DNA from: a bacterium
Lineage (GTDB): Bacteria; Bdellovibrionota_C; UBA2361; CALJRW01
NCBI GenBank assembly: GCA_031385045.1
Contig: JANNBC010000010.1
Span: forward strand, 43,293 to 107,292
Length of the DNA: 64,000 nucleotides
Direction of reading: 5' to 3'
Shown one piece after another: positions 1 to 64,000 of the stretch; positions within the stretch are counted from its first letter, which is position 1, and the number at the start of each line of letters is the position of its first letter. Both the position numbers and the translations under genes were made by a program. Below the pieces are notes generated by a model. That model saw only the letters and a program-made list of their open reading frames with translations. It did not search any database and had not been told where the DNA came from.

Positions 1-221
1 CGTTGAATACAAAGTTTCTCATCGCCGATACTAAAGTCTAGTAGATCTTCTAAATAACTTTCTAAAACTTCATTGGGGATAAATGCTAAATTAGTTTGTA
101 GGCAGTTAGGTGTCTTATTAATTAGAAAGTTGTAGAAGGGGATTTGGGATTCCAATTCGAGAAGACTTTTCCCTATTAAAGTGTAATGTTGTTTAAGGTT
201 GCCTGATTTTGATAGATCCAT
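1..221 (-). CDS. Hypothetical protein, 5' part (runs off the window edge)
   Basis: ATG at 221-219 followed by an open frame MDLSKSGNLKQHYTFNREKSSRIG... to position 1; not in the ORF track because it is truncated. Confidence 0.45.
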   Translation of the reverse strand, partial: MDLSKSGNLKQHYTLIGKSLLELESQIPFYNFLINKTPNCLQTNLAFIPNEVLESYLEDLLDFSIGDEKLCIQ

Positions 222-444
222 TCTTGGTTTATATCAAAATACACCAAAATTGTTTAGTACTCTTATTTCTTATTATTACTTGGTCGTCTAACAGGCACAG
301 GTACGGGAACTTTCGGTGGAAGAAAGAAATCCGCTAAGATATCAAGTATATATTCCCAGACTTTATTCATTATTTCTTACCATCGACTGCTTAAATCAAG
401 TTCTTAAGTTTTTAGATGAAAAAACACTGAAATAGCTTCAATTA

Positions 445-483
445 ATAGTTGAACCAGTAAAATTAAATTTGCGGTTCAACTAT
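445..483. repeat. Inverted repeat hairpin (ATAGTTGAACC...GGTTCAACTAT), possible terminator or mini element
   Basis: Perfect 11-bp inverted repeat with a 17-nt loop, downstream of the 545-904 gene. Confidence 0.5.
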
Positions 484-544
484 CTGGTTGTTAAAGTTGC
501 ATGGCCAGGACTTTAGTAATCTTAAGCCAAGATCCTCAAAATTC

Positions 545-904
545 TTAGTGAGTATTAGTGTGTTTTGTAAAATACCATGGAGCAACGCGATTTTTTCCTC
601 TGCGCGGCATTGCCTTGATGGTATTGCTGACAAAAGTAGGATCTAAGTCTAATTCCTTGCAGGTCCAAGCAAAGCTAAATGGGGCTAATGGCTCAGCATC
701 ATTGTCATTTTCAGTATTTTTTTCTGAACCAAAAAGCCATTCTTCGGCTTGTTTTAAGTCTTTCTGATCGTTACCGACATAATCAAGGATTGCTCTTTCT
801 AACATCGACATCAAAAGGTTTCTTTCCGGGGTTCCGTAAGGGCTGGGCTCTGAATTAAGTGGGCTATTATAATCAAAATCAATCATTCTGTTACTTTTAC
901 TCAT
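545..904 (-). CDS. Conserved hypothetical protein (PERxLxxxxLERAIxD...EW...FSFxWxCxxLxLDP type)
   Basis: 119-aa ORF with a GGAG RBS upstream; motif pattern resembles a small uncharacterised family I recall from deltaproteobacterial lineages. Confidence 0.7.
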   Translation of the reverse strand: MSKSNRMIDFDYNSPLNSEPSPYGTPERNLLMSMLERAILDYVGNDQKDLKQAEEWLFGSEKNTENDNDAEPLAPFSFAWTCKELDLDPTFVSNTIKAMPRRGKNRVAPWYFTKHTNTH

Positions 905-962
905 TATTATCTCCTAATACCTGTGCAATTAAGTACTAGCCTTATTTGCCAGTGCAAAACCT

Positions 963-1023
963 GAAGACTAAGACAAACTTGACTGAATAGTTAATGGTCA
1001 GTCTTCTGTTTGTTTTAGTCTTC
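963..1023. terminator. Long stem-loop downstream of the 1073-2356 gene
   Basis: GAAGACTAAGACAAAC (963-978) pairs with GTTTGTTTTAGTCTTC (1008-1023), one G-T pair. Confidence 0.45.
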
Positions 1024-1072
1024 TATGACAAAAACTTAGTGTCATATTAGGGAGACGAGGGGCTTGGAATGT

Positions 1073-2356
1073 TTATTCAACTAATTCTAAAACTTTATGG
1101 GAAAGTTGATTGATTTCAATTAGATAACGAAAAGCTTGGTATTCTGTGACTAGTTCATCATCATTATTATTACTGATTGCTAATTGTGGAAAGTTCTCTA
1201 GTACTCCAGCGATTTCTTGGAAAAGTTCTGGATTAGTCTTACTTAGTGCTTGCAGTTTTTCTTTGTCGATTTTCTTAGCAAGTTTCTGAAGTTGATAGAT
1301 TTCTCCTAGGCCAATTCTATATAGTTTTTGTAGGAAATAAGTTTCGTATATTTGGAGAATATTATTGTGAAAGTGATTTACAACAACCTCAAGTCCAATG
1401 TTAATCGCGCCGGTTACTTGTTCCGCGCAAAAATTAATTTGTTCAAAATCATCTAATGGTAGTCTCCAGCGAACCATAGCTGAGTTGATAAGCATTGTTA
1501 GTTCGGCATCTAATTCTGAAGTGTCGCCTTTTAGACCCCATAGCTGAGTTAGTGGTTGTAAATCTGAAGCTTCAAAGGCTGGTGTTGGTAGATTCTTTGG
1601 ATTAAAGTTTTGAATAAACTTCTTGCTTGTATCGGGAGATTGTTTGCTATCAAATTTTAGCGGAGTGTTTAGTTCCATTGCTCTTTCCCAGCTTGGAAAA
1701 CCTTCGGATTCTAATCTTTTTTGTTTTTCTTGAAAGGAATCTTCTTCTAGCTGGCTGACAGTCGCAATGCTTGGTACGCTAATTAGTTGATAAAAAATTC
1801 GTGGATCTAGATCGAAGATCATTGCTAAGAAGCGGTTTAATAAGAAGTTCCGATGATGATCTGGTATTTTGACATTGACCCAAGTGTATCCCAGGTCGGG
1901 AGTAAAATAATCACCAGCCGGAGGTTCGTCTGTTGGTTCTTCGTTGACATGAAAATTAACGTATTTTCCTAGTAGAAAAGCCACGATTTTTAAGTCCGAG
2001 GCACTAAGGATTTTTTCTAAGATTTCTATGTCCGGAGTATCCCCGGCACAGTCAGGTAGCTCTAGCCAATGCCAGAAATTTTCCTCATTAAAACTATCAG
2101 CATTCCAGCAATCCAAATCAAGGAAAAGCTGGCATTGCTCTACGGTACATAGTTCTAATAGTTCAAAACATTCGCTTAGGCCGTTTTGTTTAATTGTTAG
2201 GTAAAGCGCTTGAGCGGGAAGCTGTTTAACATAGAGCTCAGGAGAATCAGACTGAAATATTTTTTTCAGTAAATTCTTCTGGTTATAGTGACTCTTAAAT
2301 GCAATGTCATGTTTAAAGTTCATGTAGTCACTATTTATATTGTTTTTGCGGTACAA
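1073..2356 (-). CDS. DUF6178-like hypothetical protein (true start may be the ATG at 2323)
   Basis: 427-aa ORF with FLDLDCW, EE..FQ.K..RL...GFP and G.INIGLE motifs resembling DUF6178. Confidence 0.65.
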   Translation of the reverse strand: MYRKNNINSDYMNFKHDIAFKSHYNQKNLLKKIFQSDSPELYVKQLPAQALYLTIKQNGLSECFELLELCTVEQCQLFLDLDCWNADSFNEENFWHWLELPDCAGDTPDIEILEKILSASDLKIVAFLLGKYVNFHVNEEPTDEPPAGDYFTPDLGYTWVNVKIPDHHRNFLLNRFLAMIFDLDPRIFYQLISVPSIATVSQLEEDSFQEKQKRLESEGFPSWERAMELNTPLKFDSKQSPDTSKKFIQNFNPKNLPTPAFEASDLQPLTQLWGLKGDTSELDAELTMLINSAMVRWRLPLDDFEQINFCAEQVTGAINIGLEVVVNHFHNNILQIYETYFLQKLYRIGLGEIYQLQKLAKKIDKEKLQALSKTNPELFQEIAGVLENFPQLAISNNNDDELVTEYQAFRYLIEINQLSHKVLELVE

Positions 2357-2365
2357 AATCGAAGA

Positions 2366-2391
2366 TCCTCCATAGCCTTAGCGAAGGAGGA
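2366..2391. repeat. REP-like short palindrome TCCTCCATAGCCTTAGCGAAGGAGGA
   Basis: TCCTCC/GGAGGA stem around TAGCCTTAGCGAA; GC-rich in an AT-rich spacer. Confidence 0.45.
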
Positions 2392-2481
2392 CTGGAGACC
2401 AGTATTTGTACTCGCCGTAAATTTAATATTTTTTGGATAAGATTTTTGAAATTTACGATACAATTAGTCTTAGCTAATGAC

Positions 2482-3048
2482 TTACTCATTTTTCTTAGAA
2501 ACTTTTGGTGTAAAAATTACAAAAATTTGCTTACCTGGCTTTGGAGATTGCGAATCAATATCAGCAATATCTTCCAAGGCAATAGCTACTTCTTTAAATT
2601 TTTCAATTCCACGATCCATAAAAGCAATTTCTCGACCTTTAAAGAGCATCGAGAATTTAACCTTATCGCCTTTTTCTAAAAAGCCTCGGGCGCGTTCAAC
2701 TTTAGTTTTGAAATCACCTTTGTCTGTAGTGTAGCGAATGCGAAGTTCTTTGATGACGACTTCCGAGCGTTTCTTTTTAGAGTCTGCTTCTTTCTTTTGT
2801 TCGCGGTATTTAAACTTACCGTAGTCCATGATCTTGCAAACTGGAGGTGCAGCTTTTGGCGCGACTTCTACTAAATCTAGTCCTAGGCTTTCGGCACGAT
2901 CTAGTGCTTCTCGTGTTGAAATAATGCCTAGCTGCTCACCGCTTTCGGATATTACTCTAACTTGGGGAACTTTAATGCGGTGGTTGATACGATGTTGGTC
3001 GTTGGTAACAGTAGCCGGATTGAATCTCGGCCGGTAATTTGAACTCAA
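2482..3048 (-). CDS. infC: Translation initiation factor IF-3
   Basis: RINHRI..PQVRVI, LDLVEVAP.A.PPVCKIMDYGKFKY and GDKVK...FKGRE motifs; TTG start with GGAG SD. Confidence 0.97.
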   Translation of the reverse strand: MSSNYRPRFNPATVTNDQHRINHRIKVPQVRVISESGEQLGIISTREALDRAESLGLDLVEVAPKAAPPVCKIMDYGKFKYREQKKEADSKKKRSEVVIKELRIRYTTDKGDFKTKVERARGFLEKGDKVKFSMLFKGREIAFMDRGIEKFKEVAIALEDIADIDSQSPKPGKQIFVIFTPKVSKKNE

Positions 3049-3328
3049 ATAGGATCTCCAAAAAAAGCTAGTTTCAGATACGAATTTTGCACTTAAGATG
3101 AGAATATTAAGAGCGGAAAATCTGAAATTGCCATAAAATTAAAGCAAGAAAATAGGATGAAATTCTTGCGCAATTGGCTTCTATTTTTACAGCACTTGGA
3201 AATTAATTCAAGTGCCGAAACTACATTTGCTAAGATTCTAGGGTTTGATTGCTATAATTGAGTGATTTTGAGAGGCAGACCCGCAGTTTTTTAGTGATTA
3301 CCAATCTAAAAGTTGCTAATACTGCACT

Positions 3329-5356
3329 ATGTATGTCACTCCAGACCTAGGTTTAGTTCAGGGTACTTTGTCATTGCTAGATGCAGAATCCTTTAATACT
3401 GGGCGTAAACTTACCAAAGTATCGCTGGATCTTGGTGTGCTTATCTCAAAATCTAAGGATTCTAAGCTCCAGCCGACACGCGCTACATTTGAAGATGCTT
3501 TTCCTCAACTCCTTACCGGGCTTTCTGAAAAATTTCGTTATTATCCCGAACAAGCCTTTGCGATTAGTCGAATTTTAGCAGATTCCACCAATAAGTTTTT
3601 ATTAAATGACACCGGAGGAGGCAAGACAGCAATTGCCTTAGCTTGTGCTCAAAACGTAATCGCTAGCGGTGGGCGAGTCTTGTTTTTAAGTCGCAAGCGA
3701 CACCTAGTTAATCAGATTTGTAAGGATGCGCTCGATTATACAAATTTAACTTCAGCTGAGATTGCTAATTTAAATGGAATGACTCCTGAGAAGCGAAGTA
3801 AAGCCTATGCTGATAGTAAGCATAAATTATTTTTAACTACGGCTGAAACTGGACGCAATGATCTTGCTAGTAAAGTAAATCAGGGTCGGGTTGATCCCTT
3901 ATCTTTTGACTTGATAATTTTTGATGAGGCTCACACCATGGATCAGGGTGAGCGTAAGAATAGGAAAGGGCAAGATGCTTATAATCTAATTTTTGCAAAT
4001 TCCAGAAAGCTACCACAGGTGCTTTTAATGTCTGCGTCGATTCTCGATCTTAGTGCCGAAAAAAAATCAGCAGAAGATTTGATTTTTGGTATTCAGACTT
4101 TTTTAAAGCGGGCGCAAATTGCTGAAGTAATCAAAATTGAATTACCAGGTGTGCCAGTTGTAAGTAAAAATATTTTTTGTCCTTTGAAAGAAGCTTTTGA
4201 AATCCTAGTTTCTAAGTTAGATCGACAAATTGATTATTATACAGAACGCCTAGCTAAGGATTATCAAGAGAAAATTTTGCTGGCAATCCAAGGCTTAAGT
4301 CCAAGTCAGCGTTTTCAATTTGAAGATTTGGATTCCGAGCAAGAGTACTTTCAGAAGATTACAAAAACTTGCCCACCATATTTCCAGCGTGGTCGGCACG
4401 CGTCTTTCTTGTCCAGCCTGAATGAATTGGATTCCAAACGAGACTTTCCAGTTTCACTTTTTGATACCTATTTAAGATATCAAACTTATAATGAAGCCAT
4501 TCGGCTACGCGAGTATTTAACTTCCTACGGAGGGTATGCTTATTTGCAGTACATGGGGTCTTTGATTTGGGATCAACGCTCGGAGCAGAAATTTGGCGCC
4601 CATCGTTGGAACTTAGTTTCGCGACTATGTTTTGATGAGGAACATAGTGCCTTTCGTGAAGTCTTTGATCAGTTAGCCCAAGGCACTCCATTTCAAACTC
4701 TGCTGACTAAGGACGACTTGTCATGCTTAGATCCTGAGCTGAAATATAATCGAGAAAGTAAGTCGAGGTTTGTTGTCATGGCGCGCGAGGCCTATCTAGC
4801 AACAGGTAATAATCAGATTTTAAATCGAGGATATTTTGACCATCCTAAAATTGGAAAACTATTAGAAACTGTTCAGGATTATTTTGAATTGCCTGAGCAA
4901 GGAAAAAAAATGTTGGTTTGTACGGACTTAGTAGAACATGTCTTTTTTCTTAAGCAGTTATTAGTAGAGAGATTAGCTCTTTCCTCTAGCGCAGTTACAA
5001 CTGCTGTCGGAAGCGGTCAACATTCAACTAAGCTTGGCAAGGATAGTCTTGCAAATATTCTTGCTTTTCAAGATCCAGCTGGCCCATCAATCCTAGTTGC
5101 CACAGTGCCATTAATTGCCTTGGGTACAGATGTCAAAGGGGCTCGTGGGATTCTTAGTTTTCGTCCTCAAGATAAGCCAGTGACTGTGCAACAGTTAGAA
5201 GGGCGAGTGCGCCGGCAACTTGATTTTAACAAGATGAGCCCTAATGACTATGGATATTTCTATACACTCTATTCCCGATTTGATTCTGCAAAAGTTAAGA
5301 TCTTAGAAGCTAGACAAAGATTACAAAAAGAAATCTTGGCGGCATTATCATTGTAA
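3329..5356 (+). CDS. SF2 DEAH helicase, Hef/Mph1/FANCM-like, with no C-terminal nuclease domain
   Basis: Walker A DTGGGKT, DEAH, motif III SAS, helical insert, HPKIGKL, motif VI QQLEGRVRR. Confidence 0.8.
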   Translation: MYVTPDLGLVQGTLSLLDAESFNTGRKLTKVSLDLGVLISKSKDSKLQPTRATFEDAFPQLLTGLSEKFRYYPEQAFAISRILADSTNKFLLNDTGGGKTAIALACAQNVIASGGRVLFLSRKRHLVNQICKDALDYTNLTSAEIANLNGMTPEKRSKAYADSKHKLFLTTAETGRNDLASKVNQGRVDPLSFDLIIFDEAHTMDQGERKNRKGQDAYNLIFANSRKLPQVLLMSASILDLSAEKKSAEDLIFGIQTFLKRAQIAEVIKIELPGVPVVSKNIFCPLKEAFEILVSKLDRQIDYYTERLAKDYQEKILLAIQGLSPSQRFQFEDLDSEQEYFQKITKTCPPYFQRGRHASFLSSLNELDSKRDFPVSLFDTYLRYQTYNEAIRLREYLTSYGGYAYLQYMGSLIWDQRSEQKFGAHRWNLVSRLCFDEEHSAFREVFDQLAQGTPFQTLLTKDDLSCLDPELKYNRESKSRFVVMAREAYLATGNNQILNRGYFDHPKIGKLLETVQDYFELPEQGKKMLVCTDLVEHVFFLKQLLVERLALSSSAVTTAVGSGQHSTKLGKDSLANILAFQDPAGPSILVATVPLIALGTDVKGARGILSFRPQDKPVTVQQLEGRVRRQLDFNKMSPNDYGYFYTLYSRFDSAKVKILEARQRLQKEILAALSL

Positions 5357-5445
5357 GAATAGAAGCAAAAAAAGCTCCTAACTTAAAGGCATTTTTTTGC
5401 CGCCATTTAAGTATAGATATTTATTACCATGGGCGTTTTCAGCAT

Positions 5446-7380
5446 TTAGTATAGCTCTTGAGCATCAATGCAAATTTGTCCTTGATACTTTCCTTTGGTA
5501 GAAATTCGGACACTCCCAATAACTGTGAGTTGGATTTTATTTGCCTGATCGCTAGTAAGCATTTCGCCGATTTTAGGTTTTATTAAATCCATCGGGATAA
5601 AGACATCAGTTTCATAATTTAGCAGACTATTTTGCTGTTCTAAGACTCGAAGTCTCCAGATATCTAAATCTTTTAATTTTTTAGCCTCGAGAACTTTTAA
5701 ATTATTAAGGATAAATAATGGTTTAGGGAAACCATTCCCAAAGGGTGCTAGGGTTGACATGCATCGAATAAATTCTGGCGTCAGTTGTGCTAGGCTTAAA
5801 GGCAGAGCGACAGATTCTAAATTGCTAGGAGTTATTTGCTGCTTGGTGCATTCTTCCTGAAATCTTTCTTGAAAAATTGCTAAGGAATTAGCCTTAATCG
5901 TAAGTCCAGCCGCCATGGAATGACCACCGAATTTAATGATTACTTCAGGATTAGTTTTTTTGATGGTCGCTAAAATTTCTACTAAATTAATTCCTTTGAC
6001 GCTTCTTCCTGAGCCTTGTCCTGCTTGACAAAAAACAATCGCTGGGCATTGATAGATTTGGCTTACTTTGCTTGCTAGCAATCCTAATACGCCTTTTCGA
6101 AAACCCTCTTCTTTTGTCCCACTAACAGCAATCCCTGGAGGAAGGCTCTCCCTGGAGTTTAGTTTTTTAATCAGTGTACGAGTAGCCAAGCTTTGAATTC
6201 CCTTGCGGATATTATTAATTTTAATCAAAGTCTCAATCCCCGCTTTACGAATAGTGGGATTTTTTTCAAAAAAGATTTTGGTGACTAGTAGTGGATCGGC
6301 AATTCGACCTTGGGCATTAATTACTGGAGAAATATAATAGCCAATGATGTCGGAAACTTGGTAAATTATTTCTTCTTTCTCAAATTTTTCTAAGCTGGGA
6401 GTCAGATTAATTTTTTGACCAAAGACTTCTTTGATAAATGGGTCTTGCGAAGTGAGTAGGTTTTTAATCCCAAGTGCTGTAATCGCTCTATTGCCGGGAG
6501 TGTTGAGTGGTGCGACATCACCAATTGTGGCAATCAAAGCCAAAATGGAACAGAGGTTTAAATCGATTTTAATATTTTCTTGCAGTGCTTGTTGCAAGCC
6601 ATAAGCAAATAAATAGGTTATTCCTCCTGTGGCAAATGGTTCAGAGAGGTAAGGTTTGAAGTTATCACAAGGGTTTACAAAGATTGTTTCTTGGCGCGGG
6701 GAGTCTTGGGATAAAAGATGATGATCTAGGGTTATGCTATTTCTAATTTGGCCTAGCTCACGTTTATTACTTGTACCCATATCTAAACAAAATAAAAGGC
6801 CATCATGCTTGTGGAGTTCTGTTAATAGTAATATTTTCCAAGCTGTCTGTTGAGTAGCTTGAAAAAAAGGGTCGTCCTCTGCTTGTACTGCTAAATGTTT
6901 AGCAAAAGATTCGGAGAAGTTTTTTTTAACAAAAATTAGAATTTCATCTGAGGATAAGTTGTCTTTCGTAAAAAAAGTTTCGATTAGAATCTTTTCTTCT
7001 GCAAGTTGTTGATTAAAGAAGCTTTGAGCATCCGAAGTTATTCTTGAATTAAGACCATAGCCTTCTGTTTCACGAACTGGAGTAGTGTAAATATATTTCA
7101 GGTTTAAAGCTTTGCAAGCTAAAATAATTTGCAGCGCAGAAGTGATGCCATCAGTGTCATAGTCCGAAGCAATTGCAATTGGTCGTCCCCATTCAGCAAA
7201 TTTACAAAAAGTTTTAATTGCTTTTGGTAAGTTTTTCATTTCGAGGTATCTCTCGAGTGGGACTTCTTCGGGGCGTAATAATTCTCTAGTTTCGTTAGAC
7301 ATCAAAGGGTGACCTTGAGAACGCAGATAACGACTAAGAATGTCGGTAGGAGAGCAGCTCGGTGATTGCGCATGGATCAT
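5446..7380 (-). CDS. recJ: RecJ-family DHH/DHHA1 ssDNA exonuclease (divergent, with an insertion)
   Basis: SDYDTDG, R..EGYGLN, LDMG, LDHH, GDVAPL, GSGRS, GGHSMAAG and PFGNGFPKP motifs. Confidence 0.85.
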   Translation of the reverse strand: MIHAQSPSCSPTDILSRYLRSQGHPLMSNETRELLRPEEVPLERYLEMKNLPKAIKTFCKFAEWGRPIAIASDYDTDGITSALQIILACKALNLKYIYTTPVRETEGYGLNSRITSDAQSFFNQQLAEEKILIETFFTKDNLSSDEILIFVKKNFSESFAKHLAVQAEDDPFFQATQQTAWKILLLTELHKHDGLLFCLDMGTSNKRELGQIRNSITLDHHLLSQDSPRQETIFVNPCDNFKPYLSEPFATGGITYLFAYGLQQALQENIKIDLNLCSILALIATIGDVAPLNTPGNRAITALGIKNLLTSQDPFIKEVFGQKINLTPSLEKFEKEEIIYQVSDIIGYYISPVINAQGRIADPLLVTKIFFEKNPTIRKAGIETLIKINNIRKGIQSLATRTLIKKLNSRESLPPGIAVSGTKEEGFRKGVLGLLASKVSQIYQCPAIVFCQAGQGSGRSVKGINLVEILATIKKTNPEVIIKFGGHSMAAGLTIKANSLAIFQERFQEECTKQQITPSNLESVALPLSLAQLTPEFIRCMSTLAPFGNGFPKPLFILNNLKVLEAKKLKDLDIWRLRVLEQQNSLLNYETDVFIPMDLIKPKIGEMLTSDQANKIQLTVIGSVRISTKGKYQGQICIDAQELY

Positions 7381-7500
7381 AATGACATCCTATCGCTTCC
7401 TGAGACACTAAGCTAACTGAATGATTTAGCTGGGGTTTTGATTATTTACAGACATTCAGCTAAAAATGAGTTGGTCGGACGTTTTATAAATTAGGAAATA

Positions 7501-8493
7501 ATGATTTTTTCATTTTCAACATATTGGTATCTCTACCTAACATTCTTTCTGTTAATTTTTGCCCTACTTTATGTCGACTTAGTTTTCCTTAACAAAAAAG
7601 ACTCCGTGATGTCCATGAAAAAAGCTGGAATCTTAACAGCTTTTTGGGTTTCTTTAGCATTGGTTTTTGGAGCTGCTGTTTATTTCTTCGTTCTTTGGCA
7701 ACAAGATACTTATACGATTGGGAGTAATATTATCCCGTCAGCTGTTTTTGCTAAAACCATTTTCTTTGATTTTGTCACAGCCTATTTAGTGGAAGAGGTG
7801 TTATCTGTTGATAATATGTTTGTCTTTATCCTCTTATTTTCCTTCTTTAAAATAGAGAGTAGGTATCAACATCGTGTATTATTTTATGGGATACTTGGAG
7901 CAATTGTTTTTCGAGCAATTTTTATTTTACTGGCCGCCTATCTGATACACTTCACATGGATTCTCTGGTTCTTTGGAGCTTTTTTATTTTGGACTGGGAT
8001 TAAGGTCTTAACTACCAATGAGGATCATAGTCCTACGGAAAGTCCAATTATTAAGTTACTTCAAAAATATCTGCCTTTAACGAAAGAACTTCATGGGGAT
8101 AGTTTTTTTATTAAGCAAAATGATAAATGGTTGGCTACTCCATTATTTTTAGCACTGTGTGCTGTAGAGTTATCTGATTTAACTTTTGCTGTTGATTCTA
8201 TTCCAGCTGTAGTGGCCATAACTAAAGAGCCGTTTATTATGTATAGCTCCAATATCTTTGCTATTTTGGGGCTCCGTTCCATGTATTTCTTATTAGCAGG
8301 ACTGATGCCAATGTTTCATTACTTTAAGTACGGATTGGGAACCATTCTAATTTTCATTGCAATCAAGATGACCTTGATTCACTATTTTGCCCCTGGCTTT
8401 CCAAGTTATGTTTCCTTGATTGTTATTATAGTGATTTTAGTAAGTAGTCTTGTGGCATCTTTGGTTTTTCCTAAAACTGAAAAATCTTTGTAG
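7501..8493 (+). CDS. terC: TerC/Alx family membrane protein
   Basis: EEVLSVDNMFVF, QHRVLFYGILGAIVFR, DLTFAVDSIPA and SNIFAILGLRSMYF motifs. Confidence 0.92.
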   Translation: MIFSFSTYWYLYLTFFLLIFALLYVDLVFLNKKDSVMSMKKAGILTAFWVSLALVFGAAVYFFVLWQQDTYTIGSNIIPSAVFAKTIFFDFVTAYLVEEVLSVDNMFVFILLFSFFKIESRYQHRVLFYGILGAIVFRAIFILLAAYLIHFTWILWFFGAFLFWTGIKVLTTNEDHSPTESPIIKLLQKYLPLTKELHGDSFFIKQNDKWLATPLFLALCAVELSDLTFAVDSIPAVVAITKEPFIMYSSNIFAILGLRSMYFLLAGLMPMFHYFKYGLGTILIFIAIKMTLIHYFAPGFPSYVSLIVIIVILVSSLVASLVFPKTEKSL

Positions 8494-8497
8494 CGGA

Positions 8498-8527
8498 CTA
8501 GGCCAAGCGCGAGCTCGCTTGGCCTAG
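8498..8527. terminator. Probable bidirectional terminator hairpin between convergent genes
   Basis: Perfect 12-bp stem CTAGGCCAAGCG/CGCTTGGCCTAG with a 6-nt loop. Confidence 0.7.
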
Positions 8528-8541
8528 GTTTACTCTCTGGA

Positions 8542-10728
8542 TTATTTTTTAAGACTGTCGGCATTCTTAATCAATTCTAACATCTCCCGACGGTAGCCTT
8601 CTTTGTCTGCTCCCAAGTTCTTCTCGGCTAATTTTAAAACATCAACATAAGTGTAGTCTCCTAGGAATTGGCTATGTCGAAGAAGCGCGGCAAAGTAACT
8701 AGTCGCTGCGATAAAATTAAAATCAGTACTTGGTTCTTTTTCTGATTTGACAATCGGAAAAGTAAGTAACTCTGATTTATCTCCAGTTGGAGCTTTGAAG
8801 CGGACTTTTAAGAATGCTAATTCCTCACTTAGGTCCTTTTTAGCAATCAAGGCTTCTTTCGATTTAGGCTGATAGCGATATTCTAAATTTAGTTTTTCTG
8901 CCAGGGCTGTGCCAGTTAAAACAACTTCGTACAGTGCTGTCACTGTATGACTTGACCCAATTTCTCCAGCATCAACTTGATCGTTATTAAAATCTTCCTT
9001 TTGAAGAAGGCGATTATCATATCCAATCAAGCGATAATGGGAGACGTGTTCTGGGTTAAATTCAATTTGTAGTTTTACATCTTTTGCCACCACTTCAATG
9101 GTTCCAAACAAGTCTTGTTCGAAAACTTTTCGGGCTTCACCAAAGCTATCAATATAAAAATAATTTCCATTACCTTTATTTGCCAATTGTTCCATCATGC
9201 CTTCGTTATAGTTGCCTGTTCCAAAGCCAATCGTAGTAAGCGTAATGTTACTTTTTCTTTTTTCGGAAATTAGATTTACTAATTCTTCCGTACTAGTTGT
9301 CCCCACATTAAAGTCACCATCAGTAGCAAGGATTACACGATTTACTCCATTAGGGATGTAATATTTACTAGCTAATTGATAAGCTTCTTCAATCCCCGCA
9401 CTGCCATAAGTACTACCGCCTGAAGATAGTCCTTCAATCGCTTTTAGAATCTGATCTTTCTCGTTAATGCTAGTGCCTGCTAGCAGTGTACCTGCAGAGC
9501 CAGCATAGGTTACAATCGAGACTTTGTCCGTCGGTCTCATTTTATTAGTTAATAGTGTTAGTGACTGTTTAACTAAGCCAAGTTTATCATCTGCTTGCAT
9601 TGAACCAGAAACGTCAATTAAAAAAACTAAATGCCAAGGTTTTTCTTCAATACGCGCGTCTTTTGCTTTTATCCCTAGTTTTAGTAAGAATTTTTCTTTC
9701 TCAAGTGGGGATGGGGCGAATTCATAATTTAAACTAAATGGTTTTTCGTATTGAGCTGGATAGTCATACTTAAAGTAATTAATAAATTCTTCCGCGCGGA
9801 TTGAATCTGTTGGGGGCATTTGTCCCATTCGTAAGAAGCGGCGAGTATTAGTGTAACTTCCAGTGTCAACATCAATGCTAAAAGTGGAGATCGCCTCTTG
9901 GTGCACAGCGATTATTGGATTTTCAGTATACTTTGTGTATCTTTCACTGGAGCTAGTCTGTGCCAGTTGATCGTAAGCACCAGCTAGTAGGCCTCCTGAT
10001 ACTTCAGCAATAGCTTGGCTTGGAACTGGAGCATTCGCTAGATCGGACCGTTCTTTTCTTAAACCTTTTAGATCGTCTTTGTTAGCTGAGATTGAGGCCA
10101 GAGCTTGTTTTGTTCCTTCAAGTTTTATTTCTAACTCTTCTTGTGGCGCATTCGCTCCATCAAGTGGAGCAATTTTGTTTGCTTCTTTTGGCTTGTTACT
10201 ACCGAGATCAAGCTCTTGGCTTAGCTTAGCACGTGGCACTTCTGGAGATAGCATTCTTGATTCAGTCTCCATAGATTTTTTCTGCTCATCAAATGCTTTA
10301 GTTTCATTTTTTGCAACGCGATTTAAATCGTCTTGTTTGTGATTATTTGACGTTGAGAATGAAGCTTGTTTTGTTATGACTTCTGGATTTTCTTGATAGA
10401 TTTTTAATGTGAGTAAGAGCATTGCGGTTGTTGCCACTCCGCTAAAAATTATCTTTTGGGATTTTGTGAATTGCATAATTAATCTCCTAATAAAGGTATG
10501 TTGGTATTCATTGTGAATACTTTCCATAACTTTGACCGAGAAGTTACTATTTAGTTCGAAATTTTTTTGATTAATATTATTTTCAAGATTAATTAATTCT
10601 TGATAAGCTTGAAACTTTTTTGAGAGTTCTGGATTGGCTTTAATGATCGCTAATAATTCCTTGCTTTCTTCGGAGCCCAGACGACCTTCGACTAAATCAA
10701 TAAACTTGTTAGTTATTTCGTGCTTCAT
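8542..10728 (-). CDS. YfbK-like VWA-domain protein with an N-terminal anti-sigma-like domain and TM helix
   Basis: STFSIDVDTGSY, MIDAS DVSGSM, LATDGDFNVG, YRLIGYDNR and DAGEIG motifs; stop of the ECF sigma gene is 1 bp upstream. Confidence 0.88.
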   Translation of the reverse strand: MKHEITNKFIDLVEGRLGSEESKELLAIIKANPELSKKFQAYQELINLENNINQKNFELNSNFSVKVMESIHNEYQHTFIRRLIMQFTKSQKIIFSGVATTAMLLLTLKIYQENPEVITKQASFSTSNNHKQDDLNRVAKNETKAFDEQKKSMETESRMLSPEVPRAKLSQELDLGSNKPKEANKIAPLDGANAPQEELEIKLEGTKQALASISANKDDLKGLRKERSDLANAPVPSQAIAEVSGGLLAGAYDQLAQTSSSERYTKYTENPIIAVHQEAISTFSIDVDTGSYTNTRRFLRMGQMPPTDSIRAEEFINYFKYDYPAQYEKPFSLNYEFAPSPLEKEKFLLKLGIKAKDARIEEKPWHLVFLIDVSGSMQADDKLGLVKQSLTLLTNKMRPTDKVSIVTYAGSAGTLLAGTSINEKDQILKAIEGLSSGGSTYGSAGIEEAYQLASKYYIPNGVNRVILATDGDFNVGTTSTEELVNLISEKRKSNITLTTIGFGTGNYNEGMMEQLANKGNGNYFYIDSFGEARKVFEQDLFGTIEVVAKDVKLQIEFNPEHVSHYRLIGYDNRLLQKEDFNNDQVDAGEIGSSHTVTALYEVVLTGTALAEKLNLEYRYQPKSKEALIAKKDLSEELAFLKVRFKAPTGDKSELLTFPIVKSEKEPSTDFNFIAATSYFAALLRHSQFLGDYTYVDVLKLAEKNLGADKEGYRREMLELIKNADSLKK

Positions 10729-10729
10729 T

Positions 10730-11287
10730 TTATTTTTCTCCTCGGGTCATTGGTCGTTCCATACACTCAACTAGTAAAAGTCGAGCGCGATTAATACGAG
10801 ATCTTACTGTGCCAATTGGCACTCCACTTAGTTCAGCTACAAATTCATAGCTTTGGCCATCAAGCGCCACTAATACTAGTGCTTCCCTAAATTTATCTTT
10901 AAGTTTTGACAGGCAGCTATAGAGTTTGCCAAATAACTCTCGATCTAAGGCGATGTCTTCCGGAGATTTTAAATGCTGGATCTCTATTTGGTTTCGACCA
11001 GTTTCTGCTGAGCGTTGATTCTTAAACTCCTTGGAGTGGAAGTAGGCATTAGTGACATTTAAGGCAATTCGAATTAGCCACGTAGAAAACTTAGATTCAA
11101 ATCGAAAAGAGCGAATGCCTCGAAAGGCCTTGATGAAAGTTTCTTGAGCTAAATCTTCGGCGATGTCATGTTTTAGGCCCTGCTTGGAAATTATTCGATA
11201 GATTAAGTTTTGATGAAGACTGATTAAATGCCGATATTCCTCAGTCTCGCCACTTTGAACTTTCTTAATTAGTTGATTTTCGTCCAT
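10730..11287 (-). CDS. ECF RNA polymerase sigma factor
   Basis: AEDLAQETFIKA, FSTWLIRIA and region 4 GVPIGTVRSRINRAR motifs. Confidence 0.93.
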   Translation of the reverse strand: MDENQLIKKVQSGETEEYRHLISLHQNLIYRIISKQGLKHDIAEDLAQETFIKAFRGIRSFRFESKFSTWLIRIALNVTNAYFHSKEFKNQRSAETGRNQIEIQHLKSPEDIALDRELFGKLYSCLSKLKDKFREALVLVALDGQSYEFVAELSGVPIGTVRSRINRARLLLVECMERPMTRGEK

Positions 11288-11306
11288 GGTATCTGAATTA
11301 AACTGG

Positions 11307-11378
11307 ATATACTAAAACCCATTGGGTTTTTCCTAACAGCTTTGTATTTTTGGTAATTTTCAATGTCGCTTAGTATAT
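11307..11378. mobile_element. 72-bp MITE-like element, family A short form
   Basis: Ends ATATACTAA/TTAGTATAT; its two halves match the two ends of 17184-17397 in reverse complement. Confidence 0.65.
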
Positions 11379-11762
11379 TTCTAGCTTTACTTGATTGCTT
11401 AGATAGTAACAACTTGGAAAAGTTCGAAAAATTATTCGATATTTTTTACGGGGTACTGTGAGTAGAATCCACCGTAGCAGTTTAAGGTTAGCATGTATGC
11501 ATATTTATGAGACTATTAGTAGTTTCGTAAGGTTTAGAAGTATCTCCTGTAAAATCAATAAATTATCCTAATAAATAGATATTAGACATAGAGTGTCTAG
11601 CTAGCGCCTGATTCTAAATCTAATTATTTAATTGGATCAATTTTATAAAATGGATGGACTGTAAGGAAGAAGTTTAAACAGCCAATTAAGATAAAGACCA
11701 GAACTCTAGTGGTTTTTGTTTTCTTATTGTTGTTTGCAGTTATAACTTAACAGCGGGGGTAC

Positions 11763-12242
11763 ATGTTTAACTATAGATCAATTAGAAGTTTTTTTTTGAC
11801 ACTGATCAGCCTTACATTATTTTCTGTAAGTAGCGTTTTTGCACAGCAGAGTTATGACCCGGCAAATGTTTCGCAGAAAATACCTGCTGCAAATAGTTAT
11901 AACTATTCAACGTCGATTTCACAAAGATATAGCTCGTTTCAGCTGACCTTCGGGACAGTTCGTCCGATAGTAGCGCATCGCCCAAATGCTTTAAACTTAG
12001 CACTTTTCGGATATAGACTGGCTACAGATGCTCCTTCTGTGAGAAAGCCGTTTAGTTCACTTCCTGGGCATTTAAGTCTTACTAACACTTTTGCTCAGAC
12101 TGCACCAAATTACACAGTGAATACTTTAGTTACTTTTGATCCTCGCAAATTGGCTACAGGTACTTACTATTTCTACTTTACCTATGGCACACAGGAAGGG
12201 GATGAAGAGAATTATATTTATCAAATAAAGATTACCACTTAG
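11763..12242 (+). CDS. Secreted hypothetical protein
   Basis: 159 aa with a Sec signal peptide ending VFA; GGGGG SD upstream. Confidence 0.7.
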   Translation: MFNYRSIRSFFLTLISLTLFSVSSVFAQQSYDPANVSQKIPAANSYNYSTSISQRYSSFQLTFGTVRPIVAHRPNALNLALFGYRLATDAPSVRKPFSSLPGHLSLTNTFAQTAPNYTVNTLVTFDPRKLATGTYYFYFTYGTQEGDEENYIYQIKITT

Positions 12243-12371
12243 TTATATTATTAAACTTTTGTGACTAATTTATCCTATATCCTAGTCGATATTAAATAAG
12301 GTTCATTCATAGCTACATAGGCAAGCAATTAGTCTTCTCGAAATCTAAGACTCAATTACTACTAAGTTTTG

Positions 12372-12547
12372 TATAGTGTCAGTGTTTTTTGTTCGCTTTG
12401 CGAACATCTATTGAGCACTATAGTGTGTGGATGCGTAGAATCCACCGTCGCCACGAGGGTGGTAGGGTTATTAAGTTTTTGTGTGGCTATGGTGGATATA
12501 GTGTTAATGTTTTTTGTTCGCTTTGCGAACATCTATTGAACACTATA
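12372..12547. repeat. Two direct copies of a 51-bp palindromic unit around a 74-bp hairpin-containing spacer
   Basis: 12372-12422 and 12497-12547: TATAGTG...TGTTCGCTTTGCGAACA...CACTATA, 3 differences. Confidence 0.8.
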
Positions 12548-12572
12548 AATTGAGTGTGTTAATAACAGTGGG

Positions 12573-14744
12573 ATGAAAACACGTCTTACGCTTCCAATTT
12601 ATTCCTTAACCCTATTATTAAGCGCTTTTTTAATTTTTTCGCTGCAGCCGCTCTTTAGTAAAATGATTTTGCCACTTTTGGGGGGTAGTTCGTCTGTTTG
12701 GAATACTGCCATGGTTTTCTTTCAGGCAGTGCTTTTAATGGGTTATGGGTATGCTCATTTAACAACAACTTACTTAAAACCTAAGCAACAGGTGTTGTTG
12801 CACATTTTATTATTAATACTCTTTACTATTTTTTTACCCTTAACTGTTGGGGTTAATCCCCAGCCCTCGGCAACCCAACCAATGCTTTGGCAATTAGGTT
12901 TAATGTTCTCAGCAATCGGCGGGCCGTTTTTTATTCTTTCCTCAAGCGCACCACTGCTTCAAAAATGGTTTGCCGCAAGTAATCATAAAAGATCGGCAAA
13001 TCCATACTTTTTATATGCAGTGAGTAATGTCGGCAGTATGGGTTCTTTGCTGGCCTATCCTTTTTTATTAGAGCCTTTAACTACTCTAACTCAGCAAAGA
13101 CACCTTTGGACTTTTGGTTATGTCAGTTTAATTATTTTAACAATTTTTGCTGCTAGTTTTTTTTGGAAGAGTAATAGTCAGTTAGTAGTAAATGTGAATG
13201 TAGGTTCGAAGCCAACGGTAATACAAGTTATCAGTTGGGTTGGTTATTCTTTTATACCATCTAGTTTGATGTTGGGTTTTACAACATTAATCACTACCGA
13301 TTTAGCTTCGGCCCCCTTGTTTTGGGTTGTGCCACTGACAATTTATTTAGGGACTTTTATTATCGCTTTTTCAGAGAAGAAATTAATTAGTGATGACTTT
13401 TTGAGACGCTTGGCGGTCTATGCACTTTCATTTGTGGTGTTGTTCTTTATAACAAACTTAGATCTACCTAAGCTCTTTATGGTTGCTGTGTATTTAATAA
13501 TATTTTTTATTACTGCCCAGTATTGTCATTCGCGTTTGGCAGCTAGATCTCCTAGTTTAAAATATTTAACAACATATTATTTCTATATTTCACTTGGTGG
13601 TGTTTTAGGTGGAATTTTTAATGCTCTGATTGCACCTAATTTATTTGTAATTCCAGCAGAGCTTTGCTTGCCATTAATTGCTATTGTCTGGAGTTTGTTA
13701 ACAAAGGAAGACTGGAAGAAGTTTAATTCCTTGAAGATTGGATTAAGAATTGCTTTGTTATTAGTTGCCCCAGTATTCTGTGGCTATGCCTTCTGTTCTA
13801 CGGATCTTAGTATTCGTTTAGCTAGTGGGTTCCTGATTCTATTTTTTTTAACATTTGCCACAAGGTATTTGGTTGTTTTTGCTTGGACAATTTTCCTATC
13901 CTTAATTTTATTTCCACCAATTGGCTGGAGCTTTAATCAAAGCGTCATTTTTCGTGCTCGTAATTATTTTGGTATTTTAACAGTTAAAGATTTACCAGCA
14001 ATTAGATCTTTTACTCATGGCATCACTTTGCATGGGGCTCAGCCAAAGCTAGCGCAATTTAGGTTATCACCAATTACTTATTATAGCTCTTCTGGGCCAA
14101 TCGGGGATGTCTTTCGTTCCTTGGAGCAAAGTGCACTGCCTCAGCAAATTGGAGTTCTTGGCTTAGGTGTGGGAAGTGTTGCTTGCTATCAAAAGCCAGA
14201 ACGGAGTTTTGATTTTTATGAGATAGATCCTGAGGTAATTAACATTGCCGAAGATCCAAATTATTTTACTTACCTTAAAGATTGTGGCAGCCCTTATAAA
14301 ATATTTTTAGGTGATGCCCGGCTCAAGATTGTGGAGGCCGATTCTCGGAAGTATGATCTAATCTTAGTTGATGCTTTTAGCTCAGATAATATCCCAGTCC
14401 ATATTATGACCAAAGAAGCATTTCAACTCTATCTTGAAAAATTAAAGGATGATGGACTTATTGCTATGAATATTTCTAATCGTTATCTAGATCTGAGACC
14501 TGTGCTTGCAAGTATTGCTAAGGAGCTGGGCTTAGAGATGCGGATTAAGATAGATCGTAAAGATCTCCCTTTGGATCCAGGAATTCCTTATCATAAGAGT
14601 ATCTACGTAGTCTTTACTAAGTCAGCAGAACGAATGGCAAAATTTACACCATATTTACAATGGAAACCTTATCAAGGTGATTTGCCACTCGCATGGACAG
14701 ATGATTATGCCAATATTTTAGGAGCGTTTGGGCAGGTTCACTAA
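12573..14744 (+). CDS. Fused membrane domain / spermidine-synthase-like SAM-binding protein
   Basis: Many TM helices; VWNTAMVFFQ, HGITLHG.Q, GLGVG, EIDP and DAFSSD.IP.H motifs. Confidence 0.88.
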   Translation: MKTRLTLPIYSLTLLLSAFLIFSLQPLFSKMILPLLGGSSSVWNTAMVFFQAVLLMGYGYAHLTTTYLKPKQQVLLHILLLILFTIFLPLTVGVNPQPSATQPMLWQLGLMFSAIGGPFFILSSSAPLLQKWFAASNHKRSANPYFLYAVSNVGSMGSLLAYPFLLEPLTTLTQQRHLWTFGYVSLIILTIFAASFFWKSNSQLVVNVNVGSKPTVIQVISWVGYSFIPSSLMLGFTTLITTDLASAPLFWVVPLTIYLGTFIIAFSEKKLISDDFLRRLAVYALSFVVLFFITNLDLPKLFMVAVYLIIFFITAQYCHSRLAARSPSLKYLTTYYFYISLGGVLGGIFNALIAPNLFVIPAELCLPLIAIVWSLLTKEDWKKFNSLKIGLRIALLLVAPVFCGYAFCSTDLSIRLASGFLILFFLTFATRYLVVFAWTIFLSLILFPPIGWSFNQSVIFRARNYFGILTVKDLPAIRSFTHGITLHGAQPKLAQFRLSPITYYSSSGPIGDVFRSLEQSALPQQIGVLGLGVGSVACYQKPERSFDFYEIDPEVINIAEDPNYFTYLKDCGSPYKIFLGDARLKIVEADSRKYDLILVDAFSSDNIPVHIMTKEAFQLYLEKLKDDGLIAMNISNRYLDLRPVLASIAKELGLEMRIKIDRKDLPLDPGIPYHKSIYVVFTKSAERMAKFTPYLQWKPYQGDLPLAWTDDYANILGAFGQVH

Positions 14745-16045
14745 GCTTTACTGTGTAAATCTTGGATTAAGGTTTTTGCTAAAGCTATGGTTTCTGGTCG
14801 TAGCTCTGGTACCGCGATACTCTCCCAAAGTGTTCCTTTGCGGAGTGGGCCAATAGTATAAAGATTCGTTACATTTTCTCTGGCGCCAAGAATTCGTCCA
14901 ACATGATCTGTCTTAAATCCTAATTTGAGATCATCAATTTGAGCGTAGCCAGAATTTAAGATGCTAGCGATTAGTGGTGATGTTTGAGTAGAAAGACTTT
15001 GTGAGCCACTGCAATTCATAATTTGATCAGTAATGAGTGAGGTATTATTTTTAAATTTAATAATTGCTTGGCTCTGATCTTTGGTGCTAGTAATTTCTAA
15101 AATCCGACCTCGCTTAATGATTAGACGACCATCTGATTTTAAAGTTTCTAAGGTGTTAGCAAGTGTTGGTGCTAGTCGATGTCGAGCAACGTCCCAGTAG
15201 GGGCGAAGGTGGCGAATAAATTGTTTTTGAAGAGTGAGATCCCAAGCTTGCCAAGTCTCTTGAGTAATCGGCCTTAAACTATCAATAACAGATCTCCAGT
15301 CATTTGTTCCAATCTGTTGCTTAAAGTGTCTTAGCATTAATAGTGGTGAGCATACTGGCCCATCCCAGTTCATCGGGTGTTGGTTCAGATCGTGGGACAT
15401 CGGTGTTAGGCCTCTTCTTGAGACTAAGGTAATTTCTCCTTGGTAATTCTGATTAAAGAGTTCCCAGACGATATCTACTGCAGTTAGCCCGGTCCCAATA
15501 ATTGTGATCTGTTTGTTTTTTAAAAGTGACTGAATTACTCCAGGCTTCCAGGGATCGTTTTGAATGAAATGCTTAGCCGGATTTGAATTAAAGGAGCTTG
15601 GTGGAAAGTTGCCTAGCGCTAAAACTACTAGCTTGCAGTGCAGAGTTTTTGAGGCAAGTTTAACATCCCAAATATTTTGATTTTTGCTAATTGCTAAAGC
15701 TTCTCCTTCAATCAGGTGAGTACCAGCTAGTTGAGACTCGGCAGTAATTTTTTGAAGATAAATTAAATAATCTTGGCGACGTGCAAAGGCCTGATCTTGT
15801 AGGGGGCAATTTTGGTCTTTAACGAATTTTGAAAAATTTTCTGAGTCGTCGACTAGTGCTGACATTTTCCAGTGAGGCACATTTAAAACAGCGCTACTTG
15901 TTGCTTGGCTATAGGCCAGGCCACCTAAGTGTTTCGCAGGATGAATAATTCCAACTTTCATATTGGGTGCCAAGGTTTTTACGTGGTAACTTAAAAGTAT
16001 TCCAGAAAATCCTCCGCCAATTATGATTAAATCAAATATTTCCAT
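14741..16045 (-). CDS. FAD/NAD(P)-binding oxidoreductase (COG4529-like)
   Basis: IIGGGFSG, LNVP...MSA, IGTGLTAVD, WDV.RHR and WESIAVPELR motifs. Confidence 0.85.
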   Translation of the reverse strand: MEIFDLIIIGGGFSGILLSYHVKTLAPNMKVGIIHPAKHLGGLAYSQATSSAVLNVPHWKMSALVDDSENFSKFVKDQNCPLQDQAFARRQDYLIYLQKITAESQLAGTHLIEGEALAISKNQNIWDVKLASKTLHCKLVVLALGNFPPSSFNSNPAKHFIQNDPWKPGVIQSLLKNKQITIIGTGLTAVDIVWELFNQNYQGEITLVSRRGLTPMSHDLNQHPMNWDGPVCSPLLMLRHFKQQIGTNDWRSVIDSLRPITQETWQAWDLTLQKQFIRHLRPYWDVARHRLAPTLANTLETLKSDGRLIIKRGRILEITSTKDQSQAIIKFKNNTSLITDQIMNCSGSQSLSTQTSPLIASILNSGYAQIDDLKLGFKTDHVGRILGARENVTNLYTIGPLRKGTLWESIAVPELRPETIALAKTLIQDLHSKA

Positions 16046-16053
16046 GGTTCAGC

Positions 16054-16596
16054 CTAAGCTAAGATCGTTTCTTCCGCACCGTATACTTGCATATTTTTTA
16101 GTGGTGGAGAATATAAATGTAATGTAACTAAGCGCTCTGGCTCTGTGTTTGCGACTAAATGCACATCATCATCAATTGAAGAGACGACAGAATGCTTGGG
16201 AATAGTTTCCGATATCCTTGGAATATATTTACCACAGTTTGTTTTAGTAAATTTAATTTCTAAGCCTTGGCCTTCTAGGACCTTAATGCAGCAAACAGAT
16301 CCCTGATGGTCGTGAATTCGACTAGCTTGTCCAGGCTTCCAAGTAAGGACTAGCAACTCCATGTTTTTGCCTAGGAAGAGTCGATTGCGACTGTAGTGTG
16401 TCTCGTTTTCTTCAGCAAAGATTGAATAGTCTTTTGGGGAAATGGAGGTGTCATTTAAAAAGTGATATGCTTCGTCCATGCTTAGTGGCCCTAGCTCATC
16501 ACGGGCAACTAGGTGAAGAATTAGTCTGGAGAGAGATGGGATTGAATCGAGCGGTCTGTCATTCACTTCAGTCTGCTGGGATAAAAAATTAATCAT
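16054..16596 (-). CDS. Cysteine dioxygenase (Arg-type); start placed at the ATG at 16596, ORF track extends to 16659
   Basis: YSRN, W.PGQ.S.IHDH, third His in VH.V.N, TLHLYSPP. Confidence 0.88.
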   Translation of the reverse strand: MINFLSQQTEVNDRPLDSIPSLSRLILHLVARDELGPLSMDEAYHFLNDTSISPKDYSIFAEENETHYSRNRLFLGKNMELLVLTWKPGQASRIHDHQGSVCCIKVLEGQGLEIKFTKTNCGKYIPRISETIPKHSVVSSIDDDVHLVANTEPERLVTLHLYSPPLKNMQVYGAEETILA

Positions 16597-16700
16597 GACT
16601 AACTTAGTATTATTTATTTTTACTTTCGTCAAGATAGTAAAATTTATTGATTGAATCAATTTCTCAATCTTTTAAGTAATCGATTAGTTTTTATTAATAA

Positions 16701-17096
16701 CTAAAGCAGGTCAGCAATTGTCTTTTTTTCAAGAATCTCAGCTAGTTGATTGCGGATATCTTTAAATACCTTGAGTGCTTTCTTATTTTTTTCTAGGGGG
16801 GTACTGACATAGTGAAACTTACTTACGGAGCTAGATGGCGCTAGCATTTCATCGAAAATTCTAATAATTTCTGCTAGGGTAATAGTATTTGCTGGTCTAG
16901 CTAGCAGGAAGCCTCCTCCACGGCCAAGAACAGATGTAAGAATTTTATTTTTTTTTAGTTCGGAAAAAATTTGTTGTAAGAAAAAAGCTGAAGTACCGGA
17001 ATACTCGGCTAGTTGAGTAACAGAGCAGGAATGATTGATGCGTGCTAGTTCAGTTAAGGCAATAATTGCATATTCGGATTTAAAAGATAATCTCAT
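16701..17096 (-). CDS. Rrf2 family regulator (CymR-like, lacks the three Fe-S Cys ligands)
   Basis: S.KSEYA..AL..LA, S..GRGGGF.LARP...ITL.EI; no C-x5-C...C motif. Confidence 0.9.
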   Translation of the reverse strand: MRLSFKSEYAIIALTELARINHSCSVTQLAEYSGTSAFFLQQIFSELKKNKILTSVLGRGGGFLLARPANTITLAEIIRIFDEMLAPSSSVSKFHYVSTPLEKNKKALKVFKDIRNQLAEILEKKTIADLL

Positions 17097-17183
17097 CGAA
17101 GGTTATATATACAAAAATTAAAACTTAATTTAATTTACTTAAAAATACGCTTAACTACTAGGCTTAATTTTTGTTTTTGAAGT

Positions 17184-17397
17184 TATACTAAGCGACATTG
17201 AAAATTACCAAAAATATAAAGGCGTTTAGTATATTAAATGCAAAGCACTTGAAGCGACCCTTGGGGTCGCTAAGGTACTCAGCCTTATTTTATAAGGCTG
17301 AGTACTAGGGAAGACGAATATACTAAAACCCAAAACACTGAAAAATCTATTAGATTTTTCCAAGCTGTTAGTAAAAAACCAATGGGTTTTAGTATAT
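17184..17397. mobile_element. Composite MITE-like element, family A long form, with nested hairpins
   Basis: TATACTAA...TTAGTATA (17184-17233), ATATACTAAAACCC...GGGTTTTAGTATAT (17318-17397), plus hairpins AGCGACCC/GGGTCGCT and GTACTCAGCCTTAT/ATAAGGCTGAGTAC between them. Confidence 0.65.
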
Positions 17398-17663
17398 CTT
17401 CTTTTCCCAAATAGCTTTAGTTAATAGTTCCTATAAATACTACTAGTTAAGTTTTTGAGAAACATTATATCGTGAGCTTAATTATTACTGATGCTTTGAT
17501 TCCAGTAGAAATCCAAAAACTTAATAGAGTGGTGTACTTGGCTAGTTTTCATAGTCATTTAGAGGTAGTGTTTTGGCAACATGGCCAGAACTCAAAAATA
17601 GTTGCTGGCCAAACGTTCTTATTATATGTTGATTTATCTATATCTAATGCTTTTTGATGAGTT

Positions 17664-18151
17664 ATGGCAAAGCCTAAATTAATTATTTTACATCGCAGTT
17701 TATATGCTGATTTAAAGCCTACCTACTGTTTTTAGTTAGCCTGATTGCTGCGATTTATTTTACCGCAATTTATCCGCTTGGCATGCAACCGCTAACGCTT
17801 TTTGGAATGACTTTGGAGTTTTCAGTCTTTTCTTTAATTTCTCTTTTTTGTTTTATCGCTTTAGTTCAAAAGGTTTTAAATTCCAAATACTATATCGGGG
17901 ATAGTTATGTTCGTTCAGTTCATGGACGTTTATCCTTCCAAAGAAAAGATATTCGAATTGATTTTGTTAATATCAAGGGGATTGAAATTAACGCCAGTCT
18001 CTATGATCGAATATTTAACATTGGTACAGTACTGATTGGGAGTAGTACTGGTGGAGGAATTTATGTTAGCTTTGAAAAAGTTAAAAACCCTGGGCGCATT
18101 CGTAATCTAATAGAATCTCAGATGCAACAAAGAATTAATCAATCCTCTTAG
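17664..18151 (+). CDS. Bacterial PH-domain membrane protein split by a -1 frame change near 17711
   Basis: ATG 17664 gives MAKPKLIILHRSLYAD; the -1 frame from 17711 gives FKAYLLFLVSLIAAIYF..., continuous with the 17783-18151 ORF (SLYDRIFNIGTVLI, F..V.NP bPH_2-like motifs). Confidence 0.65.
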
Positions 18152-18159
18152 TTTTAATT

Positions 18160-19305
18160 CTAGAGGATAGTGTCAGTAATAACTTCTTTTTTCACTTGGA
18201 TTGCTTCTTTGAAGATGTAGGTAGCGACTGGTAAGCATAAGACTAGCCCCCAGATTCCAAAGAGCTTGCCACTAACGGTCAATAATATTAATACGACAAT
18301 TGTATTCAGTCGCAAGTGATGACCAAAGATCCGCGGGTTAATAACATAGGCTTCTAGTAAGTGGATAATCCAAATTAAGGCAATTGTTAAGAGCATTGTT
18401 GGGAAACCGCCCGATTCCAAGGCTAATAAGCAGATTGGTACCGAGCTTAAAAATACTCCAGCAATTGGGATGAAGCTACAGAAGAAAACAATCAAAGAGA
18501 TAAACGCGATTTCTCCGCGAATGTTAATAATCCAAATTCCGATTGCCGTCATTAGAGTATTGAGAATAGCAATGAAGAATTGAGCTTGAAAAGCTTTTCC
18601 AAGAGTTTTCCCAAAGCTATAGATACTATTAGAAACTTCCTCGTAAACAAACCTTAGCTTGGTTTGACGTAAAGAACGTGTGCCTTGGGTTAGTTTTGGT
18701 AAGTCCAGTACAATTAAGAATGAGAAAAGTAGTGATAGTAAAAACGAAGAACTAATTGCTAGAAGGACTGAGCCAATATTCTTCGCTGCATCCAATGACT
18801 TTTTTAAAGAGTTCCCCGGATTCTCTTCGCCGACACCAATTAATGGTTGTAGAAAACTTGCTAAGGTTGAATGTTTGAAGTCCCAATCTGTTTGTTCTGG
18901 ATCTATCTGCTGAACGTCAGGTAGGAGTTCTGCAAAGATTGGATAGGTGTTTTTTATTCTGACTAACTCTGCGTCTAAGGTTTTGGCATAGGTTGAAAAG
19001 TTATTCACAAAGCCAATCGCCTGTTCTTTCACGTTTGGAAAGAACAGTGCTCCAACCATTACAATTAATGATAGAAAAACAATTCCCACTACTGTCACTC
19101 TAATCGGGCGATTACTAATCCAGGGCTTTAGACGATCAACAGCATGGGACTGGATATAAGCAAATATAAACGTTAGGAACATTAATAAGAAAAACGAGCG
19201 TAGTAAGAATACAATACCAAACAGTCCTCCCCAAACAGTTAGTCGGGATAGAAAAGAAAGAATTAGTTCTGTTTTATTTGTTTTGCTAATGTTTGTTCGT
19301 TCCAT
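18160..19305 (-). CDS. AI-2E family transporter
   Basis: SFIPIAG, LEAYVINPRI.G and GIWGLVLCLP motifs; multi-TM. Confidence 0.9.
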   Translation of the reverse strand: MERTNISKTNKTELILSFLSRLTVWGGLFGIVFLLRSFFLLMFLTFIFAYIQSHAVDRLKPWISNRPIRVTVVGIVFLSLIVMVGALFFPNVKEQAIGFVNNFSTYAKTLDAELVRIKNTYPIFAELLPDVQQIDPEQTDWDFKHSTLASFLQPLIGVGEENPGNSLKKSLDAAKNIGSVLLAISSSFLLSLLFSFLIVLDLPKLTQGTRSLRQTKLRFVYEEVSNSIYSFGKTLGKAFQAQFFIAILNTLMTAIGIWIINIRGEIAFISLIVFFCSFIPIAGVFLSSVPICLLALESGGFPTMLLTIALIWIIHLLEAYVINPRIFGHHLRLNTIVVLILLTVSGKLFGIWGLVLCLPVATYIFKEAIQVKKEVITDTIL

Positions 19306-19392
19306 AATATCTTACATTGAAGCATAATATTTTTAATTACAAAAGGTATGCTGTTAGTAAAAAAATCATACTTATAGTAGTACTGCAATTCT

Positions 19393-20943
19393 ATGCAAAA
19401 TAGTTACGATCAACTTATTTACAATAGTTATCCCCGTCCCGAGACGCATCCGGCGCATTTAGCCACGATTGCCGAGCTTCTGGGTCTTACTGCTCCAGCC
19501 TTAAAGGCGATGCGTATTTTAGAGTTAGGTGCTGGAACTGGTGGTAATTTAATACCTTTAGCGGAGCGTTTTCCTGAAAGCTATTTCTTAGGAATAGATT
19601 TATCAGCGAAGCAAGTGGCCTTTGGTCAGAAGCAGATTACGGCTTTAGGTTTAAATAATATTGAACTTCGAGAACAGAGTATTTTAGATTTCCCAGAAGA
19701 CGCTGGTGCTTTTGATTATATTATTTGTCATGGTGTTTTTTCTTGGGTTGCTACCGAGGTTCAAGATAAGATTTTAGAAATATTTTCTAAGCATTTAACA
19801 ACTGAGGGATTGGGCTACCTTAGCTATAATACGCTTCCTGGTTGGCGCATTAATGGTGCTGCTCGTGAAATGATGCAATATCATGTCAGTGAAATTGAAA
19901 CTCCAGAGGAGCAGGTTCAGCAAGCTAAAGCCTTAGTTCAGTTCTTAGCAAATAGCCAAGTGCTCCCAGATTCGCCATATGCGCAATTTTTGCAACAATT
20001 ATCTGCCGAGCTAAAAGATGTACCACCTTATTATTTATTTCATGAGTATTTAGAAGCTGAGAATCAAGCTTTCTATTTCCATGAGTTTATTTCTAAATTG
20101 GACGCTACCCAATTAGCTTATGTTGGAGATGCTCATTTTGCTTTGATGTCCTTAGTCGATTTACCAGAAGTAACTCAGCAGATTTTAACTGGCTTGGATG
20201 ATCGTTTAAAGCTAGAGCAATACTTAGATTTTATTCGTAACCGTAAGTTGCGGGAGAGTATTATTTGTCATGCAGGCCGGGAGATTCAGTCGCCCGTTTC
20301 TTTGGGGCGCATTAAGCAATTATATTGTTCGGCAGATTTAACAATGGTTGAGTCGCTTTTTACAGAGGAGGTGACAGTTTTTAATTCTGAAAATGGTGGT
20401 GAGTTAAGTACGGCGAACCCAGTTACAATTGCAGCTTTAAAAACTTTAAGTGCCATCTGGCCAGAACAACTAAGATTGGATTTGCTAACTCAAAAGGCAG
20501 TTGCAGAAGTTGCTATTTTTATACCTAGTGCTGAGTTACCAGCACTGACTGGGCAGTTCCAAGAAGAAATGTTTTATTACTATTCTGGAAATCTTCTAGA
20601 TTTTAGATCTACTGAGTTTCTTGCTACTCGCCAGATTGACGGCTCTCCCAAGGCTACGCCACTTGCTCGCTATCAGGCTGTTAGGCAGGGTAATGTAACT
20701 TCCTTGCGTCACAAATCCGTTAACTTAGAATCAATTACACGACAGATTTTAACTCTCTTAGATGGCACTCGAGATCGGACCGCAATTTTAGCTGAATTAA
20801 TTAAATTGCGAGCCAAGGGAGAACTGTTCTTATTTGCGGAAGGCAAGGATTCTGTTGACGAAGAATTTAAAAGTATCTTAGAAACAATTGTCGATCGAAG
20901 TTTAGTACTGCTTGCTAAGCATTCCTTTTTGCTGAAAGCCTAG
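19393..20943 (+). CDS. SAM methyltransferase with methyltransferase regulatory domain (Rickettsia PKMT-like)
   Basis: SYD...Y.S.P...THP, LELGAGTGGN, FDYIICHGVFSWV, SYNTLPGW, Y..HEYLE and EQYLDF..NR motifs. Confidence 0.88.
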   Translation: MQNSYDQLIYNSYPRPETHPAHLATIAELLGLTAPALKAMRILELGAGTGGNLIPLAERFPESYFLGIDLSAKQVAFGQKQITALGLNNIELREQSILDFPEDAGAFDYIICHGVFSWVATEVQDKILEIFSKHLTTEGLGYLSYNTLPGWRINGAAREMMQYHVSEIETPEEQVQQAKALVQFLANSQVLPDSPYAQFLQQLSAELKDVPPYYLFHEYLEAENQAFYFHEFISKLDATQLAYVGDAHFALMSLVDLPEVTQQILTGLDDRLKLEQYLDFIRNRKLRESIICHAGREIQSPVSLGRIKQLYCSADLTMVESLFTEEVTVFNSENGGELSTANPVTIAALKTLSAIWPEQLRLDLLTQKAVAEVAIFIPSAELPALTGQFQEEMFYYYSGNLLDFRSTEFLATRQIDGSPKATPLARYQAVRQGNVTSLRHKSVNLESITRQILTLLDGTRDRTAILAELIKLRAKGELFLFAEGKDSVDEEFKSILETIVDRSLVLLAKHSFLLKA

Positions 20944-20953
20944 CTTGTCGAGG

Positions 20954-21943
20954 TTACTTAATTCCTGACTTGACTAGAAAATCTATCGCGGGCTTAATTA
21001 ATTGTTCGAAAGAATGCTTTAAGTCATCATCAAAAATTCCTGTCGTTAGTCGGTGTCTAAAGACATAAGGGGCTAAGAACTTAAAATCGTCCTCGGTTAC
21101 ATAGTCGCGATGATTGACGATTGCCCAGGCCAGTAATCCCTTTTGAAAAAGTAAGGCGGATCTAGTTGATAGTCCAAATTGAAAATTAGGATTATTTCTA
21201 GAGGCTTGCGTTACTTTAATGATTGCTTCTTGGATATTTGTACTTATTTTTACCTGAGCAAGTAATGAACGAAGTTTTAAGATCTCATTTCGAGTGCAAA
21301 CAGGTGATAAGTTCTTAGCTTTTTCTTCAATTGAACTATGGACTGTGAGGATTTCTAGTTCCGTTTTTTGATCGACGTAGGTCATCGGCACTTTTAACAA
21401 GAAGCGATCTAGTTGAACTAAAGGAAGTGGGTAAGTACCAGCAAGGTCTAGGGGATTTTGTGTTCCAATAACAAAAAACAAATCATCTAAGCGGTAAGTT
21501 TGATTGTCAATTGTAACTTGTTTCTCCGCCATACATTCTAAAAATGCAGCTTGGACTTTTGGACCAGTTCGATTGATTTCGTCTGCTAAGACAATATGTG
21601 AAAATACTGGCCCCGCTTGAAATTTGAATTCCGCAGATTTAGGATCGAAAATATTAACACCAAGCACGTCTCCGGGAAGTAAATCGGGAGTAAATTGAAT
21701 CCGCTTAAAAGAATGAAGACGGTCATTGCCAGTAGAGTCAATTAATTGACCTAAGGTTTTAGCTAGTGTTGTTTTACCAGAACCTGGATAGTCTTCTAGT
21801 AAAATATGCCCATCAGCAAATAGCGCGGCAAGCACCAGTTTGATAGTTTCTTCTTTGCCTTTGATGATGGAGGAAAGCTCGCTGACTAGTTTATTGCTTA
21901 TTTCAAAGGCTTGTTCAAAGCCAAAAGTTTGATGATCATTCAT
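20954..21943 (-). CDS. moxR: MoxR family AAA+ ATPase
   Basis: GHILLED.PGSGKT, RIQFTPDLLPGD, LADEINR, TQNP, GTYPLP..QLDRF. Confidence 0.93.
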   Translation of the reverse strand: MNDHQTFGFEQAFEISNKLVSELSSIIKGKEETIKLVLAALFADGHILLEDYPGSGKTTLAKTLGQLIDSTGNDRLHSFKRIQFTPDLLPGDVLGVNIFDPKSAEFKFQAGPVFSHIVLADEINRTGPKVQAAFLECMAEKQVTIDNQTYRLDDLFFVIGTQNPLDLAGTYPLPLVQLDRFLLKVPMTYVDQKTELEILTVHSSIEEKAKNLSPVCTRNEILKLRSLLAQVKISTNIQEAIIKVTQASRNNPNFQFGLSTRSALLFQKGLLAWAIVNHRDYVTEDDFKFLAPYVFRHRLTTGIFDDDLKHSFEQLIKPAIDFLVKSGIK

Positions 21944-23798
21944 ATTCAGTAAATATTTCTTTAATTAAATTTTTGATCAAGGAAAGATTATCTTTGCCCT
22001 GAACTGTTGTTAAATAATTATTAGGCCCGCGAAGAGTAAGATACTCGGCCTCGCTATCTGAAGTGTAAGTTAATTTAAATTGAGTAGTTTTACCAGAAGC
22101 TAAATCAAAGTTAGTTTGTTCTAGGAGTTTAATTAATTCAGTTGGTAAGCCTTCGCTGTTAACAGGAAACTTTAAATTATTATTTAATATTCCTGCTGGT
22201 TGAGTTTTAAAAAGTTTTTCAATCAAGGCTGGCTGATTGGACTCAGGGCTTATCGGAATTAACTGAGCTAGGGCTTGAGCTTTGAGCGCTTGGTCGAATT
22301 CAATTTTTGGCTCATTAATAACTTGCTGTAGGATTTGTCGCGCTTCTTCTTTAGAACCTGTCTGCGCTAAGTTAAATGCTAGATAGGTTTGATAGTAGAA
22401 TTTAGCATTAGGCCTAGTGTCAAGTTTTTCTTGCGCTGTAATTACACGGCGGGCAGTACTTTTCGGTAGATTTTGAAAATAGAATCCTAAGCTCGGATAA
22501 TCTAAAAGACTATCGGTATGTCTGACATCAAGATCTTCAAATTTATTTAGTACGCTTAGTAATAGTAATTTAGCTTTGCGATTATACCAACTTGCCTGGA
22601 TAGAATTTGTAAATATTTTTTTCCAAGTAGCTAGCTTATCTAAAAAAGTTTCTTGGGGAGTAGTTCTTAGTTGGTTATTGTACGCTAATAGGCTTTTAGA
22701 ATAGTCGCTATAGATTGCCGATTGCAGGTCGGCGATATCTGTTCCAATGCTTCCAAACCATTGTTGATGTTCAATGGCATTTTGAAGGTGTGTGATGGCG
22801 GAAGCGGGATCTCCTTGGTAGTAGCGAATTCTTGCTAAAATTAATTCTAGTAGCGATTGATGCTCTTCGTTGTTTTTTAGAGGATATTGAGCAAAGCAGC
22901 TTTGAAAATTCTTTAAAGCAATTTCAGCGAGCTTCAGGCGTAATCCTTCGATATGGATCACCGCTAGATTTAAACTTGGTAAGATATGTTCGCAGCCATC
23001 TGGTAGTCGGACAGCACTCTCCCAGGAATTGGCGGCCTGGTCTTCTTTAAACAACTCCCGATATACTTCTCCCATGTTATTGAGTGGAGTTGCTGAGCGC
23101 CCATAGCTGCCTAATGATTTTTCAAAATCATAGGCTTTTAAGAGTGTTTGAATACCTTTTTCTTTTTCTCCGATTACAGAATAAAGAATCCCCAGAATAT
23201 TAAGATTGTTTCCAATCGCCGAGCCAGCACGAATTCCATTTTTTGCTTCTTCAATTCCTTTCTCTGGTTGTTTTAATTTAAAATAGATCCATGCTCTACT
23301 AGATTGCAAATAAGGATCGCTATAGCCGTAGGATTCATATTCATTAAGATTATCCAAAGCTTGTTGATATAGATCTAAATTCTGTCTCACAGCACCAAGC
23401 TGCCTTAATATTTCAGAATGGAGTAATTGTTGTCGGTAATCGACGTAAGGAGGTTTGCCAAAATCCTCAAATAATATTTTTTCAGCTTTTTTAAAGTATT
23501 TTAAAGCTAGGCGATAATGACCCACATTGGTCATGTAATAATTTCCTAGCATGTTAAGTGCTAAGATTGAGCGAGGATCTTTTTTTAGAGCGACAGTTAG
23601 TTTGCTTCTTGCTGTAAGTGGTTGGTCGTAGATTAAAACTGAGGCCTCGCGAATTAATGTTTCCACAGACTTTTCTTGATCGTCACGATTGTCAGTTGTT
23701 GGATTCAGATCGAAAGGATCCCAGAATTCATTGTTACCATTTTGAGCGGAAGCAAATATTGGTAGGAGTAATAAAAAAATTAGAATTATTTTATTCAC
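21936..23798 (-). CDS. Secreted TPR-repeat protein
   Basis: Signal peptide ending ASA; TPR-like helices NNLNILGILY and PLNNMGEVY. Confidence 0.75.
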   Translation of the reverse strand: MNKIILIFLLLLPIFASAQNGNNEFWDPFDLNPTTDNRDDQEKSVETLIREASVLIYDQPLTARSKLTVALKKDPRSILALNMLGNYYMTNVGHYRLALKYFKKAEKILFEDFGKPPYVDYRQQLLHSEILRQLGAVRQNLDLYQQALDNLNEYESYGYSDPYLQSSRAWIYFKLKQPEKGIEEAKNGIRAGSAIGNNLNILGILYSVIGEKEKGIQTLLKAYDFEKSLGSYGRSATPLNNMGEVYRELFKEDQAANSWESAVRLPDGCEHILPSLNLAVIHIEGLRLKLAEIALKNFQSCFAQYPLKNNEEHQSLLELILARIRYYQGDPASAITHLQNAIEHQQWFGSIGTDIADLQSAIYSDYSKSLLAYNNQLRTTPQETFLDKLATWKKIFTNSIQASWYNRKAKLLLLSVLNKFEDLDVRHTDSLLDYPSLGFYFQNLPKSTARRVITAQEKLDTRPNAKFYYQTYLAFNLAQTGSKEEARQILQQVINEPKIEFDQALKAQALAQLIPISPESNQPALIEKLFKTQPAGILNNNLKFPVNSEGLPTELIKLLEQTNFDLASGKTTQFKLTYTSDSEAEYLTLRGPNNYLTTVQGKDNLSLIKNLIKEIFTEYE

Positions 23799-25987
23799 TT
23801 AGATTTAATTTGAAAAATTGAATTTGGATTTAGAATCACTAGTATTTTTTGTTTCCTATTTAATGAGTGATAGAAATCTTGCAGTAGCTTTTCCATTGAT
23901 CGATTCTCAGGATTAGCTTTCGCGGCATAGATGATTTGATTTAAAACTTTAGCTAGTTCTTGATCGACAACAGGAAAAGAGTTTTGAATTCGAATTAAAT
24001 AATCCAGTTTTGTTTCTCCCGATCTAATTGGATAGCCTAAGTCTTGAAGCATTAGGCATAAGGTACGGTAGATTTTTTTTAGCTTATCTTCTGAGTTGCC
24101 TGAAAGTTTCCAGCTAAGTAATAAATATATTTTAATGAGATAGAAGATTAGCAAAATTAGGGAAATGATTAGAAGCACCTTTTTGATTTGAAGATATCCC
24201 AATAGTGTTTCAAAGGTTTTCGATTCTTTTAATTCTGGGTCTAACAATTCATCGTTAATAATTTCTTCGTCGTTACCTAGTGAGTCAATTAAATTATCTA
24301 GTAGGCTTTGATCGACGGGAGTTTCTGCATGGCTCTCAACTTGTTTTGGTTGAGTGTCAAAGGGAACCCAGCCAATTGTATCAATGTAAACTTCAGCCCA
24401 AGCATGTCTGTCACTCATTCGCAGCAAGATATGACCATCCTTTGCTTGACTAAAGTCGGTCATATAGCCAGTCCCAATTCGACTGGGGATTCCTAAGGCG
24501 CGAAGTAAATAAACTGTGGCATGAGCAAAGTGCACGCAATAGCCACGAAGATCTCCAAATAGAAACTGGGCAGTTGGGTCCTGATCTTTAGTGGTCTCAT
24601 GATTCGGAGTTAAGGTATAGATGGCATTGTTATTTAAATAATTAAGTATACTAAGAACCATATCTAAGCGATTGACGGCATTGGTAGTTAGTTTCTCAGC
24701 TAGTTCTTGGTAGCGAGGATCGGCATGCTTTTCTGTATAATGCTCCCAGGTTTTTGAGTCCCAATCTTTTGCCCCGAGTTGTAGTTCTTTAACTTGTTCC
24801 ACATTGTAGGTCGGAGCTAAGGAAGTTACTTTATAGGCACCTTTGAAGTTATGATCTTTGTTTTGTAAGCGAAGTGGTCGGATTGTTTTTGGATAATCTA
24901 AACCAAAAGCGAGTTGGTGATCTCCCAGTAAATAAATTTTCTGAACTACTTCTTGGCGGGCACTAGCATTATCTAGTTCAACTTTTCTAACATATGTTTG
25001 ATATGTTGAGGTGCGGGGAACATCTAGATCGTATTCTTGGTTTGCAAGTACTAACTCATTTTTTTTAAGCTGGGAGAGTGCTGACTCACGCAAGTACATC
25101 ATTGGCGAATGAGGGTTTAGCAAATAGTCATTTTCTAATCGCACCAAAGCTGCTGGTTGATTAGAGCCTCCTAGGGCAGAATAAAAGTTTAGCGGGCTAA
25201 CCCCAGATTCATTGGAGCTTCCAACTCCATTTTGAACAGCAATTTCGTATTTGCCTTGATGTACATTAAATACGGCATAGGTAATAAGCAGAAAAAAGCC
25301 AATGATCAAAGCAATGCTTCCGAGGTTAAAAAACTTAAAGCGTCGCTCTGTGCGAATTTGGTTAAAGACTAAGTTGGTTTCTTTTTTTTCAATGGAGAGG
25401 TTGCCTAGTAAAAATAGATAAGCAATTAATAAGCTGATTACAGCAAATCCAATCCCTGTAATGATACCTAGTGGTGGAGCGCTTAGTTGCCAAGCAAGGT
25501 CATTAACTATTTTAATTAAATCAAAGCGATAGTTTTGATGTAAAGAGAAGAAAGTTAAGCAGGCTACTAAGATTAGAAAAACTTCTGCCGTTGCGTAGCT
25601 TTTGATCCTTAAGATTAGGTAGGCTGACCAAAGATTAATGATAAAAATTAAAGCTAGAAGATCTAAATGAGTAAAGATATTAATAAATAAAAATAGGTTA
25701 GAACTTGGTGCTAAAAAATTTAGCAAGTAAAAGCAAAGTTGGTAGGCAATAATTGCTAGAATAGAGATAGTTCCTAATGCTAGTAGCTTCAAGCCTTTTT
25801 CTGCAAAGATAAATCCAAGCGAAACACCTAGTAAAGAGATTGGTATTACTAAGAATAGGCTGGTATCTAGATTGACAATCTGATTGGTGGCCAGGAGGAT
25901 GACGCTAATTAGTAAGAAGCGTAGGGTAATTAGGAAAATTAACTTTTGATTAAACATATTTACTGATAATTTTATCTGCCCCAGCAA
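23795..25987 (-). CDS. Membrane transglutaminase-like protein
   Basis: N-terminal TM helices; triad GYCVHFA / HAWAEV / WVPFD; true start may be the downstream Met (MFNQK). Confidence 0.88.
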   Translation of the reverse strand: MLGQIKLSVNMFNQKLIFLITLRFLLISVILLATNQIVNLDTSLFLVIPISLLGVSLGFIFAEKGLKLLALGTISILAIIAYQLCFYLLNFLAPSSNLFLFINIFTHLDLLALIFIINLWSAYLILRIKSYATAEVFLILVACLTFFSLHQNYRFDLIKIVNDLAWQLSAPPLGIITGIGFAVISLLIAYLFLLGNLSIEKKETNLVFNQIRTERRFKFFNLGSIALIIGFFLLITYAVFNVHQGKYEIAVQNGVGSSNESGVSPLNFYSALGGSNQPAALVRLENDYLLNPHSPMMYLRESALSQLKKNELVLANQEYDLDVPRTSTYQTYVRKVELDNASARQEVVQKIYLLGDHQLAFGLDYPKTIRPLRLQNKDHNFKGAYKVTSLAPTYNVEQVKELQLGAKDWDSKTWEHYTEKHADPRYQELAEKLTTNAVNRLDMVLSILNYLNNNAIYTLTPNHETTKDQDPTAQFLFGDLRGYCVHFAHATVYLLRALGIPSRIGTGYMTDFSQAKDGHILLRMSDRHAWAEVYIDTIGWVPFDTQPKQVESHAETPVDQSLLDNLIDSLGNDEEIINDELLDPELKESKTFETLLGYLQIKKVLLIISLILLIFYLIKIYLLLSWKLSGNSEDKLKKIYRTLCLMLQDLGYPIRSGETKLDYLIRIQNSFPVVDQELAKVLNQIIYAAKANPENRSMEKLLQDFYHSLNRKQKILVILNPNSIFQIKSK

Positions 25988-27134
25988 TGTAAGAGATTTT
26001 AGATTTGTAAAATAGAAATTTATTCAAAGGAGATATTGGTATTATTGATTTTTTAGAAGTCATAATTAGCACTTTAACGTTTTTAGATTTGCAAAGTGCT
26101 AGTAATGCTTTGCTAATAGGGTTGTTTTCCATCATAAAAACAGCAATTTCTAGGCAACTATGATCTTTGCCCAGTAGCTGCGTAAATTTTATTTTATTCT
26201 TTTCCCAGCTTTGCGGTTCTGCTGACCAGATGTTTGCTAGCAGCAGATCTTTTGCTGCCTCTAAATCGTTTAATGCTGCTGGGTACTTGCCAGAAGAGTC
26301 AAAAATAAATTCTAAATCTTTCTTCTGGATTTGTTCTAAATAGTTTAGGCAATGACGAGCCAGTTCCGGTTCTTCTTTGCCCGCAAACAAAAAGACAAGA
26401 GACTTGCCTGCTGGCAGGGCTGTATCTTCCGGGTGACGGGCAATTAATTCTTGACTCCGAGCAAAAATCTTCCAGACTATTTTACTAATTCCGTCGCTTG
26501 GATGATATTTTTTTAAGTCGTAATAATCTCCTAGTTTTTTTTGTGGAATATTAATCCTGTCGCCCGCCGTTAAGCTGGAAAAAACTAATGGTAGTTCTGG
26601 TGTAAAGAGTCTCGGTGGTTCCACTCGAATGGCAGGATAGTCTTGTGGAGTTTGAGTACTAGTAATAGTTGCTAGGTTAAAAAGATCGCTTACTGTAAAT
26701 TGTATATTTGCTAATTGCCAGTCGCCATGATGTGGAAAATTTACTTGATACTCAGTGCTAAGTTCTAATTCTTTTGTTTTTAAAACTAGTAGGGGCGGTG
26801 AAAATTTAGAATTTTGAAAATTAAGTTTGATTTTTACCTGACATAAGGGAAAGATTTGTAGATTTTTAATTTTTAACTCTAGATAGGCTGGTCGATCTAG
26901 GTATTGAGTGGCTGTCTTATTTTTTCTAGCTAATTGCAAGTCGAGTTTTCGTTTTAGGATTACAAAGTTTACGATGACGATAGTTGTAATAATTAGAACT
27001 AAACCAATCAATGAATAAGCAAAAATTGTTGCTAAGAGATCTGTTTTGGCAATTAGGCTTAGACAGTAGCCACTTGCTAAAAGTAAGATTAGGGCATTTA
27101 GAGTTAGCGGAAATAAACGACGGATATTTTTCAT
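25950..27134 (-). CDS. DUF58 domain protein
   Basis: GDYYDLKKYHPSD....IVWK..AR motif; 2 N-terminal TMs; MoxR operon context. Confidence 0.85.
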   Translation of the reverse strand: MKNIRRLFPLTLNALILLLASGYCLSLIAKTDLLATIFAYSLIGLVLIITTIVIVNFVILKRKLDLQLARKNKTATQYLDRPAYLELKIKNLQIFPLCQVKIKLNFQNSKFSPPLLVLKTKELELSTEYQVNFPHHGDWQLANIQFTVSDLFNLATITSTQTPQDYPAIRVEPPRLFTPELPLVFSSLTAGDRINIPQKKLGDYYDLKKYHPSDGISKIVWKIFARSQELIARHPEDTALPAGKSLVFLFAGKEEPELARHCLNYLEQIQKKDLEFIFDSSGKYPAALNDLEAAKDLLLANIWSAEPQSWEKNKIKFTQLLGKDHSCLEIAVFMMENNPISKALLALCKSKNVKVLIMTSKKSIIPISPLNKFLFYKSKISYIAGADKIISKYV

Positions 27135-27148
27135 TGATAAGAGATATT

Positions 27149-27295
27149 ATAATAAGTCCCAAAAGTAATTTCCGTTAGGAATTACTTTTGGAACTTATTA
27201 TCCCCCAGAGGGATTATAAAATCATATAGTTATGACAAAAATCACTAAACTAACTTTTCATTATTCGGAAATTACTTTTTGTCATAACTATATAG
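27149..27295. mobile_element. ~146-bp double-hairpin MITE/REPIN-like element, family B copy 1
   Basis: Near-identical to 52251-52395; hairpins at 27149-27201 and 27225-27292. Confidence 0.8.
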
Positions 27296-27337
27296 GAGTT
27301 CTATTATTTCCGAAATAGAGACGTGAATGAGGAGTTC

Positions 27338-28423
27338 TTAATTTAAAGCCAGGTCTGGGTTTTTGACAACTTCTGCAAGCAGATTGATAAATTGTTTACG
27401 TGCCAGAGAGTCTGCCATCCACATGTGTGGACCATCAATTAACTTTTCTTGAACATTATAGACAAAAGCTGTTCGTTCAACCTCGTTCTTGGAGATTGTA
27501 AAATCATTTTTAGTGCCAACAACTGTAATTGGAACTCCACTAGCTTTTACTTGTTCTGGATTGATTGGCATCATTGCTTGAACATTTGCCAAGAAGCTCT
27601 CTGGGGAAAGCTTGCAACCTTTTGGTACGTTTTCTGGGGTAGTTGAGAAAAGGACTTTAGCAGCAACACGCTCATTTTTCATAGCAGTCGTGGCATTAAA
27701 AGTTATATTAGCTTTTATAAAATCCCAAGGGCTTTGTAGGGCGAAGCGCAGGTTCGCCATCAACATTCCAGCTGGTGGAACTGAGGCTAGTAAAGTAGCG
27801 GAAGCAATGTTTGCAGAACTTTTAGAGGCAAGATATTTTTGAACCAAATATCCGCCAAAGGAGTGACCTACTAGATGAATCTTAGTAATTCCGCTAGCCT
27901 CTAAGCTTTTAATTACAGTCTCAAGGTTTTTTAAATAGCGAGTTAAGGAGAAGTTAATCTTGGGGCTATTAAGAGAGGCCTCTGTCTTTGACTGATTATT
28001 ATCCTTGCTTCTACCATGACCTTCTTGGCTAAACGCAAAGCTATTAATTCCTTGAGCCGCTAATTCTTTCATCGCTGGAAAATTCATTGTGGCAGTTGAC
28101 CAGAATCCGGGAACAAATAAAACGGCAGTGTCTTTCTTGACCTCTGGGCCTAGAGCTTTGACTTGAATTACATGGAGTGCAGTTTTATTTTCGGTTTCAA
28201 TAAAGCCGTGTGATGGTTCATAATTAAGTTTTCGAGATGGTGGAAGGGAGTCAGTTGTTAAATCGTAAAGTTTGGCTCCTAATCTGTTAGTGACTAATGG
28301 TTTTGCCTCTTTAGACACAACTGAGCCAACTGCATTGGCAGATGGTATTCTTAAAATGTCTTTTACTGTCGAGACCATTATCCCTTTATTCTTTAGATGT
28401 TCTATAGTAGACCGAAGATGCAC
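27338..28423 (-). CDS. Alpha/beta hydrolase
   Basis: FVPGF, GHGRS, nucleophile elbow GHSFGG, ND acid and PH catalytic His. Confidence 0.85.
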   Translation of the reverse strand: MHLRSTIEHLKNKGIMVSTVKDILRIPSANAVGSVVSKEAKPLVTNRLGAKLYDLTTDSLPPSRKLNYEPSHGFIETENKTALHVIQVKALGPEVKKDTAVLFVPGFWSTATMNFPAMKELAAQGINSFAFSQEGHGRSKDNNQSKTEASLNSPKINFSLTRYLKNLETVIKSLEASGITKIHLVGHSFGGYLVQKYLASKSSANIASATLLASVPPAGMLMANLRFALQSPWDFIKANITFNATTAMKNERVAAKVLFSTTPENVPKGCKLSPESFLANVQAMMPINPEQVKASGVPITVVGTKNDFTISKNEVERTAFVYNVQEKLIDGPHMWMADSLARKQFINLLAEVVKNPDLALN

Positions 28424-28479
28424 CCTTAGATCTTACAAGGGAAATTTCGTACTTATTTAACTCATTCTTTAGCTAAATT

Positions 28480-29280
28480 TTGATTAATTTCGATAAAAAC
28501 TCCTTCCAGCACTGTTTTGTAGATTGGCATGTGCATTTCTATCCAAATTATGACTATGCTCGAGCTATTGGAGCTGTTTTTAGTAAGCTTAAAGAGTATC
28601 GTAAGCAAGTTGCCGTAGAAAGTGGGGCGCTAGCAATTTTAGTTCTAACGGAACGGGACGATTGTACTTTTTATGGAGACTTAGCCAGTTATTTCATAGA
28701 CTTAGGCCCTGCTTTTAAAATAAGCAAATTAGATCTTGGTGTGTTGATCTATAATGCCGAAGATTCGCTAGTAATTTTCCCTGGTCGGCAGATTAATACT
28801 AAGGAGCGAGTGGAGTTACTAAGTCTAGGTAGTGATCACTTGATTCCCTCAGGCTTAGATTTAGCAACTACCCTGCAAAAAATCATTGCTGGTTCGGGGC
28901 TTCCCGTCATTAATTGGGCACCTGGGAAATGGTTATTCACTAGAGGTCGTTTGATTAAAAAGTTAATCCTAAATTCTAAGGGTAATCTATTTCTTTGTGA
29001 TACCAGCCTTCGTCCTAAATACTTTCCTAGACCAAGCTTAATGCGCTTAGCCGAGTCTAGGGGCATTCCTGTGATTAATGGTTCTGATCCCTTGCCCCAT
29101 GAAGATGAGCAGGGGCTAATCTTTTCATACCTTGCCTATTATCAGGTGGAGTTTAATCTAGCAGAGCCCTTAGAAAGTTTTAAAAAATTAATTATCCAAA
29201 AACCTCAGCAACTCTTAGGTGCGAGGTCCTCACTTTGGCAATTATTTCAAAGACTAAAACGTTATAAATCTAAAAGTTAA
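28480..29280 (+). CDS. PHP-domain-like metal-dependent hydrolase
   Basis: DWHVH at the N-terminus, VLTE, E..E and GSDPLP near the C-terminus. Confidence 0.6.
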   Translation: MINFDKNSFQHCFVDWHVHFYPNYDYARAIGAVFSKLKEYRKQVAVESGALAILVLTERDDCTFYGDLASYFIDLGPAFKISKLDLGVLIYNAEDSLVIFPGRQINTKERVELLSLGSDHLIPSGLDLATTLQKIIAGSGLPVINWAPGKWLFTRGRLIKKLILNSKGNLFLCDTSLRPKYFPRPSLMRLAESRGIPVINGSDPLPHEDEQGLIFSYLAYYQVEFNLAEPLESFKKLIIQKPQQLLGARSSLWQLFQRLKRYKSKS

Positions 29281-29285
29281 ATCTT

Positions 29286-30320
29286 ATGCTTGAATCTCAG
29301 CGTTCGTTTAAATCTGATAATTATTCTGGAATTCACCCCGAGGTTTTACAGGCGATAGTTGAAGCTAATCAAGGGCATGCCACTGCCTATGCCGAAGACT
29401 CTCTAAGTATTGAGGTCAAGGCTTTAATCCAAAAAATATTTCAGAAGCCTTGTGAGGTAGTTTATGTGCTAAATGGCACTGGTGCCAATGTTTTATCATT
29501 AAAACTTTGTTTGCGACCGGGGGAGTCAGTACTACTTGCTGATTCTTCACATTTAAATGTTAATGAAAGTGGAGCACCAGAGTCGGTAACAGGAGCTAAA
29601 TTATTAGCAGTGAAAACAAACTCTAATTCAAAAATTACTCCCGAGGCAGTTCGCAAAAAATATCAAGCAGAAACTTTAAACTCTTATCATGCAACCTTGC
29701 CTAAAGTCTTATCAATTTCTCAAGCAACGGAATTAGGGACAGTTTATTCGATTGCCGAATTGCAAGCTTTAAAGACTTTATGTCTAGAGCTTGATTTATA
29801 TCTGCATATTGATGCTTGTCGTATTTATAACGCAGCTGAATATTTAAAGGTGGAATTATCAGAAATTACTTCCCAAGTCGGCGCCGATCTAATTAGTTTT
29901 GGGGGGACAAAAAATGGAGCGATGTTAGCAGAGGCTGTGGTAATTTTTAACCCGGAACTACAAAAAAACTATCGTTATATTCAAAAAAATACTTTGCAAC
30001 TTTATTCTAAAAATCGTTATGCAGCGGCACAATACAAAGCTTTGCTACAAAATGATCTCTGGCTGCGATCGGCAAGGCAAGCAAACTCTTTGGCGCGGAA
30101 TTTAGAAAAACAAATTCTTAGCATTCCTAATTTAAAGGTTGTTTATCCAGTTGAGGCAAATATGTTGTTCTTGGAGACGACTAGAGAGTTAGCTAATCTT
30201 TTGCTAGCAAAAGGACTTTGTTATCTCTGGTCAGAAGATCCTTGCGTCGTCCGTTTGGTTTTAAGTTTTGATAATACAGAGGCAGATCTGATTGAATTAT
30301 TAAATCTGATTAATTCCTAA
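29286..30320 (+). CDS. ltaE: Low-specificity L-threonine aldolase
   Basis: FKSDNYSG.HP, NGTGAN, HLN..E, TELGTVY, LHIDACR, PLP Lys in GGTKNG. Confidence 0.9.
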   Translation: MLESQRSFKSDNYSGIHPEVLQAIVEANQGHATAYAEDSLSIEVKALIQKIFQKPCEVVYVLNGTGANVLSLKLCLRPGESVLLADSSHLNVNESGAPESVTGAKLLAVKTNSNSKITPEAVRKKYQAETLNSYHATLPKVLSISQATELGTVYSIAELQALKTLCLELDLYLHIDACRIYNAAEYLKVELSEITSQVGADLISFGGTKNGAMLAEAVVIFNPELQKNYRYIQKNTLQLYSKNRYAAAQYKALLQNDLWLRSARQANSLARNLEKQILSIPNLKVVYPVEANMLFLETTRELANLLLAKGLCYLWSEDPCVVRLVLSFDNTEADLIELLNLINS

Positions 30321-31225
30321 TCTAATTCTAAAACCTGCTCTTTTTTCTTTTCAGCTCGGGAGACTAATCCTGAAGTAATAATTACAATTAGTGCTCCAAT
30401 AATCTGCCAGAAGCCTAGTCTTTCTCCAAAAAAGACCCAAGCAATCGGGACAGCAATTAATGGACCAGTTGCTCTAAGGGCAGAAGACTTCCAGCCATCT
30501 AGTCCTTGAAGGGAAGCGTAGAGCAGAGGAATTGCAATTACATAAAACATGATCGCGTGAATTCCAATATATCCCCAACCTGCTAAGTGATCCGCCGTGA
30601 AAATTAGCGGACAGAAAAATAATGCCAGTGGTGCCGTTAGTAGACCTCCAGCAGTCTCAGTAATTGTTGATGTTTGAACTGGGGTTAAGAATTTAGTCAC
30701 TTGCGGTGCATAACGATAGGAAAGACCTGCCGTGATTACAGCTATAATAATAATTAAGTCTCCAAAATCCACACCACTAACCATAGTTACTTCTCCCATA
30801 GACAGTAAAGCTGCTCCAAGAATATGAATAACTAATAAAAGTAAATGCTTATTGGAGGGTCGTTTTCCATCTAAAACCCAGACCCAGAAAATTACTAAGT
30901 AGGGTTCCATTTTTGTCAGGATTACTGCTTTAATTCCTGAGCTCATGGAAAGTCCAATTGTAAATAAAATATTAGAAACAACCGGTCGGCAAAGAGTTAG
31001 TTTGCAGAGAGGGATGATTACTTGGCGAATATTTTGCCATTTAGGAATTTGTTTCCGAATAATTAAATAACTCCAAGAGATAATACCTGCAAATAAAACA
31101 CCAACTGTTGCCGCTAGGACTGGATCGATCACGGCAACCCCTTGTACCTTAAACAAGGTCGAAGTGCTGGAGAGGCAACTAGAGAGAATTGCAAATAGAA
31201 TATATCGAGATGAATTTTGAGACAT
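30317..31225 (-). CDS. EamA/DMT family transporter (start at 31225, coupled to the upstream stop as TAATG)
   Basis: About 10 TMs in two repeats, FGERL.FWQIIGA; MSQNSS start overlaps the TAA of the upstream gene. Confidence 0.85.
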   Translation of the reverse strand: MSQNSSRYILFAILSSCLSSTSTLFKVQGVAVIDPVLAATVGVLFAGIISWSYLIIRKQIPKWQNIRQVIIPLCKLTLCRPVVSNILFTIGLSMSSGIKAVILTKMEPYLVIFWVWVLDGKRPSNKHLLLLVIHILGAALLSMGEVTMVSGVDFGDLIIIIAVITAGLSYRYAPQVTKFLTPVQTSTITETAGGLLTAPLALFFCPLIFTADHLAGWGYIGIHAIMFYVIAIPLLYASLQGLDGWKSSALRATGPLIAVPIAWVFFGERLGFWQIIGALIVIITSGLVSRAEKKKEQVLELD

Positions 31226-34200
31226 TAGACAAGATGTTTTGCTAAAGAGTCTTTGTTGGGGAGTCGTTCTTTTGAAGAGTTCTTCGGAGTTTGTTTTTTT
31301 AGTAGCAGTTTTTTTGCAAAATAAGAATAACAAATTTTTTTGATACCAGTAAGCTTTTGATTAGTTAGTAAGGGGCGTCCCTCCCTATCTATTTCATCTT
31401 CTAAGGCTACTTCGGCTATATTCATTTGCATTAGGATTTGCATGAAAAATAATAGTTGTTCATCTTCCCAGCTTTTTTGAGAAGTGAAGACTCTTAAGAA
31501 GTTTACTTTTATAATCCTCATTAGTCTTATTTCGGTTAGCGCTCGTGGTGTTAGCTCTGCTTCTATTTTGTTGTCTGCTAGTATTAAATCTTGTAAATCT
31601 GAAATTTCATAATTTAGAATTTGTTGAGTGATCTTAAAAATTTCTGTTTTTGATTTATCCCTCAGTGGCTCTAGCGCTGAGAGTAGATCTAGTTTGTCGG
31701 CAAGAATCCGTTTTAAATCTTGCAAATCTCCAAGTAGGGCTAGGATTTCAACTCTTGGCTGTGGGTTGTCAATTTGAGTAGGAGAATTCGGAATAATAAT
31801 TTCGCTTACAGAAATTTTATTTAGAAGTAAGATGGTCTGGAGTAAGATATCTAGTTCTTTTAAGGGAGCTAATGGTTTGTTTAAAGTTAACTCTAGATCT
31901 TTTAGAATGATTTTTTCTAGAATTTGAATTAAGTCTTCACCTGCTAATTCTGCCGTTAGTAGTTTTTTTAGAACTGGTTCTTCTACTAAAAGTAATTCTA
32001 ATTTTAGGATTAATTCTTCTAGTTTTGGTTCAGTGCTTAATCGCTTTGGTGCCAAGAGCAACTCAGCTTCACTAATTGCAAGTGGAGTGCCACGGATACT
32101 AGCTTCTGGAGAAGCTAATCCCGAGGTAGTTTCTAATATTCTCTGGTAGATAGTTTTTGTTATTATTTCTAAATCTTCTTCTTTGAAGTCGGTAATCTCT
32201 TTAGTTTTATTAGTATCTAAGGAGTCTTTAATTTCAGTTATTAGCTCCATTAGTAATTTTTTAGGACAACTTTCTAGAAATTCTAATATTCTTTCTGCGT
32301 CTTGGAGCCCATCTTCTGTAATCTTAGGGTCTGGGCAACTCTCAATCAGTAGGATTAAGTTTTGTTTTGCTATCTGAGCTTCTATCGGAATATCTGTCTC
32401 TGGTAAATTTATTAATGTAGCTAGGGCTTTTGCAAGGTTTGGTAAAAACTCTTCGCTAGCTACTTCAATAATTAAATCACCTTCTGAAGAAATAGTTGTG
32501 AGTCGCGTTGCCAATTCCGAATCGACTATAGTTATTACTTGGTTTGATTGACTTTTTATACTGTCAGGAAGTTGTTCCCCTTTTTCAAAAGCTAGATTTG
32601 CTGTAGTAGATAATTGAGTAGTGCTAAGTTCTAGTAAGTGCTTGGAGTTTAAATCAGGCAAAATCTCTTCCTGCCTATGGATTTCTTGCAGACTATTAAT
32701 TACAAGCGAATCATTACCTTGGCGTAAGCCATTTTCAGGATTGTCTGGCAGATGGTTTTCTTTTTCAAGAGTTGGGTTTGCTGTAGTAGATAATTGAGTA
32801 GTGCTTAGTTCCAGAAATTGTTTGGAGTTTAAATCAGGCAAAATCTCTTCCTGCCTTTGTATTTCTTGCAGACTATTAATTACAAGCGAATCTTTACCTT
32901 GGGGTAAGTCATTTTCAGGATTGTCTGGCAGATGGTTTTCTTTTTCAAGAGTTAGATTTGCCGTCGTGGGAAGTACAGTTGAGATTTGATCCAGTAGTTG
33001 TTGAGAGTTTGATTCCGGCACTACTTCAGCTCGTCTAATTATTTCTGGTCGGCTATTACTCGCTAGTGGATCGGCGTCTGTTTGATTATTAACCTGGGCA
33101 TCTCTAGCATTTATTAATGATGTAGTTGGAAGTATTGACTGAGTTACAACTACTTCTACTAATTGCTTCAAGTCTGAATCTATTGGTAGCTGTTCCGATT
33201 TCACTTTTTCAAGTAGCTGTCTTTCTTTCTTATTAGAAGGAGGAGGCTCTCCTTCTGAGGGATCTTTTGCTAGATTTAAGGGTGTCGCTTTTTCTGAGGG
33301 TAAATCAAAAAGCGAAGTTGTTGTTCTTAGGGGAATTATTTGTGGGCTGATGAACTCCGGCTCTTTGGTTCTTAGCAACTCTGTTGCGGGCACTTTCAGA
33401 TCTGCTACTTCGCTAATTATTTTTGCTGGTAGTTCTTGTGATGAAGCTAAGGGACTGACGACAGAAGCTTGTGGGGTAATAATAGTTTTAAATTCAATTA
33501 AGGGATCAGATGCTTTTAATTCAAAAACTAAAGGGAGTGCTTCATTAAAATTTATATGCTGATTTGTAGGTGGAACGGCATTAAGGATCTTAGGAGTCTC
33601 TGTGTCATTTGATGATAGGTCTTGTCGCGCTATGGTTTCATTTGGGAGCATGACAGTTGTTTTTATCTGTAGAGATGGGGAGGTGTCTTCTATTGATAGC
33701 GTAGTAGGTTGAATTTTAGACTTTGGGTTTGTTGGTTCTATTTGTAATTCAGATTTATCCTTAGAGTTGGCGGCCGTAAGACTTTCTGGAGTAATTAGTA
33801 TTTGTCTTGACTCTAAAGCTTGAAAGTTGGGACTTTCTTTTGAAGCTACAGGCACTACTTCTTTTTCTGGCTTTTCTAAGTACTTTGTCTCGGATTCTTT
33901 CTTTGCTTGTCCTGAGGTTTTTATTTCACTTGTCGCGATAGATTCGGGAGTATCATTAGCATTTAAGTTAGAAATATTTTTTTCTTTTATCTCAGGTTTA
34001 CTTTCTTTTTCAGGGATAGCTATTTCTTTGGTACTCTTAGTAATTTCTCTCTTGGCTGTCTGAGTTGTTCCTTCATTTATTGATTGTTGGGGGGGGGATA
34101 ATTCTTGTTGGCGATTAATTGTTGGAAGGGTTGCATCGCTTGGAATTTCTATGGAATAAAATTGAACACTTAATCCCTTGTGACTAGCAACCTCTTGAAT

Positions 34201-34569
34201 TCTTTTTTGGGGAATTTGCTCAAAAGATACTGCTAGAATGCCATTTGTTAGAAGTGAGTTATGGTTTTGTAAGCTTAGTTCGGTTAAAATGCCTGTGTCA
34301 CCGGAGAAGGCTTCATTGATAATGCGACCCGAGGAATCTTTTTTAAAATTATTTACTAAGCTGTATTTGTCTGAGAAGACTAAAGTTTGCGAGGCGTTCC
34401 CTGATTCTAAGGCTTCTAGTGCCTGAGTAAGTTGAGCTAAATATTCTGGGGGTTCATTTTTATTAACTTCACTAAGCTTTTCTCCAAAGCAGTACCATTC
34501 GCCATCAATTTTGCGATAATCAATTGTTTCACTACTTGGTGTTTTGGTAGCAATTTCTGGTTCTGGCAT
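31225..34569 (-). CDS. Large acidic low-complexity hypothetical protein with an internal 60-aa repeat
   Basis: 1114-aa open frame with a P/S/T/E-rich middle and Leu/Glu-rich helical C-terminus. Confidence 0.75.
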   Translation of the reverse strand: MPEPEIATKTPSSETIDYRKIDGEWYCFGEKLSEVNKNEPPEYLAQLTQALEALESGNASQTLVFSDKYSLVNNFKKDSSGRIINEAFSGDTGILTELSLQNHNSLLTNGILAVSFEQIPQKRIQEVASHKGLSVQFYSIEIPSDATLPTINRQQELSPPQQSINEGTTQTAKREITKSTKEIAIPEKESKPEIKEKNISNLNANDTPESIATSEIKTSGQAKKESETKYLEKPEKEVVPVASKESPNFQALESRQILITPESLTAANSKDKSELQIEPTNPKSKIQPTTLSIEDTSPSLQIKTTVMLPNETIARQDLSSNDTETPKILNAVPPTNQHINFNEALPLVFELKASDPLIEFKTIITPQASVVSPLASSQELPAKIISEVADLKVPATELLRTKEPEFISPQIIPLRTTTSLFDLPSEKATPLNLAKDPSEGEPPPSNKKERQLLEKVKSEQLPIDSDLKQLVEVVVTQSILPTTSLINARDAQVNNQTDADPLASNSRPEIIRRAEVVPESNSQQLLDQISTVLPTTANLTLEKENHLPDNPENDLPQGKDSLVINSLQEIQRQEEILPDLNSKQFLELSTTQLSTTANPTLEKENHLPDNPENGLRQGNDSLVINSLQEIHRQEEILPDLNSKHLLELSTTQLSTTANLAFEKGEQLPDSIKSQSNQVITIVDSELATRLTTISSEGDLIIEVASEEFLPNLAKALATLINLPETDIPIEAQIAKQNLILLIESCPDPKITEDGLQDAERILEFLESCPKKLLMELITEIKDSLDTNKTKEITDFKEEDLEIITKTIYQRILETTSGLASPEASIRGTPLAISEAELLLAPKRLSTEPKLEELILKLELLLVEEPVLKKLLTAELAGEDLIQILEKIILKDLELTLNKPLAPLKELDILLQTILLLNKISVSEIIIPNSPTQIDNPQPRVEILALLGDLQDLKRILADKLDLLSALEPLRDKSKTEIFKITQQILNYEISDLQDLILADNKIEAELTPRALTEIRLMRIIKVNFLRVFTSQKSWEDEQLLFFMQILMQMNIAEVALEDEIDREGRPLLTNQKLTGIKKICYSYFAKKLLLKKQTPKNSSKERLPNKDSLAKHLV
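32581..32965 (-). repeat. 180-bp in-frame tandem repeat (just over 2 copies)
   Basis: TTGGAGTTTAAATCAGGCAAAATCTCTTCCTGCCT at 32642 and 32822; peptide TTAN.TLEKENHLPDNPEN...ELSTTQLS repeated. Confidence 0.92.
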
Positions 34570-34715
34570 TAACCCTCATTTTTCATCAGTGCACGTAGTA
34601 GTGCTTTACCGATAACACACTGTAATTTTTAAAAATTTATTAATCTCTCATAGCTCATCGGGATTAGAAAGAAATTTTATTTCTTTCTAATCACTGATGA
34701 AATATGTGGGTTAAT
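34568..34715. mobile_element. MITE-like palindromic element
   Basis: 24-bp inverted ends (34568-34591 and 34692-34715, 2 mismatches) and an internal perfect 14-bp stem at 34662-34692. Confidence 0.55.
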
Positions 34716-34766
34716 ACCAGTTATAGCATAACTCATTTTTTGAGCTAATTTTCTGATTTTGGTCAA

Positions 34767-37100
34767 TTAGTATTTAGGTACAGCTACTGGAAGTAGTTTA
34801 GCACTAATTAGTTCTGCTCTTCTAGGGCCGTAGTTTTGCGATGAGGCAATAAAATTATTATTACAGGCAACCCGTGCCCTAACTAAGTTGCACTCTCTTG
34901 GAGTATTGCTTTGCTCCACCTGTAAAGGATCGTCAATTTGAAATAGCCAAGGGTTCGGACCAGCAACTGTCTCTTCAATCTCTGGCATTTTAATATCACT
35001 AGCAAGCGACTGATACTTTAAATGATAGTCGTGAAAATTTGGAAAGTCTAAATCAGGATTAGCGGTTGTGCTTACAGCGGAGCTTGGTGTTGTGTAAGTA
35101 TAAGAATGTAATTGTAATGCTGGTGCTACGGGAGGGGTAGGATTAGCTGGCCCAATATCTAAATCAAAAATATCAATATCTACAAATCCTATGATTTGAT
35201 AAGGAGCGTCGATATTAATACTTGGTTTTGATTTGTTTCTTCCAATGCAAGGCGAGGCATATTGACCTACTTCGGCAATGATTGGGATTTTAGTTTGCCA
35301 GATATTATTTAGTTTGTCAGGGTTTTTTGGTTTGGGAGTAACGGTAAAGGATTGTCCAGTATAATCTTTAAATTCATCTTGTTTATTTGGAGTGTATTCG
35401 CTTGGCTCAAAATGTTTTTTTTGTTCATTAAGATCAGTTAAGCAGCCGGCCACATTACTAGCCGTTAGCAGATCTGTTCCATTGCAATCGAGTTTCATTC
35501 TTCTTGATTGGCATAATCCATTACTAAATTGATCGCGAAGTAATGTTGGATAGCTAATTTGATCTATCTTTGTAGGGTCGTTATTTTCCAGTCTGGCTTC
35601 GTTAAAGAATATCTTAGCTGGTTTGGTAAATAAATTTGTTGCTAGGTTAATAGGAGGAAGGATATTAACTGGCAGTCTTGTATAGGGAAGTGGCCTGTCA
35701 GGTAGTAACTCTAAATTTGGAAAGTTGGCTAGACTGGCAAGCCCTAAAGTTCGATTAGAACTCATTGTGATTTCATTCTGCAGAAAATCCAATTTCCCAA
35801 AGAAGTAAGAAGTTTTCGCTTGTTTTTGAGTCATAATATCCCAGATGGCATCCCCACTAATTTTATGGGTTAATCCCTGATGGAAAATATTAAATTCTTG
35901 ACCAATCACTGCCTCTGTTTGATTAAAATAGATTAAATCCATAGCTAGCTGAGATTCGCTGGTAACATTAATCTTAGTTGATCCAACAACGCCATAATGA
36001 TCGCTGATGTGGCTGTAGGCATAATTGCTCCAACCACCAAAGGTTTTATACTCATTACTATAGCTAGAATTGTCCGGATCTAAGCTATAGTTTAATTCTC
36101 GCTTAATATTACATTCATTAATATCTTTACTACATGGCCCATAGAAAAAAGATGGTCTAACGCCAAATAGATTCTTTTTAAATGCTTCTGATCTTTTCTG
36201 TTCAGCATCAGCACGATCTTTATATCCGTAATAACTCAGGTAGTCGTTGGCAACTCCATTTTTTGGCTTGATAAATGGACCCACGCCTTCCAAGGCTTCC
36301 TCGTAGCTAACTGAGAATGGTAAGAAGTTTTTTACTGCTGGTAGGTAACGATCTGATCTTGTAAACAATCGATCGCCGTAACAAATATCTGCCGGGTTAA
36401 AACTACCTTCTTCGTTTAGTAAAGCACAGGCTGGAATAGCAAAAGGAGCAATTGGAACGTTATTAATTGGACCAGAGCGAGCTATCGCTTTTGCTTTAAT
36501 TAATGCTGAGTTAGAATTTCCAACTTCGAAGCCCACAATGCTACTAATACCTTTAAGTGTCATTTCCACGACTAAAGAATTAATTACTAATTGTGCTGGG
36601 ATTCCAGGGTTCTCCTCCTGCCATAGAAGATTCACTTCTTCAAAGTACTGCTTGTCAGTCTCTGGTTTTTCTCGACTAATCCAGCCATGGTAAATTACTA
36701 CTTCTAGATCATTATCTTCAGATATATAGCTCGTACGATTCGTTTTAGATTGCGGATTAACAGGTGGTAGAACTTTTAATGAGATTTGATGATAGCCTTT
36801 GTTATGTAAACTAAAGTTATGACCAATTGTTGTTAGCGCCGCCTTATAGGCATTTTCTAGGCAGGCATCTTCTGGGCAAAGTTGTTGAGTGCCAGCAATT
36901 GCCGCTGCTTCAGCAATTGATTGGAGCTGAGTATAGGCCGCTAGGCGAGCATTGTTAAAATATAAATATCCAACTGTAGATAGAACTAAGAGAATACTTA
37001 CTGCCATCCAGATAAAAAAGCTACCTGATTCATCTTGAGTTCTGATTTGTAGCAAGACACCACTATGATTATTTAAATTATTTTGATAATGGGCAATCAT
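34767..37100 (-). CDS. TadG-like pilus-associated protein with a large Cys-containing C-terminal region
   Basis: DESGS plus TM, QLQSIAEAAAIAG (TadG motif), AKAIA, PFAIPAC and IIGFV. Confidence 0.75.
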   Translation of the reverse strand: MIAHYQNNLNNHSGVLLQIRTQDESGSFFIWMAVSILLVLSTVGYLYFNNARLAAYTQLQSIAEAAAIAGTQQLCPEDACLENAYKAALTTIGHNFSLHNKGYHQISLKVLPPVNPQSKTNRTSYISEDNDLEVVIYHGWISREKPETDKQYFEEVNLLWQEENPGIPAQLVINSLVVEMTLKGISSIVGFEVGNSNSALIKAKAIARSGPINNVPIAPFAIPACALLNEEGSFNPADICYGDRLFTRSDRYLPAVKNFLPFSVSYEEALEGVGPFIKPKNGVANDYLSYYGYKDRADAEQKRSEAFKKNLFGVRPSFFYGPCSKDINECNIKRELNYSLDPDNSSYSNEYKTFGGWSNYAYSHISDHYGVVGSTKINVTSESQLAMDLIYFNQTEAVIGQEFNIFHQGLTHKISGDAIWDIMTQKQAKTSYFFGKLDFLQNEITMSSNRTLGLASLANFPNLELLPDRPLPYTRLPVNILPPINLATNLFTKPAKIFFNEARLENNDPTKIDQISYPTLLRDQFSNGLCQSRRMKLDCNGTDLLTASNVAGCLTDLNEQKKHFEPSEYTPNKQDEFKDYTGQSFTVTPKPKNPDKLNNIWQTKIPIIAEVGQYASPCIGRNKSKPSINIDAPYQIIGFVDIDIFDLDIGPANPTPPVAPALQLHSYTYTTPSSAVSTTANPDLDFPNFHDYHLKYQSLASDIKMPEIEETVAGPNPWLFQIDDPLQVEQSNTPRECNLVRARVACNNNFIASSQNYGPRRAELISAKLLPVAVPKY

Positions 37101-37626
37101 GGTAATTTTTTGGTTCTAAAGTCATAATTCGAAAATATTCTTTGTTATGAATACAGAGAAAGTCAGTCAGGCCAAATGTTAAGGCTCCTATCGTGCAATT
37201 AATTTTAACATTCACAGTAAATGTGAGTAGCACATTCTCTTTTGGGAACTTTGAGGCGATATTATCATCATCAAAATTTCTTAAGCTAGTTTGCCTTGGG
37301 ATACAGATCCGGGCAGTGAATGGAAGAATCTCAGGGCTGACTTCAGTGGTGTGGACTTGAAAATTATTAAGGATATTTTCCCATTTAATTTTTAATTGAT
37401 CGGCTTCAATCAACTTCCCATTTATGTCGACCATCGGTAATAACTCCCCAGTTGCTACGTCTAAAAGCAATTCTTCTGTTACATAATTAATCGATGCTTT
37501 ATCAATAAAAATCAAACTAAGCTGAATTGTTGTAAACAAGACACTAGCAAAAATTGGAAAGATCAAAGCGAACTCAATAAAAGCAGCGCCCTTGATGGAA
37601 TTAGTTTTGCTTAAGTCCTGGAACAT
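37078..37626 (-). CDS. TadE-like pseudopilin
   Basis: KGAAFIEFALIFP prepilin motif. Confidence 0.85.
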   Translation of the reverse strand: MFQDLSKTNSIKGAAFIEFALIFPIFASVLFTTIQLSLIFIDKASINYVTEELLLDVATGELLPMVDINGKLIEADQLKIKWENILNNFQVHTTEVSPEILPFTARICIPRQTSLRNFDDDNIASKFPKENVLLTFTVNVKINCTIGALTFGLTDFLCIHNKEYFRIMTLEPKNYHDCPLSK

Positions 37627-38330
37627 TATGTACGCTCACAAAAAGTATTACTGGCGGCAATGCTTTCTGCTACTGGTTTCCATTGATAAGGAGTATAGCC
37701 AGTCATTCTTGGGCATCCCTCGGAACTATTTATACCTCCAGGTTTTAATGGATTTGAGGGGCTCAGTGTTTTAGCTGTATTAAATTTACCCACAAGATCG
37801 TCTCGGTCAAAGCTTGTTGGAATTGGTGTGAGGAGTGTCTGGCAATTTTTATTTGAGCCAGAGATCCCTAGGATGGAGGTTGGCTCTTTGAGTTTAATAC
37901 CCATCCAGACATAGCCGGTGATTATTTGAAAATTATTTTGAGCAGTACTGCCGATTGCATCGGCATAAAGGTCAACTTTAATAGTATAATCATCGAGGTT
38001 TAAGTTTGAATCGCTTAATTTTAGAAAGTCTTTAATTAGTTTCTTTATCTGACTATCCTCTGAGTTGGTATCTTGTGTTAGGTCTTTTAGGGTGTCCTCG
38101 TCATCTGGAAGAAATTCAATGTTTTGTAGTGTGTCATCGTTGCTACAACTTGATGCTTCGCTAATTCCAACAGCCGTTTGCTGAAGAATTCGGCTTAAAT
38201 CGGCATTTTTCTTTAAATATCCAGAAAATTCGATAATTCCAAAGGTTGCTAGGATTAGAAAGGAGGTTGCAACAACCCCCTCAATCATTACACCGCCAAA
38301 TTCTGAAAGGTTTCCTTTTGATTTAAACAC
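37626..38330 (-). CDS. TadE/TadF-like pseudopilin
   Basis: GGVMIEGVVA...FGIIEF prepilin motif; coupled to the next gene. Confidence 0.75.
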   Translation of the reverse strand: MFKSKGNLSEFGGVMIEGVVATSFLILATFGIIEFSGYLKKNADLSRILQQTAVGISEASSCSNDDTLQNIEFLPDDEDTLKDLTQDTNSEDSQIKKLIKDFLKLSDSNLNLDDYTIKVDLYADAIGSTAQNNFQIITGYVWMGIKLKEPTSILGISGSNKNCQTLLTPIPTSFDRDDLVGKFNTAKTLSPSNPLKPGGINSSEGCPRMTGYTPYQWKPVAESIAASNTFCERT

Positions 38331-38480
38331 AGTTAATATTGTAGAATTCTATAGTGATAAGGATCATAAATTATTTCTTATTTTTACTATATCACTTACA
38401 TAAAGGTAAGATGATATTTAGATGCACCAAAATCCAATTCGGCTTTTGATACGTGTCGACTGTTTTTTAAAGAATGTTTA

Positions 38481-39239
38481 ATGCTTAATAAAGACAAAAT
38501 CTCCGAAAGAAGGGCTAATTTACGAGAGGCTTTTCACCAAAGACGCTTTTTATTGCCTAATCTAGTGACTCTTGGGAATCTTTTTTGTGGATTCTTGTCT
38601 ATTATATACGCCAGTAGTGGTCGGTATGAAAAAGCTGTTTTGGCAATTTTTGTTGGTGCTCTGCTAGATGCCCTTGATGGTCGAGTAGCTAGAAGATTTG
38701 ATGCCTCCTCCAAGTTCGGTTTGGAATTTGATTCTTTATCAGATTTAGTAACCTTTGGAGTTGCTCCAGCCTTCTTGATGTATCAGTGGTGCTTTAAAAC
38801 TGGTGCCGATGAATTTGGAGTTATTGTTTGTTTTATTTATGTCATTTGCGCTGCTGCGCGCTTGGCTAGGTTTAACGTTGTTGATAGTGGCAGTAAGGAT
38901 TTTACTGGAATGCCCTCTCCCGCAGCCGCGGCGATGATCGTCTCAGTAGTTAATTTATTTCCAAGTATTGCCTTGCCGACTTTTTCTGTAGCTTTAGGAA
39001 GTGCCTATATTTTAATTGTTGCCTATCTGATGGTTTGTCATATCCCATATTCTAGTGGCAAGAAATTTAAGTTTAAAAACCAGCTTAGTTTTGTAATCTT
39101 AGTTGGAGCCTTAATCGCGATGCTTTGGTATGAGCCCCGTTTAACAGTATTTCTTCTAGCTTTAACTTACTGTTTAAGTGGACCAGTTAAATTACTTCCT
39201 TTTTTTAGCAAGAAGCAAGCTCCAGCTACTCCTATCTAG
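38481..39239 (+). CDS. pssA: CDP-diacylglycerol--serine O-phosphatidyltransferase
   Basis: LPNLVTLGN, DALDGRVAR....S.FG.EFDSLSDLVTFGVAPA, RLARFN, F.GMPSP. Confidence 0.93.
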   Translation: MLNKDKISERRANLREAFHQRRFLLPNLVTLGNLFCGFLSIIYASSGRYEKAVLAIFVGALLDALDGRVARRFDASSKFGLEFDSLSDLVTFGVAPAFLMYQWCFKTGADEFGVIVCFIYVICAAARLARFNVVDSGSKDFTGMPSPAAAAMIVSVVNLFPSIALPTFSVALGSAYILIVAYLMVCHIPYSSGKKFKFKNQLSFVILVGALIAMLWYEPRLTVFLLALTYCLSGPVKLLPFFSKKQAPATPI

Positions 39240-39871
39240 TGTGTAGCTTTGCGGTAATATTTAACTTCAGCTGGCATTAGATTTAACCAGATATTTTTTT
39301 TGCTGGTGCGATTGAAGTAATGTTGATTATCTAAAAATTTCACTAATTCTCTACGACGAGTTTGTTCTTTTAGCGGCAGGATTTGTCCTAGTTCTTTGCA
39401 CCCCCAGTATGAAAAATAGCTTAATTTAGCCTCTTCCTTAGAGAGTTGATGAAACTTCTTGAAAATATCTTCGGCAAGTTCTGCTGGAAAGTTTAAGAAC
39501 GGTATTGAGCAAACAATAAAATCATAATAGTTTTCCTTCTCAATATCTTGAACTGGGCCTTCAAAGATTTCGATGTTTTTGCGGTTTATAAGGTAATTTT
39601 CATCAGTTTCTAGGTATTTGCGTAAAATATCGCAAAGCATTGGATTCATCTCGCAGAGTGTTAGATGATCTTGCGGGCGAAGTTTTTTAAGGATTTGTTT
39701 AGTAATTGGGCCAGTGCCGGCGCCTGCTTCCAAGATTTTTACAGGTCTGTTATCGTGTGCAGTAATGATTTCAGTTAGAGCTTTTGATAAAAAGCTGGAG
39801 CTGGGCATTAAGGTTCCTGTGGCCGCAAAATCTTTGGCCATAGACTTCATTAGCGCAAATTGTTTTTCCAT
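39236..39871 (-). CDS. Phospholipid N-methyltransferase (PmtA-like)
   Basis: TG...PSS.FL, LEAGAGTG.IT, CEMN, IVCSIPFLNFP and W.N..PA motifs. Confidence 0.75.
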   Translation of the reverse strand: MEKQFALMKSMAKDFAATGTLMPSSSFLSKALTEIITAHDNRPVKILEAGAGTGPITKQILKKLRPQDHLTLCEMNPMLCDILRKYLETDENYLINRKNIEIFEGPVQDIEKENYYDFIVCSIPFLNFPAELAEDIFKKFHQLSKEEAKLSYFSYWGCKELGQILPLKEQTRRRELVKFLDNQHYFNRTSKKNIWLNLMPAEVKYYRKATH

Positions 39872-39886
39872 ATTTAATTACAGATT

Positions 39887-41308
39887 ATGTTGTATAATTT
39901 TTTAGACACTAACCTTACTTTAGATTTTTCAAAATCTCAATTTTCCAGCTATTTAGCAAATTGCCCTAAAACTCTCTGGATCAAGGCTCTAGCAGATCTG
40001 AGGTTATTAGAAGCTGGTGAGCTTGTAAATCGCAGTGAAGGACGGATGGTTGGTCATTATTGGCTTCGTGATTCAGCGCTCAGTCCAAGTCCTGAAATTA
40101 AGCAAGAAATCGATAGCTTAATTGTCGAAGTTTCTGAATTTGTTCAGAAAATTGATGCTGGTAAAATCCTGAGTTCGGCCGGAAAAGCTTTTGAGAAGAT
40201 TCTATTAGTTGGGATCGGAGGCTCAGCACTAGGACCGCAATTTATTGCTAGAGCTTTGCAGTATAAGTCCAAGCGTCAGTTATTCTTTTTTGATAATACG
40301 GATCCTGAAGGATTTGAAGATACGTTAAATGTTATTGGAGATTTAAGTACGACATTAGTCTTAGTTGTGACTAAGTCAGGTGGTACACCAGAAACTGCTA
40401 ATGGTTGTAGGGTTGCCGAGTATGCTTTTCAGGAACAAGGTTTAGCTTTTGCACCCAATGCTGTTGCCGTGACTATGCCAAATAGTAAGTTAGAAAACAT
40501 TGCTAAAGATCAAAATTGGTTAAAGGTAGTACATTTATCTGATTGGGTTGGTGGAAGAACTAGTATCTGGTCGGCTGTTGGTCTCTTGCCATTTGCATTA
40601 TTAGGCTTTGATTTAAAGCAATTTTTAACAGGTGCTAAGGATATGGATTTGCTTGGTAGATCTGAGCAGATTGAATTTAATCCTTCTCTATTACTAGCCA
40701 CGTATTGGTTGCAAGAGGCGCAAGGTAAGGGTGCTAAGTCTTTGGTAGTCTTGCCCTACTCAGATCGCTTAGAGTTATTTAGTAAATACTTGCAACAGTT
40801 AATCATGGAAAGCTTAGGCAAGGAACACAATCTTAGTGGTCAAGTTGTTAATCAAGGATTAACTGTTTTTGGAAATAAAGGTTCCACAGATCAACATTCT
40901 TACGTTCAGCAACTTCGCAGTGGTACTAATAATTTCTTTGCGATCTTTATTAAACCAATTAAAGTTAATTCTAAGTATAACCTCAAGATTGGTGATAATC
41001 ATATTAGTGATTATTTAAGTGGTTTTTTGCTTGGAACTCGCCAAGCACTTTTTGAAAATGGACGTAATAGCTTAACAATCACAATTCCAGAAGTGAATGA
41101 ATATTACTTAGGATCTTTAGTTGCCTTGTTTGAAAGAGCAGTTAGTTTTTATGCTAGCTTTGTTGATGTTAATGCTTACGATCAGCCAGGAGTTGAAGCT
41201 GGTAAGAAGGCCGCGGATTATTATTTAAAAATGTTTAGTTCCACTGGTACTTTATCTGAAAGTTTAGACGCTGGGGATTTAAATTTAATTCCAAAGCTTA
41301 AGCATTAG
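39887..41308 (+). CDS. pgi: Glucose-6-phosphate isomerase
   Basis: GIGGSALGP, KSGGT.ET, VGGRTS, QQL.MESLGK, DQHSY.Q, NAYDQPGVEAGK. Confidence 0.95.
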   Translation: MLYNFLDTNLTLDFSKSQFSSYLANCPKTLWIKALADLRLLEAGELVNRSEGRMVGHYWLRDSALSPSPEIKQEIDSLIVEVSEFVQKIDAGKILSSAGKAFEKILLVGIGGSALGPQFIARALQYKSKRQLFFFDNTDPEGFEDTLNVIGDLSTTLVLVVTKSGGTPETANGCRVAEYAFQEQGLAFAPNAVAVTMPNSKLENIAKDQNWLKVVHLSDWVGGRTSIWSAVGLLPFALLGFDLKQFLTGAKDMDLLGRSEQIEFNPSLLLATYWLQEAQGKGAKSLVVLPYSDRLELFSKYLQQLIMESLGKEHNLSGQVVNQGLTVFGNKGSTDQHSYVQQLRSGTNNFFAIFIKPIKVNSKYNLKIGDNHISDYLSGFLLGTRQALFENGRNSLTITIPEVNEYYLGSLVALFERAVSFYASFVDVNAYDQPGVEAGKKAADYYLKMFSSTGTLSESLDAGDLNLIPKLKH

Positions 41309-41355
41309 TTTTTTTGGGGAATTAATATTGCTTGCTAGGGAGCAAGGTGATGTGA

Positions 41356-42876
41356 TTAGGGAGTTTTTAGCTTAAATACTTTGGTGTCGCCTTGGCTATA
41401 AATTTCCTGATAGCTTGCTTGGAGTAGTTTGGGAGAGGCGATTACTTTTGCGGAACGTTGATTAATTATTAGTAGTGGAACGCCAGCCTTAACTTTCTGT
41501 TTAAGGCTTCTCATGCTTGTGACATGAAAATTCTCTTGTTCTGTAATACTTAGTTTTTGTCCAATATTTAAACCAAAGTTATTAACGATCTCTGGCACAA
41601 AGCTTGCTTGCGAATTAAATAAATATCCCGGCCAAATTGCCACTAATTCTTTTTTTTCTGGATTTAACTTAGCTAGTTCTAGCGCTAAAGCATCGAGCTC
41701 AAAAATACTATGAGGAGGAACAAGGGCGGTGCCTTTGTAGCCTTGGTTTGTTTTTGATGCTTGCTCGGTAAATGAGCGGAGATCGCTTGAAAATCCCCAA
41801 CCATAGGTGAATGTAATGATTAATAATCCAAGTAAGTATAATTGCTTGCCAAAGCCTCTAGTTAAAAGGGGATTGATTAGTAGAATGATATTTGTAATTA
41901 AGAAGGGAATTAAAATTGAAAAGTATTGTACCTGACTGGGAGTAGGGACAAAACTGATTAGTAATAATGCTCCAATAAATAATAAAGACCAATCAAAGCG
42001 GAGACGTTTAATGGAAGTTAATATCGCAGAGATGATTGCTGTCCAAATAAGGAGTGGAATTTGCAAGCTTGCAAATTTAATTGCGGCTCTAAGGCCTAAT
42101 AGTCCCTGAAGAATTAATTTTTTTTGCTCTAATGCTTCTGCAATTGACCAGTTAGATCTTAAGAGATGATAACCTAAGTTGTTAAACCAAAATTTTTCTG
42201 GATTAAGACAACAAAGAACTAACATTGGTGACCCGCCAACTAGTCCCCCAAAAATAAAAGGTAGTAATAGTCTCCGGTTTTTAAAGAATATAATTAGAAC
42301 ACAAGCCGGAGCTAATATTGCCACATAAGAGCGACAGCCAATTGCCGAGGCTAGAAAGATCCCCGCTAAAAATCCACGTAAGCGATTTGGAGTGACGGCA
42401 ATTAAATAGTAACTCGTATAAAGCAACACTGCGGTTAGTCCATAGTTTTTAATTGGCAAGAACCAGTTAAGAGCTAGGGCGGAGGTATTAAATAAGATTA
42501 ATCCAGTAAGGGCTGAAAAAGTTCTACAGTTATTTCGTAAACGTGCAAAAATTAACAATCCAATTAATGAAAATAAAAGTGAAGTAAAGATTCGAGCGCT
42601 AAGCCAACTGGCACCAAAGATTTTAAACCAACTGGCAATGATATAAGGCTGATAGGGTGCTTGTGGGTAAAAGAAATCTAAGTAAGGAACTTTGCCCTGG
42701 GATACTAGTTCTGCTGCTAATAAATAGAACCCTTCATCTGGTGCAACGTAGCGAGCTGTGCCGAGAGTGCTGATCCATAAAAACTGTGTGATAAGTAATA
42801 ATGGATAAATTAAACTGTTTTTTGTCCAGACAGAGTTAGAGCAGTAGGAGTCATGTCTTATCACTTTGGAATTCAT
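41356..42876 (-). CDS. ArnT/PMT-like GT-C glycosyltransferase
   Basis: DEGFY after TM1, G..PY.DF...Q.P, about 11 TMs. Confidence 0.8.
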   Translation of the reverse strand: MNSKVIRHDSYCSNSVWTKNSLIYPLLLITQFLWISTLGTARYVAPDEGFYLLAAELVSQGKVPYLDFFYPQAPYQPYIIASWFKIFGASWLSARIFTSLLFSLIGLLIFARLRNNCRTFSALTGLILFNTSALALNWFLPIKNYGLTAVLLYTSYYLIAVTPNRLRGFLAGIFLASAIGCRSYVAILAPACVLIIFFKNRRLLLPFIFGGLVGGSPMLVLCCLNPEKFWFNNLGYHLLRSNWSIAEALEQKKLILQGLLGLRAAIKFASLQIPLLIWTAIISAILTSIKRLRFDWSLLFIGALLLISFVPTPSQVQYFSILIPFLITNIILLINPLLTRGFGKQLYLLGLLIITFTYGWGFSSDLRSFTEQASKTNQGYKGTALVPPHSIFELDALALELAKLNPEKKELVAIWPGYLFNSQASFVPEIVNNFGLNIGQKLSITEQENFHVTSMRSLKQKVKAGVPLLIINQRSAKVIASPKLLQASYQEIYSQGDTKVFKLKTP

Positions 42877-43116
42877 CAGACTGATTGTTGGCTATATTTG
42901 AGTTAAGTGGTTTTCTTACTTGTAAGTCAAGGGGGATTAGAGCACTTCAAGCTAAACTTTTCAACTAAAGCTTTATTGATTGGAATAATAATTTTAATTA
43001 TTTCAGTGCGTTAAGGAAAGTTCTTGGAGAGTTACTTGGCCTCTAAAGATTAGACACATTTTAGAATTTGTGATTTCATATCGTCAGATTAATCAAACTC
43101 TTTTCGTAGTACTTCC

Positions 43117-44472
43117 ATGACAAAAAAAATAATCCTCATTTCAATCTTTATTCTGCTAGTTGCGGGGGTATCCTTTTATCTGATGGGTGCTAATAAGAAT
43201 CTGACAGTTAGTCCAGTTGCTGCAAGCTCCGAGTCTGATTTTGTTCTACCAGCAACAGATAATATCGTCTTCTTAGTGATAGATACTTTGCGGGCGGATC
43301 ACTTACCTTTTTATGGTTATAATGTTGATACAGCTCCATTTTTATCGGAGTTAGCCGCAAAATCAATTGTATTTGAAAATGCCTTTTCTGCTAGCTCCAC
43401 CACAGCTCCTTCCATGGCCTCAGTTTTTACTTCTGTCTATCCGTCTCAACATGGAGTGTTGATGGGGATGCAAGCAACCAAGCGTTTGAAGCAACAGTTA
43501 GATGAGCCGTATCAGGATCTTTCGATTAATAAAATTCCAGCAGAGTTATTAACCTTAGGTGAGATGATGAAGCAGTCTGGATTTAAGACTTATGGTGTTG
43601 CTGATAATTTAAATATTGATCATCAAATTGGCTATATCGAAGGCTTTGATAAATTTAAAACTTTTCAATACGAGGGAGCTGCCAATTTAAATAATGTTGC
43701 CATGGAATATTATCCCGATCTACAAAATTCCAAACATTTTTTATACTTGCACTATATGGATCCGCATATTCCATATCATCAGCGCGAGCCTTGGTTTGAT
43801 AAAAATCACCCCAATCCTAAAATTGCTGCCTATGATAGTGAAATCCGTTATGCCGATGAGCATATTAAAAAAATCTTTGAGCAGTACAATGTTTTAGAAA
43901 ACTCCTTAGTAGTTTTTCTATCTGATCATGGTGAAGAGCTGGGAGATCATGGTGATTATGGTCATGGTAGAAATCTTTATCCAGAAGTTATTCGCGTTCC
44001 CTTATTTGTTTATCATCGCAACTTAAAACCAGCGCGAGTTAAACAGCCAGTGTCAACAATTGATGTTTTACCGACCTTAGCTAAGGTTACTAAAATGGAA
44101 GCACAGCCTTATTGGGAAGGGGAATCACTAACCACCTATTTTAATGATCATGATTTTGTTAAGCCCCGCACGACATTCTCCCAATTATTAGGCCCTAAAG
44201 AGTATGTGCGAGAATTGTTTATGGCAGCGCATGATCAAGATCATTGGTTATACATTGACGCAATTAGTCAGGAGCGCAAAGAGTTATTTCATCTTTCCGA
44301 AGATCCACTTGCTTTGGAAGATTTATTATTAGCTTATCCTAATAAATCAACTGAGCTTTCTTCGGAGCTTGAGGTTCTCTCCAAGAAGAGCCCAATCAGC
44401 GCACCAGAAAAAGTCGATATTAAGATGAATAAAAAGACAGTCAATAAATTAAAAACTTTAGGATATTTCTAA
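43117..44472 (+). CDS. Sulfatase-like AlkP-superfamily protein (Thr nucleophile), N-terminal anchor, LGY tail
   Basis: IDTLRADH, STTAPSM, HYMDPH.PY, SDHGE; ends KLKTLGYF. Confidence 0.88.
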   Translation: MTKKIILISIFILLVAGVSFYLMGANKNLTVSPVAASSESDFVLPATDNIVFLVIDTLRADHLPFYGYNVDTAPFLSELAAKSIVFENAFSASSTTAPSMASVFTSVYPSQHGVLMGMQATKRLKQQLDEPYQDLSINKIPAELLTLGEMMKQSGFKTYGVADNLNIDHQIGYIEGFDKFKTFQYEGAANLNNVAMEYYPDLQNSKHFLYLHYMDPHIPYHQREPWFDKNHPNPKIAAYDSEIRYADEHIKKIFEQYNVLENSLVVFLSDHGEELGDHGDYGHGRNLYPEVIRVPLFVYHRNLKPARVKQPVSTIDVLPTLAKVTKMEAQPYWEGESLTTYFNDHDFVKPRTTFSQLLGPKEYVRELFMAAHDQDHWLYIDAISQERKELFHLSEDPLALEDLLLAYPNKSTELSSELEVLSKKSPISAPEKVDIKMNKKTVNKLKTLGYF

Positions 44473-44494
44473 TCATTAGTTTAAAAAAGTTTTT

Positions 44495-45889
44495 TTACTG
44501 AAAGCCTGTATAAAAAGAGGCTCTAGAAATCCGATTATTAGGAAGCTTTTCCGAGGTGTTACAAATACCATTAAAGATTTTAGGATTGCCATAGATCCAG
44601 ATACTCTTTTCATTATAGACAATGACTTCTTCTCGACAGTCTCCTAGAATATCAAAGTGTTGAGTGTAGTGTTCATCGTAACGGCGACTTGGTAGTCTTG
44701 CTGGAGGGAAAGGAAATTTAGCGATTAGTTTTCCTCTCGCGTTATAAAGAGCAGGGTCAGTGACATCTGTTCTAGAGACCAACAAGAAGCTCTGATCTTT
44801 AGCACCATTCCAGCCATCAACAGTATTAATCATTGTTAGAAAGCCAAAGGGCTCACTCTTCCAGAGTTTATGATTATCAGCATCAATGATCTTAACGATG
44901 CCTAATCTATTACGATCGACATAGGCAACTTCTTGTTCTGGCTTACCTTGAAAGTGTCCAAAGGTAGTGTGTTGGGCATGACGCATTTTAAAAGTTTGTA
45001 AGATTTCACCGTCAGGATTTAGTAGGTAGCCATTGCCACTGGCAGCATAGGAAATTGTTTTTTGACCATCATTTTGCATGTCTCCAATATCGATCGCGTC
45101 ATTATGCATCGGAATTTCTGGATGACTCCAAACTAGCGGATTAGAAATATTGGTAAAATCAAACAGACTATATCCAATTAGTAATTCATCAATCCCATCA
45201 TTATTAAAATCATAGGCCATAGGAAAGTGACCAGTGTTTAATCCTGTAGAATATATTTTGGTAAATGTATGATCGTAAATTGAGAAAGAATAGTATCGTG
45301 ATTTAAGTAATAGTGCGGGATGATCGCTGCTAAGAAGATTCGCAATAAAAATCACATCCCTTTCGTTACTATCAACTTCAACTTGCTGTATGAGAGAGCC
45401 ATCAAGTCCATTTAGTAAATAAAGTTGATTCTGTTGTAAGATTAAGACTTCGCTCTTGCCATCACCATCCCAATCATAGATTTGCACACCAAGATCTCGT
45501 GGTGAGTGATATGCTCCAAGAATACTTTTCCCCCAGGTCCAAAGAATCTTGCCAGCTAGATCCATTGCTAGCACATGGGTGACATGCTGTCCGCCACGAT
45601 TTTGGGCAACAACGATCTCTGATTTGCCATCACCGGTTAGATCCCCAAAACGAATATTGCGACCAGCATACTTTGTTGGGATATTAATGCTTTTTAGTAG
45701 TTTTCCGTTTTGATTAAGGGTGTTTAGAATTCTTTGCTTTCTTGCTGTTCTTTTTAGCGGTTGGCTAGATTCTAATGGGCAGGCTTCGCTAAATTGTAGA
45801 ATTATTAAAACATTTAGTAATAGGAGAATGCGAGAAAAGATAGGGAGTGATACTCGCATGGAAAAATAGTGACTAAAAGGGCTGAGCAT
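44495..45889 (-). CDS. Secreted FG-GAP beta-propeller, rhamnogalacturonan lyase (PL11)-like
   Basis: Repeated DxDGDG-type Ca-binding motifs (GDLTGDG, YDWDGDG, YDFNNDG) and His motifs NTGH, HND, HAQH. Confidence 0.65.
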   Translation of the reverse strand: MLSPFSHYFSMRVSLPIFSRILLLLNVLIILQFSEACPLESSQPLKRTARKQRILNTLNQNGKLLKSINIPTKYAGRNIRFGDLTGDGKSEIVVAQNRGGQHVTHVLAMDLAGKILWTWGKSILGAYHSPRDLGVQIYDWDGDGKSEVLILQQNQLYLLNGLDGSLIQQVEVDSNERDVIFIANLLSSDHPALLLKSRYYSFSIYDHTFTKIYSTGLNTGHFPMAYDFNNDGIDELLIGYSLFDFTNISNPLVWSHPEIPMHNDAIDIGDMQNDGQKTISYAASGNGYLLNPDGEILQTFKMRHAQHTTFGHFQGKPEQEVAYVDRNRLGIVKIIDADNHKLWKSEPFGFLTMINTVDGWNGAKDQSFLLVSRTDVTDPALYNARGKLIAKFPFPPARLPSRRYDEHYTQHFDILGDCREEVIVYNEKSIWIYGNPKIFNGICNTSEKLPNNRISRASFYTGFQ

Positions 45890-45927
45890 CAGCCTACCAA
45901 ATTCTTTGAATTTATGTAAGATTACTA

Positions 45928-46140
45928 ACCTGAGTTTTGGATAAGAAAGCGTTATGAGAAAGTCGAAGTGCTTGAATTAATTGAAAAAAGAACCTTTTTT
46001 TAATTAATGTAAATTGCTAAGGAAAGAAAAATTTCTATTCGCAGCTGATGTAGCACATCAGCGAGACTGGAAATTTTTCTTTCCAACGCAATTTCAAGTA
46101 GTTAGACTTTCGTAATAGCTAGCTTATCCAAAACTCAGGT
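45928..46140. mobile_element. 213-bp MITE with perfect 18-bp terminal inverted repeats and a 5-bp target duplication
   Basis: ACCTGAGTTTTGGATAAG...CTTATCCAAAACTCAGGT, flanked by TACTA at 45923-45927 and 46141-46145. Confidence 0.85.
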
Positions 46141-46155
46141 TACTAAGTAAAATTT

Positions 46156-47904
46156 ATGCCCTATAATTCTAAATTACTCAACTCCTTAGCCTATTACCTG
46201 TTACTTGTTACGCTAGTTGCGCTAACTCTTTGGGAGTTAATTTCTAAACGCCTGGGGATAATTTTGGATCCTTATCAGGTGAGATCTGATGCACTGCAAC
46301 ACAATTTTCCCTATTGGTCTTATCTTAGCAAAGATTATTTTAATGATAACTATATTGCTGACTATTATTTAAACACCATGATTCCTCTGGGGTTAAAAAC
46401 ACTTTTTTCCAGCTTGGCTCATTTTTTTACACCGATTCAGATTGGAAAATACTTAGCCCTTACATTGGCTATAATTTTTATTATCTTGTTAACTGAGAGT
46501 GCCAAGCATTTGTCAGGTAAAGTTGCCGGCGCGTTAACGGCATTTTTTACAACAGCCTATCTGGCTAGACACTTTATTTTAGCTGATGCCATTTCCCGAT
46601 CATTTGGTTATGTAGTTGTAGCACTTGGCTTGTATGCGATTATTAAAAGACAGCCTTGGACTTTGATGATTGCTGCCTGCCTTGGGGCTCTTTTTTATCC
46701 TGCGGCAGGGGCAATTCTGGCCTGTTATTGTGGGCTAGTTGCTTTCTGGCCTAATACTATTCCTGGTTCGTTCGATGATACAAATCTTTCCCAGAAAATA
46801 TTTACTCTATTAGGTTTAGGAGTTGTCTTGCTTGTTTTATTAGTTCCGATGATTTTAGGAGGAGGGAAGTATGGGGAAAGACTTTATATTAAAAATCAGG
46901 TTGAATTCCCTGAAGCTGGACTTGGTGGAAGATACGCTTTGCAAGATCTGGGGATTAATAAATACCCCCTACCAATCGCGCTTTATCGATCGTTTAATAA
47001 AGTTTTTCTAAACAATAAAGATTTATTTCCTAGCTCAGCAGTTCTAGCTCCAGCTACTTTTAAAGTTAAGGAGAAGAAGAATCATAATTTAAATTCTGAT
47101 CGCCAATTAGTTTTTTGGACAATGATCGTGATTGTCTTTAGCGGTATTCTAGTTAATAGTTTCTATCGTAAAAGCAAAATAGATCCAAACTGGATTAGAG
47201 TTGGGCAATTTTTGTTTTCTGTTGTCGGGATTTACTATTTGGCAGTATTATTATTCCCTCATTTATATATGCCATCACGCTACCCCTTAATTAGTATACC
47301 AGCATTAGCATTAGTTGTAGTTCCAGCCGCGATAGTTAGTTTTATAAGGATTTTCAAGTCCCGAATTCTTGCTTCTGGAATCTTAGTTTTGCTTGTTGCC
47401 GTATTGATTCATTTATCTGGCATGTATCAGACAAGGCTTAGGGAGCAAATGTCTTATCGAACGAATGCACCAATCTATGACTTTTTGAAGAAGCTTCCTG
47501 CTACTACTTTAATTGCTGGTTGGCCAATTGGGATTATTGATTCAGTTCCCTACTTTTCTGGCCGGGGACCTTTTTTAACAATGGAAACTCATCAAGTTTT
47601 TCGTAGTAAATATTTACTAGAAATGAGAGCTAGGACTTATGCCATAATTGATGCCTATTTTGATAATTCGCTAGGTGCAATCTTGAATTTAAAAAACAAA
47701 TTTGGCGTGACGCATTTAATTTTAGAAAAACAATATTTTAAAAAAGCTCCTAAGTATTTTAAGCCTTTTGATAAATATATAAAATCAAAGCCTAACTTAA
47801 TTAGTAATCAGTGGACTCAGATTTATCAATCGCCAGAAGTGAAGTCAGCGATTGTCTTTAAGCATGGTTCCTATGTCGTAATCGATCTTAGTTTATTGAG
47901 TTAA
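46156..47904 (+). CDS. Polytopic membrane protein, probable GT-C-fold transferase
   Basis: DALQH loop after TM1, RSF and PSRY motifs, about 11 TMs, soluble C-terminal domain with GVTH. Confidence 0.6.
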   Translation: MPYNSKLLNSLAYYLLLVTLVALTLWELISKRLGIILDPYQVRSDALQHNFPYWSYLSKDYFNDNYIADYYLNTMIPLGLKTLFSSLAHFFTPIQIGKYLALTLAIIFIILLTESAKHLSGKVAGALTAFFTTAYLARHFILADAISRSFGYVVVALGLYAIIKRQPWTLMIAACLGALFYPAAGAILACYCGLVAFWPNTIPGSFDDTNLSQKIFTLLGLGVVLLVLLVPMILGGGKYGERLYIKNQVEFPEAGLGGRYALQDLGINKYPLPIALYRSFNKVFLNNKDLFPSSAVLAPATFKVKEKKNHNLNSDRQLVFWTMIVIVFSGILVNSFYRKSKIDPNWIRVGQFLFSVVGIYYLAVLLFPHLYMPSRYPLISIPALALVVVPAAIVSFIRIFKSRILASGILVLLVAVLIHLSGMYQTRLREQMSYRTNAPIYDFLKKLPATTLIAGWPIGIIDSVPYFSGRGPFLTMETHQVFRSKYLLEMRARTYAIIDAYFDNSLGAILNLKNKFGVTHLILEKQYFKKAPKYFKPFDKYIKSKPNLISNQWTQIYQSPEVKSAIVFKHGSYVVIDLSLLS

Positions 47905-47908
47905 GAGC

Positions 47909-49834
47909 TTATTTACTAATCCGTAGAAGCTGTGCCACACATTCTTGAATGCTTAAGGCGTTAGTATCAATCGCTACGTCTGGATTTTTTGGTGCTTCGT
48001 AAGGAGCACTAATCCCAGTAAAGTTTTTAATTTCTCCTTGTCGAGCTTTTTGATAAAGCAGATGCGGGTCTCTTTTCTCGCAAATCTCTAGTGATGTTGA
48101 TAGATAAACTTCAATAAAACAAGAATCTCCAATAATCTTTCGAGCTTGTTCACGATCTTCCACTGTTGGACTGATAAAGGCGCAAATTACGCTAACACCA
48201 GCCTCGTTAAATAGCTTGGCAACTTCTGCGACGCGACGTAAATTTTCTTGGCGATCTTTGGCGGAGAATCCTAAGTCTTTATTAAGTCCTGTTCGTAGGT
48301 TGTCACCATCTAGTAAGTAGACCGGGCGATTATTTTCAAATAGCTTTTTCTCAAAAGCCTTTGCAATTGTTGATTTGCCAGATCCTGAAAGTCCAGTAAA
48401 CCAATATGTCCGTGCCACATGACCAAACTTCTGTTCGCGATCGCTTCGCTCAATTAAGCCACTTTCATGATGTAGGTTTTGGGATCGAGGTTTTTCAGAA
48501 TCTGCGCCTAGTAGTTCTAAATCTTGGCTCGAGCGATCCATGATCATTCCTGCTGCTACCGTCGCAAAATTTTCTGGATCAATTAAAATAAAATTTCCAG
48601 TTCCGCGATTTGCTTGATAACTATCCAGAAATAGTGGTGCTGTTGATTGCAATGACATTCGGCCGATTTCATTAAGTTCCAGTGCTCCACCTGGCTTACG
48701 ACTAAGTGCATTGATGTCAATTTTATACTTAACCTCAGTAATTAAAACTCTAGCTTCATTTACTGTATGACGAATAAAGTATTTTTTATTAATATCTAAT
48801 GGCTGCTCTGACATCCAGATAACCATGGCTTCAAAGTTTGTTTCAACCTTAGGGGCATTACCTGGGCGAACTAACATGCTACCTCGTCCTACATCTAGTT
48901 GATCTTCCAAAGTGATAACTACTGATTGATTAGCGCGAGCTTCGCTTAGCTGATGATCCTTATTTAGGACGGAATGTAATTCAATCGTCTTAACTTTACT
49001 CTTCTTCATGGAAGGTAAGGCTAGGACATCTTCTCCAACGCGAATAACTCCAGAACTTAACATCCCAGCATAACCTCTAAAGTTAGCACTAGGGTTAATA
49101 ATGCACTGAACAGGAAAGCGAAAGTCTACTAGGTTGGCATCTGCTTGGTTATAAACATTTTCCAGATACTCAATTAAAGTCTCTCCGTGATACCAAGGCA
49201 TTTTCTTGCTAGGAGTCACAATATTATCACCTTCTAGTGCTGATACCGGAATAAAGCGCACGTCTCTAATTCCTAACTTTTCAGCAAAGGCCATATAGTC
49301 TTTTTTGATCTGCACAAAAACATCTTCGGCATAATCCACCATGTCCATTTTATTGACAGCGACCAAAAGACGAGGAACTCCCATCAGGGAAGCGATAAAA
49401 GAATGGCGACGAGTTTGAGTAACAATTCCCTTGCGAGCATCAATTAAAATAATTGTCACATCAGCAGTTGAAGCTCCCGTTGCCATGTTGCGAGTGTATT
49501 GCTCGTGACCTGGTGTGTCGGCTAGGATAAATTTTCTTTTAGGAGTTGAGAAGTAACGGTAAGCAACATCAATTGTAATACCTTGCTCTTGTTCCGCTTT
49601 TAATCCATCAGTAACCAGGGCTAGTTCCAGAGATTCCTTGCCACGTTTAACAGAACGCTTCATTAGAGAATCTAGTTGATCCTCATAAATGTTTTTAGAG
49701 TCATGTAACAAACGTCCAATCAGTGTTGATTTACCATCATCTACTGAGCCGGCAGTAGAGAAGCGGAGCATGGAACACTTGGCTGAATCTTCTAAGAATT
49801 TAATAATACTATGATCTGAATTTTGTTCTTGCAT
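47909..49834 (-). CDS. cysNC: Bifunctional sulfate adenylyltransferase subunit 1 / APS kinase
   Basis: GSVDDGKST, EQGITIDVAY, DTPGHEQY, NKMD; C-terminal GLSGSGKST, LDGDNLR, FTGISAPYE. Confidence 0.97.
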   Translation of the reverse strand: MQEQNSDHSIIKFLEDSAKCSMLRFSTAGSVDDGKSTLIGRLLHDSKNIYEDQLDSLMKRSVKRGKESLELALVTDGLKAEQEQGITIDVAYRYFSTPKRKFILADTPGHEQYTRNMATGASTADVTIILIDARKGIVTQTRRHSFIASLMGVPRLLVAVNKMDMVDYAEDVFVQIKKDYMAFAEKLGIRDVRFIPVSALEGDNIVTPSKKMPWYHGETLIEYLENVYNQADANLVDFRFPVQCIINPSANFRGYAGMLSSGVIRVGEDVLALPSMKKSKVKTIELHSVLNKDHQLSEARANQSVVITLEDQLDVGRGSMLVRPGNAPKVETNFEAMVIWMSEQPLDINKKYFIRHTVNEARVLITEVKYKIDINALSRKPGGALELNEIGRMSLQSTAPLFLDSYQANRGTGNFILIDPENFATVAAGMIMDRSSQDLELLGADSEKPRSQNLHHESGLIERSDREQKFGHVARTYWFTGLSGSGKSTIAKAFEKKLFENNRPVYLLDGDNLRTGLNKDLGFSAKDRQENLRRVAEVAKLFNEAGVSVICAFISPTVEDREQARKIIGDSCFIEVYLSTSLEICEKRDPHLLYQKARQGEIKNFTGISAPYEAPKNPDVAIDTNALSIQECVAQLLRISK

Positions 49835-49835
49835 G

Positions 49836-50729
49836 TTAAAAGTAACCCTCTCGTTTTTTCATCTCCATTGATCCATCACGGTCGTGATCGATAATTCTAG
49901 TTGCGCGTTCTGATGTTCTAGTCGTCATCATTTCGGCAATAATATCTTCTACGCTTGTTGCTTCCGATCTAACTGCCCCAGTGCAAGGCGAGCATCCTAG
50001 GGTGCGAAAACGACAAAGGACTTCTTCTGATTTTTCACCAGGAAAAACTTTAGCTGCTTGGTTAACAGGAATTAATTGTTCTCCACGAACCACAACTTCG
50101 CGTTTTTTGGCAAAGTATAATGGGACAATTGGAATTTGCTCTAAGTGGATGTAATGCCAGACATCAAGCTCAGTCCAGTTAGAAATTGGAAAAACTCGAA
50201 TCGACTCACCTTGCGCAACTTTTCCATTATATAAATTCCAAAGCTCGGGTCGTTGGCTACGTGGTTCCCATTGTCCAAAGCGATCACGAAAAGAAAAAAC
50301 TCTTTCTTTGGCACGAGAACGTTCTTCGTCACGGCGAGCTCCGCCCATGGCAGCATCAAAATTATATTTCTTTAAACCATCAAGTAGAGCTTTAGTTTTT
50401 AACTGTCCACAACATTGTTGTGTTCCTAGATCGTAAGGGTTGGTGTTATTGGCAATCGCTTTTTCATTGCGATAGACAAGTAATTCCGCTCCGATTGATT
50501 TTGTATACTCATCACGAAAGGCATACATCTCGGGAAATTTGAATCCAGTATCAATATGCATTAACGGAAAAGGAATTTTCCCAGGATAGAATGCTTTCTT
50601 GGCCAGGTGCAGAAGTACAGAAGAGTCTTTGCCCACAGAGTAAAGCATTACTGGTCGCTCAAATTGAGCAGCAACCTCGCGCATAATATAAATACTTTCT
50701 GATTCTAGTTGTTGTAGATAAGTGATCAT
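49836..50729 (-). CDS. cysD: Sulfate adenylyltransferase subunit 2
   Basis: [42 protein letters not shown]. Confidence 0.97.
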
Positions 50730-50732
50730 GCG

Positions 50733-52166
50733 TTACATATATCCTAATGTTGTAAGTTCATCAATTTCGCTCTGGTTTAGGTTCTGCTCACCTAATTTTC
50801 GAGCTCCACCCTTAAAAAACTTGAGTAGCTCATCAGTTTTACGCTTAAAAGTCGGCTTCAGAGAAGAATAATGATCTCCTAGGTTTCTTTCTTCAAAAGG
50901 ATCTGCTTTTAAATCATAATATTCATTGCTACTTTCAGTGTGGTGAATATGCTTTTCTTCTAAATCGTGAACCGAAAATATTTCACCACTTTCCCATGGG
51001 CCCCTTAAAGTTCCAGAGTCTTTTGGGCGTCTTTCGGCAAAGGAGTAAGCAACTTTTTGCTCGCCCCACTTTCCAGTTGTTAAAAGCGGTACTAGGGAAA
51101 TACCCTGAACTTTTTGCTCTAAGGATATTTTTGCTCCTGTGAGTTCGATTATTGTGGGAAGATAGTCAACCGTCCGCACTAGATCATTGATTGCCAATGT
51201 TTTAAGACGCTTATTATTAGCACTAAAGATAAGTGGAACATGCAGTTGCTCTTGATATAAGAACTCACCATGTCCAGCATAGTCGTGATTTCCAAGACCT
51301 TCACCATGGTCAGAAGTAACGATCCAAAGGATGTCATCATCTCCTTTAGATTTAATAAAGTCGGCCAATCGTTTTAGTTGGTCATCAATATAACGGAGCC
51401 TAGCGTCGTAGCGTGTCATTGATTCATAATATTTCTGGCGATCGTTATTATAAAAAGAAAGTGGAATGTTGTGCTTGCTAACGACAAAGTCAATTAATGC
51501 TTCGGCCTCAGGGGTGCCATATTTAGGAAACATATTTAAGTATTCCATTGGGAGAGTGGGGCTATTTTCTTCTGCCCATTCATGAACATCGTAGAGGTGA
51601 AGCCATAAGAAATACTGTTCGGGATTATTGTTTTGCTCTAGCCATTTAATGGCACGGTTAACATTGGGTTCTGCCATTAGATATTGAACTTTAGCTTCTC
51701 CGGTAAAACGTTTTAAACGAAATTCTTGCTCGGGAGTCGGAAAGCCAACTTTTCCTTCCAAGAATTTAGTCGCAGTGAAAATACCTTGTTTGTAGTTAAG
51801 GGAATTGAGCACTTGGTGTAGGTGAAAGAGTTTAGAGTTCATGCTGTCATGATTTCGCAGTACTTTGTGTTCGTATGGAAAAAGTGAGGTAAACATTGTG
51901 CTATGGGAAGGAGCCGTGTGCGAAGAGGCACTAAAGGCATTCTCAAACTTAACACCTTGTTCCATTAATTGAGATAGAAAGGGACTGGTCTCCCTGATAT
52001 ATCCATAGCATTTAAGATGATCGGGCCTTAGGGTATCAATTGTTATAAAAACAATCTTTTTAAAAGGGCCAATTGCTTTGTTTTTGTGGCATCCCGCAAA
52101 TGGAATGGTAAGTATTCCGAAAAGTATGATGCTTAGGAAAAAAAGCCTATTTTTATAGTTAAACAT
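50733..52166 (-). CDS. Sulfatase-like lipoprotein (Thr nucleophile), LGY tail; first gene of the cysD-cysNC operon
   Basis: Lipobox FAGC, IDTLRPDH, SHTAPSH, SDHGE; ends ELTTLGYM; 3 bp from cysD. Confidence 0.88.
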   Translation of the reverse strand: MFNYKNRLFFLSIILFGILTIPFAGCHKNKAIGPFKKIVFITIDTLRPDHLKCYGYIRETSPFLSQLMEQGVKFENAFSASSHTAPSHSTMFTSLFPYEHKVLRNHDSMNSKLFHLHQVLNSLNYKQGIFTATKFLEGKVGFPTPEQEFRLKRFTGEAKVQYLMAEPNVNRAIKWLEQNNNPEQYFLWLHLYDVHEWAEENSPTLPMEYLNMFPKYGTPEAEALIDFVVSKHNIPLSFYNNDRQKYYESMTRYDARLRYIDDQLKRLADFIKSKGDDDILWIVTSDHGEGLGNHDYAGHGEFLYQEQLHVPLIFSANNKRLKTLAINDLVRTVDYLPTIIELTGAKISLEQKVQGISLVPLLTTGKWGEQKVAYSFAERRPKDSGTLRGPWESGEIFSVHDLEEKHIHHTESSNEYYDLKADPFEERNLGDHYSSLKPTFKRKTDELLKFFKGGARKLGEQNLNQSEIDELTTLGYM

Positions 52167-52250
52167 TCTGGATTTTTTCTTGTTTTGAAACAGAAATGTA
52201 TCGCAAATGATTATCCGCTGTCAAAGTTGCTCCTTCTCTTTGGTTAAAGT

Positions 52251-52395
52251 ATAGTAACTCCAAAAAGTAATTTCCGTTAGGAATTGCTTTTGGAGTTACT
52301 ATCCCCCGGAGGGATAATAAAATCATATAGTTATGACAAAATCACTAAACTAACTTTTGATTATTCGGAAATTACTTTTTGTCATAACTATATAG
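52251..52395. mobile_element. Double-hairpin element, family B copy 2
   Basis: Near-identical to 27149-27295; lies between divergent sulfatase-like genes. Confidence 0.8.
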
Positions 52396-52429
52396 TTTGC
52401 TCCGAAATTGAATTGAGTGCGAACGTGCA

Positions 52430-53797
52430 ATGTTAGATAAAATCTGCCTTATTTTGATAGCCAGTTTGGCTATTTTTGCTGGAAGTTGCCAGCGTCAAGT
52501 CCAAATCCCTAATTTAAAAGATTTAAACGTACTGTTAATTGTTGTTGATACTCTCGGCGCTAAACATTTAGAGGCCTATAATCGTGAGTTAAAGAATGCT
52601 CCCAATATAACTCGCCTGGCCGATGAAGGTGTGCTTTTTGAGCAAGCATATTCTGCGGCTCCTTGGACCAAGCCGGCAATCTCTTCTATTTTTACTGGCA
52701 AACTTCCCTCTCAGCATAACGTCCGAGGGATTGATGATAATTTATTAGATGATCAACTAACTATTGCTGAGATCTTTAAGGAGCGTGGTTACAAAACAGC
52801 CGGTAGAGTTAGTCATACTTTCATTTCCGCTAAAAAAGGTTTTAGTCAGGGCTTTGATAGCTATAATGTTGTGCCATTTAAAGGGAATGTTCATGATGTG
52901 ATCACATCTCAGGAGGTGACAGCAGAGGGTCTTGATTGGTTAAAGGAGCAGCAAGCAAAAAAAGATGGCAAAAACTTTTTCATGTTCTTACATTATTTTG
53001 ACCCTCATTATACTTACCAGCATCATCAAGAGTTTGATCGCAGTTCTCATTATAAAGGCCCGTTAACTTCTGGTATGTACATTCGAAAACTTCGAGAATT
53101 AATTCCCACTCTGACACCGGCAGATATTGAATATTTAGTTAATCTTTATCATGAAGAAATTGCTTATACCGATTTTTATATTGGAAAGGTGTTAGATTAT
53201 TTGAAAGAGTCTGGCTTGGCGGACAATACGGTAGTGATTTTAACAGCAGATCATGGGGAAGAGTTCTTAGAGCACGGGGATATCGGCCATACAGTCACAC
53301 TCTATGACGAATTAGTCCGAGTTCCTTTGATCATTTCTTTACCTAAATATCTTCGTCCCCATGTCGTTAAAGAAAATGTTTCTACAATGGATATTTTACC
53401 AACTCTCATGAGTTTAGATCCTGTTAAGCTGGAATATGGATTTTCTGGTATATCCTTACTTGATGCTTTAACTGGCAAACAAGCCTTGTCTCCTATTCGT
53501 GATATTAAATTTGAAGTTGATTATCAAGCTGGAATTCAAGCTTTCAAAGCAGGTGTTAAGCAGGATGAGTTTAAGTTAATTCATGATAAGGAAACTAAGG
53601 CTTGGGAGCTTCATAATCTAGCAGTAGACCCAGCTGAATTAAATAATCAAAAAGAAGTTTATCCGGGAGACTTTGAGAGAATAAAACCTAGCTTGCAAAA
53701 CTTTATGGATTCACAAGGGGCTACAAATGGAACTCGCACCGAGGAGCAACGAACTCCAGAAGAGATTAAGCAGCTTAAAACATTAGGGTACATGTAG
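52430..53797 (+). CDS. Sulfatase-like lipoprotein (Thr nucleophile), LGY tail
   Basis: Lipobox AGSC, VDTL, PWTKPA, HYFDPH, ADHGEE; ends QLKTLGYM. Confidence 0.88.
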   Translation: MLDKICLILIASLAIFAGSCQRQVQIPNLKDLNVLLIVVDTLGAKHLEAYNRELKNAPNITRLADEGVLFEQAYSAAPWTKPAISSIFTGKLPSQHNVRGIDDNLLDDQLTIAEIFKERGYKTAGRVSHTFISAKKGFSQGFDSYNVVPFKGNVHDVITSQEVTAEGLDWLKEQQAKKDGKNFFMFLHYFDPHYTYQHHQEFDRSSHYKGPLTSGMYIRKLRELIPTLTPADIEYLVNLYHEEIAYTDFYIGKVLDYLKESGLADNTVVILTADHGEEFLEHGDIGHTVTLYDELVRVPLIISLPKYLRPHVVKENVSTMDILPTLMSLDPVKLEYGFSGISLLDALTGKQALSPIRDIKFEVDYQAGIQAFKAGVKQDEFKLIHDKETKAWELHNLAVDPAELNNQKEVYPGDFERIKPSLQNFMDSQGATNGTRTEEQRTPEEIKQLKTLGYM

Positions 53798-53858
53798 CTT
53801 TATTTATATATAGTCTGCAAAATTTAAATTGATAGAAACTTTAAAAAATAAATACGGG

Positions 53859-55202
53859 ATGATTCTTAAAACATTTATTCGTTTATTAACTTTTTCAATT
53901 TTTTTGATCTGCTGTTTGACCTTAGGTTCTTGTCAGTTATTTAAGAGCAAAAAGCCCAATGTCATTTTTCTAATGCTTGATACTTTGCGAGCCGATCATC
54001 TGGGTATTTATGGTTACGAGCGCAACACCAGTCCAAACATAGATCAGTTTGCCAGAGAAAATTTACTTTTTAAAAATGCGATTACTGCTGTTCCCTGGAC
54101 TCCCCCTTCTGTTGCGGGGATGTTAAGTGGATTATATCCGACTTCCCATAATTTTATGCCACCAAATAGTCGAGAGGAAGCAACCAGTAGTGTTTCTAAG
54201 TTGAGCGATGCTGTTTTAACACTCCCTGAAGTTTTAAAAGCACAAGGGTATCAAACACATGCAATTAGTTCTAACCCCTGGATTACGGATACTTTTGGTT
54301 TTAATCAGGGATATGAAAAATTTGAATACCTAGAGCGTGAGCAGGCTGATATTATTACAGATTCAGGAATTAAAGCGATCGATCAAATGAGTGCTAAGGA
54401 TCAGCCATTTTTTCTTTATTTACATTATCTAGATCCGCATGAGCCATACACGCCTCCAAATAAGTATGTTCAGGCTTTTAAAGGCCCACTTAAGTCTCGT
54501 GAATATGATGTGGAAATGCAACGAAAGATTGGTTTGTATGATGGTGAAATCGCCTTCATGGATGAATGTTTAGGTAAGTTGTTTACTTATCTTAAAGAAA
54601 AAAATCTTTATGAGAATTCAATTATTGTAATTGTTGGTGATCATGGTGAGCAGTTCATGGAACATGGAAATATTAGTCATGGCAATGAATTGTTTAATCC
54701 CGAGTTGCATGTGCCAATGATGATTAAGACTGGGAAGCAGGTGCAACAAAGAGTTGTGGATTATGCTGTTAGTAATATTGATTTATTTCCGACAATTTTA
54801 GATTTAGTGGGCTTAGTACCGCCAACTAATTATCAAAGTGTTTCTTTAGTTAAGGATGAAAACTCTCAAGCCCGTGGTGGGGTGCTTTCTGAAATTAAGA
54901 GAAAATATAACCAGCGTTCTTTTACTAAGTTTGATGGCCAGCGTTTGTTAGTTGGATCTCGCAGTCAAGATCTTACTGTTGATGCTAAGGATGCTGTCGC
55001 TAATTCTATTGGTGTTTTTGATTCCTTTAAAGATATTTGGGAAGAAGCTCCGATTGAGAATCCCGAGCTTCTAAAACAGTTGCAGGCCGAGTTCCAAGCC
55101 GAGCTTCAGAAATCAGAGAGTTTAAAAGTAAAGTCGGCAACAGGTGATGCCGTTGATGAGACAACGATCTCGCAGTTAGAATCTCTTGGGTATTTGAAAT
55201 AA
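53859..55202 (+). CDS. Sulfatase-like lipoprotein (Thr nucleophile), LGY tail (ORF track starts at 53829)
   Basis: Lipobox LGSC, LDTLRADH, PWTPPS, HYLDPH.PY, GDHGE; ends QLESLGYLK. Confidence 0.88.
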   Translation: MILKTFIRLLTFSIFLICCLTLGSCQLFKSKKPNVIFLMLDTLRADHLGIYGYERNTSPNIDQFARENLLFKNAITAVPWTPPSVAGMLSGLYPTSHNFMPPNSREEATSSVSKLSDAVLTLPEVLKAQGYQTHAISSNPWITDTFGFNQGYEKFEYLEREQADIITDSGIKAIDQMSAKDQPFFLYLHYLDPHEPYTPPNKYVQAFKGPLKSREYDVEMQRKIGLYDGEIAFMDECLGKLFTYLKEKNLYENSIIVIVGDHGEQFMEHGNISHGNELFNPELHVPMMIKTGKQVQQRVVDYAVSNIDLFPTILDLVGLVPPTNYQSVSLVKDENSQARGGVLSEIKRKYNQRSFTKFDGQRLLVGSRSQDLTVDAKDAVANSIGVFDSFKDIWEEAPIENPELLKQLQAEFQAELQKSESLKVKSATGDAVDETTISQLESLGYLK

Positions 55203-55204
55203 AT

Positions 55205-57289
55205 ATGATGAATAAAAATAAAGTAATCTTAATTTTCTTGGCACTGTGTTTACAGCAAGCCATGCTACCTTCTTTTGCTTTTGCTTATATTGGACCAGGT
55301 GCTGGCTTTGCCTTTTTAGGTTCAGCCTTTGTTTTCATTTTAACAATTGGCCTCGCAATTTTAACTATTCTTTTTTGGCCTTTACAGCTTGTCTTAAGAA
55401 AACTTCGGAAGAAAGGAATTTCTAGGAAAGCTAGAACTCGTCGCGTTGTAATTTTGGGTCTTGATGGATTAGAGCCAACTTTAGTGGAAAGATTAATGGG
55501 TGAAGGCCGCCTTCCAAATTTTCAAAAGTTAAAAGATCAAGGTGCCTATTCTAGATTGGGAACAACCTTGCCTTCGCTTTCTCCTGTTGCTTGGTCAACT
55601 TTTCAAACAGGAGTAAATCCTGGAGCACATAATATCTTTGATTTTTTAACTCGTGATAAGCGCTATTGTTTACCTTTGCTTTCTTCAACAGAAACTACAA
55701 CAGTTGCGAAGTATTTTCGCTTTGGTCCTTTTAAGGTTAAACGTGGTGAGCGCGCCGAAGTGAAATTACTACGAAAGTCTAAGCCTTTTTGGAAAATCCT
55801 TGGGGATAAAGGGATTTTTTCTAATATTATTCGAGTTCCAATTTCATATCCACCAGAAAAATTTGCTGGAAATATTCTTTCAGCAATGTGTACGCCAGAC
55901 TTACGTGGGACACAGGGAACCTTTTCTTTTTTTACAAGTGATCCAGGACATCACGAGCTTAGTACCGATGGGACAACTGGTGGAGAAGTTAAATCGCTGG
56001 ACAAGAGGGGAGATTCCTATCATGGTATTTTAGTTGGTCCACCAGATGCTGCTAACCCCAGTCAAAATTTAACATTAGATTTTATTGTCACACCAAAGAG
56101 TCCAACGCTAGCTGATTTCCAAATTGGCGAAGAGAAATTTTCGTTGGAGCTTGGTAAATTGTCAGATTGGATTTCTGTTCGATTTGGCAAAAAGATTTTT
56201 GGCATCGCACGTTTTTGTTTGCGTGCTTCACAGCCCGAATGTTCTGTGTATATTTCCCCCATTAATGTCGATCCAAGTAATCCGGCACTTCCCATCTCAC
56301 AGCCAATATATTTTTCTAATTGGATTGCCAAGAGTCAAGGTCTGTTTGGGACACTAGGAATGTTGGAAGACACTTGGGGGCGTAATGAATTAGCACTTAA
56401 TGACAGTGCTTTTTTAGAACAAGCCTACTTAACTCATGCTGAGCGTGAGAAAATGTTTTTTGAAACCTTAAGCAAAACTCGTGAAGGTTTATGTTGTTGT
56501 GTCTTTGATGCTAGTGACCGCATTCAGCATATGTTCTGGCGTTACATGGATCCTAACCATCCATCTCCTTTAGAAGGCGATGAATTTAAGGACACTATTC
56601 CAAAGATGTACGAGCGAATGGATCAGCTGGTCGGTAAGACCATGTCTAAATTAAATCCGAAGGATACCTTTATAATTTTAAGTGATCATGGATTCGCTTC
56701 CTTCCGACGTTGTATTGGGCTGAATGCTTGGTTGTATCAAAATGGTTATTTAGCTTTGAAGGAAGGTGCCAAGCCAGGACGTGATTATTTCCAAGATGTA
56801 GATTGGAGTAAGACGAAAGCTTTTGCTGTAGGACTATCGGGAATTTATATTAATCGCAAAGGTCGCGAGGTCAATGGGATTGTTGCAGAGGAAGAAGCGA
56901 AGTTATTAAAGCAGGAATTGTCCGATAAGATTGAGCAATTAAGAGACCCTCAGGATAATGCTAATGTCGTTAGTAAGGTCTATGACACGGCAGTTCATTA
57001 CACTGGAATTTATGCGAAAGATGCTCCAGACTTGATCATTGGATATTATCCAGGATTTAGAGTCTCGTGGGATTCCGTTACTGGAACAGTAGAAGAAGAA
57101 ATTTTCTCGGATAATTTAAAAGCTTGGAGTGGGGATCATCATGTCGATCCAAAATTAATTCCGGGAATCTTATTTGTTAATCAGAAGAAAGAACTAAATA
57201 ATCCACACATTGCTGATTTGGCACCTACCGTCTTGGATCTTTTTAATGTGTCGATACCCAAATATATGGAAGGAAAGGTTTTAATCTAA
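55205..57289 (+). CDS. AlkP-superfamily phosphodiesterase/NPP-like protein with a signal peptide-YIGPG-TM N-terminus
   Basis: GLDG, LPSLSPVAWSTF.TG.NPG.H.IFDF, DRIQH, SDHGF, SGDH. Confidence 0.85.
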   Translation: MMNKNKVILIFLALCLQQAMLPSFAFAYIGPGAGFAFLGSAFVFILTIGLAILTILFWPLQLVLRKLRKKGISRKARTRRVVILGLDGLEPTLVERLMGEGRLPNFQKLKDQGAYSRLGTTLPSLSPVAWSTFQTGVNPGAHNIFDFLTRDKRYCLPLLSSTETTTVAKYFRFGPFKVKRGERAEVKLLRKSKPFWKILGDKGIFSNIIRVPISYPPEKFAGNILSAMCTPDLRGTQGTFSFFTSDPGHHELSTDGTTGGEVKSLDKRGDSYHGILVGPPDAANPSQNLTLDFIVTPKSPTLADFQIGEEKFSLELGKLSDWISVRFGKKIFGIARFCLRASQPECSVYISPINVDPSNPALPISQPIYFSNWIAKSQGLFGTLGMLEDTWGRNELALNDSAFLEQAYLTHAEREKMFFETLSKTREGLCCCVFDASDRIQHMFWRYMDPNHPSPLEGDEFKDTIPKMYERMDQLVGKTMSKLNPKDTFIILSDHGFASFRRCIGLNAWLYQNGYLALKEGAKPGRDYFQDVDWSKTKAFAVGLSGIYINRKGREVNGIVAEEEAKLLKQELSDKIEQLRDPQDNANVVSKVYDTAVHYTGIYAKDAPDLIIGYYPGFRVSWDSVTGTVEEEIFSDNLKAWSGDHHVDPKLIPGILFVNQKKELNNPHIADLAPTVLDLFNVSIPKYMEGKVLI

Positions 57290-57504
57290 TATTTTTAGAA
57301 TAGTATTGGTGAAGACTACTGTTAGTAGTAAAGTTGAAAAACTACTAATAATCTATAAGAGAATTGTTTGGGATATTTTTTGGTTGATCTCTGTCTTGCT
57401 CTTGGTGGTTGAGGAATTAAATTGATTGGAGCTATCGAAGCCAGCAGGCGCGAACAGATCTTACAGCGAATTTTTGAATCTGATAATTATACGATATTTC
57501 ATTA

Positions 57505-58098
57505 TTAACAACTACCAGCGCCCCAAGTACCTTTTGTGTTGTACTTTGATCCATCAGTCCAAATATAACTGTATTTTGTGAAATGATTATTGTTATTATT
57601 AAACATTGAACAATCAGTTAGATCGAACGAAAGTCCAAAACTAATCGGAGTAGCTCCACTAGTAGTTATAGTCAAGTCTTCGCTATAATGAACAAAGGCA
57701 TTCCAAGTGCTAGGTGGAGTTAGCATTTCTTTAGGATAGATACTGTTTATTTCCTCTTGGGAGAGTAAGTCATATCTAGGAGTACCGCCGACACCACCAA
57801 CGAGAGTTGATACTTCGAGGCGAGGATTAGAGCCACCAGCAAACCACTGCACAGCAAAACTTGTCCTGACATCTCCCAGTCTGTCAGCTGCAATATCCCT
57901 TGCCGCTTGGTTAGCGACAGTGAAGTCGTGTAATGTCGATAGGATAGTTGCCTTTTTTGCAGAATCAGAAAACTGTCTAAATCCAGCCACAGAAATTGCC
58001 GAGAGAATTCCGACAATTACAATAGTTACCAATAGCTCAACAAGGGTAAATGCAGAAATTTTAGAAATATTATTGGCACGGCCTCTCAGTAAAATCAT
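57505..58098 (-). CDS. Type IV pilin-like protein
   Basis: Class III signal A|FTLVELLVTIVIVGILSAI; C-terminal Cys pair. Confidence 0.85.
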   Translation of the reverse strand: MILLRGRANNISKISAFTLVELLVTIVIVGILSAISVAGFRQFSDSAKKATILSTLHDFTVANQAARDIAADRLGDVRTSFAVQWFAGGSNPRLEVSTLVGGVGGTPRYDLLSQEEINSIYPKEMLTPPSTWNAFVHYSEDLTITTSGATPISFGLSFDLTDCSMFNNNNNHFTKYSYIWTDGSKYNTKGTWGAGSC

Positions 58099-58408
58099 AT
58101 GTATCGGATCATTTAACCTTAAAAAATTTCAAATTTCGCCTAGTATATATCCCAATGCTTGTTAATTATATTGTAAGGATTAGTATCTACTAAGTAAATA
58201 TAAAATAAATCTTTTCAGATACTTTTATAGCTAGTAGATCTAATTTTTAAATGAATGTCTGGTGACATAAGTAAACAGTTCAAGTTGAGGAATTAGCGGG
58301 AATAGGTCTATTGCTAATCTTAATCCATTATTTTCCGTGAAATATTGCCATTTAGGGTAAAAAAAGCTAGCTTTTCCTGTAGAAACCGCAAAATATTTGG
58401 AAAGTGTT

Positions 58409-58624
58409 ATGTTCAAGAAATCAATCAAAATCGACAACGTCCTGTTTGACAAATTAACAGTGGCTGCTCAAATCAAGAAATGTTCTTCGATGGAAGAGTT
58501 TGCTTTGCAAGTTTTAGAAGCGGAAGCAGATAAAGTTTTGACAGAAACTGCCAAGGGCGATTTATCTCAAGATCAGATTGATGATATTACAAATAAACTA
58601 AAAGGCTTAGGTTATTTGGAATAG
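58409..58624 (+). CDS. Small ribbon-helix-helix (CopG-like) protein with a C-terminal LGY tail (ORF track starts at 58397)
   Basis: Strand SIKID, helix, SS turn, helix MEEFALQVLE, acidic linker, ends KLKGLGYLE. Confidence 0.75.
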   Translation: MFKKSIKIDNVLFDKLTVAAQIKKCSSMEEFALQVLEAEADKVLTETAKGDLSQDQIDDITNKLKGLGYLE

Positions 58625-58636
58625 TAAAGAAATTTC

Positions 58637-59446
58637 ATGGGAGCTAAATTACTAACCTACATTAACCAAATTGTCTCATTTTTAGTTTGGCCATTCACCT
58701 TATTACCTTCTTGGTTTGGTTTACTAGCTATCTCAGTTGTCGCCGGCATGGGCTTGCTCTGGATTTATGGGAAAGTTTCTAATCAAAATAAAATTCGTTA
58801 TGTGAAGAGTAAGATTTATGCTTCGCTCTTAGAGTCAATTCTTTTTAGGCATGATGTTTGGATGACATTAAAAGCGCAAGGTAAGATGCTCTTTTACGGA
58901 GGCAGATATTTTACACTAGCAATTTTTCCTGTTTTAATTCTTGCCGCTCCTTCTATTCTCTTATTGTCGGAACTAAATGAGCAATATGCATCCAAGTCTT
59001 TAGATTCTAAATCAGAAGCAATTGTTCAAATGACTTTGAGCGACGCTAGTAAGCTCTATGAGGTAAAGCTGGAAGCACCTGCTGGTCTTGATGTAACTCC
59101 ACCCGTTAGAATTCCTGCGAGTAAGCAAGTCTTTTGGAAGATTAAAACTTCGGAGCCTGGCAACCAAGAAGTAAATTTTCAAATTGCTGATTTTAATTTC
59201 CCTAAAACGTTATTTGTTGGTTCAGGCAAGAATCACGTCGGAGCTGTATGGAAAAGCTCTTGGGCGGGCAAGCTGTTGTATCCAGCAGGACCTGCTAGTA
59301 TGCCATATGTTCAGAGTTTAACTATTAATTATCCAGAACAACTTTATAGCCTTGGATTATTCGAAGTTAATTGGTTAATTTTCTTTCTAATATTCTCGAT
59401 GCTTTCGGGGATTGTTGTAAGTAAGTATCTGGGCGTCGCTATTTAA
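58637..59446 (+). CDS. Membrane protein resembling DUF106/EMC3/TMCO1 (Oxa1 superfamily), with an inserted beta-rich domain
   Basis: TM, SNQ.KI..VK coiled region, FPVLIL..P TM, beta domain, final TM WL.FF.I.S....SK.LGV. Confidence 0.6.
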   Translation: MGAKLLTYINQIVSFLVWPFTLLPSWFGLLAISVVAGMGLLWIYGKVSNQNKIRYVKSKIYASLLESILFRHDVWMTLKAQGKMLFYGGRYFTLAIFPVLILAAPSILLLSELNEQYASKSLDSKSEAIVQMTLSDASKLYEVKLEAPAGLDVTPPVRIPASKQVFWKIKTSEPGNQEVNFQIADFNFPKTLFVGSGKNHVGAVWKSSWAGKLLYPAGPASMPYVQSLTINYPEQLYSLGLFEVNWLIFFLIFSMLSGIVVSKYLGVAI

Positions 59447-59586
59447 AATTTATGTCTGTTTTTTTAAATGAAAGGCATAAGCTTTTGTGACACCTACAGC
59501 AAAAAATGGCGCTGGCATAGTTTTGCGCGCTCTAAGGGAATTATTTTTTTAAAATGATTCCCTTAAGATTTATTAAGGAAATAAAT

Positions 59587-60444
59587 ATGTCTAACGTGAA
59601 AAATAATTTCATCATGATCACTTTCGATTCCTGTCGATTTGATACTTTTTTAGCTGCTAATACTCCAAACATCTCCCGCCTTGGTCAGACTGAAAAGTGT
59701 TACTCCTTTGCTAGTTGGACATTTCCATCACACCTTGTCTATTTAATGGGAGCGGGCCCTCACACAAGTCCGAAAGGTGTCTTTGCCTCTGAAGTATATA
59801 AAAAGGACTTTGAAAATTGGGGAGATAGATTAAATATCCCTGACATTTCCTTTAAAGGTTTTGTTCCCAGACTTTCACTCCCAGCATTTTTAAAAAGCCA
59901 AGGCTATAAAACTAATGCCTTAGTTTCCATGCCTGTTTTAAACCCAACTACTATCGTAAATACTCATTTTGATCGCTTTCAATTAATGGATAAGCATAAT
60001 GATTTTAATGCGATTATTGATGCGATGATTTTTGAGCCAGAAGTTCCGCAGTTCTATTTATTAAATATTGGTGAAACGCATTATCCTTACACTCTCCCAG
60101 GTGAAGGTAATGACTTGCCGATCATTCATGGGATGCATGGGATTTTCAAGCATATGGATGATTTCGTTGCTGGTAACTCTGCTCCTGCTCAAGCAGCCGA
60201 TCATGGCGGTGATAAATTTTTCCACATGGATCGCATGTTGGCGCTCAAGGAAAAACAACGCACAAACATCGAATATCTCGATGGTCTGTTTGAGAAGTTA
60301 TATGAAAAAGTTCCTGAAAATACTTACGTCCAGGTAATGTCTGATCACGGGGAGTGCTTTGGTGAAGATGGCTACTTTGGCCATGGACCGATTATGCACG
60401 AAAAAGTTTTTGAAATCTTTAAAGTGGAAGGTAAATTTAAATAA
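59587..60444 (+). CDS. Short cytoplasmic sulfatase-like protein (Thr nucleophile, no signal peptide, no LGY tail; ORF track starts at 59554)
   Basis: FDSCRFD, SWTFPSH, ETHYPY, SDHGE.FGEDG..GH; AAGGA SD before the ATG at 59587. Confidence 0.82.
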   Translation: MSNVKNNFIMITFDSCRFDTFLAANTPNISRLGQTEKCYSFASWTFPSHLVYLMGAGPHTSPKGVFASEVYKKDFENWGDRLNIPDISFKGFVPRLSLPAFLKSQGYKTNALVSMPVLNPTTIVNTHFDRFQLMDKHNDFNAIIDAMIFEPEVPQFYLLNIGETHYPYTLPGEGNDLPIIHGMHGIFKHMDDFVAGNSAPAQAADHGGDKFFHMDRMLALKEKQRTNIEYLDGLFEKLYEKVPENTYVQVMSDHGECFGEDGYFGHGPIMHEKVFEIFKVEGKFK

Positions 60445-62450
60445 TGGGAATTACTCGTCGCCAATTTATTAAGGGAACTGCTGCCAGCCTAGCTGTTGGA
60501 GCGGCGAGTAGTATAATTACTCCAGGTTCTGCTTTCGCTAAGTTTCCGCATATCCGAAATAATAAGATTGCACGCAAGGCGATCGTCTTGGGCTTTGATG
60601 GGATGGATCCGGATTTAACTCGCAAGTTTATTGCGGAAGGACACATGCCAACATTTAAAAAAATGATTGAAAAGGGTTGGCACTTTGGTGAGCTGCAAAG
60701 CACAATGCCACCACAAAGTCCTGTAGCTTGGGCTAGTTTTATAACCGGAACAAATCCAGGGGGAACAGGGATTTTTGATTTCGTACATCGTGATCCGGCC
60801 AACTTTGCTCCCTATCTTTCTACTTCTAGAAGTTTTGATGCCGAGAAGACCTATCAAGTTGGCAACTGGAATATTCCCTTAAGTGGTGGGCGAGTGGACT
60901 TGATGCGTAAAGGCATTCCATTTTGGGATTACTTAACAAAAGAAGATATTCCATCAACAGTTTTCCAAATTCCTGCTAATTTTCCGATTGTGCAGTCAGG
61001 TACTAATATGATTAGCGGAATGGGAACGCCTGATCTTTTAGGTTCTTATGGTACATATACTTATTATACTGATACTCTGGTTCCTGGTTCAGAGAAGTTT
61101 GTTGGAGGGCGAGTAATCCGCGTGCGCGGAGCTGATAATACTTTTAAAACAACTTTGCCTGGGCCTCAAAATACTTTCCGCGTTGATGGACGCGCAACAA
61201 CAGTCGATTTTACAATTAATCGTGATTCTTATGAGAAAGTTCTAAAGATTACAATCCAAGGGCAAGATATAATTCTGCGCCAAGGCGAATGGTCTGGATG
61301 GATTCCCTTAACTTTTGAATTAATCCCTCATTTAGCATCTGCGCCAGCGATGGTGCGTTTCTTTGCACAAGAAGTCCACCCTAACTTTAAACTCTATGTC
61401 TCCCCAATTAACATCGATCCTCTAAATCCAGCACTGCCAATTTCGGGCCCAGTCGAATATGCCAGCGATCTAGCTAATGCTGTGGGACGTTTTTATACTC
61501 AAGGATTTCCAGCTGACAGTAAGGCTTTATCCACAGGTGTTTTTTCTGATGATGAATATTTAGTTCAATCTAAAATTGTTCTTCAGGAAAACCTTGCTTC
61601 CTTTGAATATCAGTTAAAAAATTTCCAGGAAGGTTTATTCTATTTCTATTTTTCGTCCACAGATCAGAATCAACATATGATGTCTCGTTTAATGGATCCA
61701 ACTCATCCGCAGTACAATCCAAATGGAAGTCCAGAAACAAAAAATGCTGTGCTTTATTTCTACAAGGCGATGGATGATGTCTTAGAACAAACCTTGTCTA
61801 AGGTTGATAGCTCAACGTTAGTGATCGCTCTTTCTGATCATGGGTTTGCACCTTTTACTAGAGAATTTAATTTAAGCACTTGGTTGGTGAACGAAGGTTT
61901 TACTGCGGTGTATAATCCAAAGGATATGGAAGATGCCGAAGTTTATTCCTGCGTTGATTGGGAAAAGACTCAAGCTTATGCCTTAGGAATTAATGGTCTT
62001 TATATTAATATCAAAGGGCGAGAGAAGAATGGATCTGTTGCCCAAGAGCAAGTTCAGGCAATTAAAGATCAGATTATTAGCAAGCTCTCCCAAGTGAAAG
62101 ATCCGCTAAATAATCAACCAATTATTACTTCTGTCTATGACGCTGAAAAACTTTACTCTGGGGAGTTCGCCAGTTCTGCTCCAGACTTAGTGGTTGGTTA
62201 TCAACGGGGATATCGTATTTCAGATGAAGCTGTTCTTGGTAAGTTCCCAAAAGAGATTGTAACTGATCGTAAGGATAAGTGGGCCTCAGATCATTGCTCA
62301 GATCCAATGGTTGTTCCTGGGATGATCCTAACAAATAAAACTTGTAATACTCAAGGTGCAGGGCTTTGGGATATGGGACCAAGTATTCTTAAAGCTTTTG
62401 GTATTGATACCCCAAAGCAGATGAATGGCAAGAATGTACTAGAAAGCTAA
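60444..62450 (+). CDS. Tat-exported AlkP-superfamily phosphodiesterase/NPP-like protein
   Basis: TRRQFIKG twin-arginine signal ending AFA; GFDGMD, PPQSPVAWASF.TG, DQNQH, SDHGF, SDH; TAATG coupling to the upstream gene. Confidence 0.88.
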   Translation: MGITRRQFIKGTAASLAVGAASSIITPGSAFAKFPHIRNNKIARKAIVLGFDGMDPDLTRKFIAEGHMPTFKKMIEKGWHFGELQSTMPPQSPVAWASFITGTNPGGTGIFDFVHRDPANFAPYLSTSRSFDAEKTYQVGNWNIPLSGGRVDLMRKGIPFWDYLTKEDIPSTVFQIPANFPIVQSGTNMISGMGTPDLLGSYGTYTYYTDTLVPGSEKFVGGRVIRVRGADNTFKTTLPGPQNTFRVDGRATTVDFTINRDSYEKVLKITIQGQDIILRQGEWSGWIPLTFELIPHLASAPAMVRFFAQEVHPNFKLYVSPINIDPLNPALPISGPVEYASDLANAVGRFYTQGFPADSKALSTGVFSDDEYLVQSKIVLQENLASFEYQLKNFQEGLFYFYFSSTDQNQHMMSRLMDPTHPQYNPNGSPETKNAVLYFYKAMDDVLEQTLSKVDSSTLVIALSDHGFAPFTREFNLSTWLVNEGFTAVYNPKDMEDAEVYSCVDWEKTQAYALGINGLYINIKGREKNGSVAQEQVQAIKDQIISKLSQVKDPLNNQPIITSVYDAEKLYSGEFASSAPDLVVGYQRGYRISDEAVLGKFPKEIVTDRKDKWASDHCSDPMVVPGMILTNKTCNTQGAGLWDMGPSILKAFGIDTPKQMNGKNVLES

Positions 62451-62465
62451 GTCACTAATTTGTAA

Positions 62466-62793
62466 TTAGTTACAGAAACCACCTCCAACAGAGTAGCGCA
62501 TGTGAGCTGTCTTAGACAGTTGGTTGGTTGTTGTGTTGTAAGCCCAGCCATTGAGAGCTGGAGTATATTCATCGCCTCCAACATTGTTTAAGCTCAATGT
62601 TTTGCAATGACTTGCTGATAGATAGACAGCAGGTGCGGCAAGGAATTGAACAGTAAAGGCGGCGACAATTTCAGGATCTTTGATCTCAACCCAGGCATTA
62701 CAATCTTGTAGGCATTACCACCAGTCCACGGCGCGTTGCGAGCCTTATTGAGGGTAAATAGTGTATTAAAGCCAGCAGCCACTTCTTGAATAG
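62466..62793 (-). pseudogene. 3' remnant of a probable pilin-like gene, cut by the IS and frameshifted near 62690
   Basis: Frame IQEVAAG...YKIVMPG then frame EIKDPEIV...SHCK...SVGGGFCN*; abuts the IS left end. Confidence 0.5.
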
Positions 62794-62881
62794 TGATCTT
62801 CGCCAGTTTTCTGGACAGTAATCCCTATTAAAAGACTAAGTTTGCCGATTTTGGTAAGCTAATTTTAATAGGAGAAAACAG

Positions 62882-63154
62882 ATGGGAAAGAGATTAAGCC
62901 AGGAGCTAAAATATGAAGCGATTCGACTAGTTGAGCATCATGGTGTTAAGCATGATCAGGTAGTTAAAGAACTAGGAATTGGACGTTCCACTCTTGATAA
63001 ATTGTTAAAAGAGTACCGAACTGTCGAAAGTAATGGATTAACAGTAGATGAGAAAGCTGAACTTAAAAGGCTGAGGGAGGAGGTTAGAATCCTAAAAATT
63101 GAGAAAGAGCTTTTAAAAAAAGCGACGGTATACTTTGCAAAGCACTCGGAGTGA
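62882..63154 (+). CDS. IS3 transposase OrfA (HTH + leucine zipper)
   Basis: ELK.EAI.LV, V..ELGI..STL..., ELKRLREE...LK.E.ELLKKA..YFAK; AGGAG SD. Confidence 0.92.
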   Translation: MGKRLSQELKYEAIRLVEHHGVKHDQVVKELGIGRSTLDKLLKEYRTVESNGLTVDEKAELKRLREEVRILKIEKELLKKATVYFAKHSE

Positions 63155-64000
63155 GGTGTGGTTTTGTTGCCGAGCACTGCAAGCTAGATTTGGGAATCCC
63201 AAGGCTGTGTAATTTAGTTCAAGTTTCCAAGTCTAGCTACTATCATTGGTGTAAAGGATTAGAAGATCGAGAACTAACTCTTCAGGCTGAAAAAGAGTTG
63301 TATTTTAAGATTAAAAGAATCTTTATTGAAAGCCTGAAGAGTTATGGAGTTCCTAGAATTCACACAGCATTATTAAGATCTGGTGTTGCTTGCAGTCGAA
63401 GACAAATTGGCAGAATAATGCGTAAAAACAAGCTTATTTCTGTTCATTGCAAAAGATCTTTTATTACAACGACTGATTCAACGAAGACAAAAGCACCTGC
63501 TGAAAATTTATTAGATAGAAACTTTAAAGCAAAGTTTCCTAATGAAAAATGGGTTGGCGATGTGACTTACATTCGAACTGGCGAAGGTTGGGTATACTTA
63601 GCAACAGTAATTGATTTGTTTTCTAGGAAAATAGTTGGTTACAGATTAGGAGCTAGGAATGATGCTGTTCTTGCTTGCTCAGCTTTCCAAATGGCGCTAG
63701 CCAGAAGGAAACAACCGAAGCAATTAATTTATCATTCCGACAGAGGAAGTGTTTATGCAAGTAATGAGTTTAAAAAGTTACTTGCGGACAATAAGATCAC
63801 ACCAAGTATGAGTAGGAAGGGTAACTGCTGGGACAAAGCAGTCGCTGAATCTTTCTTTCATACTTTAAAAGTTGAGCTGATATATCAAACTAAATTTAGA
63901 TTGAGAATATCAGCATTATCTAGTATCAATAACTGGATATAAAATTTCTACAATCCGAGGAGAATGCATTCACCTCTGGGATATTGTAGTCCTGACGAAT
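63151..64000 (+). pseudogene. IS3 transposase OrfB (DDE) with a premature TAA at 63940-63942
   Basis: W.GD.TY, YLA.VID..SR, HSDRGS.Y, GNCWD.A..ESFF; frame continues after the stop as NFYNPRRMHSPLGYCSP. Confidence 0.85.

Follow-up and report, generated by a model that had tools for sequence, protein, structure and literature searches.

Our analysis of a bacterial gene cluster revealed six protein families that co-travel across a Bdellovibrionota order and that, on balance, probably form a sulfotransferase-independent machine moving sulfate from APS/PAPS across the inner membrane onto envelope acceptors through ping-pong Thr/Ser sulfo-enzyme intermediates. This reading builds on the observed gene content, co-inheritance, folds, nucleophile motifs and export signals, and the transfer activity of these proteins is predicted from genes and sequence. 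The cluster occupies positions 41356..62450 of the window (the whole 64,000-nucleotide stretch analyzed) in a genome that is 94.9% complete, and contains all open reading frames (ORFs) named in the original prediction; Rfam returned 0 matches across positions 41000-64000. The six families are a microprotein (MIC), an Oxa1-fold membrane protein (MEM), a cytoplasmic AlkP enzyme (STM), two Ser-type NPP-like paralogues (NPP-A and NPP-B) and exported Thr-type sulfatase-like paralogues (TSULF).

The five expected sulfatase-fold proteins were all identified. Four are exported PF00884 proteins with a C-terminal L-x-x-L-G-Y tail, namely the membrane-anchored TSULF1 (43117..44472, forward strand, Thr96) and the lipoproteins TSULF2 (50733..52166, reverse strand, Thr84), TSULF3 (52430..53797, forward strand, Thr80) and TSULF4 (53829..55202, forward strand, Thr91), the last being the copy usually found directly upstream of NPP-A. 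The fifth is the core protein STM (59587..60444, forward strand, Thr45), a cytoplasmic STM4013-like paralogue (hhalign, 99.6%) lacking a signal, the cap domain and the LGY tail, which is single copy in 44 genomes and gave only weak sulfatase matches. The four PF00884 proteins place a Thr at the nucleophile position and lack the Arg of the C/S-x-P-x-R signature. The motifs of the sulfatase-fold proteins (T-A-P-S-M, T-A-P-S-H, T-K-P-A-I, T-P-P-S-V and T-F-P-S-H) are accompanied by a DHGE motif, and the Thr is invariant in 24/24 aligned sequences. S1 sulfatases are the closest folds to these Thr enzymes, with EptA/LtaS-type transferases also among the structural neighbors, and alignment to 7P24 revealed replacement of the S1 catalytic set (D-T for D-D, D-H for D-Q and G-H for D-K). 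Each exported sulfatase-like protein of the window has one N-terminal TM or lipobox, and several N-terminal TMs are present in some distant TSULF relatives. No C/S-x-P-x-R sulfatase was found in the host genome, and maturation of the sulfatase-like enzymes by a formylglycine-generating enzyme (FGE) was rejected.

The two proteins predicted to be NPP-like AlkP members both belong to PF01663 and, as a correction to the original prediction, carry a Ser (motif S-P-V-A-W) rather than a Thr. NPP-B (60444..62450, forward strand, Ser92), a core protein for which no solved relative was found by sequence, has a Tat signal and is predicted to be periplasmic. Its core paralogue NPP-A (55205..57289, forward strand, Ser126) is membrane-tethered, and its signal peptide, YIGPGAG TM segment and basic patch lead, by the positive-inside rule, to a predicted cytoplasmic location of the catalytic domain; this N-out single-TM layout lacks the signal peptide in some lineages. 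The two paralogues are thus predicted to sit on opposite membrane faces, A inside and B outside.

The window also encodes the anticipated sulfate activation genes, CysD (49836..50729, reverse strand), the ATP sulfurylase small subunit (TIGR02039, 461 bits against a cut-off of 397), and CysNC (47909..49834, reverse strand), the large subunit fused to APS kinase (PRK05506, 882 bits against a cut-off of 715, APS kinase domain included), which is the sole APS kinase found in the host genome. The gene-neighborhood comparison proposed in the original prediction was extended to 91 genomes of one Bdellovibrionota order, 47 core-bearing and 44 core-free as tallied from family counts, and the core co-occurred with sulfate activation in 47/47 core genomes. 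The family search itself recovered ATP sulfurylase in 46/47 core genomes versus 16/44 core-free ones, while in the 47th (G097) it was recognized solely from a cysNC gene lying at the edge of a contig; among genomes at least 90% complete, the counts were 32/32 versus 9/21. Within genus g31, APS kinase was present in 16/16 genomes with the core and 3/19 without. NPP-like proteins, mostly with a single copy each of A and B, were found in all 47 core genomes versus 1/44 core-free genomes, and TSULF in 45/47 versus 4/44. Clusters of the TSULF-cysD-cysN-NPP type were also found in a second order (G019 and G028), and no cysDN linkage was seen in other lineages.

These distributions bear on the idea that the enzymes transfer a phospho-group (EptA/LtaS-like phosphoethanolamine, phosphoglycerol or nucleotide) and that cysDN is linked to them through shared regulation or island history. 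Three types of ATP sulfurylase have been recruited beside the core (CysDNC, a 267-aa CysD with a kinase-less CysN, and an unrelated Sat-APS kinase fusion), the co-occurrence persists in family f3, where the genes are unlinked, and expansions of the arylsulfotransferase (ASST) families and the core are mutually exclusive, with at least three ASST copies in 0/47 core genomes versus 10/44 core-free ones. We therefore regard phospho-transfer as improbable.

The earlier statement that sulfotransferases, APS/PAPS reductases and FGE are missing is valid for the window, where the 20 locus proteins include no PF00685, PF13469 or PF03567 member and the locus holds no PF14269 beta-propeller (ASST). It does not extend to the host genome, which elsewhere carries PF00685/PF13469/PF03567-type matches on C10 and C32, a Sulfotransfer_2-like gene on C32 that looks intact, two ASST-like genes (PF14269), and FGE-family and CysH-like genes. 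Across the order, 29/47 core genomes lack a canonical sulfotransferase in searches that left out PF05935, PF17784, PF06990 and KpsS-type transferases (the PF19798 profile matched nothing, controls included, and is hence uninformative). Neither a canonical sulfotransferase nor an ASST was found in 25/47. A linked canonical sulfotransferase, which would have spoken against the original prediction, was absent from the 112 neighbors of 40 related core loci, the core of G041 having a single ST3 at a distance of ~30 kb. Among the core-free genomes with APS kinase, 11/13 possess a canonical sulfotransferase or ASST, adjoining cysDNC in G040, G060 and G066, and in relatives without the core the ST/ASST route seems to take its place. 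G036 (93% complete) carries CysDN and the entire system, with no match for APS kinase, CysH, PF00685, PF13469, PF03567, PF09037 or ASST.

Could the Thr enzymes instead act, without FGly, as sulfatases whose released sulfate is then taken up and activated? The closeness of the S1 folds, the exported location and the presence of sulfate ABC and SulP transporter genes near the core in several genomes would agree with such scavenging. However, a sulfite-reductase domain was found in 1/47 core genomes (46/47 being without one) and CysH was not found in G036, G061 and G064, so that activated sulfate cannot be assimilated there by the known route; the 25 genomes devoid of canonical sulfotransferase and ASST have neither to use it, and STM, NPP-A, MIC and MEM are left unexplained. 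We give scavenging little credence, as the rarity of sulfite reductase, the sulfotransferase-free genomes and the restriction of ASST expansions to core-free genomes argue for sulfotransfer. Overall, the original prediction that the enzymes pass on activated sulfate by group transfer instead of hydrolyzing sulfate esters is partly supported, by the 47/47 co-occurrence, the 29/47 sulfotransferase-free genomes and the lack of a reductive sink. Its assumption of PAPS as the obligatory donor was not supported, since APS kinase is absent from 7/47 core genomes, five of them at least 91% complete, so that the donor may be APS instead of PAPS.

The predicted microprotein with an LGY tail proved to be real. 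MIC (58409..58624, forward strand), a cytoplasmic core protein of 71 aa, has a homologue in 38/40 related core loci, and its C-terminal L-x-G-L-G-Y is invariant in 66 aligned sequences; its possible RHH likeness comes from weak TacA1 matches in 26/66 members (best 2.9e-5, mostly under cut-off), and Atlas clusters are named CopG-family (0.93). A genome scan with the microprotein as the sole query returned one relative. The L..LGY ending occurs in 6/2076 genome ORFs of at least 150 aa, five of which are the sulfatase-like proteins, and its presence on them is more than chance. In the TSULF3 model the LGY helix has low confidence (block pLDDT 54-69), so docking in cis is not established. Comparison of the CysD tail with the LGY tail was not significant (hhalign, 0.6%), the 267-aa CysD type being the only CysD that literally ends in L-R-S-L-G-Y-M.

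MEM (58637..59446, forward strand), also a core protein, had been called DUF106-like and Oxa1-like, and its TM1-coiled coil-TM2-TM3 fold, as in TMCO1/EMC3, in which a beta-sandwich separates TM2 from TM3 in MEM, supports this call; Foldseek returned Ig-like matches only. MEM is fused to the NPP domain (NPP-B) in L134 and L126, a separate search for longer, fused forms turned up none (weak evidence), and no MEM relatives were found in plasmids. Complex prediction for STM, MEM and MIC yielded an ipSAE of 0.04, which counts neither for nor against an assembly. The marker protein of the system spans 2745 sequence clusters.

Of the two membrane proteins proposed to be GT-C-like, the one at 41356..42876 (reverse strand) matched PMT_2 (PF13231, 3.8e-9) and is an accessory protein of a candidate acceptor pathway; its homologues adjoin TSULF genes in G041 and G081. 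The other accessory protein (46156..47904, forward strand) has 9 predicted TM segments, is GT-C-like by layout only and showed no significant hhalign match to the first; as it has no Pfam match, its GT-C identity is unconfirmed. An exported FG-GAP repeat protein (44495..45889, reverse strand), omitted from the original prediction, is not conserved in the fetched loci and is probably a passenger. The type IV pilin-like gene (57505..58098, reverse strand, opposite to the core) lies within the cluster in this window only, pilin motifs occurring in 1/40 other loci, 6-8 kb away, and the host genome holds 42 pilin-motif ORFs with a close paralogue on C53. The gene is probably an insertion outside the system, and the pilin was rejected as the sulfation target because it is not conserved in related loci.

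We propose a six-step relay, in which the order of steps two to five, the carrier and the acceptor are our guesses. CysDN or Sat would produce APS, or PAPS where the kinase exists. STM would then accept the sulfuryl group on Thr45, perhaps completed by the LGY tail of MIC, and a carrier in the membrane, probably a lipid, would receive it from NPP-A. MEM could shift the carrier via a polar groove while holding the complex together, for NPP-B to unload it in the periplasm. Finally, the exported TSULF paralogues, one acceptor each, would sulfate sugars of GT-C-made envelope glycans or glycoproteins. Insertases are reported to scramble lipids. Sulfotransfer might also proceed without a covalent trans-membrane relay, with APS/PAPS or an already sulfated lipid-linked sugar crossing the membrane and MEM serving solely to insert or scaffold the N-out TM of NPP-A. 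The Oxa1 insertase fold and the NPP-A topology fit this simpler scheme, the set in G019 and G028 is limited to a hairpin-anchored NPP, TSULF and CysDN, and the archaeal enzymes Agl30/Agl31 are thought to act on a lipid-linked glycan. We nonetheless consider it unlikely, as a normal YidC is already encoded in the host genome, separate from MEM, and neither the retention of paired NPP paralogues on the two sides of the membrane in almost every core genome nor the MEM-NPP-B fusions are explained. A more specific version of the relay is tentative: a third route to biological sulfation in which APS, not PAPS, feeds a Thr/Ser sulfo-enzyme chain on both inner-membrane faces, a sulfated lipid carrier is flipped by an Oxa1-family protein repurposed from protein insertion, and donors dock onto NPP-like hubs through a C-terminal LGY helix common to MIC, the exported transferases and one type of CysD.

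To our knowledge, sulfated surface glycans have been described from only a few bacteria, and the search for further producers among genomes depends on PAPS-sulfotransferase families. If the relay is correct, many uncultured bacteria would sulfate their envelopes by an unrecognized route, with APS acting as the sulfuryl donor and the Oxa1 fold having a job beyond protein insertion. The large uncharacterized family of Thr 'sulfatase-like hydrolase/transferase' proteins would be reassigned as sulfotransferases, the reaction direction would be wrong in many 'sulfatase' annotations, and glycan sulfation without PAPS would gain candidate enzymes, just as Agl30/Agl31 would gain a testable donor and mechanism.

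A search covering mainly the openly accessible literature found no published description of the operon or of a bacterial multi-protein sulfation relay. The window proteins have the fold of S1 formylglycine sulfatases, but with Thr for Cys/Ser and no Arg at +4. EptA/MCR, LtaS and YejM/PbgA combine a Thr nucleophile and DHGE motif with a periplasmic catalytic domain, ping-pong logic and phospholipid donors. The window proteins share the Thr and DHGE motif and, by prediction, the periplasmic location and ping-pong logic, but have one N-terminal TM or lipobox instead of the 5-TM lipid-binding domain of EptA/LtaS-type enzymes, and score at most 58 bits on the family profiles against cut-offs of at least 400. 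As in NodPQ/RaxPQ-type clusters, CysD and a CysN-APS kinase fusion occur in the window without reductive genes; the linked PAPS sulfotransferase is missing from it, and the arrangement does not extend to 7/47 core genomes. MEM shares the three-TM core and the coiled coil after TM1 with the Oxa1 superfamily (TMCO1/EMC3/Get1/DUF106, YidC), yet it is bacterial, its TM2 and TM3 flank a periplasmic beta-sandwich, and its gene belongs to an operon of enzymes in a genome that also has a YidC of its own.

Two-step sulfation by a PAPS sulfotransferase and a periplasmic ASST is exemplified by the caprazamycin shuttle, the former having a P-loop fold and the latter a beta-propeller with a His nucleophile. 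Here too, cytoplasmic sulfate activation would feed exported transferase paralogues, but the folds differ and PAPS is needed, whereas five good core genomes are without APS kinase. The ASST class of periplasmic sulfotransferases is described in PMC11625862. Agl30/Agl31 of Halobacterium salinarum (VNG1056C/VNG1057C), sulfatase-fold proteins that sulfate a glycan in vivo (PMC11980604), are, by analogy, a precedent for sulfatase-fold sulfotransferases; the term PAPS does not occur in the main text of that article, in which we found no description of a donor or membrane relay. Compared by description rather than sequence, they have the AlkP/sulfatase fold in common with the window proteins, but are two stand-alone archaeal enzymes, whereas the system described here comprises six families, one of them with the Oxa1 fold, and is constantly associated with ATP sulfurylase.

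The original prediction read this region as a cell-envelope sulfation system, and its observations were confirmed: all the ORFs were found in the window as described, and both CysD (49836..50729, minus strand) and CysNC (47909..49834, minus strand) passed curated cut-offs. The source genome, G000, is a 2.8-Mb draft (94.9% complete) in which the window forms contig C17 and CysNC is the sole APS kinase found. The four exported sulfatase-like proteins (TSULF1-4, at 43117, 50733, 52430, and 53829) share a Thr-x-Pro motif that lacks Arg and have L-x-x-L-G-Y as their C-terminal tail; the fifth, STM (59587..60444), is a cytoplasmic paralogue (hhalign 99.6%) without signal, cap domain, or tail. Both NPP-like proteins have a Ser nucleophile. 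NPP-B (60444..62450) carries a Tat signal, and NPP-A (55205..57289) combines a signal peptide, one TM segment, and a basic patch, a layout that, by the positive-inside rule, would place its catalytic domain in the cytoplasm. Tad-type pseudopilin genes lie upstream (34767-38330, with a TadE match for 37078-37626), and an IS3-like transposase pair with copies on other contigs directly follows the core (62882-63942). A fifth Thr sulfatase-like gene with the LGY tail stands alone at G000:C20:15509-16879.

The order was taken to comprise 91 genomes, G000 and G034-G123, with its upper bound inferred from family tallies. Counts across it were assembled by hand from family searches, and a genome was scored core-positive when MEM (the Oxa1/EMC3-fold protein) or STM was found (n=47; core-free, n=44). 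ATP sulfurylase accompanied the core in 46/47 genomes plus G097 (cysNC at a contig edge) versus 16/44 core-free genomes, NPP-like proteins in 47/47 versus 1/44, TSULF in 45/47 versus 4/44, and APS kinase, with matches weaker than 1e-20 left uncounted, in 40/47 versus 13/44; P values for core co-occurrence are overstated because related genomes are not independent. The pattern was the same once genomes below 90% completeness or above 5% contamination were set aside along with four of unknown quality: in the remaining 53, ATP sulfurylase was present in 32/32 versus 9/21. It also held by family (ATP sulfurylase in 14/14 core-bearing versus 1/7 core-free), the one core-free family with the enzyme being that with the ASST expansions. 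For 18/45 genomes, coordinates read by hand placed a sulfate-activation gene within 30 kb of MEM; for a further 12, one lay that close to a different component. Activation genes of three types were recruited: CysDNC, kinase-less CysN paired with a 267-aa CysD, and Sat, which has no kinship with either of the former. Two genomes of another order, G019 and G028, combine TSULF and cysD/cysN with a hairpin-anchored NPP and lack MEM and STM. The 94% complete G081 keeps a TSULF-NPP-A pair and cysDNC (C7:135186-138658), with MEM, STM, and NPP-B not found, possibly a partial loss. Some results count against the association, for which whole genomes were searched inside the phylum: among 80 metagenome loci, of which 31 carried core genes, no cysD or cysN turned up in the flanking sequence, and STM alone does not mark the system, since core-less relatives are found at 18 loci and on Mesorhizobium plasmids. 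One such relative (51% identical; L181:14995-15921, NZ_CP050298.1) sits in a radical-SAM/aminotransferase/P450 cluster.

The absence of sulfotransferases noted in the original prediction holds for the window only, because G000 carries such genes elsewhere: a Sulfotransfer_2-like gene in a glycosyltransferase neighbourhood (C32:4277-4951), apparently intact and possibly a PAPS sink, broken sulfotransferase-like genes on contig C10, and two ASST-like genes. The C10 locus (441-4471) is a decayed polysaccharide locus with GT2 and wzm/wzt-like genes, where a Sulfotransfer_2-like gene has an early stop and an IS-like interruption and an Stf0-like fragment adjoins a transposase. G000 also holds one FGE-family gene, a CysH-like gene (C26:161656-162666), a second cysDN without kinase (C37:15564-17795), and a diverged cysD-like gene (C53:65018-65911). 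Canonical sulfotransferases (any of PF00685, PF13469, PF03567) showed no association with the core (18/47, G000 included, versus 20/44), and their presence in those 18 weighs against the proposed system. Three or more ASST copies occurred in 0/47 core versus 10/44 core-free genomes (G040, G047, G049, G050, and G112-G117, with 3-9 copies). In core-free G040, a Sulfotransfer_3 gene adjoins cysDNC with ketosynthase and MMPL genes, which suggests a shuttle for a sulfated small molecule or lipid; within genus g31, some genomes (e.g. G086, G087, G090, G095, G096, G102, G104) carry Sulfotransfer_3 genes and no clear APS kinase match.

PAPS as the required donor was not supported, as two models found no APS kinase in five core genomes (G036, G037, G039, G061, G064; 91-94% complete). 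It is possible that draft incompleteness or an unrecognised kinase explains these genomes. CysD is the only PF01507 protein in G036, G061, and G064, and G036 lacks matches to four sulfotransferase families and ASST; there, known pathways would leave APS without a consumer besides these AlkP proteins, which points to APS as a sufficient donor. Hydrolytic sulfate scavenging would instead make the enzymes degradative, and sulfate transporters do adjoin TSULF genes, but the reductive branch is absent: a sulfite-reductase domain occurs in 1/47 core genomes and was not found in G000. The interpretation is largely supported, with sulfotransfer in some form judged probable, and is refined to an APS donor and a six-part core, with the proposed pilin link dropped.

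Most likely, sulfate from APS would pass from STM to NPP-A and a membrane carrier moved by MEM (58637..59446). From there it would reach NPP-B and the TSULF set, the enzymes that would sulfate envelope sugars; such a covalent trans-membrane relay is judged slightly more likely than not. The arrangement would be symmetric, each membrane side having one TSULF-type and one NPP-type enzyme, and the microprotein MIC (58409..58624) may make up for the missing tail of STM. A docking function of this tail would agree with two isolated cases: MIC and STM are both missing from G061, and TSULF relatives in core-free G040 are tailless. GT-C-like genes adjoin TSULF genes in several genomes; an ASST-like gene is paired in the same way with a PMT_2-like GT-C gene at G000:C54:250640-253396 and in G041 (L174:10763-13481). 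A literature search found no description of the core operon and the system fits none of the families tested; its enzyme chemistry has archaeal precedent.

Follow-up and report, generated by a model that had tools for sequence, protein, structure and literature searches.

Formylglycine sulfatases are recognised by the motif (C/S)xPxR, and in EptA and LtaS a membrane domain supplies the lipid donor. The active site of MCR-1 is built from E246, T285, H395, D465, H466, E468, and H478 (PMC5216409). In choline sulfatase, phosphonate monoester hydrolase, and the dimeric arylsulfatases, a C-terminal extension can reach the active site (PMC5870055); these tails belong to formylglycine enzymes, are specific to subgroups and, in the part of that source that bears on them, are not reported on other folds or on a free protein, which sets them apart from the tail described here. 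The Tyr acyl shuttles DltX and PatA carry a C-terminal FXYXXF motif and work with MBOAT and SGNH partners (PMC12148441). Where sulfate is concerned, Cpz8 has been proposed to turn PAPS into a diffusible sulfate ester on which a second transferase, Cpz4, then draws (PMC6731281), the natural acceptors of most periplasmic PAPS-independent aryl sulfotransferases are given as unidentified (PMC13426309), and bacterial tyrosine sulfation is exemplified by RaxX/RaxST. Oxa1 proteins translocate short tails, and their DUF106 branch has been described as archaeal and eukaryotic (PMC5868721); the relatives TMCO1, EMC3, and Get1 are treated in the same paper and in bioRxiv 10.1101/2020.12.20.422553.

The bacterial locus analysed here lies in a 64,000-nt stretch of DNA (the window; all coordinates are positions in it, and open reading frames (ORFs) are named by a window coordinate). 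As in DltX and PatA, a motif with an invariant terminal Tyr occurs both on a microprotein and fused to enzymes, and in the mechanism proposed here a group made in the cytoplasm would be relayed to an extracytoplasmic enzyme with a covalent Ser/Thr intermediate. The locus differs from those acyl shuttles in its motif (LxxLGY), in having a soluble ribbon-helix-helix (RHH) protein instead of a membrane anchor, in its AlkP-fold enzymes and Oxa1 homologue, and in its predicted cargo, sulfate. An earlier note on this DNA had drawn the analogy to DltX; the functional likeness stands, whereas the FXYXXF motif and the dependence on an MBOAT protein are not shared, and neither MBOAT nor SGNH proteins were found among the 15 locus proteins scanned or recognised among the commonest neighbour clusters. 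Unlike Cpz8/Cpz4 and the aryl sulfotransferases, the proposed shuttle would be a protein Tyr, the enzymes are of the AlkP fold, and a membrane would be crossed. We found no description of the motif or the cassette in the literature searched, most subscription journals and supplements lying outside its scope. The cassette is widely conserved and undescribed in the papers searched; the mechanism set out below is proposed and unproven.

Tailed enzymes and the RHH-LGY microprotein

Four Thr-type sulfatase-fold enzymes in the window end in an LGY tail: 43117..44472 (+ strand; N-terminal signal anchor; tail KLKTLGYF at 44449-44472), the predicted lipoproteins 50733..52166 (− strand; ELTTLGYM, 50733-50756) and 52430..53797 (+ strand; QLKTLGYM, 53774-53797), and 53829..55202 (+ strand; called start 53859, 447 aa; QLESLGYLK, 55176-55202). 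We infer from their N-terminal signal anchors or lipoboxes that all four are exported. Together with the microprotein tail KLKGLGYLE (58624), these are the five tails that the earlier note had listed, and each was found at the stop position given for it; its statement that the proteins at 55205, 59587 (ORF open from 59554), and 60444 have no LGY tail was likewise confirmed. What did not hold was the description of the carriers as otherwise unrelated folds. PF00884 scores over its cut-off in all four enzymes, which are paralogues with 27-29% identity to 43117, so the tail on them counts as a single origin. Against NCBIfam every score is far below cut-off.

The tailed enzymes do not have the active site of a formylglycine sulfatase. 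The nucleophile position is Thr81 in 112/112 rows of the tailed-enzyme alignment, within WTP(P/A)S(V/L/I) and with no Arg, and D41, T81, H194, D261, H262, E264, and H274 are invariant in the same 112 rows. This spacing equals that of the MCR-1 residues listed above, with H194 equated by order rather than by superposition. The likeness to EptA, MCR-1, LtaS, and BcsG therefore lies in the Thr nucleophile and the Asp/His/Glu/His spacing, which the short enzyme HYD (below) also has; the differences are an S1-sulfatase C-terminal domain, the LGY tail, and the lack of a polytopic lipid-donor domain, the catalytic domain being preceded by only a ∼30 aa signal or anchor. Having no such membrane domain, the tailed enzymes would need an outside donor. 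The best fold match of the 53829 model is to S1 sulfatases (VIA alignment with 6hr5_A: Z 39.8, rmsd 2.2, 340 aligned; Z 25 with MCR-1). Most VIA alignments of this model stop at residues 421-429 and a few reach 437-447, and the AlphaFold2 monomer places a tail helix at 434-442 with a pLDDT of 84-89. From the alignment, the tailed enzymes look like group transferases that would act via a covalent Thr intermediate.

Each tail consists of an acidic or polar linker, a short helix, and Gly-Tyr followed by one or two residues (consensus LxxLGY[LIMF]), and the amphipathic Leu-x-x-Leu-Gly face is conserved. Across the 2.83-Mb genome, L..LGY occurs 40 times in 842,375 residues (2,510 ORFs of at least 100 aa), and in these ORFs it stands at the C-terminus 6 times against 0.6 expected. 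When ORFs of at least 50 aa are scanned, 9/5,849 match at the C-terminus: five Thr-type paralogues (four from the window plus a fifth on contig C20), the microprotein, an ATPase-like protein that presumably resembles a P-type ATPase, and two short ORFs that are probably spurious. The Tyr is conserved in 120/120 listed homologues of 53829, a set not selected for the tail, and in the enzyme alignment the tail Tyr is one of the only 2 fully invariant columns among 16 in which Tyr is the majority residue. GLGY is present in 106/106 microproteins, a set chosen by tail presence. The Tyr motif ends 122/150 microprotein representatives, none has Phe at that position, and most of the remainder are RHH-only or unrelated sequences. 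Taken over 242 sequences, a Tyr-to-Phe substitution in the tail occurs 0 times.

The microprotein (58409..58624, + strand; 71 aa, ATG at 58409, no signal peptide) joins an RHH-like N-terminal part of ∼48 aa through a polar linker to LKGLGYLE (58598-58621), with the codon for Tyr69 at 58613-58615. The RHH assignment made in the earlier note is supported by matches to RHH_1 (21/106 members) and TacA1 (16/106 members, both at E ≤ 0.05, the query itself being below cut-off), to NikR (E=0.028), and to CopG-named clusters (0.93), all of which are weak. The RHH part is probably a dimerising, DNA-binding scaffold with an independent role; a k-mer count found no shared operator repeat in 38 upstream regions. 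Four apparent microprotein fusions (P0223, P0240, L085, and L093) were left out as probable artefacts of frameshifts or start calling. We note that a type IV pilin-like gene with an N-methyl motif (57505-58098, − strand) lies between the gene for NPP-B (below) and that for the microprotein, which adjoin in most relatives, unlike here.

The tail also occurs on other proteins. Among loci related to the cassette, 5 of 12 APS kinases carry a second helix, of the LGY type, placed after the native last helix. In these five (L055, L078, L084, L090, and L117) the added helix resembles the kinase's own last helix, for example LELMGYIP followed by LKELGYL, and this C-terminal helix of APS kinases may be the origin of the LGY tail or the model that it mimics. 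In related loci three NPP-A proteins are fused to an LGY helix, which is C-terminal in L055 and closely follows the lipobox in L074 and L082, and in one tailed enzyme the motif stands 14 residues inside the C-terminus. Because the helix can be N-terminal in NPP-A, a free C-terminus is not always needed, and the C-terminal sorting signal that the earlier note had offered as an option is disfavoured by the two N-terminal cases and the internal one. The portable function proposed there is supported by the invariant Tyr, by the occurrence on several folds, and by decay upon loss of the cassette; by sequence, portability across folds rests on the RHH protein, the APS kinases, and the NPP-A fusions.

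Conservation and loss of the cassette

The cassette that includes the microprotein is conserved in several phyla. One short pattern, derived from an 8-sequence alignment since broad microprotein alignments were too variable, matched 553 GTDB stretches; 80 of these loci were retained, biased by the pattern's origin toward the AGYSSV[DE]EF subtype, and with 7 Bdellovibrionota loci gave a set of 87. The retained loci come from Acidobacteriota, Planctomycetota, Gemmatimonadota, Eisenbacteria, Sumerlaeota, and others. Of the 87 loci, 86 have an NPP-type gene and 83 the membrane protein MEM, followed by a sulfotransferase (23), Thr enzymes (20), HYD and APS kinase (12 each), and Sat (11); only locus counts are used here, because alternative-frame ORFs swell the NPP cluster (214 ORFs). 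The commonest gene order is NPP-B, NPP-A, microprotein, MEM, and within the phylum the microprotein and MEM genes adjoin in 30/30 loci.

In 124 genomes of the phylum the microprotein profile gives 53 matches, of which 43 are full-length; the other 10 are partial (one cut by a contig end, one weak, and eight from one genus). All 43 genomes with a full-length microprotein also have MEM, Thr enzymes, and NPPs, counts that cover related genomes, which are not independent, and incomplete MAGs, so that Fisher values computed from them are too optimistic. Eight genomes (G085, G090, G102, G078, G087, G082, G076, and G080; loci L119-L126; completeness 76-99%) retain the RHH part at the same locus, the tail being gone in 8/8, and have no NPP, MEM, HYD, or Thr enzyme. 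They form one clade (support 99/98), so the loss of the tail counts as one event. At these loci the tail-less RHH gene has the same neighbour gene as in the tailed relatives, and it lies next to a conserved gene of ∼210 aa with an RCEDGH motif.

Exceptions occur on the enzyme side. Genome G040, of the same family as the source genome, has no cassette and two tail-less Thr paralogues that are 42-47% identical to 43117. Ten further enzyme rows were inspected, nine because their alignment stops before the tail, and G019 in addition: four are tailed, one has its tail 14 residues inside the end, three are tail-less, and two are cut or gapped. The three tail-less paralogues sit in NPP-bearing genomes, which counts against a strict rule linking tail and cassette, and in G019 and G028 tailed enzymes stand beside an NPP with no microprotein or MEM detected. 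With these exceptions, the genome comparisons show the tail to be kept together with the cassette and, in one clade, lost with it.

Partner proteins and sulfate genes

NPP-B (55205..57289, + strand) has a signal peptide, one transmembrane (TM) segment, a basic patch, and an NPP-like domain; its paralogue NPP-A (60444..62450, + strand) has a Tat-type signal and is predicted to be periplasmic. PF01663 is over cut-off in both, and the closest solved NPP relatives are weak (best E=3e-5). Each contains a set of presumed two-metal ligands with a Ser nucleophile (D60, S99, D411, H415, D467, H468, and H618 in NPP-B; D52, S92, D407, H411, D465, H466, and H617 in NPP-A). The mature N-terminus of NPP-B is predicted to be YIGPGAG, with the Tyr codon at 55286. 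The invariance of this Tyr in the NPP-B alignment arises from row selection, and an unselected check shows no more than that the alignment begins at profile position 1 for 43/44 top matches. In three NPP-Bs from planctomycetes there is hardly any signal peptide, or none, ahead of YIGPG. The basic patch holds on average 7.2 K/R against 0.4 D/E (59 motif-selected rows), and the catalytic domain of NPP-B is predicted to be cytoplasmic with the N-terminal Tyr periplasmic. Across relatives NPP-A has a Tat, Sec, or lipoprotein signal, Sec or lipoprotein in most, and the two NPPs are predicted to lie on opposite faces of the membrane.

MEM (58637..59446, + strand) was assigned by profile and model to the DUF106/Ylp1/TMCO1/EMC3-like membrane proteins. 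Its profile matches archaeal MJ0480 (Ylp1, 5C8J) at E=2.3e-9, and PF01956 (DUF106) is detected in 18/73 members. In VIA the model (pLDDT 93) aligns with 7tut_8, a chain that we take to be TMCO1, at Z 12.3 (rmsd 3.3, 131 aligned) and with YidC (3wo7) at Z 7.8. A Foldseek search with the model matched only Ig-like domains, and the Oxa1 match comes from PF01956, the MJ0480 profile, and VIA. At the level of profile and model, these comparisons show that MEM belongs to the DUF106 branch of the Oxa1 superfamily. It shares with Ylp1/MJ0480 and TMCO1/EMC3/Get1 a predicted core of amphipathic helix, TM1, cytosolic coiled coil, TM2, and last TM; unlike Ylp1, TMCO1, and EMC3, it is bacterial, additional to the separate canonical YidC that the genome also encodes, tied to an enzyme cassette, and interrupted by an Ig-like domain ahead of the last TM. 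Conserved polar columns, which may line a lipid-exposed hydrophilic groove like that of the Oxa1 superfamily, are S33, S48, Q50, Q81, Y91, Q/E112, and S254, to which W246 is added.

HYD (59587..60444, + strand; 285 aa) is a short Thr-type AlkP-fold enzyme with the same Thr/Asp/His/Glu/His constellation as the tailed enzymes and without their signal, C-terminal domain, or tail; LGY is found on 0/120 of its homologues. It occurs in 40/43 phylum genomes with a full-length microprotein, and outside the phylum it is the least constant neighbour of the microprotein (12/87 loci). In the first 50 of 80 outside genomes, HYD is present in 8, a cassette sulfotransferase in 24 (one of them the unpublished genome G167), both in 0, and neither in 18, and the sulfotransferase query had no match in the 124 genomes of the HYD-bearing phylum. 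Because the two are never found together in these genomes, HYD may replace a sulfotransferase, and we regard it as a candidate substitute. As a universal partner HYD was ruled out by its presence in only 8/50 genomes. With E=0.89 for its best match of solved structure, the cassette sulfotransferase is no more than a possible tyrosylprotein sulfotransferase.

Genes for sulfate activation sit among the tailed-enzyme genes of the window: cysNC, for the ATP sulfurylase large subunit fused to APS kinase (47909..49834, − strand; NF004035 over cut-off), and cysD, for the small subunit (49836..50729, − strand; TIGR02039 over cut-off). CysD is encoded in 40/43 genomes with a full-length microprotein (and in 24 others of the 124) and sulfite reductase in 1/43, the latter not being found in the source genome either, so the activated sulfate is probably not for assimilation. 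Within the fetched flanks, 36/87 loci have a sulfate-activation or sulfotransferase gene. The source genome (G000) gave no Sulfotransfer_3 match and one weak, fragmentary Sulfotransfer_1 match. It also has a second cysD/cysN pair and further CysD-like genes (C37:15564-17795; C53:65018-65911; C26:161656-162666), and two ASST-like (PF14269) genes (C54:250640-253396; C45:74170-75429), one of which adjoins a membrane protein resembling the GT-C protein 41356. ASST-like proteins were ruled out as clients of the cassette because genomes without it are richer in them; each of the 10 phylum genomes with at least 3 such genes (3-9 copies) lacks it, six of the 10 being from one family.

On the acceptor side, a PMT_2 (GT-C type) membrane glycosyltransferase (41356..42876, − strand; PF13231, E=3.8e-9) possibly makes an acceptor glycan. 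An FG-GAP/RGL11-like beta-propeller protein (44495-45889, − strand) and a polytopic membrane protein of 582 aa that matches no Pfam family (46156-47904, + strand) lie among the tailed enzymes and are possible acceptor-side components. Also in the window are a 1114-aa acidic low-complexity protein (31225-34569, − strand) with an internal near-duplicate of ∼50 aa (LSTTANxTLEKENHLPDNPEN), three adjacent genes (34767-38330, − strand) that we take to resemble TadE/TadG pseudopilins and, directly behind the cassette, two overlapping ORFs (62882-63942, + strand) that presumably resemble an IS3-family transposase.

A proposed tyrosine relay and its alternatives

The earlier note had offered, as one option, that the tail Tyr is a swinging-arm carrier of aryl sulfate or phosphate, and the aryl-sulfate form is the reading that we favour, on genomic and chemical logic. 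That the LGY tail is a portable Tyr helix on which sulfate travels, covalently bound as tyrosine-O-sulfate, from PAPS/APS in the cytoplasm to acceptors in the periplasm seems to us to have a little under an even chance of being right. In the scheme we propose, CysDNC would make APS/PAPS, and HYD, or a PAPS sulfotransferase in other phyla, would load Tyr69 of the microprotein. The loaded tail would dock in cytoplasmic NPP-B and hand its group to the NPP-B Ser, after which the N-terminal Tyr of NPP-B, on its YIGPGAG arm, would swing through the MEM groove to periplasmic NPP-A. NPP-A, via its own Ser, would then load the tail Tyr of the exported Thr enzymes, from which the group would pass to the enzyme's own Thr and on to glycans, perhaps those made by 41356. 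With a signal peptide of its own, NPP-B has no evident need of MEM for insertion, and this speaks for a repurposed groove. What the sequence comparisons show is the invariant tail Tyr, the cassette, the co-loss of the two, the sulfate linkage, the transferase-type site, and the Oxa1 homology. Several points count against the relay. NPP-type enzymes usually attack phosphorus, and on APS or PAPS this would give nucleotidyl rather than sulfuryl transfer. The Thr constellation is that of phosphoform transferases, no more than 36/87 loci have sulfate genes in the fetched flanks, 18/50 outside genomes have neither HYD nor the sulfotransferase, and CysD also occurs in the 24 genomes that have no full-length microprotein. 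The full proposal, a trans-envelope sulfuryl relay with the LGY Tyr-O-sulfate as transfer currency on both sides, mirror-image AlkP-fold enzymes that pass it on through an Oxa1/YidC groove converted from inserting proteins to shuttling a Tyr arm, and thousands of Thr-nucleophile LGY "sulfatases" acting as periplasmic sulfotransferases, is tentative, and we would put its prospects at roughly one in three.

The invariant tail Tyr can also be read as a hydrogen-bonding docking residue. On this account LGY is a non-covalent docking or plug helix that binds pockets on NPP-B inside and NPP-A outside, where it recruits clients (the RHH regulator, APS kinase, and the exported transferases) or gates, and a small molecule carries the group. 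We consider it doubtful, yet it accounts for every co-occurrence result, including the tailed enzymes beside an NPP in genomes with no detected MEM or microprotein, and fits both the N- and C-terminal fusions to NPP-A and the conserved amphipathic face. It leaves unexplained why Phe never replaces Tyr in the 242 sequences, why a second Tyr stands on a Gly-rich arm at the mature N-terminus of NPP-B, and why sulfotransferase and HYD alternate. The relay could also be kept with its cargo changed to a phosphoform or nucleotidyl group (phosphocholine, phosphoglycerol, or AMP), as the Thr/His/Asp constellation of phosphoethanolamine transferases and the two-metal NPP ligands in both large paralogues would allow. 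This is unlikely, given that Sat, CysC, CysDN, and sulfotransferases are what recurs nearby, that the 45 commonest neighbour clusters contain no recognised cytidylyltransferase, that CysD accompanies the cassette so regularly with sulfite reductase so rare (40/43 and 1/43), and that the tailed fold is closer to S1 sulfatases than to MCR-1 (Z 39.8 and 25).

Known C-terminal tails of AlkP-superfamily sulfatases complete neighbouring active sites (PMC5870055), and the LGY helix is modelled with confidence in the monomer, so that an oligomerisation or lid tail as in choline sulfatase, supplied in trans by the microprotein to HYD, NPP-A, or NPP-B, deserves consideration. The known tails, however, vary by subgroup in length and sequence, whereas LGY is common to the RHH, APS-kinase, NPP, and sulfatase folds; the G040 paralogues manage without a tail at 42-47% identity to 43117, and HYD is absent from 42/50 cassette genomes. 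We judge this reading improbable, much as we do the phosphoform cargo. The tight adjacency of the microprotein and MEM genes, which is the closest link in the cassette, would suit a tag for export or sorting that is recognised by the Oxa1 homologue, then acting as a dedicated insertase or translocase, as would the translocation of short tails by Oxa1 proteins and the presence of a separate canonical YidC. The tailed enzymes already carry Sec-type signals, though, and the tail is found on cytoplasmic APS kinases and at N-terminal and internal positions, which makes a tag very unlikely. That the microprotein is a transcriptional repressor only, with an incidental tail, is the persistence of RHH without tail or cassette in eight genomes and the weak NikR and RHH_1 matches taken at face value. 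A dispensable tail is disfavoured, as no part of the family is better conserved than the tail, which goes missing where the cassette does, and no shared operator was seen in the 38 upstream regions; we give this reading hardly any credence.

We return to the sulfuryl relay to say what it would mean. PAPS is cytoplasmic, and the relay, if true, would supply a route to glycan sulfation outside the inner membrane of Gram-negative bacteria. It would also carry the principle of the tyrosine shuttle over from acyl to sulfuryl groups, show an Oxa1-superfamily protein at a task besides membrane-protein insertion, and reassign a very large family of annotated "sulfatases" (5,671 matches among 7,994 candidates scored) to biosynthesis. 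Even if docking proved to be the explanation, a cassette with a bacterial member of the archaeal and eukaryotic DUF106 branch would be one that the papers searched do not describe.

Follow-up and report, generated by a model that had tools for sequence, protein, structure and literature searches.

The closest described relatives of the protein examined here belong to the Oxa1 superfamily. In the passages drawn on here, YidC stands for the superfamily in bacteria, and the branch that has three TMs and depends on partners is assigned to archaea and eukaryotes (PMC7616256; PMC8662606); four further accounts treat that branch as archaeal and eukaryotic in their relevant sections (PMC5868721; PMC8887752; PMC13261788; PMC5898192). 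The archaeal representative Ylp1 (MJ0480; DUF106, PF01956, COG1422; PDB 5C8J) is described as near-universal in archaea, adjoining secY and ribosomal genes (PMC5898192). In TMCO1, EMC3 and Get1 of the ER, a coiled coil on the cytosolic side accompanies the three-TM core (PMC5868721); these proteins are described as serving general biogenesis with the obligate partners OPTI, EMC6 and Get2 (PMC7616256). A literature search, made mostly outside subscription papers, returned no paper dealing with DUF106 proteins of bacteria as a family, with LGY or YxGPG motifs or with the operon described below; bacterial DUF106 entries may stand in supplements or in InterPro, the supplement of PMC8887752 having been represented by 2 of its 15 DUF106 rows.

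The window, the whole stretch of 64,000 nucleotides that was analysed, encodes a 269-aa membrane protein with the following parts; percentages give conservation in its family.

58637..59446, forward strand: the 269-aa protein under study, an Oxa1-superfamily-like membrane protein of DUF106/Ylp1 type with three TMs and an Ig insert
58640..58699, forward strand: amphipathic N-terminal helix, residues 2-21, resembling H0 of Ylp1
58709..58777, forward strand: TM1, residues 25-47 (S33 96%, G37 94%)
58784..58912, forward strand: basic helical hairpin, residues 50-92, predicted cytoplasmic (Q50 99%, K/R57 100%, Q81 85%, Y91 98%)
58913..58987, forward strand: TM2, about residues 93-117 (P98 94%, P105 98%)
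58997..59227, forward strand: Ig-like beta-sandwich insert, residues 121-197, predicted periplasmic (R158 and W167 90%)
59372..59431, forward strand: TM3, residues 246-265 (W246 100%, F/Y250 98%, S254 96%, G258 85%, K/S262)

The layout that a preliminary description had drawn (a TM, a charged coiled segment, a Pro-bearing TM, a beta-rich insert and a terminal TM) is confirmed: the spacer between TM1 and TM2 is a helical hairpin, and the three-TM core of the Oxa1 superfamily is present. A loop charge of +5.75 and the C-terminal tail fit the positive-inside pattern, with the hairpin and the C-terminus predicted to be cytoplasmic and the N-terminal helix to lie outside.

A profile of the family matched a single entry among PDB sequences, Ylp1 (5C8J, E 6.3e-5), and two family members (P0119 and P0066) exceed the Pfam cut-off for PF01956. 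The 269-aa protein scanned singly against Pfam and NCBIfam gave no match, PF01956 included, and PF01956 was above cut-off in 0 of the 110 genomes of the phylum. In a structure search the top wide match, of middling Z, was a 177-residue chain of the multipass translocon 7TUT, which we infer from entry and chain length to be TMCO1; Foldseek and a repeat look listed Ig-domain matches alone and no Oxa1 member, a list that does not exclude one. Oxa1-family members were thus ranked first by sequence search and, separately, by structure search, so that the match to the three-TM core on which the preliminary description had staked its assignment was obtained in both ways (5C8J and 7TUT).

The proposed kinship, with DUF106/Ylp1 of archaea and not with YidC of bacteria, is borne out by the family-profile, Pfam and structure matches. 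The genome encodes YidC as a separate gene, which the family profile does not match (probability 0.1), and PF02096 is absent among the families listed for 150 Oxa1-like members. The protein has in common with YidC the superfamily, the inner membrane of bacteria and a periplasmic beta domain, but it has three TMs in place of the five-TM PF02096 core with its h4h5 TM hairpin, and the conserved groove arginine of YidC finds no conserved positive counterpart, K or R occurring at residues 28-44 in just 10 of 150 sequences. Together these results support the protein as a bacterial relative of the archaeal and ER-type three-TM insertases.

With Ylp1 it shares the amphipathic N-terminal helix, the three TMs, a hairpin with conserved Q and K, a Pro-bearing TM2 and a last TM of the form W...aromatic...S. 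Unlike Ylp1, it is bacterial and carries an extracytoplasmic insert of about 125 residues that holds the Ig domain, and its gene is patchy and tied to an enzyme operon. The TMCO1, EMC3 and Get1 proteins resemble it in their three-TM core and in their coiled coil, which is cytosolic in them and predicted to be so here; their partners are OPTI, EMC6 and Get2, whereas its own co-inherited partners are enzymes. No counterpart of the EMC6/Elp1 partner was found: the EMC6-type family PF07019 occurred in 0 of 5 carrier genomes, a weak test, as the control matched in two archaea solely below cut-off. A search of 8,000 candidates for longer fused forms yielded none, though as evidence this is weak.

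The genes of the surrounding module are listed below.

58409..58624, forward strand: ribbon-helix-helix-like (RHH) protein, 71 aa, with a C-terminal LxxLGY tail; its gene immediately precedes the Oxa1-like gene in almost every locus
55205..57289, forward strand: NPP-type alkaline-phosphatase-superfamily enzyme (PF01663), 694 aa, invariant Ser126 (the YxGPG enzyme)
60444..62450, forward strand: paralogous NPP-type enzyme (PF01663), 668 aa, with a Tat signal, predicted exported (the twin)
59554..60444, forward strand: STM4013-like AlkP-fold protein, 296 aa, Thr at the nucleophile position, without signal peptide; its true start is probably 59587
47909..50729, reverse strand: cysD and fused cysNC (ATP sulfurylase, APS kinase), a source of activated sulfate by sequence and an APS kinase match
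52430..55202, forward strand: a pair of 'sulfatase'-fold proteins, each with an LGY tail and a lipoprotein-like signal, in which Thr stands in place of CxPxR at the nucleophile
50733..52166, reverse strand: third Thr-type 'sulfatase'-fold protein, with an LGY tail
43117-44472, forward strand: fourth Thr-type 'sulfatase'-fold protein

That the Oxa1-like protein is dedicated to this system, as the preliminary description held, is strongly supported by gene order and by presence and absence. The other part of that proposal, that it moves a short peptide tail or a charged group across the membrane, is an inference. Among the 110 genomes of the phylum, the Oxa1-like gene occurs in 44, the YxGPG enzyme in 44 and the 668-aa twin in 45. 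The joint counts (both, Oxa1-like gene only, enzyme only, neither) are 42/2/2/64 with the YxGPG enzyme and 43/1/2/64 with the twin; they are given without p-values because kin genomes are not independent. Of 201 genomes sampled from one order of Verrucomicrobiota, six carry both genes, and these are the same six for each. Breaks at contig ends account for two of the exceptions, G064 and G107, and probably for a third, G097. The one clear exception, and a real one, is G071, where a Thr-type 'sulfatase' and an intact YxGPG enzyme (L059:9148-12668) are present but the RHH gene, Oxa1-like gene and twin are all missing. In G068 a relic operon is left (L060:6593-7514), in which the N-terminal half of the Oxa1-like protein has been fused by a deletion to the very end of the twin, with cysDNC retained next to it.

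These distributions bear on whether the protein is a second general housekeeping insertase or no Oxa1 homologue at all, being instead a convergent helical hairpin protein. The weakness of the individual scores and the middling Z speak for such a reading, but we consider it very improbable: the gene is patchy within one genus (15 of 33 genomes), was lost with its operon in G068 and lies away from secY and ribosomal genes in the loci examined, and sequence and structure searches each put the Oxa1 family first.

The adjacency to the microprotein was checked as well. The small RHH gene lies directly upstream in 24 of 27 GTDB loci, which by record titles come from Bdellovibrionota, Acidobacteria, Verrucomicrobiota, Planctomycetota, Omnitrophota, Sumerlaeota and Methylomirabilota, and in 30 of 30 loci of the window's own phylum, often with a four-base overlap; the latter set is the best 30 loci, the window included, and shares some with the 27. 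Two GTDB loci (L006 and L017) begin at contig ends, the small gene of the second genome ending another contig. At L018 the Oxa1-like gene is truly unlinked, and the remaining operon is intact elsewhere in the same genome. The alignment of the small protein shows a strand, two helices and then the LxxLGY tail; it has weak matches to several RHH families and falls among CopG clusters in Atlas at 0.93. Its best PDB match, uL13, was dismissed as a coincidence of the tail. The protein is probably cytoplasmic, and because it is RHH-like and has no TM, it is unlikely to be the client inserted into the membrane, a role for which we rejected it. In the window a pilin-like gene with an N-terminal methylation motif (57505-58098, reverse strand) lies between the 694-aa enzyme and the RHH gene; these two are adjacent in many relatives.

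The YxGPGAG-TM anchor of the 694-aa enzyme makes a better candidate, whether as client or as partner. The N-terminus of this enzyme consists of an AxA-type signal, an invariant YxGPGAG tail (55286-55306), a TM and a basic stretch, and its catalytic domain is therefore predicted to face inward, into the cytoplasm. Every named residue of YxGPGAG is invariant, and in all 121 sequences the Tyr precedes the first metal ligand by 60 residues; 107 of the 121 were chosen by similarity in that very region. The twin is exported by prediction, its leaders in relatives being Tat or Sec-like (a loose RR pattern in 18 of 30).

The Oxa1-like protein could then be a dedicated insertase or assembly chaperone, which inserts the signal-short loop-TM hairpin of the 694-aa enzyme, in an M13-procoat-like topology, and then releases it. 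Co-occurrence with this enzyme is near-perfect, and the enzyme has just the kind of short tail that the superfamily is described as translocating in its ancestral activity (PMC7616256). We nevertheless regard this as rather unlikely, since a general YidC is already in the genome, G071 keeps an enzyme of the 694-aa type without the Oxa1-like protein, an anchor of this kind is missing from the exported twin, with which co-occurrence is equally tight, and insertion alone needs neither an invariant tail sequence nor a conserved Ig surface.

The genes around the module point to sulfate. All four 'sulfatases' of the window have Thr for CxPxR and an LGY tail, and three have lipoprotein-like signals. 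APS kinase is found in 37 of 44 carriers of the Oxa1-like gene vs 29 of 66 other genomes and, within one genus, in 15 of 15 carriers vs 4 of 18 others. Seven carriers are without it, and cysD is retained in 5 of 5 tested. In each of the three whose cysD was examined it is a short form with an LGY tail, in G056 inside the module, which suggests that APS can serve there. The transferred group is probably sulfate, the alternative being a phospho-headgroup. In ten loci of other phyla a PAPS sulfotransferase takes the place of the 296-aa Thr-type enzyme, a replacement confounded with phylogeny, and no examined locus has both. One query with the 206-aa sulfotransferase found none in the 110 genomes of the phylum; its profile gave one weak match in the window's own genome.

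Several further features were observed nearby. The short CysD has 267 aa and an LxxLGY tail (L069:8992-9795, L070:14061-14864, L071:18759-19562), and the long CysD of the window (49836-50729) ends in a similar GYF; LGY tails and the C-terminus of CysD may be akin. APS kinases with an LGY tail lie beside a third, 435-aa PF01663 paralog (L009:951-1685, L013:1062-1670). Synthesis of the acceptor glycan may fall to two multi-TM proteins (46156-47904, forward, and 41356-42876, reverse), each of which has a paralog on contig C54; one is a PMT_2 member, and the other has no Pfam match and resembles a GT-C glycosyltransferase. A CDP-alcohol phosphatidyltransferase (38481-39236, forward) about 16 kb upstream would be relevant only if the group is a phospho-headgroup. 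A 15-pair AT-rich hairpin (59533-59565, forward) between the Oxa1-like and 296-aa genes overlaps the first possible start codon of the latter, and two overlapping ORFs (62882-63942, forward) look by eye like an IS3-family transposase. An RNA holder was looked for and none was listed; promoter-like sites are at chance level (13 against 15.7 +/- 4.0), and the GC content across the module is unremarkable.

We tentatively favour a reading in which the Oxa1-like protein is no general insertase but a lasting membrane subunit of a module that relays sulfate across the envelope, because enzyme twins predicted to face inward and outward call for a place to cross while the loci examined share no conserved transporter gene, because three-TM Oxa1 proteins normally need a partner for the last helix and no EMC6-type partner was found in the five carrier genomes, and because the anchor tail is conserved beyond the needs of insertion alone. 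In such a module, CysDN(C) would make APS or PAPS, and a cytoplasmic loader (the Thr-type 296-aa enzyme in the window's phylum, a PAPS sulfotransferase in others) would activate the group together with the inward-facing 694-aa enzyme. The TM of this enzyme would pack against the Oxa1-like protein, perhaps at the site equivalent to that of EMC6, OPTI or Elp1, and the group would cross on a carrier at the cytoplasm-open hydrophilic groove. The exported twin, docked on the Ig domain, would remove the group and supply the Thr-type 'sulfatases', which would then sulfate surface glycans. Sulfatase-fold glycan sulfotransferases have a precedent in Agl30/Agl31 of Halobacterium salinarum, as reported in the part of the study cited (PMC11980604); that system has no Oxa1-type protein and serves as an analogy only.

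The hydrophilic groove, in the part of the account by Lewis and Hegde used here, is marked by a polar residue in H1 and by an interfacial Trp in H5 with an aromatic at -1 and polar residues at -3, +3, +7 and +11. S33, W246, F/Y250, S254 and K/S262 match this pattern, and two positions depart from it (-3 aliphatic, +7 Gly), in a register taken from a weak TM3 alignment and manual mapping. The two non-polar positions, the missing arginine of the YidC type and the conserved R158 and W167 of the Ig domain would suit a scaffold only, one that joins the inward and outward enzymes while the group crosses elsewhere and the groove is vestigial. But TM3 and TM2 are the most conserved parts of the family, with S33 and S254 near-invariant, and no transporter for such a crossing is conserved in the loci; we judge this quite improbable.

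A dedicated scramblase, with the groove flipping a lipid carrier that bears sulfate or a phospho-headgroup between the two enzymes, is still more improbable in our view. Lipid-donor chemistry is frequent among Thr/Ser AlkP transferases (LtaS, EptA), and Oxa1-family proteins are described as scrambling lipids in vitro and in silico (bioRxiv 2023.09.01.555937); yet scrambling is generic to insertases, YidC could provide it, and the invariant tail is left unexplained. In the relay favoured above, the preferred carrier would be the invariant Tyr of the YxGPGAG tail. This step is the least supported of all, and we hold it doubtful; it is modelled on DltX and PatA, tyrosine shuttles described as relaying a group via the Tyr of a membrane peptide (PMC12148441). 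The precedent is again an analogy only, with no Oxa1-type protein, and acyl groups there are carried on a C-terminal Tyr through MBOAT, unlike the YxGPGAG tail. The full conduit reading, in which an Oxa1-type insertase has been repurposed to pass a Tyr-tipped N-terminal tail reusably through its groove and so bring activated sulfate from APS/PAPS to periplasmic Thr-type sulfotransferases, is speculative and, as drawn, unlikely.

Our results place the three-TM branch in at least seven bacterial phyla (by record titles), beside YidC and locked to one enzyme module. So compact a genetic setting could serve to test whether an Oxa1 groove can become specialised, either to a single client or to the transport of a chemical group. 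A path by which activated sulfate could enter the periplasm is also suggested, and it would turn many mis-named Thr-type 'sulfatases' into candidate sulfotransferases. If the conduit reading is true, the module would be a new way of sulfating the bacterial surface and would include the first Oxa1 protein with a group-transport job.
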